From IMG/VR virus record IMGVR_UViG_3300025150_000006, positions 32,001 to 96,000 of that record: a stretch of 64,000 nt of DNA; one strand, 5' to 3'. The notes below the pieces were generated by a model that was not told where the DNA came from, did not search any database, and was given only the letters and a program-made list of their open reading frames with translations. Both the position numbers and the translations under genes were made by a program. This document shows positions 1-64,000 of this stretch, piece after piece; positions within the stretch are counted from its first letter, which is position 1; each line of letters begins with the position of its first letter. This stretch comes from a virus.

Positions 1-640
1 CCTCGATCGTCTCGTCCCAGTCATCTGAGAGACCATCCTCGGACCCGTCCGCGAAATCATCGAGGTAGTCGGGGTCACCGATGATGTCCTCACGCTTGAT
101 CAGGAACAGGCAGGTCGGGCATCCCAGCAGTCTGTGGCTCTTGCCCTCGGACCGCTTGTAGTTGGCCGGGCGAAGGAAAATGGGATTCCCCTCCTCATCC
201 GCTTTGCACTTGGGGCAAATGTACTTGCCGTCTTCGCACTCGACCTTGCTGCCCCGGTAGTGACGGTCCTTGCCGGCCCAGTAGAGGGCGGACTTCACGT
301 AGGCCTGAGCCACTCGGTCGAGGACTTCAGCAGCCGTCTTGGCAGGCCCACCTGGAACACTCACCGTCCCGGCACCGCCGGGAACGGTTGTGTTCTCCAC
401 ACTGGGTGGGATAGCGATCACATTGGTGACCCGCTGCAAGTCCTCGACCGAGTAGCGACCTGGTCCCCAGGGGAACTCCAGGTCCACTTGGCCGATGCCG
501 GGCCAAACAGCAACCACACGCCCCGCCTGGGACTCATCCGTCGCGCCGCCGGCAAGCGGAAACGCGAGGTCACCAACAGAGAACTCGCGGGCTCTCTGTT
601 GGTAGTCCAAGTAGGCGGTGGCTTGGTGCTGCTGTCCCAT
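1..640 (-). CDS. Hypothetical late protein with Zn-ribbon (CPKC...CPTC), 3' end beyond window edge
   Basis: Not in the ORF track; my translation from ATG at 640 (MGQQHQATAYLDYQQRAREFSVGD...RVAQAYVKSALYW...CPKC...CPTC...) is open to position 1; purine-rich leader upstream. Confidence 0.7.
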   Translation of the reverse strand, partial: MGQQHQATAYLDYQQRAREFSVGDLAFPLAGGATDESQAGRVVAVWPGIGQVDLEFPWGPGRYSVEDLQRVTNVIAIPPSVENTTVPGGAGTVSVPGGPAKTAAEVLDRVAQAYVKSALYWAGKDRHYRGSKVECEDGKYICPKCKADEEGNPIFLRPANYKRSEGKSHRLLGCPTCLFLIKREDIIGDPDYLDDFADGSEDGLSDDWDETIE

Positions 641-666
641 TATTGACCTTCTACCTTGGAGGCCGT

Positions 667-1380
667 TCAGACAGGCTTGGCGAGACCAGCGAGGATCTCA
701 GTCATTCGAGCGAGCTTCCCGGCAGCGGCCGAGGGCACGTCATTCGCCAGGTGCGGCAGGACATGAGCCGCCGCCCGCGTCAGAGCCGCGAGACGATCCT
801 CGTTCTCCGAACCCTCCAACAGGCGGGTCTGGAACTGGAGGACATCGAGACCGGTGGAAGCCAGCTTGGTGCCGAGTGCTTGAACACCCGCATCCTGGCT
901 GGCAGCACAACGGCCTGCGGCCTTGTTGATGTCCAGGTACAGGGCTGCCATCTTGGTGCCCAACTCCAGGGCAGCCTGGATGCCAGGCTTCGCGGTCTGG
1001 CGCTCGGAGCCATCAGGCAGCTCGCCCCCTTCCTGCTTCTCCCGCAGCTCGCGGTTCTCCTGCTGGGTGAAGTGCCCGTTCATGTAGGACTCGTCACCCT
1101 CTTGCTCCTGGGGACCCGACTTCTCCTCGCCGATCTCATCGGGGTTTTCCCCCTGATGGGCCGCGTTGAGGTCGGGCTCACCCGTGAGCGCGAGCTTCGA
1201 GATGTCGATGCCGGCTCGCTTGGCGATGTGGTCGCTGAGCAGGTCGCACTGGTAGGCGAACTTCTTGGCGATCTCAGGCTTGATGCCGTAGATGGCAGCC
1301 TGAGCGGTGATGAGGTTTGCAGCCTTGTCCAAGACAACGCCCGCATCCTGTGCAGCCTGCTTGGTGAGCTTCATGGCCAT
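667..1380 (-). CDS. Hypothetical late/virion protein (MAMKLTKQAA...), acidic central linker
   Basis: GGAGG RBS before ATG 1380; GC3-rich codons; K-x-A motifs. Confidence 0.7.
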   Translation of the reverse strand: MAMKLTKQAAQDAGVVLDKAANLITAQAAIYGIKPEIAKKFAYQCDLLSDHIAKRAGIDISKLALTGEPDLNAAHQGENPDEIGEEKSGPQEQEGDESYMNGHFTQQENRELREKQEGGELPDGSERQTAKPGIQAALELGTKMAALYLDINKAAGRCAASQDAGVQALGTKLASTGLDVLQFQTRLLEGSENEDRLAALTRAAAHVLPHLANDVPSAAAGKLARMTEILAGLAKPV

Positions 1381-1456
1381 ATGGTGATCCTCCGTGTCCG
1401 ATGCCGAGGTGGACAGCACAGGGCACACAGTGGCCCTTCGCTAATACCTCTGGCGT

Positions 1457-1468
1457 ATAGGGGAACTA
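1457..1468 (-). promoter_or_regulatory. Candidate phage late promoter TAGTnnnCCTAT
   Basis: TAGTTCCCCTAT on minus strand about 75 nt before ATG 1380; related motif upstream of five other late genes. Confidence 0.45.
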
Positions 1469-1492
1469 TGCAAAAAACTCGCAGATCCATTT

Positions 1493-4400
1493 TCAGGGAC
1501 CTTCCTCTCCTCCAGACCCCGCAAGAACCGCTTTCTCCATCTCCGAAAACTCTTCCGGGGTCATCTGCTCGATTCTTTTCCGCTCAGCCGGATCCGTGAC
1601 TCCTTCGAGAAAGTCCCTCTTGCGTTCCGCGAACGGGCGCTCGGGCCGAAGGGTCTTGTCCTCCGCCAGCTTAGGATCCGCTCCGGCTGCAATGGCCGTC
1701 ATCACTGCAACGGGGACGTCCTGCGGGTTGGGCTTCTCGTCCATCTCGGACAGAGCATCCACGATGCCCTGAGCCTGAGCCTGCTGGATCTTCTGAGAGC
1801 CGTCCTTCATGCAAACGGCAGCCTCTTCTCCGCTATCCAGGCACTTCTTCAAGAACTCGTCACAGGCTGCATTCATGTCTTCCCGGCTGGCATCTTCCAG
1901 ATCCTTGGCCACCTGGTCGTAGACCTCGGAGCTGTTGCTTGGATCCTTCTTCTGACGAGCGATGCTGGCCGCTACCCCCTGCACGGTCGTCATCGAGTTG
2001 ACACTCATGTCGAGGAGGAGAGACCTCAGGTATTTCTTCACGTCGTCGGACAGTTCACTGTTGCCCAGTGCATCTGCAAGGGACTGCCAGGGGGCATCCT
2101 TGGACATCGTGACCAGGTCCTCATCACTGAGCTTCCCCATAGCATCCCGCACAACTTCCCGGCCTTCCGCCTGGTACATCTGCGTGGGATCCTCCAGAAA
2201 CAGCATCTTGGCACTGTTCTGCTTGACCATTTGCTTGAACAGCACCTTGAGCTTGCTGTTCAGGGGCTCTCTCAGCAACTTCCCATTGGCCCACTTCACG
2301 TCGAAAGGCTCATCGTTGAGCACAGACGCAGCGTGCAGACCGTCGATGATGGAGTTCAACTCCTTGGCCTCTGGAGAGTCCGGAGTCATACCCTTGAGCT
2401 GCTGTACGGCGTTCTCAGCGATCTTGAGCCGGTGCTCCGGGGTCACCCTCCGGTAGAGCTTCATCGCCTGCTCTGCCCGAGACGCCAGAGCGTCACTGTC
2501 CATCGGTTCCGACGACAGAGGCTTCCCGCCCAAGTGACTGGGGTCGAGCAACAGGTGCTCCTGAGCCTTGGCCTGCACAAAGGCCCGTGCCACAGCTTCA
2601 GGACTTGATGTGTCCAGGTGCAGGAAAGGGTCCTTTCCCAGCTCCTGCATCATCTGAACCGTGACATTCTCATCCGCAAGCTCCTTGCGCAGGCCACGCA
2701 TCTCCACCTGGTAGGCCGCATAGAACTCAGGTGACTCCATCATCACCATCACCTGAAGGGCCATGTCCTCTGACAGGATGCCGTCCTTCTCAAGGGACGC
2801 TGCCAACGTCTCTGTCTCATTCTTAAACCGAGCCTTGTCCACCTTGGCCTGCTCGGCCTTCTGCTTCTTCTTGGCCTCCTCCGCCGCTGGGTCCGCCTTG
2901 CCATCCGCATCGGCAGTTCCCTTGGCGTAAGCTGTGGCCTGCTCCTTGGCCTTGTCATCCTCACCGAAAGTGTGGGTGACACCCTTAGGGTTCATTGCCA
3001 CCCAGACACCGGACTCTGCCTGCCAGACATCCCCCGCCTTGTGCTTGCCCTCTTCGGCAATCAGCCTACGCACCCATCGGGAACCCACCCGAGCCTCTTG
3101 TCCCTTCCACCAAGTCCCACGGGACTTGTCCCAGCCTCCCCGTGCTGTCTCGAAACTGAACTCCCGAATCGGGTACGTCACAGACTGGGCTGCAAAGTCC
3201 ATGTCCAACGAGACACGAGCGGCATGAGCGTGGGTGGTTGTCACCCCTCCGGCTGATTGGAACCACAAGGTCCCCTTCTTCCCGGTCTGGGGGTCCTTCA
3301 CCCGCCAACCCAAACCAATGTCGAGAACACGGTACTGGTGGCCCACCAAAGTCACCACAGCGTCAGACTTCTGAGCCCGCTTCTTATAGTTCTGGCTCAG
3401 GTCCTTGTCACCGTCCGCTCCGAAGCTCTCGATGTCAGGGTCATCCTCCCGCATCCTGTGTCGGCGGAGGTCATTCCGGGGAGGCTTCTTGCTTGGGTTC
3501 TTGTGATGCAGTTCCCGGACGTCCTCATCCTCTTTCTCGGCGTGGGTCTTCGTGCCCTCGACGAACCATCGGGCGGCAAGACGACGAGAAGGCTGAGTCA
3601 ATCCCTTGCAGTCCGGGCAGAGATTAGTCGTCTCAACCCGTGGACCCAAGCACCGACACTGGCTGACCGCCCCGCACTTGGGACAGATGTTCCGGTAGTG
3701 CTGCGGCTGTGACCCCTGCTTGTTGAGCCTCTCCTTGACGGTCCCGTCCCGCAGGAAGTTGTCCTCGATGCCAGGCACGAGATACTGGCTGCGCAGAGTG
3801 CTGGCCTCGTGGCCCACCTCAGCGGCGGCCTCGTCCAACGCCTGCTTGAACTCGGCCTTGAGTTTCTTCTGCCGTTCCTTCTTGTCGGTAGGAAGGGTGC
3901 CACCCTTGGAGCGGATGGCCTTGAGCTTGGTCTGCATCTCCCGGTTGGCGTGGAGCCCCCGGATGTCCTTGGCCGTGATGTCAAAGGACTTGAGGTACTC
4001 GTTGATGCCAGAGGCATCCGTCCCCTCGAACACTGAATCCGACCCCGACTTGCCCTCCAGCGCCTTCTCCAACCCGGCCACGAGTGCAGGGTCACTGGTG
4101 CTCTTGGTCTGCTTCACCCCGGACTTGCCCACGTAGGAGATGGTAGCCGTCGAGCCCTTGACGGTGACGTGCTTGGCCTGCCAACCGGTGACGCCGTAGT
4201 GACCGTCCTTGGCTGACGCCTCATTGCCAACGCGCTCGAAGGTGTCGTTCATCAAGCCGACGATCAATGCCTTGTGCCGGGTGGCCTCGTCTCCTGACTT
4301 GAGGTCCTTCTTGACCTGAGCCTGGAGCTTATGGAGCTTGCCACGGAGCTTCTCGATACGGTCAGCCTTGTCCCGGTGCCGGTTGGCGATCTGCTGATCA

Positions 4401-7400
4401 CTGTACTCGTAGACCGTCGTGGTGCCCTTGCCGTCAGCCTTGGGCACCTCCTTCTTGGACTTGAACTTCCCGGCTGCCAGCCTCCCTGAACCGGAGAGCA
4501 CGGGGAAAACCCGGTAGATCTCCTTGATGGCCTTCTTCCACTTGCCTGGTGCCTGTTCCCGCCAGACCTTCATTGGGACAAACACGTCCCCGTGAATCAC
4601 TGAGAGTAGGTAGGCCTTCTGCCTGCTCTCAGCGTCCTCACCCCGAAGATGCTTCTGGGCAGCCTGAATCATGTCCGTCAACTGCGGGTAGAACTCAACG
4701 TCATCCAGGAGATAGTTCTCGGCAAAAGTCTTGCTCTCATCGTAGAGCATCCGCTCTTGGCTGTGCCCCGGCGTCTGGATCCGTTGGGGAGGCAACCCAC
4801 CAGGGCTCCCGAGACTGGCCATGAGAGTCTGAGCAACGTGCTCCATCTCGTGACGGACTGTGTCCTCCAGTGCCTTCAAGGACTGCTTGAACTTGACCTT
4901 GATGTTGAGCGTCTTCGTCTTGGGGTCCCAACTGCCCAGGGAAGAGCCCGTTGCCCATCCCAGCACCACACGAAGGATCTTCCACTCCACGGGCAGCTTC
5001 TTGGGAAGTGCCGAGGCTGGTGACCAACCACTCAGGTCCATTGGGAACTTACGGACCAGAGGCCGTTTGCCTGCCAAGGGGGGTACACCAGGACGGAGAT
5101 AAGGCTTCAGCTCAGCCTCATCCCGTTTCGGGTATCCCATCAGGTCGGCGGCGACTGCGGCCTGCACCCATTCCGTGACGTCCGCCACCATGGCCGGGGG
5201 TGCCGTCCACAGCCCGGCGGTTTTCTGGGACGCATACCGAAGTGCCCGCACCCCTCCGTCGGAGTTGTGCTGGACTTGAGGCTTGTCCTCCCCGGCCTTC
5301 CAAGAGTACCACTGACGTCCCACACGGAACACGTAGCCTAGCACCCCACCACCGTAGTGGTCACCAGGGTCATCCTGAATCCCCTCGAACTCGGTCTGGC
5401 CCCAGGCGAACACAGCATAGGCCTCATCAGCCTTGCTGAACCACTTCTTCATCTGAGACGTGAATCGAGCGGTCTTGAGAAGTGAGACTGGGACCACGGT
5501 CTCGGTCTCCCCAGAGGCTGCCACGGCATCTGCAAACTGCTGGGTGAACAGCAGAGGCAGGGAGTTGACAGGCACGTTCTTCTCAATGCCATCCCCACCT
5601 GTGTCGAGCACGATCTTGTGCGTCACGGCCTGGATGTACCGATGAGCAACTCGGGTTGCCGCCTCCTTGTCCTGCTTGGCCTGAGCCTCATCGTAGCGGA
5701 CCTTGAACACTTGGACCTCTTTCTTGGCCCCCTGACCGGCATCGCCCTTGGGCTTCTTCCTCACGACGATGGTGGGGTCACCTTTCTCCGTCTCCCCGAA
5801 GCCTTCGATGCGACCAGGTGAATTGCGATATTTCCCGAGAAGGACTGGATCCCCAATATTGAGTTCAAACGTCTTTCCCGTCCGGGAAAAGATGCCCGTA
5901 CTCACGGAGTAGTTCTCTGGCCCAACGGATTTGATCTGAGACCCGTTGTCCACTGGGGTGATTCCGTCGCCAAAGTTCGAGGTTGTCGATCCGGTTGTCG
6001 ATCTTGTCCCCATTGATATGGTGGACGGTCTCCGTGCGCAGGAGTCTCCTACCGAGGAATTGCTCCATGACATAGCGATGTTCGAGGATTCTCCTGCCCT
6101 CGACATTGATGCTGCGGTATCCGTCTCGGTTGAGCCATCCCTCACCCTTGAGGGCTCGCTCTGCGGCCTCCGGGTCACCCTTTCGCTTCCAGAGATAGTA
6201 ATGGCGCTCGCAGTATCCCTTTGCATAGTGGTATTCGCCACAACCCTCGACGCCACACGTTCGATCGCGTCTGCGAATCCCCTCCAAGGAGCCCGTCCGC
6301 CTGAGCATGTTGTAGTGGGTGCGGCAGTAACTCCGAACTGCGGGCTTCTTTCCGCAACCATCAAAGGTGCAAGTGAGAGATGGAGGCAAGTCGCCCACCG
6401 GCTCTGGACGTTTCCCTTTTCGGTGTTGTTGGTAGTGCATTGTGCAGAAGCCCCTGGCTTCATGAGCCCGGCAGCATCCTGCCACTGAGCACTGGCGGTC
6501 GTGATGTCGTTCTGATCTTGGTCGTCCCATGACACCAATGTATCAGCACCCTGAATCTGCAACCTGTTCTTGTACTTGCCCATCAGGACCGGGTCCCCGA
6601 CGTTCAACTCGAAAATCTTGGCCGTCCTGCCTCCCTTGAGGTCATCACGGACTCGCTGGGTCAGCCGGCGGCCATCCGAGGCCAGAGCGGGATCATCCAA
6701 CAGGTGACGCCGTGCATAGTCCTGCACCTGCCGCACCGCTGCACCCTTGAGGTTGAACTCTGCCATCAGGGTCTTGGTGTCGAGCACCTTGCCCGGCTGG
6801 TTGAGCACCCGCACATACTGGTCAGAAGCAGCGTGAGACAGCCCTACCGTCACCTCACGCACACGAGCCATCTGATGAGCGTCGAGGAACGTGAGTCGCT
6901 TCCCACTCGGGAGACCCAGATCCATCAGGTCGAAAATGAAATCGACCTTCGCCTCACGATCCACCCAGTTCCCCAGGGAGTCACGGAACACCTTGTCCTT
7001 CTGAGCGATCTCCTTGATCACGTCGAGGAGCCCGAGCTTCTGCATCTCCAACAGAGCCCTCTTGCCCGTGGGCTCCTTCAAGAACGTGTTGATGAGCATC
7101 CCACTCAGATGAGCGGCAGGGATGTTGTGGAGCTTCGCCTTGTTCTTCTCGATGCTCTGCTTGACCTCGGGGGACAGCTTGAATCCGTACTTGATCAGGA
7201 ACTTGATGGCCCTGATCATCCGGCTCGGGTCGTCTGAGAACGTCTTATCCGGGCTGGACGGGCACCGCATCATCCCTTCTTGGAGGTCCTTCAGACCACA
7301 CCCAGAAAGGTCAAGAATCTCAGCCTTTTCCGGGCCTTCAGCCAGATCGTGCAGACGCCAGAGAAGGCAGTTGAACGTAAATTCACGACGACACACATCC

Positions 7401-7840
7401 TGCTCAATGGTCGCGGGTGTGACCTTGTCCGGGGTGTATCCCCCCTGGCCGTAACTCTCCGTCCGAGCATTCGCAATCTCGATGTCTTCACCACGCAGGT
7501 TGGCTTCCCCAAGCATCCAGTCACCGACGATGTGCATCAGAGCCACACCGTACTGGTTGGTCGTGATGTTCGTCTTCGCGGGGATCGCTCGGGCCACTTC
7601 CTTAGCGAACCACTCGGAGTCCTTGCCAGTAGCCACAGAGTCGATGACGACGTCGATGTCCTTCACAGGATACTTTTGCCCTGTAGGGTCCAGCACAAAG
7701 TTCCTTACTGCCCCTCCGACGACATAGACGTGCTTGCTCACACCCAGTCGCTTCGACAGGTCCGAGAGGAACTTCATCAGGGCCAGGCTGGCCTGATCGT
7801 CCATTGCAATGCGGGTTTGTTGAGCCACAGGCCACTCCAA
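1493..7840 (-). CDS. Multi-module polyprotein: CCA-type tRNA nucleotidyltransferase (~6630-7800), SH3/KOW-like module, HExxH zincin-like module, type IB topoisomerase (~3720-4470), Zn finger, helical C-terminal domain
   Basis: VYVVGGAVRN, KDIDVV, ARTESY, RREFTFN, DDPSRMIRA (class II nucleotidyltransferase); TVRHEMEH; RVGNE, GKSG, TAKDIR, VGH, RSQY (Topo IB R-K-R-H-Y pentad); CPKC..CRC..CPDC. True start may be GTG 7828 after GGAG. Confidence 0.85.
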   Translation of the reverse strand: MEWPVAQQTRIAMDDQASLALMKFLSDLSKRLGVSKHVYVVGGAVRNFVLDPTGQKYPVKDIDVVIDSVATGKDSEWFAKEVARAIPAKTNITTNQYGVALMHIVGDWMLGEANLRGEDIEIANARTESYGQGGYTPDKVTPATIEQDVCRREFTFNCLLWRLHDLAEGPEKAEILDLSGCGLKDLQEGMMRCPSSPDKTFSDDPSRMIRAIKFLIKYGFKLSPEVKQSIEKNKAKLHNIPAAHLSGMLINTFLKEPTGKRALLEMQKLGLLDVIKEIAQKDKVFRDSLGNWVDREAKVDFIFDLMDLGLPSGKRLTFLDAHQMARVREVTVGLSHAASDQYVRVLNQPGKVLDTKTLMAEFNLKGAAVRQVQDYARRHLLDDPALASDGRRLTQRVRDDLKGGRTAKIFELNVGDPVLMGKYKNRLQIQGADTLVSWDDQDQNDITTASAQWQDAAGLMKPGASAQCTTNNTEKGNVQSRWATCLHLSLAPLMVAERSPQFGVTAAPTTTCSGGRAPWRGFADAIERVASRVVANTTMQRDTASAITISGSERVTRRPQSEPSRVRDGSTETDTAASMSRAGESSNIAMSWSNSSVGDSCARRPSTISMGTRSTTGSTTSNFGDGITPVDNGSQIKSVGPENYSVSTGIFSRTGKTFELNIGDPVLLGKYRNSPGRIEGFGETEKGDPTIVVRKKPKGDAGQGAKKEVQVFKVRYDEAQAKQDKEAATRVAHRYIQAVTHKIVLDTGGDGIEKNVPVNSLPLLFTQQFADAVAASGETETVVPVSLLKTARFTSQMKKWFSKADEAYAVFAWGQTEFEGIQDDPGDHYGGGVLGYVFRVGRQWYSWKAGEDKPQVQHNSDGGVRALRYASQKTAGLWTAPPAMVADVTEWVQAAVAADLMGYPKRDEAELKPYLRPGVPPLAGKRPLVRKFPMDLSGWSPASALPKKLPVEWKILRVVLGWATGSSLGSWDPKTKTLNIKVKFKQSLKALEDTVRHEMEHVAQTLMASLGSPGGLPPQRIQTPGHSQERMLYDESKTFAENYLLDDVEFYPQLTDMIQAAQKHLRGEDAESRQKAYLLSVIHGDVFVPMKVWREQAPGKWKKAIKEIYRVFPVLSGSGRLAAGKFKSKKEVPKADGKGTTTVYEYSDQQIANRHRDKADRIEKLRGKLHKLQAQVKKDLKSGDEATRHKALIVGLMNDTFERVGNEASAKDGHYGVTGWQAKHVTVKGSTATISYVGKSGVKQTKSTSDPALVAGLEKALEGKSGSDSVFEGTDASGINEYLKSFDITAKDIRGLHANREMQTKLKAIRSKGGTLPTDKKERQKKLKAEFKQALDEAAAEVGHEASTLRSQYLVPGIEDNFLRDGTVKERLNKQGSQPQHYRNICPKCGAVSQCRCLGPRVETTNLCPDCKGLTQPSRRLAARWFVEGTKTHAEKEDEDVRELHHKNPSKKPPRNDLRRHRMREDDPDIESFGADGDKDLSQNYKKRAQKSDAVVTLVGHQYRVLDIGLGWRVKDPQTGKKGTLWFQSAGGVTTTHAHAARVSLDMDFAAQSVTYPIREFSFETARGGWDKSRGTWWKGQEARVGSRWVRRLIAEEGKHKAGDVWQAESGVWVAMNPKGVTHTFGEDDKAKEQATAYAKGTADADGKADPAAEEAKKKQKAEQAKVDKARFKNETETLAASLEKDGILSEDMALQVMVMMESPEFYAAYQVEMRGLRKELADENVTVQMMQELGKDPFLHLDTSSPEAVARAFVQAKAQEHLLLDPSHLGGKPLSSEPMDSDALASRAEQAMKLYRRVTPEHRLKIAENAVQQLKGMTPDSPEAKELNSIIDGLHAASVLNDEPFDVKWANGKLLREPLNSKLKVLFKQMVKQNSAKMLFLEDPTQMYQAEGREVVRDAMGKLSDEDLVTMSKDAPWQSLADALGNSELSDDVKKYLRSLLLDMSVNSMTTVQGVAASIARQKKDPSNSSEVYDQVAKDLEDASREDMNAACDEFLKKCLDSGEEAAVCMKDGSQKIQQAQAQGIVDALSEMDEKPNPQDVPVAVMTAIAAGADPKLAEDKTLRPERPFAERKRDFLEGVTDPAERKRIEQMTPEEFSEMEKAVLAGSGGEEGP
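5822..6565 (-). mobile_element. 744-bp in-frame HNH insertion carrying a recoded duplicate of 21 host codons
   Basis: RTAKIFELNVGDPVLMGKYKN (6566-6628) repeated as RTGKTFELNIGDPVLLGKYRN (5822-5884) exactly 744 nt away, with AT-richer codons in the second copy. Confidence 0.8.
5865..6530 (-). CDS. HNH homing endonuclease with three N-terminal CxxxxC...CxxHY Zn-finger repeats, nested out of frame in the polyprotein gene
   Basis: EHRYVMEQFLGR...VHHINGDKIDNRIDNLELW; repeats CSVAGC..CTMHY, CTFDGC..CRTHY, CGVEGC..CERHY. Confidence 0.9.
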   Translation of the reverse strand: MGRPRSERHHDRQCSVAGCCRAHEARGFCTMHYQQHRKGKRPEPVGDLPPSLTCTFDGCGKKPAVRSYCRTHYNMLRRTGSLEGIRRRDRTCGVEGCGEYHYAKGYCERHYYLWKRKGDPEAAERALKGEGWLNRDGYRSINVEGRRILEHRYVMEQFLGRRLLRTETVHHINGDKIDNRIDNLELWRRNHPSGQRVSDQIRWARELLREYGHLFPDGKDV

Positions 7841-7856
7841 TGAGGTCCCCTTCTGT

Positions 7857-8699
7857 TCAAGGGGACCTCATAGGCGAACAACCGCCTAGAACCTGAAAAG
7901 CACCCTCATCCTCCGAAACATCTTGCAGGCGGGATTCCGCCACACCCGTCCAGTGAGGATCACGGTCCACACCCCGGAAAGACATCCCCTCAAGAATTGC
8001 AGCTTCACCTGTAGTGCCAGACCCACAAAAAGGGTCTACGACCACCCCTCCAGGAGGGCACACCACCCGAACCAGTTGCCGCATCCAACCCACCGTTTTC
8101 TCGGCGGGATGGTCGTGCTTGTGTTTTGAGACTGGGAACCCCTCAAACAGGTGAGACAACCGAGGTTCCCCCACCTGCATGTACCCCACCCCCCATTGTT
8201 CGTGGTTAGCCTTCGAGGATTGCTGTGTCCCCGGCTTACGAGCCAGCACCCACAGTTCTGTTTCCTGTACAAGCTGGGTAGACAATCCACCATCGACCAA
8301 AGGGGATTTGGGCCTACGGCGATGCAGACGACGGATCAGGATGTCAATGGTAGGGAGACCTGCACGTTCCAGGCCCTCCATCAGCCAATGGAGGCTGGAC
8401 TGGAAACCCCAAAACACCCCATAGCCACCCGGCTTCAACACCCGGCTACATTGTTCAAGTACAGGATAAACCTGTTTCTCAAAACCAGGACGCATCGCCA
8501 AATGAGTCCGATGATGGGTTTGAAAATTGGCTCGTGTCCGGTTAGTGGGGGAATCCCAACCGAGGTAACGTGAATCCCCGCCCCCGAAAGGAACCATCAT
8601 ATTCCGACCAGAGGGCGGATCGGTAACAATGGCATCAGCACTGTTGTCTGGCCACGAACCCATCACATCAGCCGCATCCCCCAGACTCACATCATACAT
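7857..8699 (-). CDS. Beta-class N4-C/N6-A DNA methyltransferase
   Basis: IVTDPPS (motif IV-like), HPAEK, VVVDPFCGSGTT (motif I); start overlaps the upstream stop (TGATG). Confidence 0.8.
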   Translation of the reverse strand: MYDVSLGDAADVMGSWPDNSADAIVTDPPSGRNMMVPFGGGDSRYLGWDSPTNRTRANFQTHHRTHLAMRPGFEKQVYPVLEQCSRVLKPGGYGVFWGFQSSLHWLMEGLERAGLPTIDILIRRLHRRRPKSPLVDGGLSTQLVQETELWVLARKPGTQQSSKANHEQWGVGYMQVGEPRLSHLFEGFPVSKHKHDHPAEKTVGWMRQLVRVVCPPGGVVVDPFCGSGTTGEAAILEGMSFRGVDRDPHWTGVAESRLQDVSEDEGAFQVLGGCSPMRSP

Positions 8700-10393
8700 C
8701 AGAACCGACCCTCGCCCTCAACCTTGGGCTTCGTGTACTTGAGGCCCAGGTACTCAGCAATCTTCGCCGTGAAGTCCGTGTTCTCCGCGAGACCATCACC
8801 AACCCTGGTGTAGAGGCCTCGAAGGATCTCGTTGAACGTCGCGTCCTGGAACGTACCGAAGTCTCGTGCCAGCTTCTCGCGAATCGTGATGGGGTCGAGG
8901 TTGAGATGTTCGAGGATGGTGTCGATGTCGAGGGACCCCTTCTGGTAGAGGTTCATCAGAGCATCGAAGGTCTCGGTGTTGTCACGGAAGGAGAGCCTGG
9001 TGAACGAGAGGTGCGGGACGATGACCTGAAGGACACCATCCTCATCCTCCTCAACGAACCCCATCCGCAGACACATCGGCCGGAAGAACTGGTCCTCGAC
9101 CAGTTCTTGCAGAGTCTCCCGCATCAGCATAAACCTGGTGTTGATGACCTCCAGGTTGATGCGGTCTCCCGAGTAGCTGGACTCACCCGACAACAGACTC
9201 TCGGTCACGCCCAGGCCGGCATACATATGCCGGTCGGTCATGTCGAAGACCCAACTCCAGTCAGGCAGCCGCTGGTCCGCACCCATCTCCTCCCAGGTGA
9301 CCTGGAAGTTGGTGATGATCGAGAAGTCCGGGTCTTGCAGAGCAAGGTCAACCTGCTCTCGCAAGTCCTCCGTCTGCTCAGCGTTCATGTCCTCGGCGTA
9401 GATCAACCGGTAGGGCGTCATGTGCCGGGAAGCGATCGAAGTCAGTGATTGTCGGACCTTGTCGCGGAACACCAGTGTTCGGAGGCACCGTTCGAGGATG
9501 CTCTTGCCCCGTGGCTCGTACTGGGACTTCTTCCGGGCCATGTTGTAGTAGAAGGAACCGGCCTCGGGGTCCGTGTTGAGAGGGACGTTCATCCCCTCTG
9601 AGATAGCGGCCACCACATCTTGTGGCATCGAGTTCACGATGCGGATGGCGTTGGGGTCACCGGACTGGGCTCGATTGAAGATAGCCTTCGTCTTCGAGTC
9701 CGGGATCAGCTCGACCAGCTTCTCCTCGGTGAAGGGGAAGCTCTCGATGTGAATCTGCTCCGGGGGCAGGGTCCGCACCGCAGACCAACCCTTGTAGTTC
9801 TTCTTGAGCCAAGCGACGGCCCGCTCCTTGGCGTCCTCCCGAACGACCTTCCTCTCAACGACCTCGCCCTCCTTGGTGATCTCCCGAACGACCTCGTACT
9901 CGACCGTGTCGGGCATGTCGTCGGAGGTGTCCTCACAGAAGATATGGGCCTCACCAAGCAGGTTCCACTCGTGACTGATCTCCATCAGCCGGTGAAGGAG
10001 ACCCACCCGCTTCGCCCAGTTCTCACAGAACCGGAGAGCCGCAGCCGCCAACTTCTCGTTCTTCGCTGCGGGTTTACGAAGCCGTACCTTGGACAAGGGA
10101 AGCTCGTCGAGCAGGTCGATGGCCTGCCCCACGAAGGGGTCGTGGTCGTAGAAGAAGCGGAAATAGTTGCGCTTCTCGTCATCGGACTGGGGCAGCTCCA
10201 GGAAGTCCGTGGACAGCTCGGGGGAGTAGAAGTTGCCTCCGGCACCCATGGAGGTGTTGCCACCTCCGCCTGCCAGGGAAGCCGCCCGCATCGAAGAAGT
10301 GAGGATCTTGGTGGGCTTTCCCACGGTCACACCCGCACGCTCCGCAATCTTGCGGACCACAATGGTGCTGTCAGGGTCATTCGTCCTAGCCAT
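8699..10393 (-). CDS. Probable portal protein
   Basis: 564 aa, close downstream of terminase; portal-like segments (FYDHDPFVGQAID, LLGEAHIF, PRGKSILER, GLGVTESLLSGESSYS). Confidence 0.6.
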   Translation of the reverse strand: MARTNDPDSTIVVRKIAERAGVTVGKPTKILTSSMRAASLAGGGGNTSMGAGGNFYSPELSTDFLELPQSDDEKRNYFRFFYDHDPFVGQAIDLLDELPLSKVRLRKPAAKNEKLAAAALRFCENWAKRVGLLHRLMEISHEWNLLGEAHIFCEDTSDDMPDTVEYEVVREITKEGEVVERKVVREDAKERAVAWLKKNYKGWSAVRTLPPEQIHIESFPFTEEKLVELIPDSKTKAIFNRAQSGDPNAIRIVNSMPQDVVAAISEGMNVPLNTDPEAGSFYYNMARKKSQYEPRGKSILERCLRTLVFRDKVRQSLTSIASRHMTPYRLIYAEDMNAEQTEDLREQVDLALQDPDFSIITNFQVTWEEMGADQRLPDWSWVFDMTDRHMYAGLGVTESLLSGESSYSGDRINLEVINTRFMLMRETLQELVEDQFFRPMCLRMGFVEEDEDGVLQVIVPHLSFTRLSFRDNTETFDALMNLYQKGSLDIDTILEHLNLDPITIREKLARDFGTFQDATFNEILRGLYTRVGDGLAENTDFTAKIAEYLGLKYTKPKVEGEGRF

Positions 10394-10940
10394 TCACCAC
10401 CCCACCCACTAGACGCCTGAAGATGGCAAGGACGTAGCCGTCGTTGCCCTCCTCGCCTTGCTGGCGAGCAATCTCCAAGGCTCGTTGCCACAACACGCCC
10501 TGAGTCGGCAGAGCTTCAGAATCCAGCTCGGGCTCTTCCTCCACAGATTCTGGCTCTTCCTCGGGGACTACGTCCTTCCCCTCCAAGAATCCAAGCACCC
10601 GGCGAAGACGGTCCTGATACTCTTGCCCACGACGAGAGGGCCTGGAAACTCCAGCGGAACGTTCTCTCCCCTCTAGCCAAGAACACAGGGCTCGGGCCTC
10701 CTGCTTGATGTCCACCTCCTCCGAGGTGCCTTCCAGGTGCCCTATGGCCCCAATCAGGCGCTCCGCCTTGGCCAGCCGAGCCAACTTATCCCGATAGGGC
10801 GCATCCTCAGAAGCCTGGGACCGGGATGCCTGAGCACACACTGCCAACGCTGCACGGACGGCCTGGTGGGCACGAGCCAGGTGCGTGTGCAGCTCACGGT
10901 CAGCAGATGACCGGGAAAGTGTGGCGCGAAGACGACCCAT
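10386..10940 (-). CDS. Hypothetical protein
   Basis: ORF coupled to neighbours in the packaging operon. Confidence 0.6.
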   Translation of the reverse strand: MGRLRATLSRSSADRELHTHLARAHQAVRAALAVCAQASRSQASEDAPYRDKLARLAKAERLIGAIGHLEGTSEEVDIKQEARALCSWLEGRERSAGVSRPSRRGQEYQDRLRRVLGFLEGKDVVPEEEPESVEEEPELDSEALPTQGVLWQRALEIARQQGEEGNDGYVLAIFRRLVGGVVNG

Positions 10941-11195
10941 CTAGTCCCATTTCTCCTTCTTGGTCAGGTAGCCCTGCTTGAAAGCGACCTTGAGCACGGT
11001 CTTGAGCAGGTTGATGTCTTCCGCAGACCCGTCGAAAACCGACTTCCACGAACCACCAGCCTGAGAGAATACCCGTGAAACACGATCGAACTCACTGGGA
11101 ACCGGTGTGATTTTGCCGTTGAGGACCAGACTGGTCATCTTGAGCAAGAACCGATGGTCCGCACGAAGGGGCCACTGTGGGGTCAAACTTGCCAT
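10941..11195 (-). CDS. Small hypothetical protein
   Basis: 84-aa ORF starting 3 nt after the terL stop, typical codon usage. Confidence 0.6.
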   Translation of the reverse strand: MASLTPQWPLRADHRFLLKMTSLVLNGKITPVPSEFDRVSRVFSQAGGSWKSVFDGSAEDINLLKTVLKVAFKQGYLTKKEKWD

Positions 11196-11198
11196 GAA

Positions 11199-14100
11199 TC
11201 ATCGGCCTCCCCGACCACGAGACGTATTCCGACTGAGGGCCGAGCGCTGCCGATCTGGGCTAGAACCACCCAGCCGAGTCCGAGCTGATGCCTTGCGCAT
11301 CATCTTCGCCAGGTCCGTCGGGGTGGGGATGTTCCCACGGTGCCCCGGTCGGGTGTCTGTACCTGCAATATACTTTCGCTTACCGATGTGCTGGGTAGCC
11401 TCCCAGACCATTCGGACGAGGGCGTCTGAGTAGTCATCGTACTTGCCAGGTGCATTGGGGGCCTCGACCGTGATGATGTACTTCGAGTGCATCTCCGCCT
11501 GAAGTTCCATCATCTCCGCGATGTACTCTGCGTGCCACTCCCCACCCTCGGTCTCGACCTCGGGAGCGTCGAACAACAGCACCTTGCCCTCGTACATGAG
11601 GGTTTTGAAGTTGGCGAAGACCTGACTGGTGAGCTGCTTCGTGAAGAACACCGACTCACACTGGATCAAACCCTTGTTGTGCAGAGCCGTCTCGAACGGG
11701 ATACCGGCCCACTGATCAAACAAGCCCTTCTCGATATAGAACTTCCTCGACAACCCGTGGATCCACGCCGTGATGTCGTCGAACGACAAACGGGTCAGGT
11801 TCTTGTAGTTTCCTTCGCCCGCTCGGATGCGCTCAATGTGGTCGAGCACGATGTTGCTCTGGTAGTCGATATGGCCAATGGCAACCGCGCAGTAGTCACC
11901 ATCCACCAGACCCGCCGAGATGTCGATGCCCATGAAGTGGGGGGCTCGGGCCGGAGCCTTGAGTGCAGGGCTGTGACTGTCATCCACACAACGCAACAGA
12001 GCATTTGGCTCCAGCCAGCCCTTGGTACGGTTGGTGAAATCAGCCCCGAACTCGGTGAAGAAGCTGTCCTGGTCCGTCTCATACTCTTCTGCGAGGAACG
12101 AAGCCTCCACCGTTGGGTTGACTTCCCAGGTCGGTGCCTGGATACAGAGCATGTTCTGGGAAGCCAGGCCACCCATGAACCCCTGACGGTACTTCCGATA
12201 GAAGAACCCTTGCTTGCCCAGGGGGCTGGAGATGGACAGGATGCGGCCTTCGACCTTGCCTACTGCTCGACGACGGTTGTTCGGGTCCTTGGGGGAGAAA
12301 GCGGCCAGCGAGGGCTTGACAGCTCGGTAGATCTTGAGGGCGTCCGACTGCCCTGCATCGTTGAAGTGGGCAAGCTCGTCGAGGATGATGACGATGTTAC
12401 CAGCACCACGGAGACCCTTGGCGACACAGCTCTTGAAACTGACCTTGATGGTGGCCTTGGCCGTGGGGTCGTCGGAGTACCGACCGAATCGCTGAATGTC
12501 CTCTGGCGACTGGAACTTCGCGTAGGACATCGTGTTGTTGGCGGTGTAGGGCTTGTAGAAAGCACAGTTACCTGTGACAATGTTCCCCTCCAGGGTGAAC
12601 GTCCCATGCCCCTCCACCGTGGCACAAAACACCTCCTCCACCCGATCAGTCGCCTCAACCGACCGGACAGTCCAATACTTGTGGCGCTGCGCCTTCCCAC
12701 CCCCTGCGGAGAGGAAGTTCTCCCGGTGCTGCAGAATCACGAAAAAGGACTCATCCAGATGGCTCCGCTGGAGTGCAAGAGAAAACATCGTATGAGGCTG
12801 GCCCGTGAGGTTGGACACCCTATCTTCGCGGCGGATGGTGAACGTCCCAATCCCCAACACGGCGCACACGTCTCGGACAAACAGGAGGTTGGCCTCAACC
12901 GCACTGCTAATAATGACCTGACCACCCTTGGAGCAGGACCCGTCTGCGGCGAAGTAGCCCATCAGCCACCCCAACAGGTAGCTGTGGTTCTCCTCGATGG
13001 AGGGCAGTTCCCGGAAGAAGTTTGGCAAGGCTCCGAAGCGGGTGGCGTTGATGCCAGGCTGGTCCGTCGAGGGGCAAAGAGCAAAGTACGGCTGAAGGTG
13101 GGAGTCCTTCTCCCCCACCAAGTTCACCGACGTGGCGTGACGCTGACCCTTTGAGGTGCTGCCGTCTCCAAAGGTAAACCCATGGGCGACACCGAAGGGT
13201 GAACCCGTCACCTTGTTCTTGTAGCTCCGGCCGTACACCTGCTGAAGCCGGTGCTTGCCGGGCCGCAATTCCGTGGTCTTGAACTCCCTGTAGCCCTTGC
13301 CTCGGTGTGGCTTCCGCTGGTCCAACGTGAGCCAACGGTGATCCCCCGTGCAGTGAATGACCTTCTCGACTCCTTGCCGGGAAAGCACCAACCTGTAGAG
13401 GCGCTGCCTGCCGAAGGACCGCACCGGTGCTGCTACCCAGGCCCCCTTCCCCGTCAGTACCGTGGGGGTCGTACCCGCCAACTCACCAATGGGTTTGATG
13501 CCATCAGCGGTAATCACCTCGGTGTCCCGAGCGAAACAGTTCGAGAAGTGACCGCTGGCCTCGTTGTACAACAGCCCGGCCTGATCCTTGTCCGTTGCGA
13601 CCGAGATGAGCTGGATCACGTTCGTCTTGGGGATGCCGTAATAGAGCTGCGGGTTGTCCTTCAAGATGAGCTTGTAGACCTCGTAGGCCATCACGCAGGC
13701 ACAGATGAACGTATTGTGGCTAGTCATTCCATTGGCGACGAATGACTCCCCGTCGGGCACGTTCAGGTCAAACACCGGATTGACCCCTTCCTTGATGTCC
13801 TTCACGGGATCGAAGAAGTAGTCCAGATCCAACAGGTGCTCAAAGTGAGCGATGACCTCAGGGTCGGCCCCGAGCCCCCGAGCCACTGGCAGCACTTGCT
13901 CCAACCGGGGGTAGGTCATCTCGTCCAGGGCTGCCGGCTTGATCGTGTTGCCCAGTACCTCCCGTAGGGCCGACCGACTCCATGCTTTTTTCTGACCCGG
14001 ACGGGGATGCACAACGGGCACAGACTCTAAGAGACGCCGTGCCCAATCCCTCTGATGGGGGATTGACTCGGCATCCCCCCCTTCCTTCCCAGCGGCCTCC

Positions 14101-15545
14101 AAGGACTGGAGCAGGGGGTCCATTTTCTTCCTAGAATCAAACCCCACCCGCTCTGCGAAGCCCCTCCTGTGCCGAAGTCCACGGATGGTCAGAATCCAAT
14201 AGACATTGCCCTTGATGGTTTTGGGCTTGATCCGGCTAACGATGCCCAGATTGAGCAACAGCGTCTGAACTTCCCGAGCAAGACGCCCACTGGCAGTGCT
14301 GTAGGATACGATCTTGCCTCCAGACTCGACCCCGCCATCCGTCTCAAACAACCCACGCAAAAATGCCTGTACCACGGGACGAGGCGACTGAAGGATGGAC
14401 CAGGGCACCATCTTGGCATCCCGGTCCGTTCCCAACCTGAACCCCAAGTCGTGAAGGAACGCCCGCATCCCCACGCTGCCAAACTTGATGGCCCCGGTGT
14501 TTTCCGTGCGCTTGTCCATCACCACGGAGTAACCGCCCAACAAGCCGGTGTAGAGGGCTTTCAGGGTGTCCCACGTCTCGTCATGCTCGACGGTGACCTC
14601 GACTCGGCCCTTGTAGTTCCACAGACCATCCCCCACAAGGTAGCCCAGAAAGCGTCCCCAGTCCTCCGTCAACTTGTCTGGGAACTTCAACTCCCGGTAG
14701 CCCGCGGCATTGTGGAAAGGAGTGCAGTCAACGTACTCCGACGCCCACAGGTCAGTGTTCCGGTGGATGCACACCACGTCCCCGACTGCCAAATCCGCCA
14801 GATAACGCCAAGCCACCACACCTTGCTCAGTGAGCACCTTGATCCGGTGGTTGTCCGTCCCCCCTAGATGATAGCCACACCGGGTCGTCAGAGTTCGAGT
14901 TGCCTTCACCCCACCGTTGTAGAAATAGGCCGACCGGGACTTTTGAGCCCCCTCCTGAGCCACCCCCACTTCAAGGACTTGAACTTCAGGACCATCTGGG
15001 TCGCCCATTTCCTCGATGCGTCGGATGCCCCCATCCGTCAACACGAGACTGTCCCCGAGAATGCACTTGCCTGAACGACGACCGATGGAAAGCACCAGCT
15101 CTCGGCGCTCCTCCCCCGCGATGACCTCACTGATGTTGCTGCGACCCTCATTGAACAGGAACCGGAGATACTCAGCCTCCGTCATGTACCGAGGGTTCTC
15201 TCGCCGCCAGTCTGTGATCTTGACCCGGAACTTGTAGTACCCGGTCTCATCCTCCATCCCAGCCCCTTCAGCGACCACCTCTGCCTCGGAACCACCTTCA
15301 TCAGGGAGGAAAGCCTGCTCCTTGTAGGCCGGATGATCTGTGGGGATGGGCTTGTTGAGGTCGAACCCATAGGGGTTGTCGTCGAGAGGGATGCCGTAAT
15401 GGGCCTTCAAAATCACCCGCTGTACCGGGTACAACGGAATGTTGAGTCCCCAGGTGGACTCGACAAACGTGATGATGTCAACCGCCCGATAACCAGACTG
15501 CTGTTGCCTGCCGGCTTCGAGGGCGATGTCCGCCAGGCGACTCAT
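11199..15545 (-). CDS. terL: Terminase large subunit with two inteins (mature about 673 aa)
   Basis: Walker A GRRSGK|T, Walker B IIILDE, ISSP coupling motif, nuclease MGID and DDYSDA. Confidence 0.88.
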   Translation of the reverse strand: MSRLADIALEAGRQQQSGYRAVDIITFVESTWGLNIPLYPVQRVILKAHYGIPLDDNPYGFDLNKPIPTDHPAYKEQAFLPDEGGSEAEVVAEGAGMEDETGYYKFRVKITDWRRENPRYMTEAEYLRFLFNEGRSNISEVIAGEERRELVLSIGRRSGKCILGDSLVLTDGGIRRIEEMGDPDGPEVQVLEVGVAQEGAQKSRSAYFYNGGVKATRTLTTRCGYHLGGTDNHRIKVLTEQGVVAWRYLADLAVGDVVCIHRNTDLWASEYVDCTPFHNAAGYRELKFPDKLTEDWGRFLGYLVGDGLWNYKGRVEVTVEHDETWDTLKALYTGLLGGYSVVMDKRTENTGAIKFGSVGMRAFLHDLGFRLGTDRDAKMVPWSILQSPRPVVQAFLRGLFETDGGVESGGKIVSYSTASGRLAREVQTLLLNLGIVSRIKPKTIKGNVYWILTIRGLRHRRGFAERVGFDSRKKMDPLLQSLEAAGKEGGDAESIPHQRDWARRLLESVPVVHPRPGQKKAWSRSALREVLGNTIKPAALDEMTYPRLEQVLPVARGLGADPEVIAHFEHLLDLDYFFDPVKDIKEGVNPVFDLNVPDGESFVANGMTSHNTFICACVMAYEVYKLILKDNPQLYYGIPKTNVIQLISVATDKDQAGLLYNEASGHFSNCFARDTEVITADGIKPIGELAGTTPTVLTGKGAWVAAPVRSFGRQRLYRLVLSRQGVEKVIHCTGDHRWLTLDQRKPHRGKGYREFKTTELRPGKHRLQQVYGRSYKNKVTGSPFGVAHGFTFGDGSTSKGQRHATSVNLVGEKDSHLQPYFALCPSTDQPGINATRFGALPNFFRELPSIEENHSYLLGWLMGYFAADGSCSKGGQVIISSAVEANLLFVRDVCAVLGIGTFTIRREDRVSNLTGQPHTMFSLALQRSHLDESFFVILQHRENFLSAGGGKAQRHKYWTVRSVEATDRVEEVFCATVEGHGTFTLEGNIVTGNCAFYKPYTANNTMSYAKFQSPEDIQRFGRYSDDPTAKATIKVSFKSCVAKGLRGAGNIVIILDELAHFNDAGQSDALKIYRAVKPSLAAFSPKDPNNRRRAVGKVEGRILSISSPLGKQGFFYRKYRQGFMGGLASQNMLCIQAPTWEVNPTVEASFLAEEYETDQDSFFTEFGADFTNRTKGWLEPNALLRCVDDSHSPALKAPARAPHFMGIDISAGLVDGDYCAVAIGHIDYQSNIVLDHIERIRAGEGNYKNLTRLSFDDITAWIHGLSRKFYIEKGLFDQWAGIPFETALHNKGLIQCESVFFTKQLTSQVFANFKTLMYEGKVLLFDAPEVETEGGEWHAEYIAEMMELQAEMHSKYIITVEAPNAPGKYDDYSDALVRMVWEATQHIGKRKYIAGTDTRPGHRGNIPTPTDLAKMMRKASARTRLGGSSPDRQRSALSRNTSRGRGGR
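12567..13538 (-). mobile_element. Intein 2 of TerL (324 aa, LAGLIDADG; Cys1 plus W-C-T triplet; ends GN)
   Basis: FSN|CFARDT...TGDHRW...GYFAADG...VFCATV...IVTGN|CAF. Confidence 0.88.
13713..15065 (-). mobile_element. Intein 1 of TerL (451 aa, class 1, LAGLIDADG) in Walker A
   Basis: GK|CILGDS...GYLVGDG...FLRGLFETDG...FVANGMTSHN|T. Confidence 0.92.
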
Positions 15546-15558
15546 TAGGTGGACCCTC

Positions 15559-16239
15559 CTAGATCGACTTCTTCATCCGCGTCTTCGCTTCGTCCTTCCA
15601 GTCATCATCCACCATGTTGGAGAACCGGCTGAAGACCGTCTCGATCTGCTCGGGTCGGAGGTGGGCGAAGTTCATCGCCTCACGGAAAGTGTCCATGATC
15701 TGTCGGAACAGCACCGCAAATGCTGGGGACTCCATGTCGATATTCCGCGTGGTGAGCTGGTCCATACGCTTGAGCCACGTCTCTGCCGTGGCTCGAAGGG
15801 CCTGCACACGCTTCGAGGACAATCCTGATGTGTCCTTTCCCTCGCGAGCAGCCTCCAGGCGCTCGAACTTGAGGCTGGCAGCTTCCTCGCCGAGGCCCAT
15901 GATGATGGCCTGGAGCAAGTCCGCCGATTCAGGATTACGCCGCATCTGCTCAAGGATGTCGTCGGCGTTCATCACCGCATCCTTGCGCTTGAGGACCTCC
16001 GCCACAGTGGCGTTGGCAGGACCAACATCCACGACGTTCTTACGGCCTGGCTTCCCCTTCATAACGATGGGGTCGCCGAGCTTGTTCGTCTGAACTACGT
16101 CCGTGTCGGCAAGATCCGACACAGCCTTGTACTTCTGCTCACCCTTGGCCGTCAGCACCCGCACACGAGTTGCACTTGGGGGAATCTTGGCCAGGAGGTC
16201 AGCTCGGAGCTGCTTATCCTGGGCACTCTTACGGGGCAT
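15559..16239 (-). CDS. Hypothetical protein, possibly terminase small subunit
   Basis: 226-aa helical basic protein directly upstream of terL; positional inference only. Confidence 0.4.
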   Translation of the reverse strand: MPRKSAQDKQLRADLLAKIPPSATRVRVLTAKGEQKYKAVSDLADTDVVQTNKLGDPIVMKGKPGRKNVVDVGPANATVAEVLKRKDAVMNADDILEQMRRNPESADLLQAIIMGLGEEAASLKFERLEAAREGKDTSGLSSKRVQALRATAETWLKRMDQLTTRNIDMESPAFAVLFRQIMDTFREAMNFAHLRPEQIETVFSRFSNMVDDDWKDEAKTRMKKSI

Positions 16240-16250
16240 GAGCGGGCCTC

Positions 16251-16793
16251 CTATGTGAACTCAGGCGGATAGGGTGACGGGTCGCCCTGGTCCATGAACC
16301 CTGGCTTGACCGTCGCCGCCAACACGAAAGCACTCGCGGCACCCCACTCTACCACCTCCATGCGATGCTCATCACCGTGGGCTACAGTCGTAGAGATCGT
16401 CACAGTGTCGATGCCATCCGAGACGGCCGTGAACCCAGGCAGAGCCAAGATAGCAGCCGCGAGGTTGGCGGCCAGAGCGATGTCGTTGGCCCCCACAGCG
16501 AAATCCACTCCGGGACGAAGCTCGAACGCGCCTACCCGGATGAGATGCTCGCCAGGCACACAGTTGGCCTGCACAACAGCAACATCAGCCGTGGCGGCTA
16601 CGACCCCTCCTGGAGCCCTCACCCGAGCAATCAGACCGTGACCCAAGCCACGCTTGACCCAGGAGAATGTCTCCGTCTGCCGAATAGGGGCAGGCTGCCC
16701 GAGGGCCTTGACCGTCTGGCTCGGATCCGTCCCAAACGGATGCACAGGGACATGAATCGTGAACGCCGGGCCACTGCGGAACTTGTCTGCCAT
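16251..16793 (-). CDS. Putative structural protein
   Basis: Ala/Val/Thr-rich beta protein; AANLAAAI..LPGFTA..DTVTI pattern resembles virion domains. Confidence 0.45.
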   Translation of the reverse strand: MADKFRSGPAFTIHVPVHPFGTDPSQTVKALGQPAPIRQTETFSWVKRGLGHGLIARVRAPGGVVAATADVAVVQANCVPGEHLIRVGAFELRPGVDFAVGANDIALAANLAAAILALPGFTAVSDGIDTVTISTTVAHGDEHRMEVVEWGAASAFVLAATVKPGFMDQGDPSPYPPEFT

Positions 16794-16802
16794 CGGATCC
16801 CC

Positions 16803-19064
16803 CTAGAAGTTCCAGCCATCACCGAACAGTACGTCCCCGATGTTTTCCGTGACCGAGGGGTCATCCAACTCGACGTTCATCGAGTCACCGAGGTTGAACT
16901 CTCCGGGGTTGAACAGTGACGCCGTGATCTCGTGATCTGAAGCGTTGGCCACCTGGAGCATCTTCCGCTTGAAATCCGCCGCATCCTTCGGGATCTGGTG
17001 GAGAAGCTCCTTGCCGTACTTCGTGCAGACACCATTGGCGTTGGCCAACGTGCACCCAGCACATCGGTCCATCGCCTTGACGAACCGAATCTGGTTTGCC
17101 CGGTGCAACGACGCGGACTTCTCGCAACCCGTGGACCCCGTCTTCGACGCATAGGCCTCGGCGTCAACGTAGAGGTGACCCGAAAGCCCCTCGTGCTCGT
17201 CACGAAGCATCGCGATGAGACCCTCACCCGCTGCCCGCAGGGGGCTAGCAAACCGGATGGTCATCAGAGCCGTGAGGTCATCCCCCGCCATCCCCTCGGA
17301 CATCTTCTGGCGGACCCAGCGGGCCATGCTCTGGAACTCGGCGACCCGGATTCCACTGGCAGCCGATGCCTGACGCATCGCCTCCTGATCGGCTGCCAGC
17401 TTCTTAGGCCTGGGACCCTGCTGGAGAGCCCGCTTGATGACGGGGCCACCGTACTCCTGAGCTGCCGCCGACCGCTTCATCGCGACCTTGCGAGTGCCCG
17501 AGGAGTTGGCGTAGGCCGTGGCCAGCTTGAGCATCTCCTCAGGAGTGCCCTGCTCTAGGGCCAGACGTGCCTCCTTCTCAGAAAGCTGCCCGGCATCTAG
17601 CATCGCTACAACGTGGGCACGAGCCTTGTTACCCTGAACCCTGGACAGCTCCGCCTGAGCGAACGCGGTCCACACTTTTCGAACGGCCTGCCGATGAGCG
17701 GTGACTCGGGTGCCATCCCCATCGTACTGGGCCACCTTGGGCATCTGGTTCGCCCGAGCCAGAGATTCGGCAGCCTTGCGGATGGCCTCCGGGCTCGCCT
17801 TGGAGTGGCTGAGCTTGAGCACGTCAGCCTGGGAGATGAGCCCAGCCGCTCCTGCCTTCTGTACGGTCACCAGGGCCGCCTTACGGGCCCTGGCCTGGTC
17901 ATCCCTGGCAACGACCTGCCGAACTTGGCGGGGGGCCTCAGCAGCCATCCTCCTGGCCTCTGAGAGGGTCACCCGGTCAGCCGGGCGGACATCCACCGGC
18001 TTCACCGAAGCAGTGTGCCCCACCTCACGAGGTCCAGTCAGGAACGCGAGCTGGAGGGTCTTCTTCGGGTCGCCACCGACGCTGGCCACCTTGTAGCCAG
18101 CCGCTGTCAAGTTCGCCGTGTAGATCTTGAGGGCCTTCTTCCAGGGCACCTCGGAGACCATCTCCATCCCGAGCTTGGCAGCAACCGCCGGATCCTCGGT
18201 GAGTACATAGCGAGCGGTACGAGCGACCTTCCGAAGCTCCTTGGCCCACTTGCCATTCCGCAGACCTGGAAAGGCACTGGCCCGAACAAACACGTTGCCC
18301 GCGACTCCGTGATCCGCTGCGATGATGCCTACTGCCTTGGATGCCATCTTCTTGTCGAGGTTGGCGTGCAGGTAGTTGGCGATCTCCCCCATCGTCCGAC
18401 CATAGTGGGACATCCGCACGGCCTTCTTGAGATGCCAGGAGGCATCCCCAGCATTCTTCCCTACACCAGGCGTCGCGGGACGACCGGACTCGATGGAGTC
18501 CTCGTAGTTCGCGATCTCCTTGTCCCGGTTCGGGACGAGAGCGAGACCATCCGTTCTCCGGTTCACACCCCAGGCCTCCTCCAGCTCGATGGAGGAGTTC
18601 AACGGGGGCTTGTCCGGGCGCAACTCCTTGGGGAGTCGGGCAGGGTCCTGCTCTTGAGTGGGGTCGAGCCAGCTCAGGTCCGCCAGACTGGCAGCGTGCT
18701 GCTCAGCAGCAGTCATGTGCAGGCCACCCTCGTTGGGGGACAGCATATCCCCCAGGTCGAAAACACCCTCGTCCTCGTCTACGAAGGACAGATCCCCAAA
18801 GTCATCGGCCTCCTTGGAGTCACCCTCGCCGCTCATGAGCCCATCGGGAAGAGCGGACATCCCCTTGGTCTGAGCAGGGGTGATGGGGCCTGACATACCA
18901 CCCAGGTCCCCGTGGTTCCGAAGTCCCTCACCCAAGGTCTGGTCGTGATGGAAACCATCAAGGCCATAGTTGGACCCTTCAGTCCAGGTGAAGTCATCCG
19001 ACGGAAGGTCTGACCCCGCCATGAACGCATCCTCCCAAGACGCCTGCTTCTTCTTGGTGCTCAT
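16803..19064 (-). CDS. Large hypothetical late protein (acidic N-terminus, many K/R-x-A motifs, C-terminal Cys cluster)
   Basis: 753-aa ORF, ATGA-coupled; CEK..CAGC..C near the C-terminus. Confidence 0.7.
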   Translation of the reverse strand: MSTKKKQASWEDAFMAGSDLPSDDFTWTEGSNYGLDGFHHDQTLGEGLRNHGDLGGMSGPITPAQTKGMSALPDGLMSGEGDSKEADDFGDLSFVDEDEGVFDLGDMLSPNEGGLHMTAAEQHAASLADLSWLDPTQEQDPARLPKELRPDKPPLNSSIELEEAWGVNRRTDGLALVPNRDKEIANYEDSIESGRPATPGVGKNAGDASWHLKKAVRMSHYGRTMGEIANYLHANLDKKMASKAVGIIAADHGVAGNVFVRASAFPGLRNGKWAKELRKVARTARYVLTEDPAVAAKLGMEMVSEVPWKKALKIYTANLTAAGYKVASVGGDPKKTLQLAFLTGPREVGHTASVKPVDVRPADRVTLSEARRMAAEAPRQVRQVVARDDQARARKAALVTVQKAGAAGLISQADVLKLSHSKASPEAIRKAAESLARANQMPKVAQYDGDGTRVTAHRQAVRKVWTAFAQAELSRVQGNKARAHVVAMLDAGQLSEKEARLALEQGTPEEMLKLATAYANSSGTRKVAMKRSAAAQEYGGPVIKRALQQGPRPKKLAADQEAMRQASAASGIRVAEFQSMARWVRQKMSEGMAGDDLTALMTIRFASPLRAAGEGLIAMLRDEHEGLSGHLYVDAEAYASKTGSTGCEKSASLHRANQIRFVKAMDRCAGCTLANANGVCTKYGKELLHQIPKDAADFKRKMLQVANASDHEITASLFNPGEFNLGDSMNVELDDPSVTENIGDVLFGDGWNF

Positions 19065-19648
19065 GAAGGGCCTCCCTCGTCCATTTCAGCTTCTTCACCC
19101 TCGGCCCAATCCTCGGGGTCTTCCTTGATCTCATCCACGTCATCCATGATCTGCTGGACCTCTGAACGGGCGCGGGGGTCTCCACCGGAGTCGTTCACGT
19201 CGGGATGCCAGTGGATGGCCTTGATCTCATCATCGAGTGTATCTGCAATGGAGGACAGAGCCTCATCACAGTTCGAGAGCTGCTTACGGATGTCCTTCAC
19301 GGGCATCACATAGCCCTTGCCCCCGAGATTCCCATCAGGAGAGATCCTCTGACTCTTGATCTTCGTGAACGTCGTGCGGGCGGTCTGGATGTGACCAAGC
19401 GCCATCAGCACACTGCGGAGGGTCCGAGCAAGGGGCTCAAGATTCTTGCCGTCGAACTTGTAGTCGGGGTCGATGTTCCGCTCGGAAGAACCAGGTGGGT
19501 TCCAGCCCCACTCGTGGTGGTCCCCGCCCCGATCCTTAATGAACCGGACCTCGCCAGCCGTCTTCGACCGTGTCGGCCGCAAGGCCGCCCGCACGAAACG
19601 TGCAGTGACTCGCTCAACGGCTTGTTTCATCTGGCGGTTATCGGACAC
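19061..19648 (-). CDS. Hypothetical late protein
   Basis: GGAGGAG RBS; N-terminal KQAVERVTARF..SKTA; CCTAT motif upstream. Confidence 0.7.
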   Translation of the reverse strand: MSDNRQMKQAVERVTARFVRAALRPTRSKTAGEVRFIKDRGGDHHEWGWNPPGSSERNIDPDYKFDGKNLEPLARTLRSVLMALGHIQTARTTFTKIKSQRISPDGNLGGKGYVMPVKDIRKQLSNCDEALSSIADTLDDEIKAIHWHPDVNDSGGDPRARSEVQQIMDDVDEIKEDPEDWAEGEEAEMDEGGPS

Positions 19649-19693
19649 GAGGGGTTCTCCTCCGGCTTCTACTGGTTCGCTGGTATAGGCTCA

Positions 19694-20551
19694 CTAGCGC
19701 CCAACCATTGAGGGCTCCAGGTTGAAGTCCTTCTTCATCAGGTCCCAGTTAACCGAGAACCAACGTCCGGTCCATTCGATGTACCGATGCTGGAGCAGGT
19801 ACAACACACGAGCAGCGACCGCGATGGGCAGCAAGGTGAACGTCCCAAATCCGAAGATATTGAGCACCCCACCAAAGGCTGAACCCGGCAGAGAAGCCAG
19901 GAAATCAGGGAAAGACATAGCCCCCGTGACGGCATCGGTGAGACCCTTGAAATCCCACTCGAACTCCGTGACGTTCATCCACACCCAGATGTAGATGCCC
20001 ACCATCAACACCCCCATGATGTGAGGAGCGTGCTGACGTAGCATCTCACCGAAGGAACCCAAGTGGCTGATCCCGGCGTCCAGCACCTTCTTGAGCTTGG
20101 GGGACTTGGCCATCAGGCCACTGATCAGGTCATTGAACGACTTGAGTTTGCCCTTCTCCAGCGTGTAAATGCGCAGGGGCCACGAGTCGAACATCTTGTG
20201 GATGAGTCCTCGCAGAGCCTTCTTCGCCTTCGCGGCCAGGTCCTTGATCGCCCTCGGAATGTCCAGAAGGCTCTTGATGCCGATCAGGTGCTTGAACTTC
20301 TCCCAGAGTTGGGGTGCTTTCTTGAACACCTCTACGAGCTGCTTGAGCTTGCGAATGAGTCCACCGAAAGCCACCCGCCCCTGATACTGAGGCAAGTAGA
20401 AGTGCTCTGCAAAGGCAGCCACCACGTCAGGCGTCAATCCCGACGTGGCCAGGCGTGTGCTTGAGCCGGCACACGCGGCGGTGGCTGCCATACGGACCAG
20501 GTAGCGGTCCGCCAGCCGGTCAATTGCCTGGCGAGCCTGGCCCATCATCAC
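19694..20551 (-). CDS. Hypothetical membrane-associated protein
   Basis: Hydrophobic segments IMGVLMVGIYIWVWM and FGGVLNIFGFGTFTLLPIAVAA; N-terminal RLADRY. Confidence 0.65.
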   Translation of the reverse strand: MMMGQARQAIDRLADRYLVRMAATAACAGSSTRLATSGLTPDVVAAFAEHFYLPQYQGRVAFGGLIRKLKQLVEVFKKAPQLWEKFKHLIGIKSLLDIPRAIKDLAAKAKKALRGLIHKMFDSWPLRIYTLEKGKLKSFNDLISGLMAKSPKLKKVLDAGISHLGSFGEMLRQHAPHIMGVLMVGIYIWVWMNVTEFEWDFKGLTDAVTGAMSFPDFLASLPGSAFGGVLNIFGFGTFTLLPIAVAARVLYLLQHRYIEWTGRWFSVNWDLMKKDFNLEPSMVGR

Positions 20552-21186
20552 ACCTTTAGAGGATTCCCGTCCTCGGTAAACAGTCGCTCGATGACGAACT
20601 CGCCACCCTCCTCACGGAACGCCCACAGATCCTTGGTCGCCTTGTGCACCAGGTCATTCGAGCCAGTCTTGGACTGCTCGAACATCTCTGAGATGCTACT
20701 GAACTCGATGAAGCTCCTCCGTACCTGGTGAGCCTTCTTCGAGTTGCCAGCCACCCGGCGAAGGTGCTCAGGACTCACCGGCAAGAACTGCCCATCGTCC
20801 CAGGCCACCATCACCATCCCGTTATGCACCGTCACGTCATCACCGTTGGCGTGACGCACGGTGACGACCGTCCCCTTGTCCTCGGGGAGACTGGCGTAGG
20901 CCAGTACAGAACCCAAGTTATGGGCGAACGACACACGAGTCCCTGCCGTCACAGGGAGCTGGAGAGCATCCGCTGCCCTGGACCGATCGGTCAATGCCCG
21001 GAGAGCACTCGTCGAGGAGCCCTCCAGAGTTCGACCCTGGAGGACGTGGTCGATCATCCCAGTGTCACCCCAGTGGATGTCATCCCCGACCTCGTCACGT
21101 CCGGGCAAGAAACTAGCCGTGGCAGCCTGCTTCTGAACCTTGGGAGGTGCCTGCTCTGCGTCACCAATGAAATCAGTCAGGTCCAT
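20548..21186 (-). CDS. Hypothetical protein with SH3-like segment
   Basis: GTRVSF..GTVVTV..MVMVAWDDG; GAGG RBS. Confidence 0.6.
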   Translation of the reverse strand: MDLTDFIGDAEQAPPKVQKQAATASFLPGRDEVGDDIHWGDTGMIDHVLQGRTLEGSSTSALRALTDRSRAADALQLPVTAGTRVSFAHNLGSVLAYASLPEDKGTVVTVRHANGDDVTVHNGMVMVAWDDGQFLPVSPEHLRRVAGNSKKAHQVRRSFIEFSSISEMFEQSKTGSNDLVHKATKDLWAFREEGGEFVIERLFTEDGNPLKV

Positions 21187-21194
21187 GGGTCACC

Positions 21195-22454
21195 TCACGC
21201 GATCCGAGTTGCTTGCCACTCAACCGTCATGGTCTGGTTGGTGGCAAAATTGATGGTGAACCCAGTGGCCAACTTGCCCGTGATCCACGGGGTTTCATCA
21301 TTGGCAGGCTGCGAAGGAACTTCGAGATGCACCTGGTAGACCGCATCCGACATGGGAACATCGAACGACACCGCTACCGTGGTGGCAGCCCCGAAGACCG
21401 CAGACCCGGTCTGGGTGGGGAGGTCCAACACGGCACCGGCGGCAGGTGCCGTGATCGCTGCAATGGATGTGTTCCGGGCCGTGCAAGTCACGGTCTCGGT
21501 CACGAGCAACTCCGCCATCGAGCAGTTGTGGAACTGGAACGTCTGGTTACCCGACAAGGTCACGGCGGGGAGGACTGTGCCCTCAACGAACAAAGTTCCA
21601 GACCCGGCCAGATCCACTGCAAAAGGTGTAGCGAGACCAGTGTTCTCCGCGATCGCCCCGCAGTCGATGATCCGATAGGTGCCCTCCCCTGAAAAAGGAA
21701 CGTCGTTGGCCGTGTCGAACCGAAGGTCAATGGCCCCCACGCCCTGGACGTAGGACAAACGAAAAGTGCCCACTTCCTGGATGAGCAACAGACCCAGGTC
21801 TGCTGCTTCCCCCCACTGGCCCCCGGTGACGATCAGGTTCTCGACCGCCGTCGCCCAGATGTTCCGGGTGCCACCAGCCGAGTCGGCACTCAGGTCACAG
21901 TCCTTGATCACGATGCCCGAGGACCCCACCGTCGAGGCTGCAGCACCAATCACTCGGATGCACGCCTTGTTGGTGTGGACGTTCGTGATGGTGAACCCCT
22001 GGATGAGGATCGAGAGAGGGATGGTCCCAAACTGAGCCGAGATGATGACCGTGTGGTCAGCACCAGGGGCATCGGGAGTCGCTTCGAGAACGGACTCAAT
22101 AGTGGGGTGGCCCAAGCCAACCAGGCGAACGCCATCACGGACGATGTTGACCGTCTCGGTATAGACCCCTGGCAGCACCAGGATGAGGTAGGGATTCGCC
22201 GAGGAGGCCGATGTAGGCACCACGTCAAGGGCTGACTGGATGGTGGTGTACGCCGCCCCGGCTCCACTCTTGCCGACCACCAACACGTTGGTGATGGCGT
22301 TCAACCCAGCAAGCTGGGACAGAGTGAGGGGGCTTGTGATGATCGTGTCTTGGAACGCGAGCCCACCCGTGCCAGCGTCACGGCTGATACGTCGAGTCCC
22401 GGCGGAGCCGGGCTCAATGTCAATCTGGTCGATGAGGAATGGAGCTTGCGCCAT
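21195..22454 (-). CDS. Beta-helix (pectin-lyase-like) fibre/spike-like structural protein
   Basis: YTTIQSALD..ILVLPGVYTETVNI beta-helix cap; C-terminal VSF..P....YQV..TGFTI fibre-type domain. Confidence 0.6.
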   Translation of the reverse strand: MAQAPFLIDQIDIEPGSAGTRRISRDAGTGGLAFQDTIITSPLTLSQLAGLNAITNVLVVGKSGAGAAYTTIQSALDVVPTSASSANPYLILVLPGVYTETVNIVRDGVRLVGLGHPTIESVLEATPDAPGADHTVIISAQFGTIPLSILIQGFTITNVHTNKACIRVIGAAASTVGSSGIVIKDCDLSADSAGGTRNIWATAVENLIVTGGQWGEAADLGLLLIQEVGTFRLSYVQGVGAIDLRFDTANDVPFSGEGTYRIIDCGAIAENTGLATPFAVDLAGSGTLFVEGTVLPAVTLSGNQTFQFHNCSMAELLVTETVTCTARNTSIAAITAPAAGAVLDLPTQTGSAVFGAATTVAVSFDVPMSDAVYQVHLEVPSQPANDETPWITGKLATGFTINFATNQTMTVEWQATRIA

Positions 22455-22457
22455 CGG

Positions 22458-23063
22458 TTACCTCACCTGACCTTGATACTTGTGGAGCGTGGTCCGCACG
22501 TACTGCCGGATGTCCTTGGCCATCTGGGCGTAAGGGCCATTTCCCCCGCCATCAAACTCTGTCTCTTCCACCAGGTCGTCCAGGATCTGGGCGGCCTCCA
22601 ACCCCTTGGAAGCATAACTCTCCAGAGCCTGCTTGAGCTTGGCCCTGTACTGTCCTGCCCCGGCGAGCCGAGTAGTGGCATACCTTCCCTTGCGAAGGAC
22701 ACCCTTGGCGGCAAGTTGACAGAACAGGCCAACCCGCATCCGGCGATTCATCAAAATCGGGCTCCCTGACCGACTCATCTTCAGGTAGGCATCCAACCCC
22801 TTCTCATCCGCTGTCACACCGCGAAGACGACTGGCTTCCTCTCCGAGAAGGGCTGACATCGTATCACGGTCGTAGCCCATCTTGCGTGCTTCCTCACGGA
22901 AGACGTTGATGCCCCAGTCGGAGAGTTCCCCCTGGTTATACCGATCGGGATCACGACCGAAATCCGCCAACATCATCTTGGCGGTCCCAATCAACCCCAG
23001 GGGGGATGCGAGCACTCGAAGGGCTAGTTTGTCTATCCGTGCTTCGTTCATCTTGTTCCTCAC
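22458..23063 (-). CDS. Hypothetical late protein
   Basis: Coupled ORF (GTGA overlap); KLALRVLAS and RLAG motifs. Confidence 0.6.
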   Translation of the reverse strand: MRNKMNEARIDKLALRVLASPLGLIGTAKMMLADFGRDPDRYNQGELSDWGINVFREEARKMGYDRDTMSALLGEEASRLRGVTADEKGLDAYLKMSRSGSPILMNRRMRVGLFCQLAAKGVLRKGRYATTRLAGAGQYRAKLKQALESYASKGLEAAQILDDLVEETEFDGGGNGPYAQMAKDIRQYVRTTLHKYQGQVR

Positions 23064-23749
23064 ACGAACACATCGTAGCCAACCAGCACAGGTGAGCCAG
23101 CCGCTGGAACGTGCCCCAACGTGATGGTGAACCCCGTCTTGAGCTTGGTCACGGTCGGGACATAGGCGTCGAAGAACCCCTGAGGTGCCAACAGCACTCG
23201 GTAGTTCGTCGTGGACAGCGGAGTGGTGAACACCACTGCCTTGGACCCAGCATCGGTGTCTGCGATGGACACCGTACCTGACAGGTCACTGGTGCCCGAC
23301 GTCTTGACGAGCACCGAGTAGCCCACCGTCTTGGGAGCCGCCAGGGTGCCGTAGACCGTTGCAGCCTCAACCGTGAACCCAGTTGTGGTCCAGCCCGAAG
23401 TGATGAGCAACGTCGAGTCAGGGATGGTGAGCACCACCCGATAGTTCGTGTTGTTCAGCACCCCCGGCGGGATGACTACAGCCTGACTTGTCTGCCCCGT
23501 GAACACCACGTTACCCGACTCGACCTCTGTCTCCAGTTGAAGCAAGGTGACGAGTTCGGTGGCCGCCTTGATGTCGGCCATCACGGTCGCGGACATCGCG
23601 GTGTACGGGTCACAGATCCCGCCGGTCGGTGTGCGGATGTTCCGCACCGACACCACACCCTGTGCATCCACCACGACGTCGAAGTAGTAGGACTGCGACC
23701 CCGAGGTGGACTTGTAGGTGTGAACCGACTGTTGGCGGGTGAGGGCCAT
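23060..23749 (-). CDS. Structural protein with two tandem beta-sandwich repeats
   Basis: Two G.V...AVV....TNYRV.L...TGFT(V/I) repeats. Confidence 0.6.
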   Translation of the reverse strand: MALTRQQSVHTYKSTSGSQSYYFDVVVDAQGVVSVRNIRTPTGGICDPYTAMSATVMADIKAATELVTLLQLETEVESGNVVFTGQTSQAVVIPPGVLNNTNYRVVLTIPDSTLLITSGWTTTGFTVEAATVYGTLAAPKTVGYSVLVKTSGTSDLSGTVSIADTDAGSKAVVFTTPLSTTNYRVLLAPQGFFDAYVPTVTKLKTGFTITLGHVPAAGSPVLVGYDVFV

Positions 23750-23752
23750 CGA

Positions 23753-25723
23753 CTACAGCCCCAGGGCTGTGTTAATCGCCCTACGATCAAAAGAAGTCAC
23801 CCCGGACTCGAACTGCATTACCCGGCCATCATAGTAACCAAAGAGGATCTCCTTGCCTCGACTCTTCTTGGTCACATAGAGACGCCTGCCCTTCCATACC
23901 GAGGATGCCGTGAATCCAGCATCCTGAACAGCCTCCAGACCCTCCTGGAGAGAAAGAGAAGCAGCCGTCCGCTGAGCACGCAGCTCGGCGAGACGAGACG
24001 AAGTTGAAGCAATCCTCAGCTTCAGCACTGCCACGCCCATGCTGCCGTGAGCCAGTGAGACACCATAATCCCTCTTGAACAGGATCCACTTCGCCTGTCC
24101 CTGAAGGACCGGAGCACCATCCACGATGGGGAAGAGCTGCTTGCTGTACACGTTATACTTCTCGGAGTACGTCGTGCGTCCCACCATGAACTCTTGCTCA
24201 CCTGCCTCATAGGTAGACTTGTAGGTGATGAACAGACGCTTGCCCTTGGTCAGGCCGTCGTACTGACTGTCCGACATGAGTGTGGCCAGATGAGCATTGT
24301 TCTCCTCAGGAGAAGCGAACAGCCTCATCTTCGGGACCTCAGAGCCCTGATAGGCCATGACGAAGTAGGCATTGTACTTGTAGGCGGACCACTTGCCCGT
24401 GTCAGAAGTGAGCTTGGCTACCACCCCATGGTAGTTGAACTTGGCAAGGGCCTGGATGAGCACCTTGCGAGTCTTCGCGGCCACTTCCTTGGCTTGATCG
24501 TTGGTGGCACCCGGAGACAGAAGACCTTCGATGACGAAACCTTCTGCACGGTAAGGGACACCATCAGGTGTGATGGTGTTTTCCCTTTCATGTCCCCAGG
24601 CCTCAATCGGACCGGCACCAAGTCCTGACCTCTTCAGGGTGGCTGCCATCAACTTGTAGATGGCAGCCGCTGCCCCCGCAAAGTCCTTGTTTGCCGACCG
24701 ACGCTTGGCCTCCCGGTCCATGATTGGGGCCAAGATCCTATGAGCTGCCTGTGCTTGTGCCTGTGCTGCTCGAATCACTTCCTGAGTCGTCCCCTCAGTT
24801 TCAACTGAGAGCCACTTGGACCCAGTGGTTGCCTTCAGGAACTCCTCACTCCACTTGGGCTGGAGATAGTAGCTGTAGCTGGCCTTGAGCGAATCCTGGG
24901 AGGGACCCCACTGATGGATCTCAATCTGGATCTCGGTTGGCCCACCGCCGATGCTGGGGAGCGTTGGGACCTCAATCTCGGCCTTGCCTGAAAGCCCACC
25001 CGTATGATTGGGAGTCACCTTGAACTTGCTCACCCGACCACCGAGAGCTTTTGCAGCGGCGTCCGACCAGGCACGCAGTGCCGGAGTGACCTGGCTATCA
25101 TCACCGGCGGTCTTGCCCTTGAACTGATCCATCTCGGCCTGGACCTTGGCCATCCTGGCCAACAATGCTGTTCGGTTCACGGTTGCTTCCTTGTTCTTGT
25201 ACTTCGAGCGGTCCACCCCTCCGGGCCAACGCTGCTGAACATACTTCTTGTTGTACTCGCTCTTCTCATCCAGCTCACCAGCGAGCCTCTCATCACCACA
25301 GGCGCAGGTGGCGTGGCGCTGAAGGAGCGGGATGATGAACTGGCGGGACTCGGGAACCTCCGAGGCGACCCGTAGAAGGGCTTGCTTGATCGTGCCCGCT
25401 TGCTTGTGCTGTGCCCAAAACAAGTCGGACTCTTCTTTTGCCTTCGCTATGACCGCTTGGGCCTTTTGAGCACCAAGCGGCGTGAGCTGCATGTTGAGGG
25501 GGTAGTCCATGTCGATGACCACCCCGCCCCTACCTGCATTGATATAGCCCTTCTTCAAGAGGGCTATTGCTAGACGCGGTGGGATCCCCGAATCCCGGAT
25601 GGTCCATTCATTGTGGTCTCTCGGCGGGTCCACTTTGAACTTCTTGACGTCAGCCTTGTACAACCGAACAAGGGCTTCATCGATCGTTCGTACAGGACTG
25701 GCCGCTTGCTTGATCGTGCTCAT
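23753..25723 (-). CDS. Modular hypothetical polyprotein-like late protein
   Basis: 656 aa; modules bordered by KQA/RLA/KEA/KTA/RIA/RTA. Confidence 0.7.
   Translation of the reverse strand: MSTIKQAASPVRTIDEALVRLYKADVKKFKVDPPRDHNEWTIRDSGIPPRLAIALLKKGYINAGRGGVVIDMDYPLNMQLTPLGAQKAQAVIAKAKEESDLFWAQHKQAGTIKQALLRVASEVPESRQFIIPLLQRHATCACGDERLAGELDEKSEYNKKYVQQRWPGGVDRSKYKNKEATVNRTALLARMAKVQAEMDQFKGKTAGDDSQVTPALRAWSDAAAKALGGRVSKFKVTPNHTGGLSGKAEIEVPTLPSIGGGPTEIQIEIHQWGPSQDSLKASYSYYLQPKWSEEFLKATTGSKWLSVETEGTTQEVIRAAQAQAQAAHRILAPIMDREAKRRSANKDFAGAAAAIYKLMAATLKRSGLGAGPIEAWGHERENTITPDGVPYRAEGFVIEGLLSPGATNDQAKEVAAKTRKVLIQALAKFNYHGVVAKLTSDTGKWSAYKYNAYFVMAYQGSEVPKMRLFASPEENNAHLATLMSDSQYDGLTKGKRLFITYKSTYEAGEQEFMVGRTTYSEKYNVYSKQLFPIVDGAPVLQGQAKWILFKRDYGVSLAHGSMGVAVLKLRIASTSSRLAELRAQRTAASLSLQEGLEAVQDAGFTASSVWKGRRLYVTKKSRGKEILFGYYDGRVMQFESGVTSFDRRAINTALGL
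25380..25719. repeat. 16-bp direct repeat GCTTGCTTGATCGTGC (25380-25395 and 25704-25719) encoding TIKQA twice
   Basis: Exact match seen in the sequence, 324 nt (108 codons) apart. Confidence 0.8.
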
Positions 25724-25729
25724 TGGATC

Positions 25730-26038
25730 TCACCAGATTCCGGTCGTTTCGAAGCCACGCTTCTCAAACCACTGACCAAGGGCCATCAAGCCGTCGTGAT
25801 CCTTGGACCACAGCTCCAGGCCATCAAAACTGGAAGCGACACCGAGGTCCGCAACACGCGGAACACCCTTCATCGCGACCTTGCCGTCACGGAACGAGTA
25901 GAGCAGACTCGCCAAGTTACGGATTTCCTGTGCACCGTACAGCACACGAATCCGATACTCCGGGAACGAGACCTCACGGAGCCACCTTTCGGCGACCCGT
26001 TTCGTCATCAGCACCTGGTTTTTGGACTCATTCTTCAT
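25730..26038 (-). CDS. Small hypothetical late protein
   Basis: 102 aa; N-terminal KRVAERW; CCTAT motif upstream. Confidence 0.65.
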   Translation of the reverse strand: MKNESKNQVLMTKRVAERWLREVSFPEYRIRVLYGAQEIRNLASLLYSFRDGKVAMKGVPRVADLGVASSFDGLELWSKDHDGLMALGQWFEKRGFETTGIW

Positions 26039-26090
26039 GGGCGAAGCACCCCTATGCTCTACCTGGTCGGCGGCATAGGCGAACTAACGC

Positions 26091-26693
26091 CTAGTCGATG
26101 ACGTGAGTCCAACGGCCATCCCATGCCGGACGCTGAACCTCACGGAGGATGTTCAGGTTCTCGGCAATGGTATCGAACATCGCCGCCAGATCCGTCAGAC
26201 CATTGTGGTCGCGCATCCTCTTAACCGCTCGAATGAACCGATGCCGCACTAGCCCCTGGGTGACACCAAGCCTCTTGGCGACCTCACTCTGACAGGTCGT
26301 CTCCCACATCAACACCATGATCTGGGCGTCGAGGGGGTCCGGCAAGAAACCGGTCATGGCTTCTTCAAGTTCGGGGCGGGTGATGCTGGGGAGCTGGAGG
26401 AGGAACTGGATGCGGGAGGTAGCACGTTTGAGACGGTAGCAGACCGTGGGTTGACTAACCCCGAAGATGATCGCGATGTCCGTCTGATTGATGTGCCGGA
26501 AGAAGTACAGGTCTACGAAGTCAGCTTCCCGAGGAGGAAGTTGATCGAGCATCCCCCGTACCCGGTCAATCTTGACCATGGACTCCTCAGATGGCTCGGT
26601 GAACACCGATTCCAGATGAGATATGGAGTCCTCGTTCGAGTACCGAGTCTCGATGTCCAGAGGGTCCGTCATGTGATGTCCTGACCAGCTCAT
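26091..26693 (-). CDS. Protein with two tandem sigma-70 region-4-type HTH domains
   Basis: LPPREADFVDLYFF..QTDIAIIFGVSQPTVCYRLKRA and QSEVAKRLGVTQGLVRHRFIRA. Confidence 0.7.
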   Translation of the reverse strand: MSWSGHHMTDPLDIETRYSNEDSISHLESVFTEPSEESMVKIDRVRGMLDQLPPREADFVDLYFFRHINQTDIAIIFGVSQPTVCYRLKRATSRIQFLLQLPSITRPELEEAMTGFLPDPLDAQIMVLMWETTCQSEVAKRLGVTQGLVRHRFIRAVKRMRDHNGLTDLAAMFDTIAENLNILREVQRPAWDGRWTHVID

Positions 26694-26771
26694 CGCAGTC
26701 CACGTTGCTCGCGACTCAGATCAAGAAGCACCAAGACCACCCCCACTATACCAAAAACTATCGTTCGTCCA

Positions 26772-27320
26772 TCATCCTGCATCAACCTCCTCAAGAAACA
26801 CCCTGGGGATTGTGGCAACAACATCCAAGGATCTCAGGGTGATACGCACGAAACCGTTATCTTGGTCAAGACCTGCAATAAACCCCTCCAACCCCCTGTA
26901 GGGACCATCGAGGATACGCACCTGCGCCTTGAGTGGGATCTCAGCCGTGACCATCTCCCGCAGCTTGCGCTGCATGGCTCCCACCTGGGCATTTGAGATC
27001 ACAGACAGGTAACGCAACTTGTGCTTTCCCTGCCTGGTACTCATCACCTGGCTGACATAGGGGGTCTTCTCCAGAGCGAAGTACGCCACCTCGTCAAGTC
27101 CAGACCCCACGAAAGCGTAGCCCTCCATCAGGTGGACGGGGGTCATCTTTCCGTCGCGTGTGAACAACGCGACGGGTACGAACACCGGATGATCGTCCCC
27201 CACATGAAGATCCCGACGAAGGGCTCTTTCGAGGACCCCCTCAACCGCCTGTAGTTCGCCTGCGTGGGTTAGCTCAAGAGCTACCCAGGTGTGTTCGTCA
27301 CGGAGATCCCCCATCACCAC
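26772..27320 (-). CDS. NusG/RfaH-family transcription elongation factor (NGN + KOW)
   Basis: VFVP...LMEGYAFV (NGN); VRILDGPYRGLEGFI (KOW). Confidence 0.78.
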   Translation of the reverse strand: MVMGDLRDEHTWVALELTHAGELQAVEGVLERALRRDLHVGDDHPVFVPVALFTRDGKMTPVHLMEGYAFVGSGLDEVAYFALEKTPYVSQVMSTRQGKHKLRYLSVISNAQVGAMQRKLREMVTAEIPLKAQVRILDGPYRGLEGFIAGLDQDNGFVRITLRSLDVVATIPRVFLEEVDAG

Positions 27321-28719
27321 TTTCCTGATCGAGGTCCAGGATGGTCTGGTGGAGCATCAGTGCGAAGTTCGCAGGTGTGATAACTGACGATGACTTGCTC
27401 CGGTTGCCAACCACGCTCAGATCCCGCTTGATGGAGGCCGGTCCGCGCTCGGCGGCCACCCAGGCGGCGTCCTGGTCAGGAACCATACCAAGGTCCGGCG
27501 AACTTCCCTGCATGTCTGGAACCGAAAAACGTGGTTCCTGTGGAACCGCACCCTGAACAGGGACTTGATCAAGGGTCTTCACTGGAAGTGCGGGTGTCGG
27601 CGCGGATACGGAAACACCCGTGGCCTGCACTTGAAGCACCGCCACGGGATCACGAACAGAACCTCCAACGTGATGCAAATGGGCGAGGTCCATCAGCAAC
27701 ATCGCAGCGGTTGGCCTACCCGGCCGGGCAGCAAAACGTGAAGCAAACCCCAAGAGCTTGGACCCCAGTGATCCACCCAAGGCCACCAACCGTTCCTTGC
27801 CCCAATGGGCTGGGACAGATTCCCCAAGAGATGCCTGAAAGGCCAACATCGACACTTCGGCCAACCTGTCATAACAGGTGGCCGGAGAAGCCCTCTCCAT
27901 GATCCTCCGGGCCGCCTCAAATGCCGCAGGGAGGTTGGTCCCGATCGCGTCAAGGAGATCCAGATAGGCGGTGTTCAGATCCAGGTGAAGGTACTTCTCG
28001 ACGTGCTCTCGGGTGACCCCTCCAAGCATAGAGACACCCTCGATAGCCTTGAGGGCATCGCGGATGTGGCACTCGGTGATCTCGGCCACCAGGGTGAGCA
28101 TCTCGGGCTCGAAAGAGATGTTCTCCTGCTCGCAGATGTGCTGGAGCCGGTCTGCAATGAGCTGTGGCTGCATTGGTTGAATCACGAAGGCTGGGGCACA
28201 ACGTGAAAGCACCGTGGCCCTCATCCGCTCGGGCTCGGTCGTGCAGAAGATGCAGGTGAGCTGCTTGTCCTCAGACCCCGGCATCGTGTCTTCAAGGGGC
28301 TTCAGCAGTGCATCCAGAGCATCCTTCGATAGCTGGTGAGCCTCGTCAAAGAGATAGATCCGACGTTTACCTGAGAAGGTGCTGTACTGGATCTCCTCCT
28401 TGATCTTGTTCACGTCTCCCTTGCCCGAGTGGGTTGCCGCATCCACCTCCATGAAATCCAAGGAGGTGCCGTGCTCTAGCAACCCTTTGCATGAATGGCA
28501 TTCATCACAGGGCTCCCCGTCCTGTGTGTTCTCACAGAGCAGAGCACGGGCCAAGATACGACCCAAGGTGGTCTTACCTCGGCCGCGTTCTCCGCAGAAC
28601 AGGTAGGATTGCCGGAACCCCCGCCCCTGTACAACGTACTGCTTCAGGATGGTGATGGTGGCGTCTTGCCCCAACACATCACTGTAGCGGTAGGGACGGT
28701 ACTTGATGTCGAGACTCAC
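27298..28719 (-). CDS. dnaX: DNA polymerase III gamma/tau-like clamp loader ATPase
   Basis: KYRP..DVLGQ, GERGRGKTT, PCDECHSC, EVDAA, LFDEAH, LLKPLE, TVLSRC. Confidence 0.9.
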   Translation of the reverse strand: MSLDIKYRPYRYSDVLGQDATITILKQYVVQGRGFRQSYLFCGERGRGKTTLGRILARALLCENTQDGEPCDECHSCKGLLEHGTSLDFMEVDAATHSGKGDVNKIKEEIQYSTFSGKRRIYLFDEAHQLSKDALDALLKPLEDTMPGSEDKQLTCIFCTTEPERMRATVLSRCAPAFVIQPMQPQLIADRLQHICEQENISFEPEMLTLVAEITECHIRDALKAIEGVSMLGGVTREHVEKYLHLDLNTAYLDLLDAIGTNLPAAFEAARRIMERASPATCYDRLAEVSMLAFQASLGESVPAHWGKERLVALGGSLGSKLLGFASRFAARPGRPTAAMLLMDLAHLHHVGGSVRDPVAVLQVQATGVSVSAPTPALPVKTLDQVPVQGAVPQEPRFSVPDMQGSSPDLGMVPDQDAAWVAAERGPASIKRDLSVVGNRSKSSSVITPANFALMLHQTILDLDQESGDGGSP

Positions 28720-28740
28720 AGCAGTCCTCCTCTACTCAGA

Positions 28741-29241
28741 TCAGGGCGTGTTCTTGCCCTTCTTCGCTGGGGCGGGGACAGCCTTCTCCCCAAAGAGAGA
28801 CAGGATGATGTCCGCCTCCGGCGTGGAACCACTGGTACGCCAGAACCCGTACTCCTCGACCTCCTCGCGGAAGAAGGACACGTCGGGCAGCTTGACGAAG
28901 AACCGCATCTTGTGAGTCTCGGGGTTCTCCTCGACACCACAGGCACAAAGGTGATGGAACAGCAGAGCTTCCCGCTCGCCATCACTCATCGTCTCCCACT
29001 GGTCGCCCGCGAGGGTGATGACGAACTTCCACTCCTTCTCCCCGTCCACGACGGACAGCAGAGGGGTCGCCTTGGAGGTCTTGCCTGCGATGATCACGTC
29101 ACCGCTCTTGCCCGCCTTCTCCTTGAAGACGATGAGGATCTCTTCATCGACAAGGGCGAGCCCGGAGAGGACCGCGTTCTTGGCGATCAGGGCCTGCATG
29201 GTCTTGTAGACCTCGTCACCAGCTTTCCACAGATCAGACAT
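28741..29241 (-). CDS. Phage metallopeptidase-like protein with degenerate motif
   Basis: FVITL...W....REALLFHHLCAC...PDVSFFREEVEEYG resembles phage HExxH families; GGAG RBS. Confidence 0.5.
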   Translation of the reverse strand: MSDLWKAGDEVYKTMQALIAKNAVLSGLALVDEEILIVFKEKAGKSGDVIIAGKTSKATPLLSVVDGEKEWKFVITLAGDQWETMSDGEREALLFHHLCACGVEENPETHKMRFFVKLPDVSFFREEVEEYGFWRTSGSTPEADIILSLFGEKAVPAPAKKGKNTP

Positions 29242-29251
29242 CGTTGCTCTC

Positions 29252-29953
29252 CTATGGGAACGCCGCTCGCATCGCGGCAACGCCACCTTGGTTCCAGATC
29301 TCACCGGGGTCCTTACCCCGGTAGTTCACAGCTACTGCTCTCACCTTTACCCAATTGAGGTATTGCAGAGCCCCCCACCGCTTCCTTCCCTTCTCGTCGA
29401 TGAATCCGTGGACCCCGTGCTGCCCCGCCTCATCATTGTCGTAGACCATCTTGACCCAACCCCGGCAGAACCGGCGGAGGAACTCTATGTGTTTGTCGGT
29501 GAGCTTGGCTCGCAGGCTTGCCAGCACCACATCCCCTGACGGAACTGCCCATTCCATCGCGAACAAATCGAACAGACCCTCCACGATCCACACATCGGCC
29601 CCCGCCCAGATGCGCTGCATAGTCTGAGGCGTCAAGCCAAACCACAACGGATGCCACCCCGCATCAGGCAGAAGGTAGCGGGTGACCATCTTCTCCGGTA
29701 GCTTCCGACCCTCGAACCCAAGCACCTTGCCCTTGGGGCTGAACAAGGGCCAGATGGCCCAGTCCCCAAGCAGCTCCCCCTTGGTCCCGTACCTCTCACA
29801 GAAATCCAGCTCCGGGCAGTCTTCGAGCAAGGGTTGCCAGGTCTTGATCCCGAACTGACATATGGACTCTTCCGAAGCCCCACGGCCCAGGAAATAGCCC
29901 TCGTGAGCTTCAGTCAGTGACAGGTTCGGGAGGTGATTCAGCAGCCAGCTCAT
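29252..29953 (-). CDS. DnaG-type primase catalytic/TOPRIM domain (no Zn-binding domain)
   Basis: YFLGRG, GFEGR, IVEGLFD, YDNDEAG, KDPGE. Confidence 0.8.
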   Translation of the reverse strand: MSWLLNHLPNLSLTEAHEGYFLGRGASEESICQFGIKTWQPLLEDCPELDFCERYGTKGELLGDWAIWPLFSPKGKVLGFEGRKLPEKMVTRYLLPDAGWHPLWFGLTPQTMQRIWAGADVWIVEGLFDLFAMEWAVPSGDVVLASLRAKLTDKHIEFLRRFCRGWVKMVYDNDEAGQHGVHGFIDEKGRKRWGALQYLNWVKVRAVAVNYRGKDPGEIWNQGGVAAMRAAFP

Positions 29954-30599
29954 TGCGGGCGGGTCCTTGGGAGATGGCCATGCCCCGTGCAGCGTTGTGA
30001 ACCACCCCGGCGATCTTCTTTGCCGTCACCAGGCTGGCTACCCCCACGAATGCACGGTCCTTCGGGACTACGATGATCGTGCCATCCGGCACCCACGATG
30101 AGGGCCGGAACGGGAGACCGATCTCCTCGATGAGCGGTCGAAGCTCCGGGGGCATCAGGTCCACCAGCTCTACTCGCTTGCCATCTTCCTCGACCCCCTC
30201 CCCATCGTCCTGATCATCGAGCATTGCTACAGAACCCGTATGGCTTCGGGGGATGAGCAACTCCAATGCCCCCAACTCGTAGAACTCCAGATGGTCTACC
30301 GCCGCTCGGAGTCCTTCCATCGTCAACGGCTGAATGTTGCCCCACTCCTGTTGACGACCCATCGCGACCACGGCGTCCACGACCTCGGCGAAGAACTCAC
30401 CCAGAGTCGTTTCCCGTACAGCGGCCTTCACAACTGGCCCCGGGTGAGGCTGTGTGATCCACATCACGGATGAGGATGAAGACACCAGGTAGGGTGCCGT
30501 TTCCTCTGCCACCTGGAACTCCAGCATCAACGGGACGACGTTCTTCCGTTGCATCGCCCGAGACTGGAGCCTTGTTACAACGAGCAGGTGACTCATCAC
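29910..30599 (-). CDS. Hypothetical protein
   Basis: Coupled ORF, typical codon usage. Confidence 0.6.
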   Translation of the reverse strand: MMSHLLVVTRLQSRAMQRKNVVPLMLEFQVAEETAPYLVSSSSSVMWITQPHPGPVVKAAVRETTLGEFFAEVVDAVVAMGRQQEWGNIQPLTMEGLRAAVDHLEFYELGALELLIPRSHTGSVAMLDDQDDGEGVEEDGKRVELVDLMPPELRPLIEEIGLPFRPSSWVPDGTIIVVPKDRAFVGVASLVTAKKIAGVVHNAARGMAISQGPARNELAAESPPEPVTD

Positions 30600-31093
30600 C
30601 TACCTCCTAGCTTCTTGACGAGACCTGACAACCAGGTCACCGATTCAGGTTCCTCGTCATCATCACTCTCGCCCGCCTCCTGGATGGCTTCCTCGACCTC
30701 CCGAACGCTCGGGACCTCGTTGGGATCGTCGAGCACCCACATCAGAGCCGCGAGATCAGGGAACTCCGAAGCGATAAGGCCTCGATCACCGCTTTGGATG
30801 AGGGCGTGGAACTCTTCCTTCACCTCAGCCTTGGTCTTCAAGGGCTCCCAGAAGGGGCAGCTCCGAGCCATGTCCGAGCATCCTGGAATCCGGTCATCAC
30901 AGGGGATGTGTCGTGGCTTCCCCTTCATCCCCATGAACCCACAAAGGTGCACCGAACTGGTGTCATCCAGCGGAAACTCCACGTTGTGGGTGCAGGTGTC
31001 AGGGCGTTGCTTGAACAAGTCGCGCAACCGCTTCTTGAGATGACGGAAGGTCACCTGCTTGACCTGATGTCGGATCTGACCTTGTGACCGCAT
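30596..31093 (-). CDS. Cys-rich hypothetical protein
   Basis: CTHN..HLC..PCD..GC..SC; GGAG RBS. Confidence 0.65.
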   Translation of the reverse strand: MRSQGQIRHQVKQVTFRHLKKRLRDLFKQRPDTCTHNVEFPLDDTSSVHLCGFMGMKGKPRHIPCDDRIPGCSDMARSCPFWEPLKTKAEVKEEFHALIQSGDRGLIASEFPDLAALMWVLDDPNEVPSVREVEEAIQEAGESDDDEEPESVTWLSGLVKKLGGR

Positions 31094-31128
31094 TCTATCT
31101 CCCCTGAAAGCCCCTCACCCTACCCGTC

Positions 31129-31671
31129 CTAGTCGTCCAGATAGTCCAGAACCGCCGCAACCTCTTCCGGCGTCACCTTGGCGACTCGCATCCCGATGAA
31201 TGCCAGAACCTCCTGACATTCAGCATCTGTCAGGGGCTTGATGGCCTGGCGGAGTTCCTTCTTCGGGTCATCGACCTTTTTGGGGACCCGCCCTTGACTC
31301 TGAATCTCCAAACGTCGGGTCACCCACTGACTCTGAGGAACCGAAGTCCAAACTACTGCCTTACATCCAGAACGAGTTACACGTTGTGTTCCTGAATCCG
31401 TGATTGCTCCCACCAACACTAAGTCTCGGCGACGGGCACTTGCTGTTTGATGACGAAGTCCAAGGGCCACCTCTATTTCATCATCAGTTGCCCCATTGGG
31501 ATGCTGGTCTACAATGTACTGTAAAACCTTAGCCTTCAGAATGGATACATGCGGTTTAATGCTCTGAGCAGCCTGCTCCGAAGTGTTGGATCCTCGCACA
31601 AAAGGTGGACCTCCCTCGGCCGAGGGGGAGTCCAGCAGAAAACCCAGGTCATCTTCGTCATCCCAGCTCAT
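31129..31671 (-). CDS. Winged-HTH DNA-binding protein
   Basis: GATDDEIEVALGLRHQTASARRRDLV...DSG..R.TRSG..AVVW. Confidence 0.6.
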   Translation of the reverse strand: MSWDDEDDLGFLLDSPSAEGGPPFVRGSNTSEQAAQSIKPHVSILKAKVLQYIVDQHPNGATDDEIEVALGLRHQTASARRRDLVLVGAITDSGTQRVTRSGCKAVVWTSVPQSQWVTRRLEIQSQGRVPKKVDDPKKELRQAIKPLTDAECQEVLAFIGMRVAKVTPEEVAAVLDYLDD

Positions 31672-32300
31672 CTCAACCTCTCGAACTTCGCCCCACTCTT
31701 GGTCCGCACAATCCGGTAGGCCCGGTTTGCAGCATCCACGAGGGCGGGGTTGTGGGTCACCAACAGGATGTCGATCTCCAGGCGCTCACAGATCAACTGG
31801 AGGAACTCGCCCATGTTCTGGACGTAGTTGCCGTCGAACGCCGGCAGGCTCTCGTCGAGAAGGAGCAGGGGCCGAAGCCCCCGCCTCTTCATCACGATGA
31901 TGCGCAGCAACACCGACTGCACCGTGGCCACAGCCCCACCAAAGGCATCATTGGTGACGCCTCGGATCACCGTACCGTCGGGCCTCTCATGAACCGTGAG
32001 CAAGTCCACACTGACCTTGCCACGCAGGATGTTGACCTGGGACTCCACAGAGAGCTTCTGGTCGTGGAATACGGCCTGAAGCCCTTCGGTCATCAACCTC
32101 TCGACGACCTCAACCCCGGCCGAGACCTCTTTGTCGATAAGAGTCCGAAGAACCCCCTGGACGAGGGCTAGAAGCTCCCCCTCGTCCTCCAGGTCCCGGA
32201 TGGATCGCTTCGTTTCCGTGACCTGCCGAACCGTGGCATCCCGAGCACCCCGGAGTCGGTCGGCCAGAGAGCGGAGGGGGTCAATGTTGGGCAGTGCCAC
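31668..32300 (-). CDS. SbcC/Rad50-like ATPase, C-terminal half
   Basis: Coiled coil, signature-like FGGA, Walker B LLLLDE, ILLVTH. Confidence 0.8.
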   Translation of the reverse strand: MALPNIDPLRSLADRLRGARDATVRQVTETKRSIRDLEDEGELLALVQGVLRTLIDKEVSAGVEVVERLMTEGLQAVFHDQKLSVESQVNILRGKVSVDLLTVHERPDGTVIRGVTNDAFGGAVATVQSVLLRIIVMKRRGLRPLLLLDESLPAFDGNYVQNMGEFLQLICERLEIDILLVTHNPALVDAANRAYRIVRTKSGAKFERLR

Positions 32301-32307
32301 GGTGTCC

Positions 32308-33456
32308 TCAGTAGAGCCAGGAGAAGAGCGTCAGGTACTTGTCCCCCTCGTACTCCGAAGTGAACCGAACGTAGCCCCTGCTACTCACCAGACTGATGCC
32401 GATCGTGAACTCGGAATCCTTCCACGCCGAAAGCACCTTGGCCAGGTTCGTGTGATCCACACTGAACCCCCCATCGGGAAGATCCGATGCCTCGTCATCC
32501 GATTCCTTCGAGATGACCGCCAACGGCATGACGGTCTGTTTCCCGGTTGCGGAGAGCATCGAGACCAGAAGGTCCCCATCGGCACCCATCTCCAGATGCA
32601 GCCTGTTGTCCTCCTTCGCGGCTCCTGACGTGAGGAGGCCGATGGCAGACACCAGGTCCTGCTTGAGAACCGTCCACCGGTGCTGATCCCCGTCATCCAT
32701 CCCGATCTGGATGTTGGGCATCGACGCCTGGAAACGCATGGCCCCGAACACTGCCCCATCCCCTCGACGGAGAATGAGCATAGTGTCGTGCTCCAGCACC
32801 TCCACATCGAGACCCTCGCACATCCCGAGGAAGGTCATCAGACTGCTTGCATCCTTGCCGTGAACACGGAGCTTGGACTCATCCATCCCGGCGACTCGGA
32901 TGAGCGAGATGGACCTCTTGTCCGTGGCGTAGACGATGCCCTCCCGAATCTCACAGGCACACAGCTCCGGCTGCTCGGAATCGTTTGCCGAAACGAAATG
33001 ACGGGCGTAGCCCAGGGCTTGAGACAGGCGGTCGGCAGCCACCGTGGCTGCCACCGTGGCCGCCGCGAGGGGCTTGCTCCAGGTGTAACGAGCGTCCGGC
33101 TGAAGGCTCTGGAAGGTCTGAGTGAACCGACCAACACGCAGCAGGGCTTCAGACTCATCGGCATTGAACCCAATGGTCAACGCCGCGTCAGGGATGTGGT
33201 GCAGTACCTTCTTGAGACGCCATCCTTCGATGGTGAAGCTGTCCTTCGTGCCTGCTTCCTCAACCTGGGCCTTGACGGGGCAGGAAGAGAACAACCGATC
33301 CGACACCGTCTTGACCTCGACGCCGTACTTTCCGGCATCATCGGGTCCCGTCCGATGGAACACATAGTGCCCCGTCAGGTCAGCACCGGATCCCAGGCTG
33401 GGGTTCACAACTTGAAGCGCTGCCTCAAGATCCTGCTTGGCGACCTTGAATCTCAT
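32308..33456 (-). CDS. dnaN: DNA polymerase III beta sliding clamp-like protein
   Basis: MRFKVAKQDLEAALQVV..., three-domain ~380-aa pattern, YATDKR; AGGAGG RBS. Confidence 0.7.
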   Translation of the reverse strand: MRFKVAKQDLEAALQVVNPSLGSGADLTGHYVFHRTGPDDAGKYGVEVKTVSDRLFSSCPVKAQVEEAGTKDSFTIEGWRLKKVLHHIPDAALTIGFNADESEALLRVGRFTQTFQSLQPDARYTWSKPLAAATVAATVAADRLSQALGYARHFVSANDSEQPELCACEIREGIVYATDKRSISLIRVAGMDESKLRVHGKDASSLMTFLGMCEGLDVEVLEHDTMLILRRGDGAVFGAMRFQASMPNIQIGMDDGDQHRWTVLKQDLVSAIGLLTSGAAKEDNRLHLEMGADGDLLVSMLSATGKQTVMPLAVISKESDDEASDLPDGGFSVDHTNLAKVLSAWKDSEFTIGISLVSSRGYVRFTSEYEGDKYLTLFSWLY

Positions 33457-33731
33457 ACACGGTCCTCCTGCACAAAGGGGGCAAGTTTGCCCTCTGCGGT
33501 TGCGATGTCGTTCTCGAAAGCGGTCACGGCCTTGATGTACCGCTTTTCCAGTTGGGCAACAGCCGCGTCGAGCTTGTCCGGTGGGACACCTCGCTCGACG
33601 CACTCGGCTTCGATCCCCGTCACATCTTCCTGAGCCGCTGCCAGCCTCCCTTGAAGGCGCTGGACGGTCTTGTTGGCCTTGTCCCGACGAAGAAGAGCCG
33701 CATCGAGACGCTGATGGTTATGGTCACTCAT
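33453..33731 (-). CDS. Small coiled-coil protein
   Basis: 92 aa from ATG 33731; heptad pattern. Confidence 0.6.
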   Translation of the reverse strand: MSDHNHQRLDAALLRRDKANKTVQRLQGRLAAAQEDVTGIEAECVERGVPPDKLDAAVAQLEKRYIKAVTAFENDIATAEGKLAPFVQEDRV

Positions 33732-33738
33732 GGTCCCT

Positions 33739-34794
33739 CTACTCCTCGGGAAGCACAACCGTGCCCCCTGGCCCCATCCCGAACTGCACGAACCCGGTCT
33801 GACCATCGAAGAAGCTCTCACTCGTCTTCTTGTTACGACGGTTCGCTGTCTTCTGGGCGATACGCTCAGGACACACCGTTTCGTAGTCGCAGAACTTGCA
33901 CTGACTCGGCACAGGATTGGCCGGAAATTTCTCCCGGTTCATCCCCCGCATTGCATCGCGGGCACGGGTCGCAATCCCCTTGAGGTCATCCCGTGTGAAA
34001 GGAACCCAGTCCACCCCGGACTCGATCTCGTTCTCCCCCATAGGCATCCCTGTCTCATCCACCATCGGGATGGGTTCACCCTCAGTGTCCAACTTCTCCA
34101 TCCCATAGGGGTAACGGAAGTAGACGAATCCTAGCCGGTCGGGCATCCGACGGTAGGCAAGGAAAAAGCAGAGGGCATACCACCGAAGCTGGTCCGGATC
34201 CGTGTAGGTCATGAAGTGTGGCTTCACACCCTTCCGCTTGGGAGCCTTGTACCTTCGGCTATTCTTGCCGTCGAGAATGGTGATCTGGTCCTTGCCGTCC
34301 ACACTCCGCCGAAAGATCAAGTCGGCACGCCCACCGATGGGCGTCCACTTGTCCACATAACAAGTGAGGTCCACCTCGGAACGAGCATAGGGACCCAGCA
34401 ACTTGTGGTGCTTCATCGTCTTGAGGTAGCCCCGGATCCCGGCCTCAATAGTGGCCCACATCTCATCACGAGGTGGGGCTAGCCGCCAGTCAATGTTCTT
34501 GGATAGGCACAAGCGACCAAAGTCCTTCTGAGCCTTGTCCAGCATCCGGTCCAGCAAACCCTCTGGGTGTTTCCACTCCTCATCGTTGTAGAGCCACTCC
34601 CAGAAGTTTGCCAGCACGATGCCCATGATCGCATGGTGTTCGGACTTCTCAACCGGTCTGGGCTTACGACGACCCGGGCCGCCACCACAGTCGATGTCAC
34701 CCCACCCACGGCTCCACAGATAGGACTGCGGGCAGTTCTCGTAGGTGGTCATACTCGACCAGTACAATGTGAAACGTCTTGGGCTATGACTCAT
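33739..34794 (-). CDS. PD-(D/E)XK nuclease, Cas4/AddB-like with 4-Cys Fe-S motif
   Basis: YENCP, GRADL, ILDGK, QLRWYA, CKFCDYETVC. Confidence 0.8.
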   Translation of the reverse strand: MSHSPRRFTLYWSSMTTYENCPQSYLWSRGWGDIDCGGGPGRRKPRPVEKSEHHAIMGIVLANFWEWLYNDEEWKHPEGLLDRMLDKAQKDFGRLCLSKNIDWRLAPPRDEMWATIEAGIRGYLKTMKHHKLLGPYARSEVDLTCYVDKWTPIGGRADLIFRRSVDGKDQITILDGKNSRRYKAPKRKGVKPHFMTYTDPDQLRWYALCFFLAYRRMPDRLGFVYFRYPYGMEKLDTEGEPIPMVDETGMPMGENEIESGVDWVPFTRDDLKGIATRARDAMRGMNREKFPANPVPSQCKFCDYETVCPERIAQKTANRRNKKTSESFFDGQTGFVQFGMGPGGTVVLPEE

Positions 34795-34823
34795 CAGTTT
34801 CCCCGGCTTCGTCCTTTACCCTG

Positions 34824-35636
34824 TTACTCGTCACCAAGAGAAACAGAACCCCCCTGGGAAGCAGCCTCAAATGCCTTCTGCTCCTCGAAGGTCGTGAACA
34901 TCAGGTGAAAGTCCATATCCGAGGGAACCTGGATAGGAAACTCCCCGATCTCAGAGAAAACCTCGAACTGAGCTGTGTCCACATGACCAAACCGAGTCTT
35001 CTGGTGGAACTCACATAGCAGCTCCACCCCATTGTCCGCTCGGGGGACAGCCACGATGGGGGTCAGAACCAGGGTAATCAGGGTCAACCCCGACCTCATC
35101 GCTGCATCCATCAGGAGGAACTGACGGTCACTGAATGCCTGGAACTGTCGTTGCAGCTCCATCGCACAGCGCATGTACTGCGTCAGGGAGTCTTCCTTGG
35201 AGTCGAACCCCGGATGGAACAGGTACATGGGGTTGGAAGGCATCGGGGTGCCAGGAGCCTCTCCAGGCATGTGCTCCTGTACGATGCGACTGACCACCAC
35301 TCCCTCCTGTCGCTGATAGGCGACAGCACCTTCCCGGTCTCCACGCATCTTCCTGGCCTCAGCCTCCGCGAACAGAGCCTCCGGGTTGATGCCACCATCC
35401 TCTGAAGCCTCCACCTCAACATCATCATGTCCTGCCCAGGCCATAGCCTTCTTCACGCTTCGCTTGAGCGTGTCCTTGACCACGAGATGCTGAAGGTCAG
35501 GGTCGATGGGGCTACCCTCATCCATCTGGCGACGCAAACGGCGCAGTTGCTCCACATCGATGTGATCAACCAGAGCCTTCCGTTGAACGACGATGTGCCG
35601 ATAGATGGGTCGCTGTTGCTCGGGGGAGTAATCCAT
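34824..35636 (-). CDS. Hypothetical protein
   Basis: 270-aa ORF with AGGAGG RBS. Confidence 0.65.
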   Translation of the reverse strand: MDYSPEQQRPIYRHIVVQRKALVDHIDVEQLRRLRRQMDEGSPIDPDLQHLVVKDTLKRSVKKAMAWAGHDDVEVEASEDGGINPEALFAEAEARKMRGDREGAVAYQRQEGVVVSRIVQEHMPGEAPGTPMPSNPMYLFHPGFDSKEDSLTQYMRCAMELQRQFQAFSDRQFLLMDAAMRSGLTLITLVLTPIVAVPRADNGVELLCEFHQKTRFGHVDTAQFEVFSEIGEFPIQVPSDMDFHLMFTTFEEQKAFEAASQGGSVSLGDE

Positions 35637-35668
35637 ACCAGTCCTCCTGTGAGAAGGACCCTACCCGC

Positions 35669-36658
35669 CTATGAGGCCCCTTCGGCTTCCAAGTACAGAA
35701 TCAAGCGCTCCCGTACTGCATCAAACAGGTCCATCTCACGGACCTCCGTGATGAGAGGTTTCCCGCTGCCACCCACCAATGTGGCCTTCACCGAGTCCAC
35801 GAAAGCGTCCACAGTCATCGTCCGAGCCTCTAACTTGGTACGGCCCTCGATGTCGAACACCTCAATCGCTGGTCGAACAGCCAACTCCCGTCGCTCCACC
35901 GTGACCCCATCCTCATCAAAACGAAGGATGGCAACCTCAGGGATGCGTTTCACGTCGTCCTCAGACAACGCTCCACGGGTCAAGCTCCCGATGTTGACGA
36001 TGTGCTTGCCGTTACGCTCATAGACCCCCTGATTCTTGTGCCAGTGCCCGAAGCACCAGACGTCAGGATCCAGGTCGATGATGTCCTGGTACTTGACGAT
36101 GTCCTCGCTCCCGAACATCTCCCCACCCGCCTGACTGGCCAGCAGGTGAGCCATCACGACCAGGTAGTCCTCACCACCCTTGGTGATGGTCGTGAGCCGG
36201 TTCATGTCGTAGACCTTGCCGTGGTAGGGCACACCCACGACCCGGACTTTCAGATTCGAACGAAAACCCTGTTCAGGCATCGGCTGGAACGTGACACCCT
36301 TGTCCTCATCAACCAGATTGAACACACCCGTCGAGAGAAGCACGCCGAGAGGAGCCTCGTTGAGGAAGGCCCCATCCCCGTACTTCACGTCGTGGTTGCC
36401 ATTCCGCAAGGAGTAGACCTTGCAGGGGTACTTCGCGTGGACCTCGGCTACCCGCTGGATCAGCTCGTGTGTGGTGCGGCTCGGCGTCTTGATGTGAAAG
36501 AAGTCACCGCCGTCGAGGACGGCATCCGCGTCCACTTCACGGGCGATTTCACCCACCTGAGTGAGCTTGTCGAGAACCGTCTCAGCCCAGTCATCGGTCC
36601 TCGACTGCGGAGACTTGTCCGCCAGGTGAACATCCGTTCGCCAGACTAGCGTGATCAT
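35669..36658 (-). CDS. SbcD/Mre11-like metallophosphoesterase nuclease
   Basis: TDVH, GGDFFH, GNHD, AH, FGHWH; ATGA-coupled to SbcC-N. Confidence 0.85.
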   Translation of the reverse strand: MITLVWRTDVHLADKSPQSRTDDWAETVLDKLTQVGEIAREVDADAVLDGGDFFHIKTPSRTTHELIQRVAEVHAKYPCKVYSLRNGNHDVKYGDGAFLNEAPLGVLLSTGVFNLVDEDKGVTFQPMPEQGFRSNLKVRVVGVPYHGKVYDMNRLTTITKGGEDYLVVMAHLLASQAGGEMFGSEDIVKYQDIIDLDPDVWCFGHWHKNQGVYERNGKHIVNIGSLTRGALSEDDVKRIPEVAILRFDEDGVTVERRELAVRPAIEVFDIEGRTKLEARTMTVDAFVDSVKATLVGGSGKPLITEVREMDLFDAVRERLILYLEAEGAS

Positions 36659-38901
36659 GTCTCTCCCGCCTGCATATGGGTCCCGCATGTGGGACACTGA
36701 CCCAGTTCAGTCAACAGGGACTCGGTGTCCACTGTCGCCTGAGACAACTCGATCTCCGCCTGCTCAAGCTCCCCCTGCCGGTCTTCTACAGCCTGCTGAG
36801 CCTTGTGTAGACGGCTCTGGAGCCCGTTGAGTAGATCTAGGGCCGCAAGGATCTTCTTCGAGGGACCTTCATCCCAACCCATTTGGATCTCGTCCAGCCC
36901 CTCGAACTTGGTGACGACCGACTTGGCCGCAGCCATCCGGGATTGAAGGTTCTGGAGTATTCCCAGATCCGCCAACAACTTGGCGGCCTCCTCTGAATCG
37001 GGGAACTCGATACTGCCCACCGGAGCCAGCCGATCCACCACAGAGCTGGCTGTGGCCATACGGACTTGTAGCCCCTGCATGACACCCAACTCAGCCAGCA
37101 GTTTCTTGGCTTCCTCCGGGTCAGGCACCTCGATGGAACCAACTGGCTCCAGCCGAGCCACCTCAGTCTGGGCGACCGCCAACCGGTCCCGTAGGCCAGT
37201 CAACCGGAGCACTGCTCGACCTACAGTGATGACCTGGTTACGTGTCTCATCGAGGCCCGCAACAGCCTCCAGGGCCTCGTCCAAGCCCTCGAAGGACTTG
37301 AGCCTGACCTCCTGCTTCGCAAGGTCGGTCTGTCGCACCTTGAGGGCCGCAGCCGCCTGCCTCTTGTCACTCTCGGAAGCCCGTAGCGCCCGGTTGAGTT
37401 GACCCACCCGCTCCACGTCAGCCACAGCCTCGGCCAGTGCCGAGCCAGGCTTGTCGAGCAGAAAGATCTGGCCGGTGAACTGCGGAGCCACCGTGGGCCA
37501 AACCTCTTGCCCTCCTGCCTGGATGGGCACGACCCCGAATGCCGCCACCTCCTCTGGGACAGCGGCCCCTGGGTAGATGGGCTCTCCGTTGTTGATAATG
37601 TAGGTGGGGCGGTCTCTCTTGCCGGTCCCTTTCTCCCAACGGACCTTGCCGTCCTTGCCGAAGTCCACCTCGACTGAGCACTGCGTCTCACCCTCACGGA
37701 TGAACGCAGTGCCCCCCAAGTTCTGGAATGCCCCTCGGACCGCTCTCTGCAATGCGGTGTTGTGCGTGACGATATGACCCTCAATCTGGAATAGATTGGA
37801 CGGGTGCTCCACCGACAAACAAGTACAAGGGTGGACTCCTTCATCCTCAAAGCCCACCATCAAAGGCTGAACCCGACGAACAGAGGCACCCAACAACTTG
37901 GCTTTGCGAGCCAATCGGAACAAATGAACCCCAGGCAGCCTCAACGTGACCGTGTAGGACACCCTGCCCCGGAGAGAGACACCCTTATGGGTGTACCTAT
38001 TGATTTTCTTTCGTCGGAGACGGGCAGCCCCCCCAAAAGACCAAACGATTTGCTGCACGTCCTGAGCTAACTGGCGGGAACTAGAGTAGAACTCAGCGGT
38101 GCCCGCTTGGTTGACGGAACCATCCGTATCCAACAACCCCTGCAACAAAGCCAACCGCTGTTCCGGTGCTGCCAACAAGTAAACGGGAGGCACCTGCTTT
38201 TGGTGAGACAGATTGCCTTCCAGACCCAGGTTACGAATAGCAGTCAGTACCGGGTTTCGGTGTCCCCGACCCGTTACTAGCCGGTAATCGTACTTGCCAC
38301 ACTTTGAGAGCCGGACATCTCCAGGCACCAAATCCCCAACAGCCACAAGCACTTCATCATCCTTAGATGACACCCGAGGTGTTCCCCGGAAAGACCCGTC
38401 TCCCAAAAGCACCCCCATCAAGTAAGGGTCCAGCGGAAGACGAGCCTCAAGGAAACCAGCGGGGCCTGCCGCCGGGATGGCTGGCCGATTGAAACGTGAT
38501 GGGGTGTCCCCAACTCGGTCCCGGATTTGCTGAGTGGTTAGTACCTCCCAGCGTTGTGGGGCTCCTCCTTTTGGGAAACGTCGTGATCCGATACTCACCT
38601 GCCACTGATGACCCTGGTCAACCAGCACACGACGACCATCATCGAACAACACCGAGCACACGGGCTTCTCACCTTGGGGGTACACCCCCAACACCCGAGT
38701 AGGGGTTCCGTCCCCGGCAAGAACAACCTGGCCCCTCTGGATAGCCTCCACCGGAACCCACCCTTGTGGCGTGGCCACAAGAGTTCCATGAACCAGTGCC
38801 TTACCGGAATTGTTGGTCCCAGTGATGACGGTGAAGTGGTCCACCACGACCTCAGCGGACGCAATGGACTGGAAGTTTTTGACGCGGATCGTGACAGGCA
38901 T
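36655..38901 (-). CDS. SbcC/Rad50-like ATPase, N-terminal half ending at the zinc hook, with intein
   Basis: IRVKNFQS, Walker A GTNNSGK|T, Q-loop, coiled coil, C-terminal CPTCG. Confidence 0.85.
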   Translation of the reverse strand: MPVTIRVKNFQSIASAEVVVDHFTVITGTNNSGKALVHGTLVATPQGWVPVEAIQRGQVVLAGDGTPTRVLGVYPQGEKPVCSVLFDDGRRVLVDQGHQWQVSIGSRRFPKGGAPQRWEVLTTQQIRDRVGDTPSRFNRPAIPAAGPAGFLEARLPLDPYLMGVLLGDGSFRGTPRVSSKDDEVLVAVGDLVPGDVRLSKCGKYDYRLVTGRGHRNPVLTAIRNLGLEGNLSHQKQVPPVYLLAAPEQRLALLQGLLDTDGSVNQAGTAEFYSSSRQLAQDVQQIVWSFGGAARLRRKKINRYTHKGVSLRGRVSYTVTLRLPGVHLFRLARKAKLLGASVRRVQPLMVGFEDEGVHPCTCLSVEHPSNLFQIEGHIVTHNTALQRAVRGAFQNLGGTAFIREGETQCSVEVDFGKDGKVRWEKGTGKRDRPTYIINNGEPIYPGAAVPEEVAAFGVVPIQAGGQEVWPTVAPQFTGQIFLLDKPGSALAEAVADVERVGQLNRALRASESDKRQAAAALKVRQTDLAKQEVRLKSFEGLDEALEAVAGLDETRNQVITVGRAVLRLTGLRDRLAVAQTEVARLEPVGSIEVPDPEEAKKLLAELGVMQGLQVRMATASSVVDRLAPVGSIEFPDSEEAAKLLADLGILQNLQSRMAAAKSVVTKFEGLDEIQMGWDEGPSKKILAALDLLNGLQSRLHKAQQAVEDRQGELEQAEIELSQATVDTESLLTELGQCPTCGTHMQAGET
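37759..38799 (-). mobile_element. Class 3 intein (Ala1, 347 aa, LAGLIDADG) in SbcC Walker A
   Basis: GK|ALVHGT...GHQW...GVLLGDG...LQGLLDTDG...CTCLSV...IVTHN|T. Confidence 0.88.
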
Positions 38902-38915
38902 TCCCTATCCTACCC

Positions 38916-40154
38916 TCAGTCCTCAGTGAGGAACCCCAGGGAATCATCCACCGTGTCATCATCATCGGAGACCGAGACCAGAGACCCCTGACCACCAGAC
39001 CGGATGGCTTGCATCACCTTCTCGGCCAGCTCCTCGTAGGCCCCAGGGACCGCCAGGACATCCGTCTTGAACGAGTCCGTACCCTGAGACTTGATGGTGC
39101 TGCCGTCGGTACGCTCGAAAGTCAGCCAGGAACCAGCCTTGTTCACGATGCCGTGAGCGGACCCGACGGCGATGAGGTCCCGCACGTTGTCGATGCCCTC
39201 ACCGAACGTGATGTGGTACTCGGCCTCCCGCTGCTGGGAGTTGCTGACCTTGGACTTCTCGATTTTGGCCTTGATGACCGCACTGGTAGCCCGCTCGACC
39301 TGCTTGTGGGTCAGGGCATCGTAGTCCTTGGTCTTCAGGGATTTCACCCGTCGGAAGCTCATGCGGACGTTGCTGTAGAACTTCCACGCCTCGCCACCCT
39401 GGTGGGTGGAGTCAGGCCCGCCGTAGCCGGTTGTGTTGATCTTCTTGCGGAGCTGGCTGATCCCCATGACGTGGGACCCCGTGCTGCTGATCTCGCTTGC
39501 GAGCTGGGGGAGCACGTTGCTCCATTTCGCCGCCACAAGGCCCACACGACCCATGTCGCCCTTCTCCTCCAGGCTCTGGTCACGGATGGACTTGGGCACC
39601 CCGGCACCCACGGAGTCGAGGATGATGAGGTCCACGCCAGCCCGAGCACAGGCGAACAGCACCGAGAGCCCCGCCTCCAGAGTGTTAGGCTGGACGAGAT
39701 AGAACTGATCGGGGTCATCCACAGGACAGCCGAGGTTCGCGGCGTAGTCAAGGGAGATAGCGTGCTCCCAGTCGATGAAACAGACCAAGCCACCGTTCGC
39801 ACAGACCGCCGCCGCCGCTTCCAACGCCACCGTGGTCTTGCCCGAGGACTCGTGACCGTAGATGTTGGAGATCATCCCCTTCGGCCACCCCGGGCAGGGC
39901 GGGACACCCTGCTTGTTGAGGGAGCCACCGATGAGGTAGTCGAGCACGACGGAACCGCTGGTGATGTGGGGCCGGCTCTCGGAGAGCTGGTTGGAATCCA
40001 CCGTCACCGTGGGGTCATCGTCCTTCAGGACCTTCTTCACGACGCTTCGCACACTGGCAAGCATCGAGTTCGTCGGTCGTGCCGACTTCTTCTGGGTTCC
40101 CACCTTGGACTTCACCGCACTCTTCTTCACGGTAGGGGCATTGTCATCAGCCAT
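38916..40154 (-). CDS. recA: RecA recombinase
   Basis: YGHESSGKTT, FIDWEHA, ILDSV, ISQLR, GGEAWKFYSNVR, KAGSW. Confidence 0.93.
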   Translation of the reverse strand: MADDNAPTVKKSAVKSKVGTQKKSARPTNSMLASVRSVVKKVLKDDDPTVTVDSNQLSESRPHITSGSVVLDYLIGGSLNKQGVPPCPGWPKGMISNIYGHESSGKTTVALEAAAAVCANGGLVCFIDWEHAISLDYAANLGCPVDDPDQFYLVQPNTLEAGLSVLFACARAGVDLIILDSVGAGVPKSIRDQSLEEKGDMGRVGLVAAKWSNVLPQLASEISSTGSHVMGISQLRKKINTTGYGGPDSTHQGGEAWKFYSNVRMSFRRVKSLKTKDYDALTHKQVERATSAVIKAKIEKSKVSNSQQREAEYHITFGEGIDNVRDLIAVGSAHGIVNKAGSWLTFERTDGSTIKSQGTDSFKTDVLAVPGAYEELAEKVMQAIRSGGQGSLVSVSDDDDTVDDSLGFLTED

Positions 40155-40812
40155 CTTGTTCGTCCTCCGACCAGCGAAAGAACCTCTCATCCTCACGATA
40201 GAGGATGCCGGTCTTCTTGGTCTTGCCTGCGTGTTTGCCACGCAAAGGGGTGTGGATGCTCTTGAAGTGCTTTCTCTCAATGGGGGTCAGGTCTGCCTCC
40301 TCGACTACCCCATCCAGGAGTTGCCAGAACCGAGCCGCAGAGCGAGCGACCCAGAAGGCATCCGCCTCGTTGTGATTCCAGACACCTTTCCCGCCCGAAG
40401 CATCGCGAGCCGCCTCGACCATGTCAGGCTTGTTCATGGTCCAGAGGTTCCCCCCGATCTTGGGTCGGGCTAGGAACTCACGGGCATGTGCCTTGATCTG
40501 CGGAGGTGAGAAGAACACCAGGTCCACCTTGCACTCCCGCAGGGCCTCGCAGGTATACAAGAACAGCCCGTACATCCCCTCTGACCAGAGGTCATTGAAG
40601 ATCGGATACTCCTGACCAATTCTCGTGACCCCGAGCTTCTTCACGAGAGCCTTCACGTTGGCCCTCATCTCGATGTAGCGGTCCACGAACAACTGCTTCG
40701 ATGAGGTCTGGAACCTGCCCCGTTCAGGGCAGATCGCGGCTCCATCGGCCTCAGTGTCATAGACCGCCCAACCGAAGTTGGTCAGGGACGGGTCAAGCCC
40801 AAGTACACGCAT
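40147..40812 (-). CDS. RuvC-like Holliday junction resolvase
   Basis: MRVLGLDPSLTNFGWAV...E...IK...K...HNEADA. Confidence 0.8.
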   Translation of the reverse strand: MRVLGLDPSLTNFGWAVYDTEADGAAICPERGRFQTSSKQLFVDRYIEMRANVKALVKKLGVTRIGQEYPIFNDLWSEGMYGLFLYTCEALRECKVDLVFFSPPQIKAHAREFLARPKIGGNLWTMNKPDMVEAARDASGGKGVWNHNEADAFWVARSAARFWQLLDGVVEEADLTPIERKHFKSIHTPLRGKHAGKTKKTGILYREDERFFRWSEDEQDG

Positions 40813-40832
40813 ACTGATGGCCCTCGTCTGAC

Positions 40833-40881
40833 AGAAAAAGAACGCCCGCCGGTCGCGGGGGAGCACAACCGGCGGGCGTTC
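40833..40881 (-). terminator. Intrinsic terminator after the SSB gene
   Basis: 14-bp perfect stem (40840-40853 with 40868-40881) followed by TTTTTCT on the minus strand. Confidence 0.8.
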
Positions 40882-40901
40882 CTCAGTCCAACCCGACCAG
40901 A

Positions 40902-41651
40902 TCAGTCTGCGTCGAGAAGGTCATCGAGAGCGTCGTCGATCTCCTCGGTGGCCACCGCGTCACGGATCGGCCCACCACCGGTCCCGGTCCCGATGCTCCC
41001 GCCGGCGGCGTTCCCGGAGGCGAGGAGCTTCTCGCGGATCTGGTCGAGGGTCATCACCCGGCCGACCTCATCGTTGATGCCCGGAAGCATCTGCTGACCC
41101 GCCGTGATGATCTGCTTGACCAGGGGGCTTTCCGGCCCCTTCTCCATCAGCTTGTGCAGGATGGACTCCTGGCAGGGCGAGAAGCTCATCTTCTGGAAGC
41201 CCTCGTCCGTGCACTTGATCTTGAGATCGTGGGTGCCCAGGTGCCACTCGGAGTGGATCGGCTTGATCTCCTCGTACTTCTCGGGGTCGAACACCCAGTA
41301 CATCACCTCGAAGGTGCCGTTCTGAATGCCCTCCATGTCCAGCTTGCCGCTGGACAGCATCGGCCACTTCACGATCAGGGTGTTGATGCGGGTCTTGGCC
41401 GCCTCACCCGCGAGGGCGGTGTACTCCGGCCCCTGGTTGATGAAGTAGCCCACGCCCTTCATGTAGTGACGGGGGGCACCCGTGAACCCCGGGGTTGATG
41501 CCTTGAGATCGGGCTTGCCCTCGGCCAGACCCGGCCACCAGAGGAACGAGATCCGAGCGATCTCGCCCTTGCTCATCTTGAGCCGCTTGTTCTTGCTCCC
41601 GACACCACCATCGTTGTTGCCGAAGCCGAACTGCTGAAATCCACCACTCAT
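40902..41651 (-). CDS. Probable single-stranded DNA-binding protein
   Basis: Aromatic-rich core, Gly-rich linker, acidic tail EEIDDALDDLLDAD; strongly biased codons; recombination context. Confidence 0.6.
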   Translation of the reverse strand: MSGGFQQFGFGNNDGGVGSKNKRLKMSKGEIARISFLWWPGLAEGKPDLKASTPGFTGAPRHYMKGVGYFINQGPEYTALAGEAAKTRINTLIVKWPMLSSGKLDMEGIQNGTFEVMYWVFDPEKYEEIKPIHSEWHLGTHDLKIKCTDEGFQKMSFSPCQESILHKLMEKGPESPLVKQIITAGQQMLPGINDEVGRVMTLDQIREKLLASGNAAGGSIGTGTGGGPIRDAVATEEIDDALDDLLDAD

Positions 41652-41756
41652 GTGACTTCTCCTAAGCGAGCCGGGTTTTCCGTTGTCCTAAGTGCTTGGA
41701 CGGTGACCCGCATTATGGTTGTTCTACTCTCTACCCAAGAGACCGGACCCCCCCCA

Positions 41757-42878
41757 TTACACCGAAAAGTTCGAGAGAATGGAGTCGATGTCCAGGTCCC
41801 CATCTGCTTCCTCAACCTCGCGGCGTGACAGAGGCTTTACAGGCTTCTCAGCCGCGACGACAAACTCCGAGAGGAACTGATCCACCTCGGACTTCTGTGA
41901 TGTGGCGGGCAGTACCTCTGCCGCCGACGGTTCTACCTCGCCGGGTTCCGAAACCAACTGGGTCTCGGGAGGTGCCACGGAACCCACCCCACCGTGACCA
42001 TTCCGACAAGTCATCCCGCTTGTGGTTCTCATCTGGGGCTCACCGCACACCTCGCAGTGTGGCTCGAACCCGAACTCCTCAACCAGGTCTGCCGCTGGGA
42101 TGATGGCGACCTTCTCAGGAACCACCGGAAGGGGTTCCTCGACATCCTCTTCCTCATGTTCCTCGACGACCGGAGCAACATCCTTTTCCTCGAAATCCTC
42201 CATGGAAGTTGCCAGGGCAGCAACTTCCTCATCCTCCGTATCCGTGTCATCAATCTCAGCCGGAAGATGGGTCTCAGCATCCGAGATGGCCCGGACACTC
42301 TGGAGGAGGTCATCCACATCTTCCACGTCAGAACCATCGGCGAAACCCTGACCTGGTTCCAGCTCGGTGCCCCGAGGTGACTTGCTGCCCCAACGAGCAC
42401 CAAGCGTCATCTCCTCCCCGCACAACCGGATCTGATCCCGAAGACGACCCTGCACATCCCGCAAATCAGACCGCTTGGCCTTGATCACGGAAAGGACAGC
42501 GTCCAGGTCTGCGACTGCGTGTTTGGCATTGTGAAACGCCTTCACTTCCTCTTGGAGTTTCCCAAAAGCCAAGGCTTCCCGCTCGGAGACAGCTCGACCC
42601 GAACGTACCTCAGGGTCGTTCGCGAGCAAGTTCTTCTTCTCCAGATCCAGCATCAACTCCGCTTGGCGAAAAGCCCGGTTGTACTGAGCGAGCTGCTGCG
42701 AGACAGCCAAGTACAGACGCTCGCACCGTGTCGTCATCTTGCGGGCCAGAGAGATTTTGCCGTTCAGTCTCTTCGGCCCATAGACCAAGGGGTCATCATC
42801 GAGCTGGACCTCCAACGTGGCCAGCTCGGCAAAGATGTCGTCCGCGTACTGCGGGTCCAGAGGCTGCACGGTACTCAT
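41757..42878 (-). CDS. Coiled-coil/acidic protein with Zn ribbon (possibly a recombination mediator)
   Basis: N-terminal coiled coil; CEVCG...CRNGH; acidic tail. Confidence 0.55.
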   Translation of the reverse strand: MSTVQPLDPQYADDIFAELATLEVQLDDDPLVYGPKRLNGKISLARKMTTRCERLYLAVSQQLAQYNRAFRQAELMLDLEKKNLLANDPEVRSGRAVSEREALAFGKLQEEVKAFHNAKHAVADLDAVLSVIKAKRSDLRDVQGRLRDQIRLCGEEMTLGARWGSKSPRGTELEPGQGFADGSDVEDVDDLLQSVRAISDAETHLPAEIDDTDTEDEEVAALATSMEDFEEKDVAPVVEEHEEEDVEEPLPVVPEKVAIIPAADLVEEFGFEPHCEVCGEPQMRTTSGMTCRNGHGGVGSVAPPETQLVSEPGEVEPSAAEVLPATSQKSEVDQFLSEFVVAAEKPVKPLSRREVEEADGDLDIDSILSNFSV

Positions 42879-43315
42879 TCGTCACCATTGTCCACGGTCT
42901 TGGATGCCTTCCCAGCGACCGCTCCAGCGATCAACTTACCGTAGTTGCGCTTGATCGCCTGGGTGGCCACCTGATGGTCCCGCTCACTGATGGCCCCACC
43001 ACCGAGAGTGTGCCCGAGGGCCTGGATGTCCACCTGCATCCCGAGGATGAACCCCGCGATCTTCGCCTGCTTCAGGGTCATGTCTCGTTGCACGATGGCG
43101 TCATGCTGTTCCCCAGGAGCCATGGCGTCGATGAGGTCCGCCCCCATCCCGCCGGCATCCTCTTGTGTCGTGTCCCAGGCACCCGAGAAGCCCACGAAGA
43201 AATCACCGTTCTTCGTCTTGACAGCTCGGGTCGCGACCACCTTACTGATACGGAGGCCGTCCTTGACCAGTGTGATCTCAGCCCTTTGCTCTTCAGTCAG
43301 ATCGCTGATGTCCAT
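42875..43315 (-). CDS. Hypothetical protein
   Basis: GGAGG RBS; coupled ORF. Confidence 0.65.
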   Translation of the reverse strand: MDISDLTEEQRAEITLVKDGLRISKVVATRAVKTKNGDFFVGFSGAWDTTQEDAGGMGADLIDAMAPGEQHDAIVQRDMTLKQAKIAGFILGMQVDIQALGHTLGGGAISERDHQVATQAIKRNYGKLIAGAVAGKASKTVDNGDE

Positions 43316-43380
43316 TTGTCCAGCCTCCAGTGGCGGTTGTGTCCTTGCGGCGCATCTCCTCTACTCGGTGGCCCCCGGAA

Positions 43381-45732
43381 CTAGCCCCCCTTCAACCGAT
43401 CCAGCAACATCGTAGATCGGTCATCCTCTTTGGAGTTGTGCACGGACTTGACCAAAGCGTCGTGCTGGCCAACCAGCACGACCTGCTTCTTCGCCCGAGT
43501 GATGGCCGTGTAAATCAGGTTTCTCTGGAGCTGGTGATAGAAGCCCGTCACCAACGGCATCACGATGCGGTCGTACTCCAACCCCTGAGCCTTGTGGACC
43601 GTACAAGCGTAGGCGAGCACCAACAGCTTGGGGACGTCCTTGAAAGGCAGGGTGATCAGCAGAGGAGGTTCACCGAAGACCTTGATCTCCAGTTCCTTCT
43701 TCGCCCGGTCCACCTTGTTCACCTTGCCAACGTCACCGTTGTAGATCCCGTAGTTGTAGTCGTTCTTGATGACCATGATGCGGTCACCCGTGCGGACGGT
43801 CTCCTTGCCGAACTTCATCTCATCCAACCCCGGTGCGGCCGGATTGATGAGATCCCGCAAACGCTGATTTAGGTTGGTCACACCAACCGTGCCCCGATGC
43901 TTTGGGGAGAGAATCTGGAAGTTCAACCGACCCTCAAAGAACTTCTCCGCGATCTGCAGGATCGCGTCGAGGACCTCTTCCTCAGATTTCAACTGAATCA
44001 GGCGGAAGTCCTTGCTCGTCTCGGGCACCTCACCGTTCACCATCGAATGAGCGGCGAACACGATCCCGCTCGTGTCATCCTGCCGGAAGATCTGAGTCAG
44101 CTTGATGGCTGGGAACATCCCCGAGTGAATGAGATCCCGCAACACGTTGCCGGGACCCACACTGGGGAGCTGGGCATAGTCACCCACGAACACCAACCGA
44201 GCATCGGGCTTTGTGCAGTCGAGCAATCGGAATAGAAGATGCTGATCCACCATCGAGGCCTCGTCGATGATGATCACGTCTGCCGGGTGGGGATTGTCCT
44301 GACTGTATCCCCAACCCTCACCGTTCACCCCGCCAATCACCGCTTTCTTGGATCCACCCTGTACACCCGCATAGGTGCGGTTCCGATGGTCATCATCAGT
44401 GATCCCTTTCGCCGAGAACGCCCGGTGAATGGTGCTCGCCACAGCTCCGGTGCGGGCTGAAAGGTTCTTGGCCGCAATACCCGTCGGGGCACAGAGCAAG
44501 AACGGAACCTCAGCATCTTGCAGAATGCGAACGGCAGCGCGAAGGCTGGTGGTCTTGCCCGTGCCTGGTAGACCTGCCAGGACTGACACCGGAGCCGTCA
44601 ATGCGTTGAAGATCCCCTCTTTCTGAGGATCCGACAAAATCAGGTGAGCCTGGCTTCCCCATTCGTCGATGGCGACTTCCACGACTCGTTCAAGCCGACC
44701 CTTCTTCCTGCCAGACTTGGCCTCAGCTTCGGTCCTCGGACCAACACACCCAAGGGCCTTGAGGTACTTGTCGGTGCGCTCCTCGCCGGGAGCCAGCCGT
44801 GCTGCGGTCTCACGCTGAACCAGCAGATCTGCGGACTCCTTCTCCATTGTGTACGACCAAGGCTCATAGACCGCCGTGACCCCAGGACGAGTCTTCTTGT
44901 CGATGACCAGGAGACCATCCTTGTGTAACCCAGCCAGCGCCTGTGCGACCACCTTCTTGTCGATGTTGGGAACCATCACGTTGACCGAATGGAACACCGA
45001 CCCCGTCTGCAAGAACATATGGCCGAAGCCACGACCGATCTTGCAAGCGTAGAGCACCGCTGCACGGGCCTGGGCTGTGGGGTTCACCAGACCGAGCTTC
45101 CGAGCAGCCTCGTCAGCGTGCCTGAACTCGATGCCATCCACCTCAACCAGTCGCCAAGGGTCCTTCGAAAGGACCTGCTCAGCCTGGTCACCAAAGTGCT
45201 TCCAGATGTTGCTCACCAACCCCGAAGGCAACCCCAGCTCGGAAATGAACTCCAGCCCCTTGAAATACGCCCGCACAGACTCCCAACGGGAAGCAACGTG
45301 CATCGCCGAGAACTTCGCCAGCCCTGGCACCTCGGTGAGCTTCTCAGCATCTTCGAGGGCCGCCAGCAACTGGTCATCCTTGAAATGCTGCCGGATGGAC
45401 AACATCACGCCAGCACCCACCCCATTGGCTACCAGCATTCGAGCTGCGGTCTCTGGATCCCAGCCATCCTTCAGCACGGGAGCCCGACTGATGTCGAGCT
45501 GCTTGCCGTACATGGCGTGATGGCTCCACTTGGCCTCAAACCCGAACCACGCACCAACAGCAATCTGAATGCCAGGAATGGCTCCCTTGACCGTAACAGG
45601 CTCTGACAGCTTGTTCCTGATCAGGCTCGCTGCGTCCTTCTCCTCATCAAGAATCATCCGCACGATATAGAAAGCACTCTCCGGGTTCGCAAACACCACA
45701 GACTGCACTCGACCTGAGAAGTAGTTGCTCAC
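43381..45732 (-). CDS. recD2: RecD2-like SF1B helicase
   Basis: N-terminal OB/HhH region, DPWRL, GLPGTGKTT, TIHR, IIDEASM, VGDYAQLPSVGPG, YACTVHKAQGLE, YTAITRA. Confidence 0.9.
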   Translation of the reverse strand: MSNYFSGRVQSVVFANPESAFYIVRMILDEEKDAASLIRNKLSEPVTVKGAIPGIQIAVGAWFGFEAKWSHHAMYGKQLDISRAPVLKDGWDPETAARMLVANGVGAGVMLSIRQHFKDDQLLAALEDAEKLTEVPGLAKFSAMHVASRWESVRAYFKGLEFISELGLPSGLVSNIWKHFGDQAEQVLSKDPWRLVEVDGIEFRHADEAARKLGLVNPTAQARAAVLYACKIGRGFGHMFLQTGSVFHSVNVMVPNIDKKVVAQALAGLHKDGLLVIDKKTRPGVTAVYEPWSYTMEKESADLLVQRETAARLAPGEERTDKYLKALGCVGPRTEAEAKSGRKKGRLERVVEVAIDEWGSQAHLILSDPQKEGIFNALTAPVSVLAGLPGTGKTTSLRAAVRILQDAEVPFLLCAPTGIAAKNLSARTGAVASTIHRAFSAKGITDDDHRNRTYAGVQGGSKKAVIGGVNGEGWGYSQDNPHPADVIIIDEASMVDQHLLFRLLDCTKPDARLVFVGDYAQLPSVGPGNVLRDLIHSGMFPAIKLTQIFRQDDTSGIVFAAHSMVNGEVPETSKDFRLIQLKSEEEVLDAILQIAEKFFEGRLNFQILSPKHRGTVGVTNLNQRLRDLINPAAPGLDEMKFGKETVRTGDRIMVIKNDYNYGIYNGDVGKVNKVDRAKKELEIKVFGEPPLLITLPFKDVPKLLVLAYACTVHKAQGLEYDRIVMPLVTGFYHQLQRNLIYTAITRAKKQVVLVGQHDALVKSVHNSKEDDRSTMLLDRLKGG

Positions 45733-46250
45733 GGAGTGTTTTCCTTACGAAGACGCCCTAGCATCACTTCCAGTTCCTCGGCACTGACTCCCGAGGAGGC
45801 CAGTGCTGCCATCATTGCTTCCGGGTTCATGCTGGCCAACGATTCCCTCATCTTCTCGACATCGAACACCGTTGCAGCACCGACCCGGCCAAAATGACCT
45901 ATCATCCCCCCCAACGGAATGAGGACCCAGGTCGTGTCGAACAGTTCGATCCGCCAGGGATCGTTCCGCAGAACTCCTTCCTTCGAGAAGGACAGGAGTC
46001 GGTCAGGATAGAGGTCATGTCCCACAGGACATCCCACCCCAGCCGGGTAACGACAACTGCCTGCCCCGGGTTTCCCCAGATCGATTCCGTGCGGAGGGAG
46101 ATGGTGCAGTGCAATCTGAACGCGCTGATCAACCACAGGTTCCATCAACGCATCCCAGGCCACATGCTCGCCATTTTCCTGCTCGATGTAGCGGGACCCT
46201 TCCTTCTCGTAGAACAGGCCCTCGATGAGGATGGCATGGAACTGGCTCAT
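45729..46250 (-). CDS. Hypothetical protein
   Basis: Coupled ORF with GGAG RBS. Confidence 0.6.
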   Translation of the reverse strand: MSQFHAILIEGLFYEKEGSRYIEQENGEHVAWDALMEPVVDQRVQIALHHLPPHGIDLGKPGAGSCRYPAGVGCPVGHDLYPDRLLSFSKEGVLRNDPWRIELFDTTWVLIPLGGMIGHFGRVGAATVFDVEKMRESLASMNPEAMMAALASSGVSAEELEVMLGRLRKENTP

Positions 46251-46308
46251 AGGTAACACCTCTCCTTCTGACAGGTATTACCCGTGAGCCGGCCCCAGTG
46301 AACCCCTC

Positions 46309-49300
46309 TCAGGCGGAGGCCAAGTCCTTGAACGCCCGGATCTCACAAGCATCGGTCGTGCAGAACTTGTCCTCGACCTCTCCCTTGGAGTCGCCGAGGT
46401 TCATCGGCGTGATGCGAGCTACCATCGCATCGAACTCCTCCTCGGTGATCTGGATGTACGGGGCCTGGACGTACCCGTGGTCATCCCCGAGGGGAAGGAA
46501 CGAGATGCTCTTGAGCCTATCCTCGAACACTTCTAGCACCGTGGGGATCTCGGCCGCTTCTTCCGGCTTGAAGGTCACCGTGACGGAGACCTGGTTGTCC
46601 GCCCAGTAGCGTTGGAGGTCCGCCGCGAGAGCCACCTGCTCCCAGATACTCACATCCCGCTTGCCCTTCGTGCAGTTGTCCGTCTTCACCGGGAACGAGA
46701 TGACATAGGTGGCATCCGCGTAGGCGTCCTTCTCCACCGGATGCCCCGCTGCTCTTGCTGCCTCCAGCAACGGGCTGTGCTCCTGCACACGGATGTTGCG
46801 GATGTAGAAGGGGCTGTGCGGCGGGTGGATGCCCGGGGTCGCTCCACAGAGCAGACTCACCGTGCCCGAAGGCTTCACGCTCGTCGTCTTGATGCTCAGC
46901 GGGCAGCCCAACCACTCCGAGTAGACCGTGTCCAGCTCACCGATGTAGTTGTAACCCTGGTCGCACCAGTTGAGGAACTCGCGGCGACCGAACTTCTCGA
47001 TGGCCTGCCGGATCCCCGACATCGAGGCCCCGATCCGCCGGTTGCGGTTCATCACCGCGTTCGTCCGGGGGTCGTGCGTCGGCATCAGGGTCACGGTCTT
47101 GGCATAGAGGTACGCGAACTTGAGGGTCCGCTGGAAATCCTCGTAGCTCTCGTGATGGGCCGGATAGGTCTCGACCAGACAGCACAGCTCGTAGCTCTCC
47201 AAGGTCTGCTCCGAGCATGGGTTCGCCCCCATCGCCCGCTTGTCCTTGTTGTTGGCGGGATCCACCATCCGGCCGAACTTGCGAGCGTTGTCGAGCCACA
47301 GCAGACCAGGCTCACCGTTCTTCGCGATGGACCGACCCACCTCAGTGTAGTCCATCCCGACCTTGGCGAAGATGCTGTTGTTGCTCGCCCAACGGTGTGA
47401 CCGCAACGGGTGCTGGTCGATCTGCCCCAGCAAGGCCGTGATCTCCTGGAGGAGTGCCATAGCCTCCTCCTGAGACAGATCTGATGGATCCCTTGCCTGT
47501 AGGCCTGCCAACTGAGCGGTCAGGGCACGCAGCCCCGTATCATCCTTGAGGGTACGGAACTCCAAGTCGTCAGCGTGGCCGAACATGATCTCGGCTGACC
47601 GGCGGACTCCGCCAGCCACGACACAGGCCCCGACCATGTTGAAGATGTCGGTGATGCAACCACTGGTGATCTTGTAGGCCAGTCCCTCACCCTGCACCAT
47701 GGTGTGCAGCTTGAGGAGCTTGCCTTTGCGGCTCAACTCCTCCTCGAACTGCACCTCGACACCCTCGGGCATCAGAGTCCGCAGGATGTTCTTGACCAGC
47801 TTCGCCAGAGGACCTGGACCTGAGGCGGTGCCACCGAAACCACGAATACGGCGTCCCTTGGACCGCACCTTCGAGAAGTCGATGGTCGTGGGGAACGCAC
47901 CTTTGCCCGCAAAGGAGTTGATGACCGTCTTGGCCAGACCCACCCACCCCTCTCGGTCATCAGAGACGACATGCGGAGTGGAGATCAGCTTGGGCATCTG
48001 CACCTTGAGCTTGCCCGCTCCTCGGGTGTCTCCCCCGACGCCGACGCCCAACATGCTCATGTCCATCAGGAACGTGAACGGACCAGCGAAGTCCTCGTCG
48101 ATATGCTCTGAGCTGACGAAGGCGCAGTTGGACGTGAGCACAAACCCGTCAATGACGAACTGCTCATAGTCAGGCACCACCGCGCAAAGCACCCGTTGGT
48201 CCCCGGCATCTTCGATGTGAAGGACCTTGGCATACTTTCGCTTGGGCTCCTGACCCCGGTTCATCCACCGTCCCTGATGATCTTCCCTGAGGAAGAATCC
48301 TTCCCAGAGGTCATGTGTGTGTGGGGTCATCGTCCACAATTCACGTTCGTCCGAGTAGTTGGACGAGGTGGAACTCAGCCGAATCTCGCCCACCCGCACC
48401 CCAACTGCTTGGAACAGGCGTCGCACCTCTTCCAGCTCCGACCGTCGAGCCGAGGAGAGGGAACAGGACCCATTCTCCAACACGCAACCATCCGCTGCGA
48501 AGTATCCTGCCAGGAACCCGTAGATGTACGAGATGTCATCCAACGATGATGGAATCTGAGACCAGACACGAGGACAGTTGCGGACCACCCATTCATCGTT
48601 CCGACGATGAGTGACCTGCACAGCCATCGACCCGAACAAGTCGCACAGCACAGGCACCGAGGGACCAAACTGATGAAGTTCACCATTGGAACGGGTGCCA
48701 TCCCCGAAGAACATACCGTGCTGCGCCCCAAACCGACTCACGGGTGCCACCTTAGCCGGCAGTACCACAGGTAACTGGTCCCCCTTCCGAAGATCCAGGG
48801 TCGTGACACGCGCCCACTCCTGCTTAGTGGACGCCCTACGGAACCAACGGTGGTTCTCGCTTGTCGTGATCTCGGTCATGAACCCCGAGTTGTCTTGAAG
48901 AACCAGACGCTTGCAAGGCTGAACTTCAAGGTGTGACACCGACGCATTGACCCAGGTTGCGCTGCTAGCCGTCGAACTGTGATCCCGTCCATAGAGCTTG
49001 ATGGACGACAGAAGGGTCACGTCGGTTCTCTCTGCCAGAGAACCAAGAGGCACCCACCCATGCTCCCGGGTGAGGACGGGAGTGTCCTCATGCAAAGGAT
49101 TGTTCAGGCAGGCTCCGCCCTTCTTCCACACGAAGTCCGTACCCATCTGGGCAAGACCTCGACCCGGCGGGGTGAACTTGAAATCCCACATCCGCTGGAA
49201 CATCTCCTGGGCGGACTTCTGAGCCTTGGGCTCGTTCCACGGAAGGCTCAGCCTTCGGCAGTGCTGCTTCTGGATGTTGTAGACCCCCTCGACGACACGT

Positions 49301-50289
49301 TGGCACGTCTGCCAGAATTCCTCGGTCGGGTGACCACAGGTGTCGGGGTCATCACACTCACAGGTAGGTCGGGCGTATGTGTTATGACTGGCGAACCCTC
49401 CCGTGAAATGCGTTGCCGTATTCGTGCTCAGTACAGCGATGTCTCGCTCTCCGGCATCGAAGATCCTGACGACCTGAACATAGTCATCCCCAGCACACCG
49501 GAAAGCACCACCGCCGTTGTCCATGGCTGCTACGAACTTTTGAAGCAGCCGGGGAGGCTGGAGCTTCCCCAACAACGAAAAGAGGGTCTTCCGACCGTAG
49601 AGGCTCAGCACGAACATCGACTTTTGACCAATGTTCGTGGCTTTTGAGGTCTTCGTGAAAGAGACCCCCATATCACTCAGGTATTGCTCGACCCGAGCAA
49701 GCATCGCATTATCTGTCTGGGTAAACGAAAGACCGTTTCGCCGATCTAGGCAACCCTCCCCGTCGAAAGCCGCCGAAAGGAACCCGTCTGCATAGGACGA
49801 CCCCGTCTTCCACATCGGGCCAAACGGTCGTGCCAACCAGAGAGGGCCACCCTTCGACGTACTGGCGAGGTCTTTCGTCTCTCGCCAGTAGAGACGGTTG
49901 TTGTCCCCGTTCATCTTCACGAGCCACGCATGATCAGGGGTGGCGTACAGCACCGTGCCGTCCGACAACTCGATCCCCATCGTGTGGGCTTTCTCAACCC
50001 GGTTGTGCGTGACATGCCCGAGCCGGTAGTGCCGCTTCCCGTGGCGAGAAGGGGCTTCTTCATCAAAAGCGACGATACCCTGTCCGACGGCGAGGTCACC
50101 TGCTGGTCGCCACTGGAGGTCGTCACAGAGAACAGGTGTGGCCACGTCCACACACCGTTTATATGTAAAATATCCAACCGGACCCCAGTTCGGCTGCCGA
50201 CCCCCAAAATCCAACAGGAACGTTGGGGACAGGGAGAACTGCCGAACCTTCCGGTCCGGTTCCGGGGAAGTGAAACGGTCGATGTTCAT
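46309..50289 (-). CDS. nrdJ: Class II (B12-dependent, monomeric RTPR-type) ribonucleotide reductase with two inteins (mature about 744 aa)
   Basis: YKR|TYAR, PPGRGL, LNN|C, GVGVG, RRSA, ANPCSEQTL..ELCCL, VKPSGT, C-terminal CTTDAC. Confidence 0.92.
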   Translation of the reverse strand: MNIDRFTSPEPDRKVRQFSLSPTFLLDFGGRQPNWGPVGYFTYKRCVDVATPVLCDDLQWRPAGDLAVGQGIVAFDEEAPSRHGKRHYRLGHVTHNRVEKAHTMGIELSDGTVLYATPDHAWLVKMNGDNNRLYWRETKDLASTSKGGPLWLARPFGPMWKTGSSYADGFLSAAFDGEGCLDRRNGLSFTQTDNAMLARVEQYLSDMGVSFTKTSKATNIGQKSMFVLSLYGRKTLFSLLGKLQPPRLLQKFVAAMDNGGGAFRCAGDDYVQVVRIFDAGERDIAVLSTNTATHFTGGFASHNTYARPTCECDDPDTCGHPTEEFWQTCQRVVEGVYNIQKQHCRRLSLPWNEPKAQKSAQEMFQRMWDFKFTPPGRGLAQMGTDFVWKKGGACLNNPLHEDTPVLTREHGWVPLGSLAERTDVTLLSSIKLYGRDHSSTASSATWVNASVSHLEVQPCKRLVLQDNSGFMTEITTSENHRWFRRASTKQEWARVTTLDLRKGDQLPVVLPAKVAPVSRFGAQHGMFFGDGTRSNGELHQFGPSVPVLCDLFGSMAVQVTHRRNDEWVVRNCPRVWSQIPSSLDDISYIYGFLAGYFAADGCVLENGSCSLSSARRSELEEVRRLFQAVGVRVGEIRLSSTSSNYSDERELWTMTPHTHDLWEGFFLREDHQGRWMNRGQEPKRKYAKVLHIEDAGDQRVLCAVVPDYEQFVIDGFVLTSNCAFVSSEHIDEDFAGPFTFLMDMSMLGVGVGGDTRGAGKLKVQMPKLISTPHVVSDDREGWVGLAKTVINSFAGKGAFPTTIDFSKVRSKGRRIRGFGGTASGPGPLAKLVKNILRTLMPEGVEVQFEEELSRKGKLLKLHTMVQGEGLAYKITSGCITDIFNMVGACVVAGGVRRSAEIMFGHADDLEFRTLKDDTGLRALTAQLAGLQARDPSDLSQEEAMALLQEITALLGQIDQHPLRSHRWASNNSIFAKVGMDYTEVGRSIAKNGEPGLLWLDNARKFGRMVDPANNKDKRAMGANPCSEQTLESYELCCLVETYPAHHESYEDFQRTLKFAYLYAKTVTLMPTHDPRTNAVMNRNRRIGASMSGIRQAIEKFGRREFLNWCDQGYNYIGELDTVYSEWLGCPLSIKTTSVKPSGTVSLLCGATPGIHPPHSPFYIRNIRVQEHSPLLEAARAAGHPVEKDAYADATYVISFPVKTDNCTKGKRDVSIWEQVALAADLQRYWADNQVSVTVTFKPEEAAEIPTVLEVFEDRLKSISFLPLGDDHGYVQAPYIQITEEEFDAMVARITPMNLGDSKGEVEDKFCTTDACEIRAFKDLASA
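48127..49098 (-). mobile_element. Class 3 intein (Pro1, 324 aa) of NrdJ; +1 residue is the LNNC cysteine
   Basis: LNN|PLHEDT...SENHRW...GYFAADG...VLCAVV...VLTSN|CAF. Confidence 0.88.
49381..50154 (-). mobile_element. Intein 1 of NrdJ (258 aa, single LAGLIDADG-like motif)
   Basis: KR|CVDVAT...TPDH...FLSAAFDGEG...GGFASHN|T. Confidence 0.88.
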
Positions 50290-50390
50290 GCTGTTGTCCC
50301 ACTCAGATCCGCTCGGATGCAACGCTCCGAGAGGTTTTGATTCCAAGAGACAGACCTGCCCCCTTTCTCCCGCCCTATCAACTCCCTACC

Positions 50391-50422
50391 GAAAAACCTG
50401 ACCCCCCGAACTTCGGGGTCAG
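50391..50422 (-). terminator. Probable intrinsic terminator after the HolA-like gene
   Basis: CTGACCCC...GGGGTCAG stem then GTTTTTC on the minus strand. Confidence 0.6.
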
Positions 50423-51387
50423 CAGGACGATAGGAGGCGAGATGTAAGGACGACCCAGGGGTTGATGGCACCGTTGAACACGGCTCTCTCTGCGGCTGCG
50501 AGGTCTGCGACGAGTTGAACCGTACCCGCCTTCCCCCAGCGTCGAGCAGGAGGAAGAATTTTCGTCTCAAAATACCAAGGATGCAGACCCAACTCCTGAG
50601 CGGCGGCCTTAGGTGGCAGAGCATCAAGATGAGCGGCCTGCATCCACTTGAGCACGATGGCCCCAAGAAAACGGCTGATCCGCATGGTGGGATCTGTCTT
50701 CGTGGTCTCATGAACCTTGCTCAATGCCTTGGACAGACGCTTTCGGTTGCGTAACGCCAGGGCATCCGCAATGGGGCCTACAGAGGCTTCGGCAATCGGG
50801 GCCATGCCACCCCTGACCTCAGCCTTGTCGATGGCTTCTAACCCCCGAGCATCTGCCAGTAGCGCCATCTTTTGTAGCTCAAAGGCAAGCATCCCAAGGT
50901 CCGAGCCAACTCGCTCCACCAGGGCCTCCGCTAGGGATGGTCGCATGGTCTTGCGATAGGACAGGGCCTCCGCCAACACGAACTCAACCGCAACCTCGGG
51001 AGCCTTCCACTCGGTGGGCTTCGTGAACGTCTTGTGGACGTCACCAAGTCCCTTGAGGAACTTCCCGAACTTCGTCCGACCATCAGGCTCACCATCGAGA
51101 TGCAACAGCAACGTGGTTGTGTAGTCCTTGGATGCCTGATGTTGGCCAACCAGATCCAGGTCGATCTTCTCAGGAGTGTGAACCACCGCCAGCACCTTGC
51201 CCGGAACGAACAACCCCGGTGCCAGGACATCCCGCACAGCACTTGGGTCGGAACCATCCACGTTCTCGATGGACCAACCCTCAGCACGCTGGACCGAGAC
51301 CATGTTCTGCACGAAGCGTCGGCGAAGCAGGACTTCACCCCCGCTCACAACCACCAGGGGTGGAAACACGTCCTTTTTCTTGGCCAT
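50419..51387 (-). CDS. holA: DNA polymerase III delta subunit-like (HolA)
   Basis: VVSGGEVLLR, DGRTKFGK, LVERVGSDLGMLAFELQKM; ~320 aa. Confidence 0.75.
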   Translation of the reverse strand: MAKKKDVFPPLVVVSGGEVLLRRRFVQNMVSVQRAEGWSIENVDGSDPSAVRDVLAPGLFVPGKVLAVVHTPEKIDLDLVGQHQASKDYTTTLLLHLDGEPDGRTKFGKFLKGLGDVHKTFTKPTEWKAPEVAVEFVLAEALSYRKTMRPSLAEALVERVGSDLGMLAFELQKMALLADARGLEAIDKAEVRGGMAPIAEASVGPIADALALRNRKRLSKALSKVHETTKTDPTMRISRFLGAIVLKWMQAAHLDALPPKAAAQELGLHPWYFETKILPPARRWGKAGTVQLVADLAAAERAVFNGAINPWVVLTSRLLSSC

Positions 51388-51905
51388 CAGCGTCTTCTTG
51401 GCTCCAACAACTCGAAAATGATCTCTCCGTCGGGGGCCATCTTCAAGTTCACCCTGAAAGGCATCTGTCCCAGTTGCTGGGCAACCTCGCCCAACACCTT
51501 CTCCACACTGAGACGGGCCTGGTGCAAAATCCCAGCATCCCGCTTCTGACCGATGAACGGGACCAAACACTCAACCACCTTGTCCCCCATCGTCTGCCGC
51601 AACCACTGCCGACTCAGACTCCGAATCTTCGCAGACATCACGGCCGGAGGTTGCCGAGGGATCTCAGGCAACAACAGCCCCGGAGACAACAGATTGTCCA
51701 GACTCACGGCCTCCTGAGCGGACAGGACCTTGTCTACCGCACGATCAAAACGCTTGGTCAGATCCTTCTCGGACAAATCCACCAGGTGGGCCGCCCAGTG
51801 ATCTTGGTCATAGCCAGGCGGGCGGGGCTCCATCCGGGACAAAGTCATCGCCATCTCAGCGTGATGCTTGATCCGGCTGTCCAGTTCATTGGAACTGATC
51901 GTCAT
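51387..51905 (-). CDS. Hypothetical protein
   Basis: ATGA/TGATG-coupled between the holB-like and holA-like genes. Confidence 0.6.
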   Translation of the reverse strand: MTISSNELDSRIKHHAEMAMTLSRMEPRPPGYDQDHWAAHLVDLSEKDLTKRFDRAVDKVLSAQEAVSLDNLLSPGLLLPEIPRQPPAVMSAKIRSLSRQWLRQTMGDKVVECLVPFIGQKRDAGILHQARLSVEKVLGEVAQQLGQMPFRVNLKMAPDGEIIFELLEPRRR

Positions 51906-52537
51906 CCGTTGTAGTCCGGCAAGAAGGCCAAAATGACCTCGATAGGGGTTGGGTTCCGCCAACGAGCTACAGCCCTTACCCGCTCCCACAGCGGGAGAAC
52001 CTTCGGGTCGTCAAGCATCGCTGTCATCGCCTCTACGACCTCAGCAAGCAGCTCATACTCACGAGCAGGGGCCTTCTTGTTGGCCTTCACCTTGGCGACG
52101 ATGGTCGGCACATCAGCCCCATGCCCGCCAAGGGCTGCATAGAGCAGCTCACGAGCAGCAGCCTCCACCTCCTCATCCACGGGCTCGAACCCCGTAGGTG
52201 GGCACCAGACAGGAAGGCAGCGGGACTGGATGGTCGTCTGCACGCCACCCAGATCATTGGCCCACAGCATCGGGTGAACGTACTTGTGGAACTGCTCGAT
52301 GCCCTTGAGCAAGGCGTCAGCCGACTTTGGCAACGCCAAGTCCATCGGACCAGCCAACACAGTCCCGAGGTCGCTTCCGAGAGGGGCGACTTGAAGCAGG
52401 GAGATGTACTCACGAGCCTCATCCACCTTCAGCCCGGCATCCCCGAAGGGTTCGTGCAGAAAACGACCTCGACGGGAACACTCAGCAAGAGCGGTCTGTC
52501 GAGCACCAGGTCCATGGAACAACAAGCAGGAACTCAT
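51902..52537 (-). CDS. DNA polymerase III delta-prime-like (HolB), shortened
   Basis: LLFHGPG, LKVDEARE, SADALLKGIE, TTIQSRC. Confidence 0.65.
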   Translation of the reverse strand: MSSCLLFHGPGARQTALAECSRRGRFLHEPFGDAGLKVDEAREYISLLQVAPLGSDLGTVLAGPMDLALPKSADALLKGIEQFHKYVHPMLWANDLGGVQTTIQSRCLPVWCPPTGFEPVDEEVEAAARELLYAALGGHGADVPTIVAKVKANKKAPAREYELLAEVVEAMTAMLDDPKVLPLWERVRAVARWRNPTPIEVILAFLPDYNG

Positions 52538-52569
52538 ACCTGGTTTACTCAGCCTGGAGGGATCGGAAC

Positions 52570-52767
52570 CTACGTCGTGATCGAGAACACACCGTTGCAT
52601 TTCACACAACGGTAGCGAACGGTCTTCCCGCCCCCCTGTACGAAGGAACGGCTGAAGATCATGGTCGCGTAGGCCTCGTTGCCTTCACAGGCTTCCGAAG
52701 CTCGACACTTCATCCAGATGATCTTCTTCACAGGGATCACAGGCTTGTTCTGGGGAGCGTTGGCCAT
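52570..52767 (-). CDS. Small Zn-ribbon protein
   Basis: CRASEAC...YRCVKC; GAGG RBS. Confidence 0.65.
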   Translation of the reverse strand: MANAPQNKPVIPVKKIIWMKCRASEACEGNEAYATMIFSRSFVQGGGKTVRYRCVKCNGVFSITT

Positions 52768-52770
52768 CGG

Positions 52771-53274
52771 TCACCTCACATCGAACTGTTCGTATTCCAG
52801 CTCCACCGTACCCAATCGCAACACAGGGGCACCTGGAACAGGAGGGTCAACTATCACAGGTTCCGAAGAGAGGTTCGAGCTTGGCACGAACCCCAGAGCC
52901 TCTAGCCTCTGTAGCAACTCCATTCGGATCGTATCCAGTAGAGCTGTCAGGTCCGCAGTCAGGTTCACCTGGTTCATCAAATTTCTCAGGGAACTGCTCT
53001 GCTCCGAGAACAACTTCACCAGAGCCGAACCCTCTGCAAACAGGGGGACGATCACCCGCTGCCAGAGATCCCAGTGCACCTCGAACGGGAACAGCCCACC
53101 GAACTCGGTATCCAAGGTCATCGAGGTAGGAGGGATCAGCGCAACATGCACCCTGTAGCTCGGGTGAGATTTGGTCGTCGTTGGGAACGACGGAGCTGCT
53201 CTACCCAGGTTGATGTAGAGGACCCCTACAGCCAAGCGAGTCAGGTCGAACTGGTACGGGCTCAGGTTGGCCAT
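52771..53274 (-). CDS. Hypothetical protein
   Basis: AAGGAGG RBS before ATG 53274. Confidence 0.55.
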   Translation of the reverse strand: MANLSPYQFDLTRLAVGVLYINLGRAAPSFPTTTKSHPSYRVHVALIPPTSMTLDTEFGGLFPFEVHWDLWQRVIVPLFAEGSALVKLFSEQSSSLRNLMNQVNLTADLTALLDTIRMELLQRLEALGFVPSSNLSSEPVIVDPPVPGAPVLRLGTVELEYEQFDVR

Positions 53275-53324
53275 CTCTTCAGCCTCCTTCTGATCAGCCC
53301 ACCCCCATAGCCGTATCACCACAG

Positions 53325-53640
53325 GCCGAGAATCTGCTGGAATTCTCGCTAACAGATTCTCGGGCTACTAGAACCCCACTGAGAGAATCTCAGGCCCCGA
53401 GAATGTGGTCACGAGAATCTGAGAATGTCACCAGCCTGATTCTCCACATTCTCTACATTCTCCAGGGGCGGCTAGAATCAGTTTCTCGCAGACTCCAATT
53501 CTCTCGGGCAGGGTCTAGTGTGATTCTCGGGACTCAGGACTCTAGTTTGAGAAACTCTGCCATCAAGAATCGGATTCTCGGCGTGGGGAGTTCTTGCACC
53601 AGAGGTACTGTGAGAATCGAGGGAATCAGTTTCTCATCGT
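53325..53640. repeat. Dense cluster of GAGAAT/ATTCTC motifs in both orientations (iteron-like)
   Basis: About 14 copies counted by eye in ~310 bp of lower-GC non-coding DNA. Confidence 0.75.
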
Positions 53641-54185
53641 GCTTTAGACATAGCAGTAGCAGGGGAACTATCACTCGTATCAGCCTAGCGGCTGCTACTT
53701 CGTGGTTCACTACCTACTGAAAGGGCACGATGATGATTCTTAATCAGGTCGTCCTTCGGACTCCCTTAACTCCTACTACTAAGGCTAAGGCTCTAGTAAG
53801 AGGGGAGTAGTTCCGAAGGCGATGGGGCTACCGCTACCAGCAAACGAACCCCGTCTGCTGACGGCACCCTTCGGCCCTCTCTCCGATCTCAGAGAGAGGT
53901 TCGCCAAAGTGGATTTCCGCTACCGAGGCCTCGGGGTCGAGGTGCAGGCAACGGGGTCTTCGATCTGAAAGATCAACGGACGTGTGGGCAGCTTCCACGT
54001 AGCTCAACGGCGTCTGCCTCGGGTCACCCCGATGTCCGACCGACCAACCCCCACGAGCCTTGTGGGAAGGTTGGAACCCGGAGTTGGCCGATTTCATTGA
54101 CCAAACGGGCTGGCGGACACTCACCCCCTATTCGGGGGGTCAAGTCCGTCAAGCAGTAGATGACAGTACGTCCCGACTGTCAAGA

Positions 54186-55505
54186 TCAGGAGAACATCCC
54201 TGATGGGAGCTTCATCCCAAGGCTGTTGGCGACCTTGAAGATGTTGTTGCGGATGAGGCTGGGGTCCCAGGTTGCTCCCCGGTCAGCGAGCCCTGCAAGG
54301 CGGCTCAGGGCCGACTCCGTCGGGGAGTCCGGGTCCAGCCGCTTGATCAGCTCCAGTTGGACATCCCGAAGGAGGTCCATCGACTGTCGGTCTCCTGCCT
54401 GCTTCAATACTCGGGTGATGTCGAGGAGCTTCTTGCGGTCAGCAACGGAGAACACGAACTGCTGACCATAGCTCCCGTAGCCGGCCTGCTTGCGACGGCT
54501 GGCCAGCCTACGGGTGGCCTGACCGTAGGCCTCGTTGAGGGCACGGTCGTGCTTGACGAACTTGGCGACCTCGGGGAAGAACACGGTCTTGACCCATCGG
54601 ACCGAACCGCCTGAGCCACTGCCACCCAACTCCTTGGAGAGGGCCGAGATGGAGTTGACGGACTTGCCTGCGACCAGGTGGTCAATCAAGGCTGTGGCGA
54701 GTTCTTGGTCCTTAGCGATGTTCCGCATCGCCTGTTCGAGCTTCCTCCCGACGGGGGTGTGCTCCCTGAGCTGCGTGGAGAGAAAGTCCCAGAACGTGAC
54801 CGAGTTCAACGCCTGTGTGGGCATCAGATCGAACGTGGAATCACCCTCGGGGCTCTCGGTAGGGGCTCGACGCTGTGTCTTGTCGGCCTCCTTGAACTCA
54901 TCCCTCACCTTGAGGGCAAAAGTTCTACCGATGTTGCCAGCCATCGACAGAGGGGTCTCCTTACCGGACAAGATGCTCTTGCCCCAGGTCCGGGCCATCT
55001 TCACTCCGATGTGGATGAACATCGGGCCAGTGCTCGCTGGTTGCCCACTCTTGGTGAGCCCCATGATCCCGTTCTGCATGATGTCATCGGTCGATGAGAA
55101 CGTCCCTTCGGAGTTACTCATCTTCTTGAACATGGCGTGAACCATGCCATAGACCTTACCGATAAGGCCCGTGTAGCCAGGGGAGTACCAGGAAGGGTCC
55201 ATGTCGGTCCCTGCAAAGACCTGAGCGGCCTCTGCCAGCCCACGCTTCCCCTTCTTCCACCAAGTCCCTGCATTGGGACCGATGCGAGCCAACCCTGACA
55301 TGGCTTCCAAGAGCTGAAGACGAGCAATGATGTCGTACTCGACCGACTCGATGTTGCCCACGAGATACCGGGCGGCCAGACGACAGTTCTTGCCCTTTGC
55401 AGTGCCAGCGTGCTGATGGGCATCCCGTAGCAACTGGGTGACGAGGGGCAGCCGGACGTTCATTCCAGCCCTGCGGATCGTGTTGGCGGTGATGTTGCGG
55501 CTCAT
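54186..55505 (-). CDS. Modular protein with a divergent sigma-factor-like central region
   Basis: GAGGAG RBS; DDIMQNGIMGL, EGDSTFDLMP, ISALSKELG; RLAARY and RRLASRRKQA borders. Confidence 0.5.
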   Translation of the reverse strand: MSRNITANTIRRAGMNVRLPLVTQLLRDAHQHAGTAKGKNCRLAARYLVGNIESVEYDIIARLQLLEAMSGLARIGPNAGTWWKKGKRGLAEAAQVFAGTDMDPSWYSPGYTGLIGKVYGMVHAMFKKMSNSEGTFSSTDDIMQNGIMGLTKSGQPASTGPMFIHIGVKMARTWGKSILSGKETPLSMAGNIGRTFALKVRDEFKEADKTQRRAPTESPEGDSTFDLMPTQALNSVTFWDFLSTQLREHTPVGRKLEQAMRNIAKDQELATALIDHLVAGKSVNSISALSKELGGSGSGGSVRWVKTVFFPEVAKFVKHDRALNEAYGQATRRLASRRKQAGYGSYGQQFVFSVADRKKLLDITRVLKQAGDRQSMDLLRDVQLELIKRLDPDSPTESALSRLAGLADRGATWDPSLIRNNIFKVANSLGMKLPSGMFS

Positions 55506-55767
55506 GGGTCTCCTCACGCGGCTTGCTACCGTCTTGCTAATCCTCGTGTATAGGGCAAGTACCACAGAGGCGACTAGACCGGACTGGCTACCACAAGGGG
55601 TGGTAGCCGCCATTTCAGCCCGAAAAATCGGGATTTGGGGTTGCTACCGACCACCACAGTGATAGGCTCTCCTGCAAGCACACGTCCTCGACCGCTGCGT
55701 CATGAACCTGTCGTGTAGCTTGCAGACCCGTAACGACCCGTGACTCGGGATCGTTCAGGAGGAAGCC

Positions 55768-56760
55768 TTGGACACGCGCACCGTTGTGCTCTCTGTTCCC
55801 GTGGCCGTCATCGAGCGCATCTGTCTACAGACAGAAGTTCTGCTCCGACATGCACTGTCCCTGGGTGGACAGGCCACGATGACCGATTTCTTCCAAGCCC
55901 TGAGTAGGGCAACACCGACCGAGTTGCGGTCGTTCGGTGGTCGGCCAGGGCTCCGGCACCTTGTCAGCCGGATCCTCGTCGCAAAGGGCCTTCTCCGGGC
56001 CAACCTGCGGACGATGAAGTGGTTGCTCACCCCGAAGGGTCGAGCACTGGTGACCCCAACCAAGCGTCGTACCTCCAGGTCAAAGACTTCCAGTGGGAAC
56101 GCGACCTCCAAGTGGTTGGACAAGCACCTCAAACCCGCGAAGGGCGAGACGGAGAGTGAACTCTACAGCAAGTTGAAAAGTGCATTGAGCTGGAAGCTCC
56201 CTGTGTCGGCCAGCTCGGGCATGATCGAAGACCATGTCCAGAACTTCCTGCTTCGGGCCATCCGGCGTGATTCCTTCGCCCACCTTCTGGAGGATGGGAA
56301 GGACCTCCCCTACGCCAAGGTCTGTGCCTACTGCGTGAACTCTGGTCGAACTGATGCTCGTGACATGAGCACGGAGCCGGTCTGCCGGGAGTTGTACGGG
56401 GCCAGGACTGAGAAAGAACGTAAGGAATACCGACCCTACAATGGAGTCGTCCAGGGCGAGAGAGTCCTGGACTCTGATGGGAACTTCATTTCCCCTGAGA
56501 ACGTCACAGTGATCGACGAGACGGCCTCTGATTTCGAGACCATCTGGTCTCAGATCGAGAACGTGGTACACGACCACAAGCCCAATGCCTGGGAGCGCTA
56601 CTCTGGTATCCTTGCGATGCGGGCCTATGGCCTCAACCCCAGTGAGATCGCACAGGCCGAGGGTGTGAGCCGCAACCGTGCCGCCTCAATGCTAGCAGAA
56701 GCTCGACGGTGTGTTCGCAGCAGTTACGCTGCGGGTCATCTGGAAGGATACCTGGCCTAG
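55768..56760 (+). CDS. ECF-type sigma-factor-like protein with N-terminal wHTH (only credible plus-strand gene)
   Basis: AGGAGG RBS + TTG; EDHVQNFLLR (region 2-like); GLNPSEIAQAEGVSRNRAASMLAEARR (region 4). Confidence 0.65.
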   Translation: MDTRTVVLSVPVAVIERICLQTEVLLRHALSLGGQATMTDFFQALSRATPTELRSFGGRPGLRHLVSRILVAKGLLRANLRTMKWLLTPKGRALVTPTKRRTSRSKTSSGNATSKWLDKHLKPAKGETESELYSKLKSALSWKLPVSASSGMIEDHVQNFLLRAIRRDSFAHLLEDGKDLPYAKVCAYCVNSGRTDARDMSTEPVCRELYGARTEKERKEYRPYNGVVQGERVLDSDGNFISPENVTVIDETASDFETIWSQIENVVHDHKPNAWERYSGILAMRAYGLNPSEIAQAEGVSRNRAASMLAEARRCVRSSYAAGHLEGYLA

Positions 56761-57182
56761 TCGAACTCTGCTTCCAGTTCGAAATCGTCGAACTCGTCAG
56801 ACCCAGGTTGAGTCTTTTGAAGACTCGCCGCCTCTGACTCCGACATCGTCGGACCTTTGCGAGCGACGGGATCTGTCTGAGCCATGTTCAGCAGATCCCA
56901 AGCCCCACCACCCGGTACTTTTGTCCCGGTTGCCCGAAGTTGCCGAACGAACAGGAGCATGATTCGCTCGACGTGCTGCATCGTCAAGCCTTCTGCTACC
57001 AAGCGTCGTCCAAAGCCTTGGGTGTTGGCTGCTACGGTCTGGCTGAACAGGTCCTTCCCTGTCAACCCGCTGATGTAGTCCTCCCATTCAGGGAGATTTT
57101 GTGGACCATTCATCTCACCCACCGATGGGACTGTATGTCCCTGTACTCCTACTACGGAGTAGGGTAGATAGTTGAGCCCCAC
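56757..57182 (-). CDS. Hypothetical protein
   Basis: Starts 3 nt after the SNF2 stop; convergent with the sigma-like gene. Confidence 0.55.
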   Translation of the reverse strand: MGLNYLPYSVVGVQGHTVPSVGEMNGPQNLPEWEDYISGLTGKDLFSQTVAANTQGFGRRLVAEGLTMQHVERIMLLFVRQLRATGTKVPGGGAWDLLNMAQTDPVARKGPTMSESEAASLQKTQPGSDEFDDFELEAEFD

Positions 57183-57185
57183 CCA

Positions 57186-60100
57186 TCAAACTCTTCCCAG
57201 CATTGGAGAAGTCATCAGCTCGGTGACCTTGTGGTTGAGGTTCCAGTTGGAAGCATCTCGCTTCTTGACCCCTTCCCACTCGGCTCCCAAAGCGATGATC
57301 TGGGCGTCCTTGATGATGCGGTCAAAAATAGCCCCATCCATCTCCTGGAAAGAACGACGGATCTGGTCCAGGGTGATGTCGTTCTCGTTGCGAGGAACAC
57401 CCCCATCGTCACCTGCGTAGGTGAGATCCAGGTTGACCTCATCGACCACCTGCTCCTGGCCCTGCCTCCAGGCCCGAGCCGTTCGTTGCTTCATCGACTC
57501 ACTGTTCCAGGAGTCCCGGTCGAGGTGGATGACCGTATTGAAGCTCTGGAGGTTGTGCCCGTACATATAGGTCTTGCCGAGCAGCGTGGCTGTCGCGATA
57601 GACGGGTCGGGGTTGACGATCTCCTTGAGCACAAACTGTTGCCAGTCGTCGGCCAAATACGTCTGATGAACTCCCTGCTTGCCAGGGAGTGCCGGATGCT
57701 TCTTGTACGCCTTCTTCACGAAGGGGAGCTGCAACACCGAGACCCCACCGGTCTCAGCCAAGATGGCCTTGCGCTTCTCGGGGTCCTTGACCAACTTGTT
57801 GAGGAGGTTGAGGTCCAGTGGATAGACGAGCTTGGTCAGTTCCGCCCCACCCCGGAAGAAGTGGATGGCATCGTTCAAAGCGACGACGTGTGTTCCGGCC
57901 AGGGTACTGGCCAAATGCTGGCCAGCCTCCATGCACATTTCACGGTCGTCGGAGAACAGCAGTGCTCGGGAGCCTTGTGCTCGCTCCAACTTGGCAGCGA
58001 TGGTCTCCTCAGCGGCAGCGATCTTTGGGTTGCCGATGCTGTTGGCCATCCCCTCCAGGTCGGCTGGGGTGTAACTCGTCTGCCATTTCTTGAGCACCGC
58101 GAGGAAGTTCTTGGGCAGGGGGCGAGGATCCCCATTGGCATCTACGAAGTCAGGCAGGTATCCCTTCTCAATGGCGAAGGCCACATCCCGCAGAGCCTTT
58201 GCCGGTCGGTTCGCCATCTCCGTGAGGAGTTTGATGATGGGAGCCAGGGCTCGGCTGAACACCTTCTCGGCCTGGCGGTCACCGTAGGCGTCGGTCTTCT
58301 TACGCTCACGGAACTTCCGAGCGGCTCCTTCCATGACCGTAGCAAAACCCGAGGTGACATCACGGTAGATGGCTTCCACCTGAGGAGGCATCTCCACTGG
58401 GGTGTCCGTGACCGTAGGCTTGGGGAGCTTGTACTCTTTCACGTCGGTCTTGTCGGCGTGAAAGATGTTGCGCTTCACCCAGGTGTGCAGGTCCCGTTGA
58501 ACCAACGGATCCTGCTTGATACCGACGATGCGACCACCCACGACCTCACAGAATCTCTCCTTGAATCGCCGCATCTCCTTGCGGTTGTCCTTGGCCTCGA
58601 TGCTTTGACCGAACAGAGGGGTGTTGTTCGTGATGGCGGCCAGAACGTAGGCCTCCATCGGGTTCCGCTCCATCGGGGAAGCAGTGAGGCAGATTTTGCG
58701 AGGATGGTGGAGCTTGAGTGCTGCCTGTGATGCCCCATTCGAGGGGTTCTTCATCGCCTGCGCCTCGTCGAAGAAGATGCCGGCGTACAGGGCAGGATCC
58801 CAAGCCTTCTTGCTTGTGTAGGCCATGGCGGCCTTGGTGCGCCCGGCCTGCTTGCCACGAGCCATGCGGCCCTTCCAGAACGGGATAGACCGAAGGGCTC
58901 GGGGGACATTTCCAGACTTCGAGGCTCCACTGAACTGGTGATAGGAGAGCACGTCCACCCGGTCGAGCATGACCTTGGGATCGGACAGCATTGCTCGCAG
59001 CTCCTTCTTGATGTTGCCCCGCAGACTGGTAGGGCACACGAAAAGGAACCGGCCGTTCGTCTGGACCTCGACTCCATCGGGTCGAGTGTATGTCGCATCG
59101 GTTTCAGCCAGGCCATCACGGACGAGCTTGAGCATCATCCCGATCGAGGTAGCCGTGTTGTGGTTCAGCACCCCATTGCCGACAAAGCAGTGGGAGGGGT
59201 CGTCCACTTCGATGTCTACCACTACGGCATCCGACTCCTTCAGAACCTCAATGGGGTCATAGAAGAAGTGGCGGTCCACCACAGTGGCAATAGCTTTGAA
59301 GCTCGGATGCTCGTGGCAGCCCGCATCGACCGCCAGCGAGAGCATCCCCCGCAGGAACGAATACGTCGGATTCCGGCGACCGAGCCGGATGTGGTTCACG
59401 GTGTTGTCGAAACTGGCCGACCCCATCTTGCGGCGGAATGCGGAGACGTTCATGCCAACAGCGGACAGCATGGCGTCGAACAACCCACCCACCGCAGGGG
59501 CCAGATGAGGCACTACGTCGAGGTTGCTGTTGCGGGTAGCAGGCACGTCCTTCGAAGCTGCTATCTTGCGGTCTGATACGAAACCGATGACCTGTTGATA
59601 GGTCACGGCATCTTGGCCACAGATAGTCACCCGCCAGTAGGTGTGGTCGTAGCCCTTGACCCTCTTCGGGTTCCGGGAGCAGACGATGCCGAATCGGAGC
59701 AAGAGAACCTGCACCTCACGCCCAAGTTGCTCGGACGCCGTGCTGAACTCTATGTGGCTTTGACCCTCGCCCTGAACGTGTCCTTCAGCGTCCACCAGCC
59801 CACGAATGAATTGTCGTACCGTCTCCCTGGAGGAGCGCAGGATGATCCCGGGGACTGTTTTGTCCTTGGCGAGCCCCATCCCCACGCCCATACGGGTCAG
59901 ATAGTCCCGCAGGAAGACACTCGGAATGCGGATGTCCTTCTCTGGACGGGCAGTCCAGCCCATGAGACGTTGAAGCAAATCTTCGATGTCGGCTCGGACT
60001 TCGGGGTTCTTTTCTGGGCACTGGCTGATGGTGAAAGTCGCTCGGTTGTTGGTCCAGCCCTCACCCACGATGTAGCCCAGCAACCGCCCCAACTCAGGGG

Positions 60101-62261
60101 TCATCCGGTCAGGGACTGGGAACACCTGTAAATTTCCATTGGTGAAGGTCACGTCAGGGTTCTTGCTGGGCTGCTGAAACTCTGCCCTCAACGGGAGTGA
60201 CAGCAGCGGGTCTTCAGCGGGGAAGGGGGCGTCCTTGCGCTCGATGCACAGATAGTCGCCTGCTTCCAGATTTGGGGTTTGCACCCATGCTTCCTGACCA
60301 TCTGGGGTCCGAACCAGCAAAGGGTGGATGAGTGACCCCTCGACCTCGTAGCCCCTGTGGGTGCGGACCTGGATGGTTTGCCTCGGACCGCCATAGTAGA
60401 AGTTCTTGACTGGTAGGGCCTTGCCATCAACCAACACCGACCAGCCTTCAACCGGGACGGTCGTGTCAGGTTCAGTGACCCCCGGATTCATGGCTCCAAT
60501 GGGGATCACACCCTTATTTGTGGTGATGAGGGTGCTCTCCACCACGCACTTCCCGACACCAGTTTCTAGGGCACAGACGCCCGAGTTGCCGTTGGAGTCC
60601 ATCCAGGCAATGGATTCCCGCTGCTTCTCACGGAGGTCAAAAGCGTTCCAGTTTCCATCCTTGTCGAACGAGCCCTTCACGAACTGGAACTGCTCACCCT
60701 CCTCGTTCTCCGATGACAGAGCCTCGGGGGCGTAGGCATCCAGGTTCTTGGTGGCGGCTTCTGCCCGAGCCAACTCCTTGTAATAGGTCTTGACCTCGCC
60801 CAGGGCGGCAGGGGAGAGCGACATCCCCTGCAAGGTCTCCATCACGATGCCGAAGTCCTTGGGGTCAAAATAGAAGCCCGCCGCTCGGCTCCCCGCCACT
60901 GCCTCGTAGCTGACCGAGGGGATACACCCCTTCTGTGTACCTGTGTTGCAGGACAGTTCCTTGAGAGCGTTGCGGAGCACGGCATTCTGCCGGGTGCCAT
61001 CAATCTTGAGGTAGAGCTTCTTCGTCTTGATGGTGAGGGGTTTGCCTTGGAACCGTCGTTGGGTCACAACCTCAGCAACAGTGACATAGGGCTCACGCTC
61101 GGAAGGGTCGATGACCTTCGGGACACTGGACTCACGACCCTTCTTCACGTCGTAGGTGTAGATCGTGCCCTCGATGAGGCGACCCTCGGAGTTGATCAGG
61201 TCATCGAGAAACACGCCTTTGTAGCGACCCTCAGCGACGACCTTGTACTCCTCCACACGGGTCTCACCGGTCTCCTGACTGTTGATGAACCGGGTCACCC
61301 GCTTCGTTGGGAAGAGACGGGTCAACTTGCCCTGCTTGGCCTTGTCGTCGGTGATAGCATCCCACTCCAGGTCCCCGGACAGCCCAGCCAGATCACTGTC
61401 GGAGAGCAGTCGCAGTTCCTCGGGAGGAACTACCGTCCGGTGAGGAACTCGGGATAGCAGGGCCATGGCATCGGACTTCGTCCGCACCTTCGCGAAGAAA
61501 TCCTCTTTCGGGAGAACTTCCCCATCCCGGTCGTGGACCATCTCTTCGCCCGTGGCGGGGTCTACGGACAGGACAACCGGGCGCCCTGCGAGGAAACCTT
61601 TCTTGACCTCTTTACCGGACTCTACGATTTGGGTTTCGAGGTTGGCATCGATCTCTGCCATCGTCTGCCCGAGCTTCTCCATCAGGGCGTAACTCTCAGG
61701 ATCCTCATCCTTGAGCAGCTCGAACTTCTCTTGCCGGGGAGACATTTTGCGGAAAGTGGCCCATCGTTCCCGACCCATCTGGCGAGTGGGCTTGAAAAAG
61801 ACCCCCTTGTCACGGGCAATCTGAATCAGGAGAGGGACCATTGTGGCGTTGAACTCGCCCCAGTAGAGGGGCATCATCCGACCTTGCAGAAGACGGAGGA
61901 TGGTCCGGTCAATGTTCGGACGAGTCAAAGCGATGGCATTGACGGCAGCGGGGCTCAAAGGAGCCCCGTCCACCGGGCTGGTGATCTGAGCAATCCGGTC
62001 GGCTGCCCGCTTGTAGATGGTCTTCAGGTCCTTCGGGACTGGTGCCCCAAGGCTGATCTTCCGCATCTGGATGTAGAACTCGAAGATGGCAATCCCACGA
62101 AGAGTGAAAGCCTTACGGAGCCTCATCCAGATCGACGGAGGGATGAGCCCATCAGCTTCGCCAAGATCCTTGGCGAGTTGCTTAGGGTCCACCCCTTGGA
62201 GTTCCTGCGTGACATCCTCGGCCAGACGCAGGAACCCGGTCTCTTCCAGCCCAACGCTCAT
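57186..62261 (-). CDS. SNF2/SWI2-family SF2 helicase with long N-terminal extension and intein (mature about 1227 aa)
   Basis: ETGVGK|T, FVCPTSL, FFDEAQ, LTASPMERN, GHNLQ, QRTARAWRQGQ. Confidence 0.85.
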   Translation of the reverse strand: MSVGLEETGFLRLAEDVTQELQGVDPKQLAKDLGEADGLIPPSIWMRLRKAFTLRGIAIFEFYIQMRKISLGAPVPKDLKTIYKRAADRIAQITSPVDGAPLSPAAVNAIALTRPNIDRTILRLLQGRMMPLYWGEFNATMVPLLIQIARDKGVFFKPTRQMGRERWATFRKMSPRQEKFELLKDEDPESYALMEKLGQTMAEIDANLETQIVESGKEVKKGFLAGRPVVLSVDPATGEEMVHDRDGEVLPKEDFFAKVRTKSDAMALLSRVPHRTVVPPEELRLLSDSDLAGLSGDLEWDAITDDKAKQGKLTRLFPTKRVTRFINSQETGETRVEEYKVVAEGRYKGVFLDDLINSEGRLIEGTIYTYDVKKGRESSVPKVIDPSEREPYVTVAEVVTQRRFQGKPLTIKTKKLYLKIDGTRQNAVLRNALKELSCNTGTQKGCIPSVSYEAVAGSRAAGFYFDPKDFGIVMETLQGMSLSPAALGEVKTYYKELARAEAATKNLDAYAPEALSSENEEGEQFQFVKGSFDKDGNWNAFDLREKQRESIAWMDSNGNSGVCALETGVGKCVVESTLITTNKGVIPIGAMNPGVTEPDTTVPVEGWSVLVDGKALPVKNFYYGGPRQTIQVRTHRGYEVEGSLIHPLLVRTPDGQEAWVQTPNLEAGDYLCIERKDAPFPAEDPLLSLPLRAEFQQPSKNPDVTFTNGNLQVFPVPDRMTPELGRLLGYIVGEGWTNNRATFTISQCPEKNPEVRADIEDLLQRLMGWTARPEKDIRIPSVFLRDYLTRMGVGMGLAKDKTVPGIILRSSRETVRQFIRGLVDAEGHVQGEGQSHIEFSTASEQLGREVQVLLLRFGIVCSRNPKRVKGYDHTYWRVTICGQDAVTYQQVIGFVSDRKIAASKDVPATRNSNLDVVPHLAPAVGGLFDAMLSAVGMNVSAFRRKMGSASFDNTVNHIRLGRRNPTYSFLRGMLSLAVDAGCHEHPSFKAIATVVDRHFFYDPIEVLKESDAVVVDIEVDDPSHCFVGNGVLNHNTATSIGMMLKLVRDGLAETDATYTRPDGVEVQTNGRFLFVCPTSLRGNIKKELRAMLSDPKVMLDRVDVLSYHQFSGASKSGNVPRALRSIPFWKGRMARGKQAGRTKAAMAYTSKKAWDPALYAGIFFDEAQAMKNPSNGASQAALKLHHPRKICLTASPMERNPMEAYVLAAITNNTPLFGQSIEAKDNRKEMRRFKERFCEVVGGRIVGIKQDPLVQRDLHTWVKRNIFHADKTDVKEYKLPKPTVTDTPVEMPPQVEAIYRDVTSGFATVMEGAARKFRERKKTDAYGDRQAEKVFSRALAPIIKLLTEMANRPAKALRDVAFAIEKGYLPDFVDANGDPRPLPKNFLAVLKKWQTSYTPADLEGMANSIGNPKIAAAEETIAAKLERAQGSRALLFSDDREMCMEAGQHLASTLAGTHVVALNDAIHFFRGGAELTKLVYPLDLNLLNKLVKDPEKRKAILAETGGVSVLQLPFVKKAYKKHPALPGKQGVHQTYLADDWQQFVLKEIVNPDPSIATATLLGKTYMYGHNLQSFNTVIHLDRDSWNSESMKQRTARAWRQGQEQVVDEVNLDLTYAGDDGGVPRNENDITLDQIRRSFQEMDGAIFDRIIKDAQIIALGAEWEGVKKRDASNWNLNHKVTELMTSPMLGRV
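59157..60548 (-). mobile_element. Class 1 intein (464 aa, LAGLIDADG) in SNF2 Walker A
   Basis: GK|CVVEST...GYIVGEG...FIRGLVDAEG...VGNGVLNHN|T. Confidence 0.92.
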
Positions 62262-62270
62262 CGTCTGCCC

Positions 62271-64000
62271 CTAGTCTTCGTCCCACTCAAGCCAGGCGTT
62301 CACGGTGCGGGGCACTGGCTCTGAGGCCATCTTGGACCCGGCCTCCGGGTAGGATGCCGACAGGATGCGGCTGTACTTGCAGTCCGCCGTCTTGCCGTGA
62401 GTCTCGAAGTAGTTGGTGATGTGCTGGTGCTGAGCAGCTCGACGACGGTGCAGACCCGAGGCCAAACGTCCTGCCTCGGCCCGCATCTCGGAGCAGGCGG
62501 ACAACCCGAGGGAAGCGACCTTGTCGGTGAACCCGTAGAGGCCGTAGCTGCGAGCGGTCTTGTTGGTCTTCTCGTCGTCCTTGTCCTCACCAACGACCGG
62601 AACACCCGAGACGGCCTGGACACCGCGCTGAGCCCGCAGCTCTTCGAGGCGAGCCGTCCGCTTCATCTCGGCGGCCACCTTCGGTCCGATCTCTCCGAGT
62701 GCGGACACGAGAATGTGAGCCGGCAGGGAGTCGGCACGCTTGGCGTGGGTGCTCAGGAACTCCGCGACCTTCGCGTTCTTGGCGTAAACCGAACGAGCGA
62801 TGGTGGCGGCGGCCTTTTGAGCCTTGCGGATGCAAGAATCGCAGTCAGCCTGGACCCGCTTGGTGTGGCCGTACAGGCCACTGCCTGCCTCCTTGTCCTG
62901 GGCAGCGAGCTTGAATCCCTTGTCCTTCATGTAGGGCTTGGCCAGGCGGTAAGCTGCGGGAGAGGTGAGATGGCTTGCTCTCGTTCCCACATCAGCCAGG
63001 GTCTCCGCGAGAGGTAGTGGGACATTGTAGAGGTCTACCACCCGGGCCTGATCTCGGAGGTCATCCTCGATGAGCTTGCGGTCTCCAGAGGACCAGTAGG
63101 ACCAGATGTAGGCATCCCGTGCATTGTCCGTGGCACCAAACAGAGTGTTGTTGTTGATCACCAGGGCGTACATGGGGACGGATTCAACCGGCTTGGCGGC
63201 CCGCTTGGTCTGGTTGCCCGAGCCATCAGGGGTCTCTGACCCTTCGCCCAGGGAGTCGTCCTCAGGGTCATCGGTGAGGTGGCCCGAGTCCCAGCCGTCG
63301 GGAACACGAGAACCTTCCTCGAAGGAAGCGGCAGCGGTTTTCTCGTTGCCCTTGTCCTTCTTGCCATCCGCGTGCTCCTTGGTGATGTTCACCTTGCGGA
63401 TCTTGGCGAGCAGTTCTAGGCCAGGAGCGAACGAGAGCTTGCGGCCCTGGTAGCCGAGATCCCAGGCGGCCATCTCCAGAGCACCATCCAGGTCGGATGC
63501 CTCGGTCAACTCACCACGGGTCCAGTCCCAGAAGGCTTTGAGGGCCTTGCCGTTCTTGGTGTTGGGGTCCTCCGAATCCGGGACCTTGGCCTGCCACTTC
63601 TTGAGATCCGCCTTGGCAGCGGTCTTGAACTTGTCCTTGTTCTTGAGGTTCTCCAGACGCCACTTCTTGGCGTCCTCCTCGCTCATGTTCTCGGTGGGGT
63701 CCGCCTTCTCGCCTTCCTCGAACTTGGCGAGTTGCTCATCCCCACCAGCGAACCGAACCGGCCGTCCACGGGCATCCTCAAGATGGATGCTCTCGATAGA
63801 GGGATCACTTTCGAGTCCTCGGAGGGTGCGCTTCAAGTGAGACAGGGACGAGTCATCCGCATTGATGGTGTAGACCACATAGTCCCGGTACTTCTTCTCG
63901 GTCTTCAGGCTGTAACCGTTGAGGATGCTCTTGATGATGGGCAACGCAGAAGGATTCTCGAACCGGACCGTGATCTCATACCCGGAGTCGAAGTCACCAG
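62271..64000 (-). CDS. Large modular late protein, 5' end beyond window edge, with two GLYG repeats
   Basis: Frame stays open upstream of the TTG at 63944 to the window end; many KTA/KRA/KEA/RTA borders; GLYGHTKRV and GLYGFTDKV repeats. Confidence 0.75.
   Translation of the reverse strand, partial: GDFDSGYEITVRFENPSALPIIKSILNGYSLKTEKKYRDYVVYTINADDSSLSHLKRTLRGLESDPSIESIHLEDARGRPVRFAGGDEQLAKFEEGEKADPTENMSEEDAKKWRLENLKNKDKFKTAAKADLKKWQAKVPDSEDPNTKNGKALKAFWDWTRGELTEASDLDGALEMAAWDLGYQGRKLSFAPGLELLAKIRKVNITKEHADGKKDKGNEKTAAASFEEGSRVPDGWDSGHLTDDPEDDSLGEGSETPDGSGNQTKRAAKPVESVPMYALVINNNTLFGATDNARDAYIWSYWSSGDRKLIEDDLRDQARVVDLYNVPLPLAETLADVGTRASHLTSPAAYRLAKPYMKDKGFKLAAQDKEAGSGLYGHTKRVQADCDSCIRKAQKAAATIARSVYAKNAKVAEFLSTHAKRADSLPAHILVSALGEIGPKVAAEMKRTARLEELRAQRGVQAVSGVPVVGEDKDDEKTNKTARSYGLYGFTDKVASLGLSACSEMRAEAGRLASGLHRRRAAQHQHITNYFETHGKTADCKYSRILSASYPEAGSKMASEPVPRTVNAWLEWDED

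Follow-up and report, generated by a model that had tools for sequence, protein, structure and literature searches.

Short peptide motifs shared by head-region proteins of a phage G-like giant phage: evidence for a putative two-tier head-assembly code

Results

Genes of the head locus

The DNA analysed here, referred to as the window, is a stretch of 64,000 nucleotides situated within a 105-kb piece of the genome of an uncultured giant phage akin to Bacillus phage G. Context for the head module is given by the portal protein (8699..10393, minus strand; phrog_16240, PF06074). Shortly ahead of the window start lie the genes for the capsid protein (genome 26905-27831, phrog_2522) and for a 502 aa protease (genome 30266-31774). 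The latter matched a PHROG family only, phrog_18299 (head maturation protease; residues 106-259, E = 3.8e-13), Pfam and PDB sequence searches giving no match. The initial annotation had advised searching for a prohead protease elsewhere in the genome, and it was found with this gene, which is situated inside the head cluster two genes downstream of a 2115 aa polyprotein. The phage also encodes a GroEL-like protein (Cpn60). Among the IMG/VR contigs of the clade, whose GC content is 42-68%, the capsid protein is 83-100% identical.

The polyprotein (1493..7840, minus strand), encoded two genes past the portal and also beyond the methylase gene, matches PF01743 and PF01028. It consists of a CCA/polyA-type nucleotidyltransferase, an HNH-interrupted segment, an HEMEH sequence (residues 997-1001, where no Pfam peptidase family matches), a topoisomerase IB (Topoisom_I, residues 1153-1348) and a conserved tail. 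Homology blocks indicate that these modules are shuffled among relatives.

An arginine motif in unrelated proteins

The peptide R-[VL]-[AGT]-x-R-[YWF], here called the R-motif, had been noticed in otherwise unrelated proteins, and all copies listed by the initial annotation were found on the minus strand and in frame of long open reading frames. In the 20,170 aa of the window the strict motif occurs seven times in frame compared with 0.24 expected from shuffles, and a count of seven was reached in 0 of 5000 shuffles; the motif is thus enriched over the shuffled background. The best other position-permuted pattern gave three matches. A scoring matrix trained on the loci of other phages only detected eight sites in this genome at a threshold of at least 14 bits (0.23 expected). 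The impression by eye that the motif is rarer in the replication block proved correct: there is no in-frame match at 26-53 kb, and the motif was not found in the recognised replication enzymes of this genome.

Three small proteins carry a copy at residues 12-14, and three further copies are situated within the polyprotein. In the 195 aa protein (19061..19648, minus strand) RVTARF (19595-19612) occupies residues 13-18, and the conserved body starts at KTAGEV (residues 29-34). The 285 aa protein (19694..20551, minus strand) carries RLADRY(L) (20501-20518) at residue 12; its C-terminal half contains two hydrophobic stretches, membrane-spanning in appearance, and its orthologue in the related genome G003 retains the motif. 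RVAERW(L) (25982-25999) at residue 14 of the 102 aa protein (25730..26038, minus strand) abuts the conserved body without a linker, and the G003 orthologue carries RVAARW. Carriers outside the core head cluster are a 470 aa protein beyond the window and a 475 aa protein (54186..55613, minus strand) with RLAARY(L) (55365-55382) near its N-terminus, which also contains RRLASRRKQAG and six [KR].A[AGS] sites compared with 1.8 expected. The variant RVAQAY (299-316) belongs to a 288 aa protein, the 3' part of whose gene lies at 2..640 (minus strand) with the gene start 226 bases before the window. This protein is ordered as a small beta-barrel, KTAAEV-LD-RVAQAY and a zinc ribbon, and AF2 places RVAQAY in a low-confidence helix separating two small domains (pLDDT of the R-motif helix predictions, 36-62). 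Its orthologues hold the canonical RVASRY, RIADRW or RVASKY at this position.

The R-motif across the clade

We searched 80 loci surrounding the capsid protein (83-100% identity) on IMG/VR contigs of 42-68% GC. The pattern R[VLI]A.[RK][YWF][LIVMF] was present 35 times in 787 unique proteins compared with 0.58 expected. The 65 non-redundant copies, of which 18 are C-terminal, seven N-terminal and 40 internal, gave the consensus [AS][AVI]xRVAxRYL. Position 3 is Ala in 52 of the 65, otherwise Thr, Gly or Ser; position 4 favours Ser (15) and Ala (14), and Arg, Asp, Glu and His also occur. All copies in the loci are at most 10 kb from the capsid gene, and 47 of the 48 are on the head-gene strand. 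When the motif was masked, single-linkage BLAST clustering of the 57 carriers gave 14 singletons among 17 groups; shuffled polyproteins chained together the largest group, of 36 proteins. The distribution of the motif tracks the sub-clade with a near-invariant capsid protein and not host GC (42-68%). Its codons vary at synonymous sites, and selection thus acts on the protein.

C-terminal copies follow variable linkers, and the motif is also situated at N-termini and at module joints of shuffled polyproteins. The flanks show an excess of disorder-prone residues (P = 0.001). In a family with a 105 aa domain, the motif is retained alongside the conserved domain, and the Gly-rich linker is variable; AF2 predicts disorder in the linker and, after it, a helix of low confidence. 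Conservation of six out of seven consecutive residues would equally suit an extended peptide. Within the 195 aa family, G000 and G002 carry the motif at the N-terminus (RLARRY in G002), G003 shows a decayed N-terminal copy together with a new C-terminal RLALRW, and G001 is without an N-terminal copy. The latter genome (48% GC) carries R[VI]AS[RK]Y at one N-terminus, at two C-termini and in linkers. No R-motif was found in 89 kb around the head genes of Tunturi_5, the closest cultured relative (one relaxed match, 0.87 expected).

Motif copies at the joints of the polyprotein

The initial annotation had placed the motifs at N-termini and module borders, and the homology-block ends do cluster at motif positions: 25 of 112 ends fall at the three strict copies compared with 4.4 expected (P = 0.002), and 50 of 112 compared with 8.5 expected when the degenerate copies are added. 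The first strict copy, RVAHRY(I) (5636..5653, residue 730), follows a small beta domain and has KEAA five residues upstream; homology blocks end at residues 722-735. RLAARW(F) (3566..3583, residue 1420) opens a conserved charged segment, and the R of RVGSRW(V) (3074..3091) is residue 1584, the first residue of the conserved C-terminal module, at which five homology blocks begin exactly. Ahead of the HExxH module there is a degenerate pair of R-motif and basic-x-Ala, RALRY-ASQ-KTAG (5213..5248, residues 865-876), where five blocks stop at residues 868-869. RLAAGKF (4463..4483, residues 1120-1126) lies immediately upstream of the topoisomerase IB module; its counterpart in relatives is R[IV][AS][SA]K[FY] followed by QKKKEVPKAD, and eight blocks begin at residues 1117-1123. 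A decayed copy, NYK-KRAQKS (3362..3388, residues 1485-1493), corresponds to DLSxNYK-RVAxRW in relatives, and many blocks finish at residues 1489-1491. All six sites are on the minus strand.

The initial annotation had also placed basic-x-Ala triplets at domain borders. Five of the seven [KR].A[AGS] sites of the polyprotein fall on R-motif or module-border positions, but there is no excess of such sites within this protein (7 compared with 7.2 from composition). The border TRIA|MDD, given as preceding the CCA domain, is present but occupies residues 10-13 of the longest possible open reading frame, the start codon of which is uncertain.

A basic-x-Ala signature in head-region proteins

The short motif [KR].A[AGS] was counted against shuffles within 20-residue blocks, which retain the local composition. 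It occurs 52 times in the late block compared with 28.8 expected (z 4.5) and 41 times at 53-73 kb compared with 18.7 (z 5.3), against 17 compared with 20.2 (z -0.7) in the replication block, where by eye it had seemed much rarer. The excess, about twofold, is found in non-replication proteins only (z = 4.5, 5.3 and 2.7 in the non-replication blocks), and each of 11 permuted controls with the same residue classes gave |z| < 2.9. An unbiased residue-pair scan ranked K.A, R.A and AS highest; RTAS is 10-fold and KTAS 8-fold above expectation. General [KR]xA sites show Ser 2.3-fold at the putative P1' position and a weak preference for basic and aromatic residues at +4 and +5.

Scaffold-like proteins and the protease itself are rich in these sites, as are the N-terminal regions of proteins, where the first 30 residues hold 63 sites compared with 26.6 expected. 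A 253 aa Ala-rich protein in the interval between polyprotein and protease (667..1428, minus strand), a candidate scaffold-like protein, has eight sites (1.2 expected). A conserved head-locus protein of 753 aa (16803..19064, minus strand) has 15 (4.1 expected), with KQAS at residue 6, and a 656 aa protein (23753..25723, minus strand) has seven (3.1 expected), with KQAA at residue 5. A 916 aa protein, of which the 3' part lies at 62271..64000 (minus strand) and which extends beyond the window end, has 17 (4.2 expected).

The excess recurs in genomes of 30%, 42-52%, 59% and 60-68% GC, and the non-head proteins of the same genomes are without it; for G001 z is 4.5 on the head side and 0.65 in the remainder. 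The loci of relatives gave z values of 14 and 17.5, both inflated by shared ancestry. In low-GC relatives a 22-residue leader containing three [KR]xA triplets stands at the N-terminus of some 20 small, mutually unrelated proteins. When the head regions of two cultured phages were scanned, [KR].A[AGS] ranked first of 12 patterns in each (phage G, z 3.2; Tunturi_5, z 3.9), the signal being weaker than in this genome and its relatives. Consequently, the code cannot be called phage-specific, as had been supposed: the short motif is shared with these two phages and the long motif is clade-wide.

A terminal R-motif is only inconsistently accompanied by an adjacent [KR]xA[AGS] site (6 of the 19 copies at C-termini and 2 of the 8 at N-termini, 8 of 27 overall), and removal of a tag after loading is therefore without sequence support. 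The conserved KLAAS of the capsid protein is absent from phage G (PDB 6wkk, whose chain aligns from residue 4), which leaves processing of the capsid protein unsupported.

Discussion

A putative two-tier code and its alternatives

We propose, with a probability of about 0.5, that the head-region proteins carry a two-tier head-assembly recognition code, in which binding, packaging and cleavage are inferred from the sequence patterns. The first tier would be the linear motif R-V-A-x-R-Y-L of seven residues, with small or aliphatic residues ahead of it, on flexible ends of unrelated proteins and at the joints between shuffled modules of the portal-adjacent polyvalent protein. Its most likely role would be that of an address or docking tag: a conserved prohead component (the protease, the scaffold or the capsid protein's inner face) would bind it, and docking would lead to co-assembly of the cargo into the capsid. 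The second tier would be the low-information [KR]-x-A-[S/A/G], most likely a cut site of the prohead protease with Ala at P1 and Ser, Ala or Gly at P1'. Residues 1-3 of the long motif form a second-tier site and its position x favours Ser and Ala, so that one reader may serve both.

This overlap is also the starting point of an alternative without any address, in which R-V-A-x-R-Y-L would serve the prohead protease as its best substrate or as a pseudo-substrate that stays uncut. Every signal would then be a cut site, by which termini are trimmed and modules separated, and the head would be loaded via other features. In its favour, residues 1-3 are a [KR]xA site, position 3 is mostly Ala (52 of 65), the Ser or Ala at position 4 matches the P1' preference of the general sites, these sites weakly favour basic or aromatic residues at +4 and +5, and the pattern of six conserved positions among seven would suit an extended peptide in a protease groove. 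However, position 4 also tolerates Arg, Asp, Glu and His, the trimming of 7-15 C-terminal residues would have no evident purpose unless the peptide had an earlier role, and in the 195 aa family the motif has moved to the C-terminus from the N-terminus, which better suits a docking tag. Known prohead protease sites, those of T4 gp21 and phiKZ gp175, specify two to three residues and not seven. We consider a single cleavage code unlikely.

The motif could instead bind a partner unconnected with capsid loading, such as a phage chaperone, DNA, a conserved host factor encountered after injection or, in oligomers, a further copy of itself. The 475 aa and 470 aa carriers beyond the core head cluster and the phage-encoded Cpn60 would agree with this, whereas the concentration of copies in the head locus and the portal-adjacent polyproteins (47/48 loci copies), the association with the near-invariant-capsid sub-clade instead of host GC and the lack of the motif in recognised replication enzymes make it distinctly improbable. 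Concerning the short motif, its excess might be a by-product of Ala-rich helical or coiled-coil proteins or of AT-rich codons at gene starts. Indeed the excess is concentrated in a small number of Ala-rich proteins, those of 753 aa, 253 aa and 916 aa, starts rich in Lys, Gln, Thr and Ser (MSTKKKQAS, MSTIKQAAS) would fit relaxed mRNA structure in a genome of 60% GC, and the G001 orthologue of the 753 aa protein does not keep the N-terminal triplets. Nevertheless, the block shuffles retain local composition, the 11 permuted orders are without excess, the result recurs from 30% to 60-68% GC (30%, 42-52%, 59%, 60-68%) and non-head proteins of the same genomes lack it; we regard a by-product as very unlikely.

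Within the two-tier reading, we put forward only tentatively that R-V-A-x-R-Y-L is a portable loading tag docking on the inner face of the near-invariant capsid protein or on the protease-scaffold. If so, the clade could load arbitrary enzymes and swap cargo modules freely, for example topoisomerase IB, a CCA-adding enzyme or membrane-active proteins, and a single docking surface serving many cargoes would explain why the capsid protein stays 83-100% identical at 42-68% GC. To our knowledge, the choice of enzymes for carriage in the capsid is largely unknown in giant phages beyond T4 and the phiKZ group. A tag together with a basic-x-Ala cut signature would allow the injected proteome of phage G-like megaphages to be predicted from metagenomes and would account for the shuffling of cargo polyproteins, and R-V-A-x-R-Y-L would be a candidate tag for putting foreign proteins into large capsids. 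As the short motif occurs in the cultured phage G and Tunturi_5, the part concerning protease specificity is testable now.

Comparison with known systems

In T4 the internal proteins IPI-III and Alt carry a capsid-targeting sequence (CTS), which is removed by the prohead protease gp21 (PMC3012670, PMC9026906). As with the CTS, one short peptide is common to unrelated proteins encoded near head genes, the tag overlaps the (here putative) cut-site signature of the protease, the head cluster encodes a prohead protease, and N-terminal copies are 4-14 residues from the start, near the CTS length. The CTS occupies the extreme N-terminus of its proteins, but of the 65 copies here only 7 are N-terminal, against 18 C-terminal ones and 40 internal ones at joints; there is no sequence similarity, basic-x-Ala here standing against Leu/Ile-x-Glu in T4.

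The cleavage code of giant phages, read by phiKZ gp175 and SPN3US gp245, is Ser/Ala/Gly-x-Glu (PMC10052503, PMC7411985). It resembles the second tier in being a low-information tripeptide dense in head, ejection and scaffold-like proteins, and as expected for a cleavage motif, the enrichment here is in head-module proteins and not in others of the same genome. The herpesvirus assemblin cuts at (Val/Leu/Ile)-x-Ala|Ser, likewise with Ala at P1 and Ser at P1', the specificity here being deduced from enrichment alone. In contrast to both, P3 is Lys or Arg.

Encapsulin cargo-loading peptides and microcompartment encapsulation peptides are likewise short, lie at termini or between domains on flexible linkers, and dock unrelated cargo inside a shell; encapsulin shells have the HK97 fold, as phage capsids do, and loading peptides function at either terminus. 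The likeness concerns a mode of action and not membership, shell binding being putative here. Membership in the encapsulins was rejected, since their consensus is Gly/Ser/Leu-rich compared with [AS][AVI]xRVAxRYL and the shell is a phage capsid (phrog_2522, 6wkk).

The polyvalent proteins of phages and conjugative elements are predicted to be delivered from the capsid and processed by embedded zincin peptidases, no shared junction motif being described (Iyer et al. 2017; PMC5512222). The portal-adjacent chain of nucleotidyltransferase, topoisomerase IB and HExxH module, with its shuffled modules, resembles them, and by its sequence the 2115 aa polyprotein fits this published class. Unlike the polyvalent proteins described, it carries the R-V-A-x-R-Y-L and basic-x-Ala element at its joints, of which the separate prohead protease is a likelier reader than an embedded zincin.

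Gene order and relatives of the head genes

The virus record has a length of 105,230 bases and a GC content of 60%, the window covers positions 32001-96000, and nearly every gene of the window is located on the minus strand. In the order of transcription the stretch from 26 to 16 kb encodes several unknown proteins and is followed by the large terminase with an intein (11199-15545), the portal (8699-10393), a DNA methylase and a 2115-aa ORF (1493-7840) comprising a CCA/polyA-type nucleotidyltransferase and topoisomerase IB. Just ahead of the window start a 253-aa, a 288-aa and a 212-aa protein are encoded. The prohead protease, which the initial annotation had expected elsewhere in the genome, was found there too, in the form of a 502-aa homologue (phrog_18299). 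The major capsid protein (308 aa, phrog_2522) is encoded about 4.2-5.1 kb ahead of the window start (genome 26905-27831). LAGLIDADG inteins are present not only in the large terminase but also in the ribonucleotide reductase (46309-50346) and in an SNF2-type helicase (57186-62261). Beyond the window end, a GroEL-like chaperonin (genome 102753-104225) and a 1026-aa protein (genome 97064-100144) are encoded. The latter has a Peptidase_C39-like cysteine protease domain at its N-terminus and could be a second candidate for the processing enzyme.

A megablast search with 25 kb against cultured phages gave no matches, and most of the proteins bearing the long motif R-[VL]-[AGT]-x-R-[YWF] are without match in Pfam and PHROGs. 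With gp27 of Bacillus phage G (PDB 6wkk), its sole match in a PDB sequence search, the capsid protein shares 40% identity, and with the counterpart of Tunturiibacter phage Tunturi_5 it shares 47%; the same search with the protease revealed no relative. On 579 IMG/VR contigs (up to 618 kb, 42-68% GC) capsid proteins are encoded which are 83-100% identical to that of the record, whereas the head proteins beside the capsid gene (loci L014-L093) share merely 45-67% identity. The capsid protein is unusually frozen. Given that completeness is rated at 25% for a close relative of 111 kb and that related contigs extend up to 618 kb, the record is probably a piece of a far larger genome.

The long motif is enriched outside the replication block

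The copies of the long motif reported in the initial annotation were all confirmed, in frame and on the minus strand. In the window seven strict in-frame copies are present, while 0.24 are expected; none of 5000 shuffles attained this number, and other position-permuted patterns reached at most three. The whole record contains ten in-frame copies. As proposed, the motif is rare in the replication block (26-53 kb), where not a single in-frame copy was found. Three six-frame matches, RLATRW (18086-18103), RLGARY (39757-39774) and RVTGRY (55730-55747), are out of frame with the called genes; they are few and probably due to chance.

Around related capsid genes, 80 loci together contain the pattern R[VLI]A.[RK][YWF][LIVMF] 35 times, with 0.58 expected. 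The consensus is [AS]-[AVI]-x-R-V-A-x-R-Y-L, and the flanks beyond it are scarcely conserved. Among 65 non-redundant copies 18 are situated within 20 residues of the C-terminus, seven are N-terminal and 40 internal. A matrix trained on the loci only identifies eight sites of at least 14 bits in the genome under study (0.23 expected). The 143-kb relative G001 (48% GC) has only the head module in common with this genome and carries R[VI]AS[RK]Y in linkers and at three protein ends, one N-terminal and two C-terminal. The clade with the long motif is uncultured; in the closest cultured phage, Tunturi_5, no copy was seen in the 89 kb scanned around the head genes.

Judged from its sequence contexts, the long motif behaves as a portable module. 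In a family with a 105-residue helical-hairpin domain the domain is conserved and the Gly-rich linker varies in length, but the motif is kept after the linker; in some members it precedes an extra domain. The helical hairpin is a predicted fold for which an informative PDB match was not found. In the genome under study and in the relative G002, a 195-aa protein has the motif near its N-terminus (residues 13-18). In the orthologue of a further relative, G003, the N-terminal copy has decayed and a new C-terminal copy is present behind an acidic linker, and the G001 orthologue is without the N-terminal copy. Disorder-prone residues are over-represented in the flanks. Structures predicted for the motif and its surroundings have low confidence; that of the 288-aa protein (AF2) is poor (pLDDT 51.5) and shows only that the motif is placed between two small domains.

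Ten residues, T-RVAHRYIQA, are identical in the 2115-aa protein (5636-5662) and in a 470-aa protein (genome 100749-100778) with differing codons, which could be explained by strong convergence or by a tag that was transferred recently. The C-terminal half of a 285-aa carrier (19694-20551, minus strand) has two long stretches of hydrophobic residues; this carrier may be a membrane-inserting ejection protein.

The short motif in head-region and other non-replication proteins

For the short motif, scored as [KR].A[AGS], the expectation was obtained by shuffling inside 20-residue blocks. The motif rises above composition noise in the late block (52 versus 28.8 expected), at 53-73 kb (41 versus 18.7) and ahead of the window start (25 versus 15.3), but not in the replication block (17 versus 20.2), in agreement with the rarity asserted there from inspection. 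When the residue classes were rearranged into eleven other orders, no signal was seen. In an unbiased residue-pair scan K.A, R.A and AS ranked at the top, and RTAS, KTAS, KKAS and KQAS occur at 7-10 times expectation. Within the first 30 residues of proteins the sites are 2.4-fold enriched; the protease and the 753-aa, 253-aa and 916-aa proteins have them at high density.

The same asymmetry between head and non-head regions is seen in the loci, where shared ancestry raises the z-scores, and in G001 (z 4.5 on the head side, 0.65 in the remainder). For phage G (30% GC) and Tunturi_5 the motif ranks first of twelve patterns in the head region. In low-GC relatives about 20 otherwise unrelated small proteins have a common N-terminal leader of 22 residues, which contains three basic-x-Ala triplets. 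It reads MRR[TS]ASE[VI][IL]RxLExR[VI]ARLE (G001 L006-L013, L064, L066, L080, L085), with one C-terminal case and one case between two domains as exceptions. An HMM search for this leader over six frames of the record's genome found none.

Module borders of the 2115-aa protein

The 2115-aa protein fits the polyvalent proteins, a class for which delivery with the capsid is predicted (PMC5512222). It is a mosaic, as homology blocks shared with relatives reveal a module order that differs among the phages. Of 112 block ends 25 coincide with the three strict copies of the long motif (4.4 expected, P = 0.002), and 50 do so when three degenerate copies are included (8.5 expected): RALRY-ASQKTAG, RLAAGKF ahead of topoisomerase IB and, in decayed form, NYK-RVAxRW. 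This clustering at strict and degenerate copies supports, for the long motif, the earlier suggestion that the motifs mark module borders. The overall count of the short motif in this protein is at expectation (7 versus 7.2); five of the seven sites lie at long-motif or border positions.

An HNH endonuclease ORF (5822-6628, minus strand) is situated inside the 2115-aa ORF in a different frame, flanked by the duplicated sequence FELN[VI]GDPVL[ML]GKY[KR]N (residues 411-426 and 658-673); between the two copies the host frame reads like a Ser/Thr-rich filler. RVASRV at residue 528 was discarded because it sits in the read-through of this insertion. Between the stop codon of the methylase and the start of the polyprotein (TTG at 7840 or ATG at 7804) there is a terminator-like hairpin at about 7833-7868 on the minus strand (GAGGTCCCC, 11 bases, GGGGACCTC).

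Possible roles of the two motifs

Chance or base composition as the source of either motif is ruled out by the shuffle and permutation statistics. Similarly, the long motif is not a DNA-level element, as its codons vary at synonymous positions, which indicates that selection works on the peptide. Based on distribution, conservation and context, the two motifs are best read as a recognition code for head assembly. In such a code the long motif would serve as an address or docking tag, and the prohead protease would cut at the short one.

The main rival takes the long motif to be merely the best substrate of the protease. With R-V-A the long motif contains a basic-x-Ala site of its own; its third position is taken by Ala or a similarly small residue, and the free position favours Ser or Ala like P1' of the short motif. 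A pairing of terminal long motifs with a flanking cut site is weak: a short site separates tag and body in only 8 of 27 cases, so that the sequence does not support a tag that is cut off once loading is complete. Alternatively, the long motif may bind a partner that has nothing to do with the capsid, or the short motif may be a structural by-product. Cleavage data for relatives of phage G were not found in the literature.

Among known systems, the recognition code proposed here is nearest to the targeting sequence of T4 with gp21; in site chemistry (Ala|Ser) the nearest is the herpesvirus assemblin.

Follow-up and report, generated by a model that had tools for sequence, protein, structure and literature searches.

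Predicted tRNA-end nucleotidyltransferase, metalloprotease-like and type IB topoisomerase modules in one huge-phage head-module gene that contains a hidden HNH endonuclease gene

Phage-type polyvalent proteins (Iyer, Burroughs, Anand, de Souza and Aravind, 2017; PMC5512222) join unrelated enzymatic domains in very large polypeptides, are encoded in a virion-gene setting and include HExxH modules. ART-PolyVal, 2H and GNAT domains are among their parts, and their modules are shuffled. The enzymes discussed below are also known in other contexts. The tRNA nucleotidyltransferases of phages, such as gp522 of the Bacillus phage G and gp28 of mycobacteriophage Myrna (phrog_2244), are free-standing and encoded by separate genes outside the head module, and jumbo-phage CCA enzymes have been discussed as RNA-repair factors (PMC7824862). 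Type IB topoisomerases occur in bacteria and poxviruses, and the origin of these enzymes is an open question (PMC2647321). Hidden, out-of-frame HNH endonucleases have been described in the methylases of actinophages (Gosselin, 2023, PMC9957025; Arsenault, 2025, PMC11855218). In the ShiLan domain and the Pacc40 insertion of actinophage DNA methylases, the HNH gene is out of frame with its host gene, whose own frame crosses the insertion without a stop; intron and intein signatures are lacking, and relatives have empty sites.

We analysed a window of 64,000 nucleotides from an uncultured huge phage (positions 32,001 to 96,000 of the IMG/VR record IMGVR_UViG_3300025150_000006). As judged from sequence comparison, one gene of this phage joins a tRNA-end nucleotidyltransferase, a metalloprotease-like module and a type IB topoisomerase in a single 2115-residue chain (Table 1). 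The open frame and every motif listed for it in a preliminary description were real by open-frame, Pfam and motif checks. The identical stretch was present in contigs from four public DNA runs, which ruled out an assembly error as the source of the open frame. The GTG-start form of the protein (P0006, 2111 aa) was present on three contigs. The 23 runs listed for the stretch included no RNA run, and no promoter or terminator inside the gene rose above shuffled expectation.

Table 1. Features of the multi-enzyme gene (positions in the window; aa, residues of the 2115-residue chain)
Feature	Position	Strand	Remarks
Whole open frame	1493..7840	minus	2115 codons, stop-free; candidate starts TTG 7840, GTG 7828, ATG 7804
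Class II tRNA nucleotidyltransferase/poly(A) polymerase superfamily domain, aa 13-415	6596..7804	minus	PF01743 3.4e-13; phrog_2244 2.8e-27
Copy 1 of duplicated segment, aa 405-425	6566..6628	minus	Degenerate tag and first SH3-like strands, left as stump
Insert in host frame, aa 426-652	5885..6565	minus	Ser/Thr/Ala-rich; homologue in no relative
Hidden HNH homing endonuclease gene, 221 aa	5865..6530	minus	PF13392 1.4e-8; phrog_20891 4.4e-23
Copy 2, aa 653-673	5822..5884	minus	Recoded duplicate of copy 1; whole SH3-like domain regained
Small SH3-like domain, aa 653-720	5681..5884	minus	SH3-like by sequence pattern only
Tag RVAHRY, aa 730-735	5636..5653	minus	Module start
Module with AVFAWGQ...GGGVLGYVFR, roughly aa 736-859, function unknown	5264..5635	minus	Different chain position in relatives
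HExxH...E module, aa 860-1125	4466..5263	minus	HEMEH at 4838-4852 (aa 997-1001); E1049
Type IB topoisomerase, aa 1126-1375	3716..4465	minus	PF01028 3.3e-25; 2F4Q 1.1e-12
Cys-rich zinc-ribbon-like segment, aa 1380-1415	3596..3703	minus	Six Cys invariant in alignment A1; weak DZR match in P0002
Tag RLAARW, aa 1420-1425	3566..3583	minus	Motif match
Conserved middle region, aa 1426-1590	3071..3565	minus	KKPPRNDLRR...DLSxNYKK motif
C-terminal backbone, aa 1591-2115	1496..3070	minus	Short beta unit, then all-helical domain

The gene lies in a head module with the order intein-bearing terminase, portal, methylase (MTase), multi-enzyme gene, a 253-aa and a 288-aa gene, prohead protease, EF-hand protein and major head protein; terminase and portal are upstream of the multi-enzyme gene, and prohead protease and major head protein are downstream. 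The head maturation (prohead) protease gene matched phrog_18299 (3.8e-13), and the major head protein gene matched phrog_2522 (2.2e-48). Neighbour annotation therefore agreed with the earlier placement of the gene beside portal and terminase. The same order was found in two other contigs (L003 and L004) and in the published huge phage LR745208.1, and in every case examined the portal gene preceded, and the prohead protease gene followed, the multi-enzyme gene.

The N-terminal domain is a member of the class II nucleotidyltransferase superfamily by its profile and motif matches, with CCA addition, A-addition or polyadenylation as candidate activities. Pfam model PF01743 (PolyA_pol head) matched aa 38-192 with 50.5 bits (cut-off 23). 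The superfamily head motif GGxVR[DN] is present as GGAVRN (42-47), and the DxD metal carboxylates are present as D61-x-D63 (DID). RREFTFN occupies residues 151-157, and the nucleotide-templating residues of motif D, [ED]DxxR, are present as DDPSR (203-207). PDB sequences matching the domain included E. coli PAP, CCA enzymes and A-adding enzymes. The phage G and Myrna enzymes have the same superfamily assignment and motifs, with 26-37% identity. Unlike these free-standing enzymes, the domain is fused here to virion-module partners and, in relatives of the multi-enzyme protein, to 2H or cREC end-healing domains. Among the relatives, a CCA-type enzyme is found either together with 2H, cREC and HAD modules or in their place, which bore out the theme of RNA 3'-end healing proposed at the outset.

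The topoisomerase module matched PF01028 (Topoisom_I) at aa 1153-1348 with 89.2 bits (cut-off 23.7). The catalytic pentad is complete (R1203, K1239, R1294, H1344 and Y1353), and all five residues were invariant in alignment A1. R1203, K1239, H1344 and Y1353 were placed by alignment to the Deinococcus radiodurans enzyme (2F4Q), in which we take their counterparts to be R137, K174, N280 and Y289. R1294 was placed through the AKDIRG/AKVFRT pairing with Leishmania Topo I, since the HMMER alignment to 2F4Q is offset in this block. The D. radiodurans enzyme, which is compact and has the same pentad scheme, was the closest by sequence, and the match to variola TopIB (2H7F; 1.7e-4) was weaker. The fourth pentad position is His here and Asn in the Deinococcus enzyme. 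Across 14 relatives, the module was 60-75% identical. These features indicate an intact topoisomerase IB module of the bacterial/poxvirus type, for which relaxation activity is predicted. Unlike the bacterial and poxvirus enzymes, it stands inside a 2115-aa chain, with a zinc ribbon and the basic KPPRxDLR motif after it. Phage topoisomerases of this family bear on the question of where the bacterial and poxvirus enzymes originated (PMC2647321).

The HExxH module is probably zincin-like, as judged from its invariant residues and predicted structure. Its AF2 model had a pLDDT of 90.6 and the topology helix, three strands, HExxH helix, Glu helix; HExxH and E1049 each lie on predicted helices, as in zincins, whose third-ligand Glu stands on a helix after that of HExxH. 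We found 260 representative homologues at E<=1e-3. Pfam gave no model for the module at E up to 10, and PHROG gave phrog_34216 (unknown function) at 0.0012. When the family profile was compared with PDB sequences, only chance OspA matches and projannalysin (E 0.11) appeared. A wide VIA-align search with the model gave nothing beyond matches of a generic helical kind (Z up to 5.6), and the best Foldseek match, anthrax lethal factor, was weak (E 0.076, probability 0.82).

The protein belongs to a family of 15 proteins of 1184-2965 aa from huge-phage contigs, which have the C-terminal 520 aa in common and of which all but one contain PF01028. Module order is shuffled between relatives, with the topoisomerase and the backbone retained. 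The other modules are swapped: between them, the proteins carry PF01743, PF13563 (2H; P0003, P0010 and P0014), PF20274 (cREC), PF18760 (ART-PolyVal; on the same backbone in P0016) and a weak GNAT. Inteins also occur in the family, and a HAD module is present in a shorter published relative. The C-terminal backbone was 41-52% identical in 15 relatives, and its AF2 model had a pLDDT of 83.5. Foldseek searches with this model against PDB and BFVD returned nothing below E 0.09, the ESM Atlas gave no usable match for the C-terminal domain, and the C-terminal 735 aa had no usable Pfam or PHROG match. In the 508-aa protein of LR745208.1, too, the KKPPRNDLRR...DLSxNYKK motif comes after the topoisomerase. 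The backbone is missing from that protein, so the topoisomerase unit does not depend on it. The small SH3-like domain, for which Pfam and PHROG gave no match, was 45-79% identical to 11 relatives by BLAST and is single and uninterrupted in all relatives.

A tag with the pattern R-[VL]-A-x-[RK]-[YFW] starts modules of these proteins and is also found at the very ends of separate proteins. Each relative has 2-4 occurrences, where about 0.03 would be expected. In 149 homologues of the HExxH module it occurred 37 times (2.2 expected), mostly <=14 residues from an end, and on the coding strand of the 105-kb record eight times (1.1 expected), three of them directly after the initial Met.

Several unrelated catalytic domains thus stand in one polypeptide, encoded among the virion genes of a portal-terminase phage. 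Pfam PolyVal models did not match the window's own protein; its connection to the polyvalent network runs through the relatives with ART-PolyVal and 2H. The kinship with polyvalent proteins put forward in the preliminary description was upheld by these two domains, cREC and a weak GNAT on the same backbone and by the shuffling of modules. The MuF, ArdC-N and SNF2-methylase modules of polyvalent proteins are absent here. In contrast to the polyvalent proteins described in PMC5512222, the chain has a type IB topoisomerase as its constant module and a class II tRNA nucleotidyltransferase at its N terminus, and a recurrent R-V-A-x-R-Y tag introduces modules. That text contains 'Topoisomerase' once and 'CCA-adding' never, and classes its Pol-beta NTases as protein-modifying. 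By sequence comparison, the family is a variant of the polyvalent-protein theme that is new in its module set.

The earlier reading of the frame as one fused polyprotein held in that the frame is open for 2115 codons; the chain is continuous solely by reading through a hidden HNH insertion, which that reading had overlooked. Residues 426-673 are not host protein. They contain an out-of-frame HNH gene and a recoded 21-codon duplicate. In alignment A1, aa 426-652 stand as an insertion and are missing from P0002 and P0003; BLAST of this segment against 15 relatives gave no match, and by alignment and BLAST the site is empty in all relatives. No empty-site joint was found in the contigs of the four runs. 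The frame of the HNH gene is offset from the host frame by 2 bases, and its TGA stop falls within copy 2 of the duplicate. The two copies are identical at 16 of 21 residues and 39 of 63 bases. Across the HNH gene, the host frame has no stop in 222 codons. Real genes of the window contained 0.027 stops per codon in the corresponding frame, and 0 of 9632 windows were open; most HNH homologues had 2-12 stops in that frame. When the HNH gene was recoded with the phage's own codon usage, only 1.5% of the recodings stayed open in the host frame. For two of the three other HNH genes, the frame stayed open in 20% and 12%, so that the open-frame statistics are modest for single cases.

An intron is unlikely as an explanation. 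No group I or other intron was matched by Rfam around the HNH gene (region 5000-7500, E up to 1), and this reading is also disfavoured by the non-coding sequence, which is about 40 nt before the HNH ORF and none after it. An intein is also unlikely, because the nuclease is encoded out of frame with the host gene and Pfam matched no intein in the host-frame product. The insertion has an intact HNH ORF in another frame, a stop-free host frame and an empty site in relatives. By these sequence features it is a ShiLan-type hidden HNH element, in a host gene new for the type. It shares with the ShiLan and Pacc40 cases the frame arrangement and the empty sites in relatives; intron and intein signatures, lacking in those cases, were not found here by Rfam and Pfam either. 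The host gene differs, being a methylase in those cases and a virion-module polyprotein here, in which a small beta domain is cut. The insert here also ends with a recoded duplicate of 21 upstream codons, and 'duplicat' is absent from the text of PMC11855218. Since no stop interrupts the insert, translation that begins at the CCA domain has to continue through it, which would yield a Ser/Thr-rich linker of about 230 residues. The HNH element has entered the small SH3-like domain and has brought or created a recoded copy of the preceding 21 codons; owing to this copy, a whole domain follows the insertion. The case shows that ShiLan-type elements also occur outside methylases and can repair a broken domain by carrying a recoded copy. 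Two further candidates for the open-frame layout were set aside: L088, in which 70% G+C makes chance likely, and L156, in which the host ORF barely exceeds the length of the nuclease gene.

We consider, with moderate confidence, that this huge phage encodes in its head module a multi-enzyme cargo protein, a polyvalent-protein variant whose packaging is suggested by the location of its gene, by the tag and by analogy. Either the intact chain or fragments of it, released by the prohead protease or by the HExxH module itself, would be loaded into the procapsid through the tag, the C-terminal backbone or both, and would exit together with the DNA. Vaccinia TopIB is packaged in virions and aids early transcription. 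The phage topoisomerase would relax the incoming genome, as the poxvirus virion topoisomerase does for early transcription. The nucleotidyltransferase would rebuild damaged tRNA 3' ends, in relatives together with the cyclic-phosphate-removing 2H, cREC or HAD modules. We found no literature pairing phage virions with a topoisomerase IB; should the capsid contain the chain, phages would have a first known equivalent of the topoisomerase in poxvirus virions. Repair of tRNA 3' ends would then be deliverable with the genome, ahead of any phage gene expression, as a pre-emptive answer to tRNA-cleaving defences. A wider proposal, possible though doubtful, is that the tag is a cargo-loading peptide like those of encapsulins, which sends free-standing proteins and each module into the procapsid. 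Huge-phage heads would accordingly be programmable enzyme containers. Their constant cargo would be topoisomerase IB, in parallel to the poxvirus core, and this enzyme might represent the still undiscovered group of viral TopoIB from which, in the proposal of Forterre and Gadelle, bacterial TopoIB arose; the swappable cargo would be an RNA 3'-end-healing set of CCA enzyme, 2H, cREC and HAD. The recurrent tag is a testable handle on the sorting of dozens of proteins into huge-phage heads.

The position of the gene beside terminase and portal is also compatible with a late cytoplasmic multi-enzyme that is never packaged, as is the result that Pfam, PHROG and fold searches found no MuF or other known head-incorporation domain in the protein. 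The topoisomerase would then ease torsion or untangle concatemers for the terminase-portal motor, the nucleotidyltransferase would mature or maintain tRNAs in late translation, and proximity to the portal gene would reflect co-expression only. We regard this as unlikely: ART-PolyVal and 2H, the effector modules of the relatives, are typical of injected polyvalent proteins; a tag common to many unrelated small proteins is more in keeping with sorting than with the role of a packaging cofactor; and the slot after the portal encodes head-internal proteins such as MuF/gp7 (PMC5512222). The HEMEH module might be something other than a processing protease, namely an HExxH-type oxygenase, a structural metal-binding module or an effector peptidase against host proteins. 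Structure matches were weak (VIA Z 4.4-3.5: ChlB HExxH domain, IrrE, lethal factor and collagenase), and the HExxH oxygenase domain 8s5f ranked alongside the peptidases IrrE, lethal factor and collagenase. Among the relatives, only P0015 shares the module; being absent from most of them, it cannot be the family's general processing enzyme. Nevertheless, H997, E998, H1001 and the downstream E1049, about 48 residues away, were invariant in 37 homologues, and the predicted topology matches the zincin core described for polyvalent-protein MPTases (PMC5512222). We give a non-processing role a low probability.

The N-terminal enzyme might not carry out CCA repair: it could instead add poly(A) or other ribonucleotides to RNAs of the host or the phage and so mark them for decay or stabilisation, or it could serve only CCA-less phage tRNAs. 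The best PDB match was E. coli poly(A) polymerase (4.2e-16). No NCBIfam equivalog cut-off was reached by the domain (TIGR02692, 82.3 bits versus 438.8; NF009814, 69.3 versus 290), and PcnB models (74 bits) scored nearly as high as CCA models (82 bits). Motif B reads RRE instead of RRD, and RRE is invariant among relatives. Such a role nevertheless seems somewhat unlikely. The domain did not match an ad hoc pattern for the poly(A)-polymerase signature; the absence of this signature had been stated in the preliminary description. The PHROG families matched by the domain carry the name tRNA nucleotidyltransferase, and the 2H and cREC domains fused in relatives, being cyclic-phosphate end-healing domains, fit tRNA 3'-end repair. 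No tRNA gene was found in the window or in the 105-kb record, although this record covers only about 24% of the genome. It is also conceivable that the gene is damaged in this phage, with the HNH insertion uncoupling or inactivating the N-terminal enzyme and the long open frame being a recent accident bound to decay. A folded domain is interrupted by the insert, which lengthens the chain by about 230 residues unlike protein sequence, and in the most conservative (within-gene codon) shuffle the host frame stayed open in 13.6% of trials, so that the statistics of the single case are modest. We consider such damage very unlikely. The recoded half-domain duplicate restores an intact domain, and the sequence was identical in the aquifer runs and near-identical (one C>T) in one hot-spring run. 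The open-frame layout recurs independently: L082 has two HNH genes inside one methylase ORF, and L009 has the same hidden-HNH layout in the same domain, with a duplicated half-domain. In L009, the host-frame codons just before copy 2 contain no in-frame ATG, GTG or TTG, indicating that the downstream part is apparently reachable only by read-through.

The giant gene is a single open frame of 2115 codons, with candidate start codons TTG at 7840, GTG at 7828 and ATG at 7804. All motifs quoted for it in the preliminary description were present in the giant protein. The window belongs to a 105-kb IMG/VR virus record whose completeness was judged to be about 24%, so it represents part of a huge-phage genome. 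The location of the gene near portal and terminase was also confirmed: terminase, portal, methylase and giant gene are followed by head genes. Terminase, portal, giant gene and two downstream genes come in this order also in LR745208.1, a published phage, and in L003 and L004, two huge-phage contigs with giant-protein relatives. The methylase is missing from all three, so this N6/N4 DNA methyltransferase gene, whose start overlaps the portal stop, is a recent addition to the head module. The terminase has 1448 aa versus 624 aa in L003; its LAGLIDADG intein occupies aa 168-611 (Pfam), and a further insert of some 320 residues (aa 670-992) has no counterpart in L003, L004 or LR745208.1. The EF-hand protein (537 aa; match 9.2e-9) is encoded between the prohead protease and the major head protein, the scaffold position.

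Features of the head gene module and of the giant gene and protein (G000:C1, full virus record; L168, locus within it)
Feature	Order on coding strand	Location
Terminase large subunit, LAGLIDADG intein and second insertion	1	window 11199-15545 (-)
Small ORFs	2	
Portal	3	
N6/N4 DNA methylase	4	window 7857-8699 (-)
Giant gene	5	window 1493-7840 (-)
253-aa and 288-aa genes	6	
Head maturation protease	7	
EF-hand protein, scaffold position	8	L168:2657-4270 (-); G000:C1:28656-30269
212-aa gene	9	
Major head protein	10	
Nucleotidyltransferase motif GGAVRN		aa 42-47
Nucleotidyltransferase motif D61-x-D63		aa 61-63
Nucleotidyltransferase motif RREFTFN		aa 151-157
Nucleotidyltransferase motif DDPSR		aa 203-207
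HEMEH motif		aa 997-1001
Hidden HNH endonuclease gene		window 5865-6530 (-)

The N-terminus of the giant protein matched tRNA nucleotidyltransferase in PHROGs (2.8e-27) and, at aa 38-192, the PolyA_pol head domain in Pfam (3.4e-13). The class II motifs DxD, DDxxR and RRE were found as D61-x-D63, DDPSR and RREFTFN, and a poly(A) polymerase signature pattern had no match in the giant protein. Judged by sequence, the enzyme is a class II superfamily member whose specificity cannot be read from its residues. Among solved structures, E. coli poly(A) polymerase ranked first, ahead of enzymes that add CCA or A; the NCBIfam scores were 82 bits for an actinobacterial CCA model, whose cut-off is 439, and 74 bits for PcnB. 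The context argues for tRNA 3'-end work, because a 2H phosphoesterase carrying the two HxT motifs precedes the same enzyme in L004 (a 536-kb phage contig), a 2H or cREC (cyclic-phosphate-processing) domain is present in other relatives, and a DxDxT motif, read by eye as HAD-type, precedes the topoisomerase in the short LR745208.1 homologue. tRNA repair is a plausible candidate role. Despite this tRNA-type nucleotidyltransferase, ARAGORN found no tRNA gene in the whole record (G000; 105,230 bases), about a quarter of the genome.

The topoisomerase I catalytic core was located at aa 1153-1348 (Pfam, 3.3e-25). The module matched the bacterial D. radiodurans TopIB 2F4Q (1.1e-12) and is nearer to this enzyme than to that of variola (1.7e-4). 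In the 2F4Q alignment, R1203, K1239, H1344 and Y1353 face R137, K174, N280 and Y289. HMMER offset the block with the second arginine; in that search output AKDIRG of the giant protein lines up with the Leishmania segment AKVFRT, which puts R1294 third in the pentad. The R-K-R-H-Y set noted earlier is therefore complete, and its five residues are invariant across the two fully aligned relatives. DNA relaxation is a plausible candidate function.

A full-library search with aa 860-1125, containing the HEMEH motif, returned 260 representatives at E<=1e-3, many of them free-standing proteins of 250-450 aa. The His, Glu and His that define HExxH, as well as a Glu 48 residues further on, did not vary across 37 of these homologues. 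In the confident AlphaFold model (pLDDT 90.6), a helix and three strands lead into the HExxH helix, and the Glu helix and a helical bundle come after it, a predicted topology equal to the zincin core described for polyvalent-protein MPTases (PMC5512222). Motif and predicted topology agree with the proposed zincin-like module, but structural matches were weak: anthrax lethal factor led in Foldseek (E 0.076), VIA gave Z 4.4-3.5 for an HExxH oxygenase domain, IrrE, lethal factor and collagenases, and no Pfam model matched. Only one giant-protein relative shares the module, so it cannot be the family's general processing enzyme. The putative protease role is the weakest part of the interpretation.

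With the C-terminal 526 residues as query, we recovered 15 proteins of 1184-2965 aa. All 15 keep this C-terminal backbone, a confidently predicted all-helical domain (pLDDT 83.5) for which no recognisable fold relative was found; all but one carry the topoisomerase, 60-75% identical in 14 relatives. The CCA enzyme, 2H, cREC, ART-PolyVal, DUF5661, a weak GNAT and LAGLIDADG inteins (in the CCA head) vary, and their order is shuffled: the AVFxWGQ module precedes the HExxH module here and follows the zinc ribbon in L003. Phage polyvalent proteins are described as swapping and reordering modules in this way, and ART-PolyVal on the same backbone links this family to them directly, upholding the suggested kinship. 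On position, architecture and analogy, the best reading is a polyvalent-type enzyme kit that is probably virion-borne. In LR745208.1 (485 kb, uncultured phage), the post-portal gene (L167:6494-8020 (+)) encodes just 508 aa, with the DxDxT domain (HAD-like by eye), the tag RNVAAKY, topoisomerase IB and a KPPRDDLR motif, and lacks the long C-terminal backbone.

The tag, counted as R-[VLI]-[AT]-x-[RK]-[YFW], occurs 2-4 times in nearly every giant-protein relative (about 0.03 expected), always opening modules. Among 149 HExxH-module homologues it occurs 37 times (2.2 expected), and most of these copies lie no more than 14 residues from the N- or C-terminus. Eight copies fall on the 105-kb record's coding strand (1.1 expected), three of them directly after an initial Met, and other-strand ORFs have none. 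In a genome rich in head genes, a terminal peptide that unrelated proteins share and that recurs ahead of every polyprotein module fits a putative sorting or cleavage signal. R-V-A-x-R-[YFW] was seen in record proteins at window 25999, 20518, 19612 and 55382 and at G000:C1:100775 and 18888; in three of these it lies 3-9 residues from the initial Met, and the 100775 protein nearly repeats the polyprotein's TRVAHRYIQA.

Host-frame aa 426-652 of the giant gene are Ser/Thr/Ala-rich and have a counterpart in no relative. On the same strand, offset by two bases, 5865-6530 encodes a 221-aa HNH endonuclease (PF13392, 1.4e-8; phrog_20891, 4.4e-23). The insert interrupts a small domain (SH3-like by sequence pattern only) of which every relative has one unbroken copy. 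The stretch of 21 codons just upstream (aa 405-425) recurs downstream as aa 653-673, identical at 16 of 21 residues but at just 39 of 63 bases, so that a complete small domain follows the insert; the HNH TGA stop falls within the second copy. Across the HNH gene, all 222 host-frame codons are free of stops. The window's real genes have 0.027 stops per codon in the equivalent frame, and not one of 9632 equally long segments was open. The frame stayed open in 1.5% of trials recoding the HNH gene with phage codon usage and in 13.6% of within-gene synonymous shuffles; in most of the HNH homologues examined, 2-12 stops fall in that frame per 222 codons, the exception with none being in L009. These figures are evidence that the open frame was selected rather than accidental. 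The single fused polyprotein proposed earlier stands as an open frame, but its continuity would depend on reading through a selfish insertion. No intron family matched around the HNH gene. The sequence is the same in contigs from three aquifer runs, and a hot-spring run shows a single change, C>T at 5747.

ShiLan-type hidden elements described in actinophage methylases (PMC9957025, PMC11855218) are of exactly this kind; those papers do not mention a duplication, whereas the giant-gene insertion has one. From its sequence, the insertion is a recently described kind of element, new in its host gene and its recoded replacement half-domain. L009 has a nuclease, 45% identical, that interrupts the same small domain in a different protein, with tag and half-domain duplicated. 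This 481-aa ORF with an interrupted SH3-like domain (L009:2804-4249 (+); IMGVR_UViG_3300048599_000213, 312 kb, another huge phage) carries the HNH gene at 3004-3495 (163 aa), with an RVAAR[YF] tag and half-domain on both sides; in-frame ATG, GTG or TTG was not seen just upstream of the second copy. In L082:2-2266 (+) (IMGVR_UViG_3300025858_000445), a single DNA methylase ORF continues without a stop across two hidden HNH genes (697-1185 and 1627-2043), both offset by two bases and each flanked by duplicated methylase motifs. LAGLIDADG inteins interrupt the CCA head domain of two relatives, P0010 and P0012 (2803 and 2965 aa), so selfish elements of different kinds have targeted the giant gene repeatedly.

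Follow-up and report, generated by a model that had tools for sequence, protein, structure and literature searches.

How can a complete homing endonuclease gene reside inside a much longer coding sequence, on the same strand and in another reading frame, and leave that longer sequence open throughout? This question is raised by a locus in a 64,000-nucleotide stretch of viral DNA (the window; positions 32,001 to 96,000 of IMG/VR record IMGVR_UViG_3300025150_000006), which is known from a metagenome-assembled contig. The host gene, located downstream of portal and DNA methylase genes, encodes a protein with nucleotidyltransferase and Topo IB domains and an HExxH stretch that matches no peptidase (MPTase) family. 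It is a very long, virion-module gene from uncultured huge phages and is probably important to them. Its principal features are as follows.

1493..7840, minus strand: host gene, a 2115-aa ORF encoding a multi-module (polyvalent-type) protein; L002 and L003 have full-length homologues of 2151 and 1798 aa, respectively
Host aa 38-280: class II nucleotidyltransferase/CCA-type head
Host aa 997 (4838-4852): HExxH
Host aa 1153-1348: Topo IB core
5681..5884, minus strand: small SH3-like beta-barrel module, intact, consisting of the second copy of its first 21 codons (copy 2, below) and the downstream part

A blastn comparison of the region with 50,697 phage records returned no match, and a search of viral contigs with the downstream 400 aa of the host protein returned no confirmed relatives. 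An AlphaFold model of the beta-barrel module (pLDDT 75) places strands at residues 13-16, 22-31, 37-43, and 54-58, and a Foldseek comparison of this model with the PDB yields weak SH3-like barrel matches only (E ~0.03-0.1; PWWP, Tudor, KOW, and CAP-Gly). In the model, the point at which the module is interrupted is predicted to fall in the turn between strands 1 and 2. The interruption is made up of the following elements.

5822..6565, minus strand: inserted cassette, 744 nt or 248 host-frame codons, comprising a 35-nt leader, the HNH gene, and a second 21-codon copy
5865..6530, minus strand: HNH_3 homing endonuclease gene, 221 aa, with a PF13392 match, in the -1 frame relative to the host
5885..6565, minus strand: spacer in the host frame, 227 codons without a stop, formed by the leader and the HNH gene's +1 frame; Ser/Thr-rich, with no conservation at the protein level
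6566..6628, minus strand: copy 1, the resident 21 codons with which the beta-barrel module began, left as an orphan fragment that runs from the R-T-A border to the left cassette junction
5822..5884, minus strand: copy 2, cassette-borne, differently coded as judged by GC3 (GC content at third codon positions) and codon choice, and contiguous with the rest of the module

An earlier note on this DNA, made from the sequence alone, had described an HNH gene in another frame of the 2115-aa ORF, and the gene is indeed found at 5865..6530. It begins 2 nt downstream of the first base of a host codon, which makes the host frame its +1 frame, and its stop codon (5865-5867) falls within copy 2. The 221-aa product, a putative nuclease, retains intact Zn-ribbon repeats and an intact HNH core. 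No clear Shine-Dalgarno sequence was found before the HNH ATG. The 248 inserted codons divide into the 227 spacer codons and the 21 codons of copy 2, the HNH ORF leaves just 78 nt of the insert (35 + 43 nt) uncovered, and GC3 falls over the cassette stretch and nowhere else.

The same note had seen in copy 2 a recoded, AT-richer duplicate of the 21 host codons that precede the insert, and the comparison bears this out: the two copies agree at 16/21 residues, 39/63 nt, and 5/21 third positions, with a GC3 of 0.95 for copy 1 versus 0.48 for copy 2, and their local alignment score stands at z = 14 against shuffles. In a screen of 80 HNH loci for such flank duplications, only the window and L007 (z = 13) gave strong signals, and L080 gave a weak one (z = 3.1). 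Which of the two copies is the resident? Copy 1 has 13-16 of its 21 third positions in common with relatives L002, L085, L092, and L093, versus 4-6/21 for copy 2, and the mean relative codon frequency of copy 2 is 0.28, compared with 0.50 +/- 0.07 in host windows, not one of which is so low. By its codons, copy 1 is resident-like and copy 2 is foreign-coded. Copy 2 also restores the complete module from its border motif, as would be expected if the cassette rebuilds the module downstream of it. The further suggestion that copy 2 was recoded to be immune to its own nuclease fares less well; the codons are foreign to the host, but identical codons are no fewer than under uniform synonymous choice (P = 0.24), and recoding for immunity is thus not separable from plain foreign origin.

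The host frame was reported to be open across all 248 inserted codons, and our count confirms 0 stops. The spacer is rich in Ser and Thr as claimed (S+T 26% versus 11% in the rest of the protein); the +1 frames of homologous HNH genes average 20%, and thus the richness is largely intrinsic to that frame. A phmmer search with the 227-aa spacer against 1.84 billion representative proteins recovered only the window's own protein and exposed no other embedded element; the spacer is therefore not a conserved protein. How surprising is the absence of stops? Across the genome, stops occur in the +1 frame at 0.031 per codon, not one of 16052 windows in that frame, each 227 codons long, lacks a stop, and the window's HNH protein recoded with genome codon usage has 0 stops in +1 with P = 0.015. 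If the HNH gene's own codons are shuffled, the +1 frame of the window copy is open with P = 0.13, which makes the single-locus statistic weak; the argument has to be made by comparing loci. When 78 homologous HNH ORFs were checked, in answer to the proposal that stops should be depleted in homologues, 0 stops in +1 were found only in the embedded genes of L007 and L080; the median is ~8, and the free-standing HNH gene of L126 has 8. The +1 frame, unlike the +2 frame, can be opened by synonymous change in the HNH genes tested; the +2 frame could not be opened in 5/6 of them (0 of 5,000-20,000 shuffles) and was almost never opened in L102 (P0 = 0.0004). Given that a stop-free +1 frame is confined to embedded copies and closed in free-standing L126, the host frame is most likely held open by selection and not by luck, and the host gene is probably translated straight through the insert.

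This comparison draws its strength from the relatives. The empty allele that the earlier note asked for exists; the module is directly continuous in L002, L003, L085, and many metagenome loci, and in total the beta-barrel site is filled in the window, L007, and L102, plus a decayed L101, and empty in >30 loci. A degenerate DNA pattern for the exact G-D-P-V-L-M-G-K-Y-K-N allele gave 0 matches in viral contigs. In L007 and L102, two other huge-phage contigs, HNH genes 45-50% identical to that of the window lie directly 5' of the same beta-barrel module, with the host again in the HNH +1 frame and again open, and each has its own empty alleles (L090/L122 for L007; L091/L107 for L102). By local alignment, a remnant of the resident copy has significant similarity in L007 and not in L102; for L102, a remnant is suggested only by the upstream context that it has in common with L091 and L107. 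If copy 1 of L102 has decayed in this way while the frame stayed open, the element would have persisted for a long time. The closest HNH relative of the window is L126 (sister, support 93/76; 49% identity), which is free-standing upstream of a stand-alone module gene. The site is occupied in three phage lineages by two HNH sub-lineages, which, along with the decayed L101 copy and the empty alleles, hints indirectly at homing; the HNH tree lacks the resolution to place the four module-associated HNH genes in one clade or several. Together, these loci serve as natural controls, with three filled sites that each have empty counterparts, a free-standing sister whose +1 frame is closed, and a decayed copy.

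Is this arrangement new? The earlier note offered it as an alternative to introns and inteins, a third means by which a homing endonuclease could reside within a gene. That idea has already been proposed for the hidden, out-of-frame HNH genes of mycobacteriophage DNA methylases, namely, the ShiLan domain and the Pacc40 gp60 insertion (Gosselin et al. 2023, PMC9957025; Arsenault et al. 2025, PMC11855218). Upon reexamination, ShiLan gp65 has 0 host-frame stops, a host frame that is the HNH +1 frame, and a flank duplication, and the hidden HNH of phage ShiLan is 50% identical to that of the window over a 62-aa core. L080 likewise combines an embedded HNH gene and an open host frame with a flank duplication at a methylase K-P motif, as in ShiLan. 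Several features link the window to ShiLan and Pacc40: the HNH_3 gene is on the same strand as its host and has the stop-free host frame as its +1 frame; neither introns nor inteins leave a signature; a conserved site is occupied in some phages and empty in others; the flank carries a short duplication whose protein similarity exceeds its DNA similarity; and free-standing relatives lie upstream of the target gene in other phages. The differences lie in the host and the target. In place of a non-essential methylase from a temperate actinophage, the host here is an uncultured huge phage's multi-enzyme protein of 2115 aa, and the element targets a small beta-barrel module where a [KR]-x-A border lies. 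At 21 codons, the duplication exceeds theirs in length, and it rebuilds the whole module from that border; ~1440 downstream residues depend on read-through, with proteolytic trimming conceivable. The principle is already known; the novelty lies in which gene hosts the element, in its occurrence in huge phages, and in its placement at a border between modules marked by [KR]-x-A.

Based on these observations, we propose, with a probability of roughly 0.7, that the window carries a ShiLan-type hidden homing-endonuclease element in the beta-barrel module of a huge-phage multi-enzyme virion-module protein and that the element is read through without splicing. An HNH gene of the free-standing type would have homed into the coding sequence of the small module, and the resident 21 codons would have stayed upstream as an orphan, probably marking the break point at the G-K-Y-K-N codons. 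With neither RNA nor protein splicing, ribosomes would read the host frame through the 227 stop-free spacer codons, which may be tolerated as a linker, and would then translate the complete module and the remaining ~1440 residues; initiation at an internal start in the HNH frame would yield the HNH protein as a separate product. A cassette would survive inside such a gene only if its +1 frame had no stops, and this would account for the frame offset being constant as well as for NTG/NTA codons being avoided. Against this proposal, the protein could be impaired by carrying 227 unstructured residues and an orphan strand.

Could the insert instead be removed as RNA? HNH genes are commonly carried by group I introns of phage genes, any splice from repeat to repeat would restore an in-frame message, and divergent introns can escape covariance models; a cryptic self-splicing intron, group I-like or of an unknown class, joining the RNA between equivalent points of the two copies, would therefore accommodate much of the anatomy. 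An Rfam covariance search of the window at E<=10 gives no match, in line with the earlier claim that no intron is present, and no Rfam introns are found at E<=1 in L007, L102, L126, L101, or L080. Moreover, the 78 nt outside the HNH ORF are too little for a ribozyme core, exon duplication is not required by an intron, and a host frame free of stops is not something an intron requires, although every embedded copy has it and the free-standing relatives do not. We consider this explanation improbable. An intein, which had likewise been argued against, would have to lie in the host frame; the insert is in the wrong frame, and Pfam finds no Hint domain in the host frame. The N/S junction at the end of copy 2 occurs in empty alleles too. 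Ordinary inteins are present in the same phage group, in the same genes of related phages (L102). The argument against splicing is solely one from the absence of known sequence signatures. Three further routes were considered and rejected: a ribosomal hop, by the 744-nt length, which to our knowledge is far beyond any known hop, and by the absence of signals; a frameshift fusion, by the closure of the HNH frame 4 codons upstream of its ATG; and excision at the DNA level, by the lack of a recombinase and by repeats that are just 62% identical.

Nor need the two parts of the host gene be made as one. Homing endonucleases split phage genes into separately translated working pieces, as in nrdA of phage Aeh1, and with in-frame GTG/ATG codons inside the spacer one can imagine a nucleotidyltransferase part with a useless tail and a downstream part from an internal restart, the open frame being incidental. 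The upstream part, however, is not ended by a stop, there is no in-frame start with a Shine-Dalgarno sequence near copy 2, and an incidental open frame fails to explain the recurrence of this design in L007, L102, L080, and ShiLan; we regard such split expression as very unlikely. A terminator-like hairpin at 5908-5895 is weak and within chance expectation. Equally hard to credit is a recent, mildly deleterious accident, in which the gene is damaged and not yet lost, and the frame is open by luck. The own-codon shuffle leaves room for luck at this one locus, and the undecayed copy 1 suggests a recent event, but the length of the insert is divisible by three, HNH genes with just 45-50% identity show the design again, copy 1 of L102 seems to have decayed while its frame remained open, and an open +1 frame is present in no free-standing homologue.

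What, then, becomes of the spacer? The earlier note envisaged proteolytic maturation, and the duplication does begin at an R-T-A module border, a role supported by two extra modules in L085 that are each bounded by R-T-A. More generally, [KR]-x-[AG] is found within 6 residues of 7/10 module borders in the window protein (P = 1.5e-4), a [KR]-x-A-type motif precedes the beta-barrel module in most multi-module contexts, the duplication extends exactly to the border motif in the window and L007, and the motif is kept at copy 2 (R-T-G in the window, R-I-A in L102, and R-V-A in L007). The protein could accordingly be cut at R-T-A before copy 1 and at R-T-G before copy 2, such that the orphan and spacer would be discarded and the rebuilt module freed; the HExxH stretch would fit with the processing by embedded zincin peptidases proposed for polyvalent phage proteins (Iyer et al. 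2017, PMC5512222). On the other hand, the motif may merely be the conserved N terminus of the module, the third position of the copy 2 motif is G and not A, and PHROGs, Pfam, and PDB sequence searches assign no protease family to the HExxH region or to the ORF next to the gene. Cleavage is also not needed for the design, given that elements of the ShiLan type survive in methylases, which are not polyproteins. From the motifs, it is plausible that proteolysis removes the spacer, but we consider this addition to read-through less likely than not. In combining several unrelated enzyme modules in one polypeptide, in a virion-gene region, with an HExxH stretch and with modules shuffled between relatives, the host resembles the polyvalent proteins; as far as PMC5512222 was searched, neither the combination of nucleotidyltransferase and Topo IB nor the [KR]-x-A borders are described there.

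Other selfish elements help to place the cassette. Among free-standing endonucleases, mobE lies in nrdA of Aeh1, and mobA is associated with the hop in T4 gene 60; as here, an endonuclease gene without intron or intein has settled in essential coding sequence, and an unusual form of expression restores host function. In those cases, it is a stop and restart with subunit reassembly or a 50-nt ribosome hop, whereas the window has neither a stop nor a hop signal. With inteins and group I introns that carry homing endonucleases, the element shares a selfish homing logic and a preference for conserved coding sites; unlike them, it lacks a ribozyme core as well as a host-frame Hint domain, and nothing is removed as far as the sequence tells. 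A parallel for the carried module start comes from fungal mitochondrial mORFs, which bring a replacement gene end (Allomyces atp6; Glomus atp6, atp9, cox2, and nad3), with copies that are near-identical as protein and 64-81% identical as DNA (PMC3630166). There too, the endonuclease travels with a foreign host-coding copy beside its site, and the resident copy is left as a duplicate. The window is a mirror image of this design: theirs is a C terminus, with translation ending before or in the mORF, and ours is the N terminus of an internal module, and for that reason translation has to pass through the entire endonuclease gene in a different frame.

Is the hidden, out-of-frame HNH gene a general lifestyle? 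One could speculate that a single clade moves between free-standing (L126) and embedded states with a stop-free +1 frame, carrying a replacement module start, and that in polyproteins the spacer is cut away at [KR]-x-A borders. We think this unlikely on present comparisons; were it true, insertion would be phenotypically silent, a proteolytic analogue of splicing. The locus extends a recently described, putative mode of endonuclease residence, which works through stop-free read-through in an alternative frame and not through RNA or protein splicing, and it takes a design until now known from non-essential mycobacteriophage methylases into a long multi-enzyme gene. Its G-K-Y-K-N codons supply a testable model of the target site, and [KR]-x-A is a candidate motif for the processing of multi-module proteins in phages. 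Annotators who meet a long "junk" insert in a phage ORF should also look at the other frames.

The window covers bases 32001-96000 of a viral contig in IMG/VR (105 kb); CheckV rates this contig at only about 24% completeness, and the window therefore comes from a huge phage. DNA methylase, portal and terminase genes lie upstream of the host ORF. A further ORF in the window (11199-15545, minus strand; 1448 aa) has helicase-like and large-terminase matches and is unusually long for a terminase. The features that matter here are as follows.

1493-7840, minus strand: host ORF, 2115 residues
Host protein aa 38-280: poly(A) polymerase/CCA-type nucleotidyltransferase head (Pfam and PHROGs)
Host protein aa 997: HExxH stretch
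Host protein aa 1153-1348: Topo IB catalytic core (Pfam and PHROGs)
5865-6530, minus strand: HNH_3 endonuclease gene, 221 aa (PF13392; PHROG HNH families down to 4e-23)

Full-length relatives of the host protein occur on other large viral contigs, with modules shuffled among them; L002 has 2151 aa and is 76% identical in its N-terminal part, and L003, on a 536-kb contig, has 1798 aa. The earlier note had described an out-of-frame HNH gene between two differently coded copies of 21 host codons, and both are indeed present. The HNH gene begins 2 nt past the start of a host codon; thus, the host frame is the +1 frame of the HNH gene. The upstream copy 1 (6566-6628) and the downstream copy 2 (5822-5884), 63 nt each, share 16/21 residues, 39/63 nt and 5/21 third positions. 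The empty allele that the note proposed to look for exists: in L002 and in another multi-module locus, L085, a G-K-Y-x-N turn runs directly into S-P-G-R, and L003 has the equivalent sequence. Given these uninterrupted relatives, 5822-6565 is an insertion of 744 nt, exactly 248 codons.

Which copy belongs to the host? GC3 is 0.95 in copy 1 vs 0.48 in copy 2, and the host-frame GC3 profile drops over the insert only, recovering right after copy 2. Copy 1 has 13-16/21 third positions in common with the module loci L002, L085, L092 and L093, and copy 2 only 4-6/21. Copy 2 is written in host-rare codons (mean relative codon frequency, 0.28 vs 0.50 ± 0.07 in host windows), and every 21-codon window of the host ORF scores higher. 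Identical codons between the copies number 4/16 vs 8.8 expected under host usage (P = 0.004), a count that is unremarkable under uniform synonymous choice (P = 0.24). Hence, of the earlier proposal of a recoded copy, foreign coding is shown and deliberate recoding is not. A weak hairpin with a T-rich tail lies near the HNH 3' end, just before copy 2 (5895-5908, minus strand); the hairpin count in a terminator scan is within chance expectation, and the insert has no significant terminator.

The apparent absence of intron or intein splicing, also put forward earlier, is supported by our searches. No intron was found by Rfam in 5400-7000 (4,227 models; E ≤ 10) or in L007, L102, L126, L101 and L080, the other HNH loci discussed below (E ≤ 1), and the HNH ORF takes up all but 78 nt of the insert. 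No Pfam domain was found in the host-frame insert, which among 1.84 billion proteins has no relatives beyond the window's own protein; it is not an intein. Ordinary inteins do occur in these phages; the nucleotidyltransferase module of L102, for example, holds one of the LAGLIDADG type. Near copy 2, there is no Shine-Dalgarno-led in-frame restart. Based on sequence, a splicing-free reading of the locus is the best supported.

Is the open host frame a matter of chance or of selection? The +1 frames of genes in the window's genome carry 0.031 stops per codon, and none of their 16,052 windows of 227 codons, the length of the spacer before copy 2, is stop free (longest run, 212). When the HNH protein was back-translated at the codon frequencies of the genome, the +1 frame had no stop in 1.5% of trials, and when its own synonymous codons were shuffled, in 13%; this single-locus shuffle test is weak because HNH codon usage already avoids NTG/NTA (CTG for 1/16 Leu codons vs 33% genome-wide). 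The +2 frame never opened in 20,000 shuffles. Among 80 viral HNH-homologue loci, a same-strand alternative frame is open over the whole HNH gene in only two, L007 and L080, and it is the +1 frame in both; among 78 HNH ORFs from these loci, only those two have zero +1 stops (median, about 8), and 0/24 ORFs with GC ≥ 0.55 lack them. The stop depletion that the earlier note suggested seeking among homologues is found: none of the five embedded genes studied (those of the window, L007 and L102 and two in L080) contains a +1 stop, vs 8 in the free-standing gene of L126. The L102 gene uses no NTG/NTA codons for 21 Leu/Val residues. The window locus adds comparative evidence for selection on the open frame.

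The module entered by the insert is modeled as a 68-residue, four-stranded fold (AlphaFold, 6-sequence alignment; pLDDT 75) with weak SH3-like barrel matches only in Foldseek. The insertion point maps to the turn between strands 1 and 2, so that without duplication the barrel would be split by 227 residues; thanks to the duplication, copy 2 and the downstream part are predicted to form one contiguous module. This module of about 65 residues (window 5681-5884, minus strand; loci L085-L132; G-D-P-x-L-x-G-K-Y-K-N ... K-G-D-P-T-V) belongs to no Pfam family and is present in dozens of large viral and metagenome contigs, inside long ORFs, at N termini or on its own in genes of 73-129 codons.

In multi-module contexts, [KR]-x-A-K usually precedes the module, and in the window protein 7/10 BLAST-defined module borders lie ≤6 residues from [KR]-x-A (P = 1.5e-4). 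L085 (1-6207, plus strand) has two extra modules between nucleotidyltransferase and beta-barrel, each bracketed by R-T-A, as if cassettes were exchanged at that motif; one is 2H-phosphoesterase-like, with paired H-x-T motifs. Thus, R-T-A finds support as a border mark and is a candidate cleavage site. Close to module starts, another short motif turns up repeatedly, R-[VL]-A-x-[RK]-[YFW] (window protein aa 730 and 1420; L002, L003 and L085), which also begins the duplicated stretch of L007.

In L007 (312-kb contig), a 481-aa ORF houses an HNH gene 45% identical to the window's, immediately 5' of a homologue of the window's small module, with a 594-nt (198-codon) insert and a 23-residue upstream duplicate (15/23 aa, 44/69 nt, z = 13). 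A module-alignment search yielded six viral and 42 metagenome loci. Searching these module loci by tblastn with HNH proteins revealed three further occupied sites. L102 (143-kb contig) has an embedded HNH gene whose stop codon falls within an R-I-A|K border, and its host frame, again HNH +1, is open for at least 1,413 codons. In L126, the HNH gene is free-standing and lies upstream of a 129-codon gene for the module alone; the offset is different, and the host frame is closed. L101 has a decayed HNH gene just upstream of the module (2005-2442, plus strand; first catalytic His replaced, C terminus truncated); the host ORF after it appears to hold an insert resembling an intein, with a LAGLIDADG-type motif. 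L091 and L107, which have the upstream context of L102 and lead into the module without a break, are the empty alleles of L102, whose resident 5' piece has decayed. A maximum likelihood HNH tree pairs the window with L126 (93/76) and L007 with L102 (99/97) and does not resolve these pairs as sisters.

We posit that the normal seat of the HNH gene would be just 5' of the module and that its target would lie about 60 nt into the module, at the G-K-Y-K-N codons. In this model, where donor and recipient have no common upstream homology, the left junction would form illegitimately, and the recipient's own first codons would be left behind as copy 1. The left junction follows the N codon in the window and L102 and lies about three codons earlier in L007. 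Inside a long ORF, only cassettes a multiple of three long and with a stop-free +1 frame would survive.

The earlier note took the splicing-free design for a possible third way besides introns and inteins; this principle is not new, as it is already published for ShiLan (PMC9957025, PMC11855218). The mobile "ShiLan domain" insertion in mycobacteriophage methylases (Gosselin et al. 2023, PMC9957025) is an out-of-frame HNH gene in the third frame, with no stops in the methylase frame, no intron or intein signature, an 11-residue similarity between insert start and downstream flank, relatives that in other phages stand free upstream of the methylase, and an insert proposed to remain in the protein (Arsenault et al. 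2025, PMC11855218). Our recheck of ShiLan found zero host-frame stops, host = HNH +1 and a duplicated K-P motif region. The window and ShiLan HNH proteins are 50% identical over a 62-residue core (E = 4e-16), and the first HNH of L080, a small methylase contig, matches the hidden HNH under ShiLan gp65 and its relatives at 52% identity. Further downstream in L080 (1627-2046, plus strand) is a second hidden HNH of 139 aa, with the open methylase frame as its +1 frame and no obvious flank duplication. Fungal mitochondrial mORFs offer a mirror-image precedent for a carried coding patch (PMC3630166).

In L102 (953-5191, plus strand), where module order is unlike the window's and the beta-barrel precedes the nucleotidyltransferase, a hidden out-of-frame HNH and a conventional LAGLIDADG intein share one multi-module ORF, i.e., two different selfish strategies within one gene. 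The hidden-HNH principle is already published as a proposal; the window locus extends it to a new host gene and phage group and adds a possible, testable proteolytic twist.
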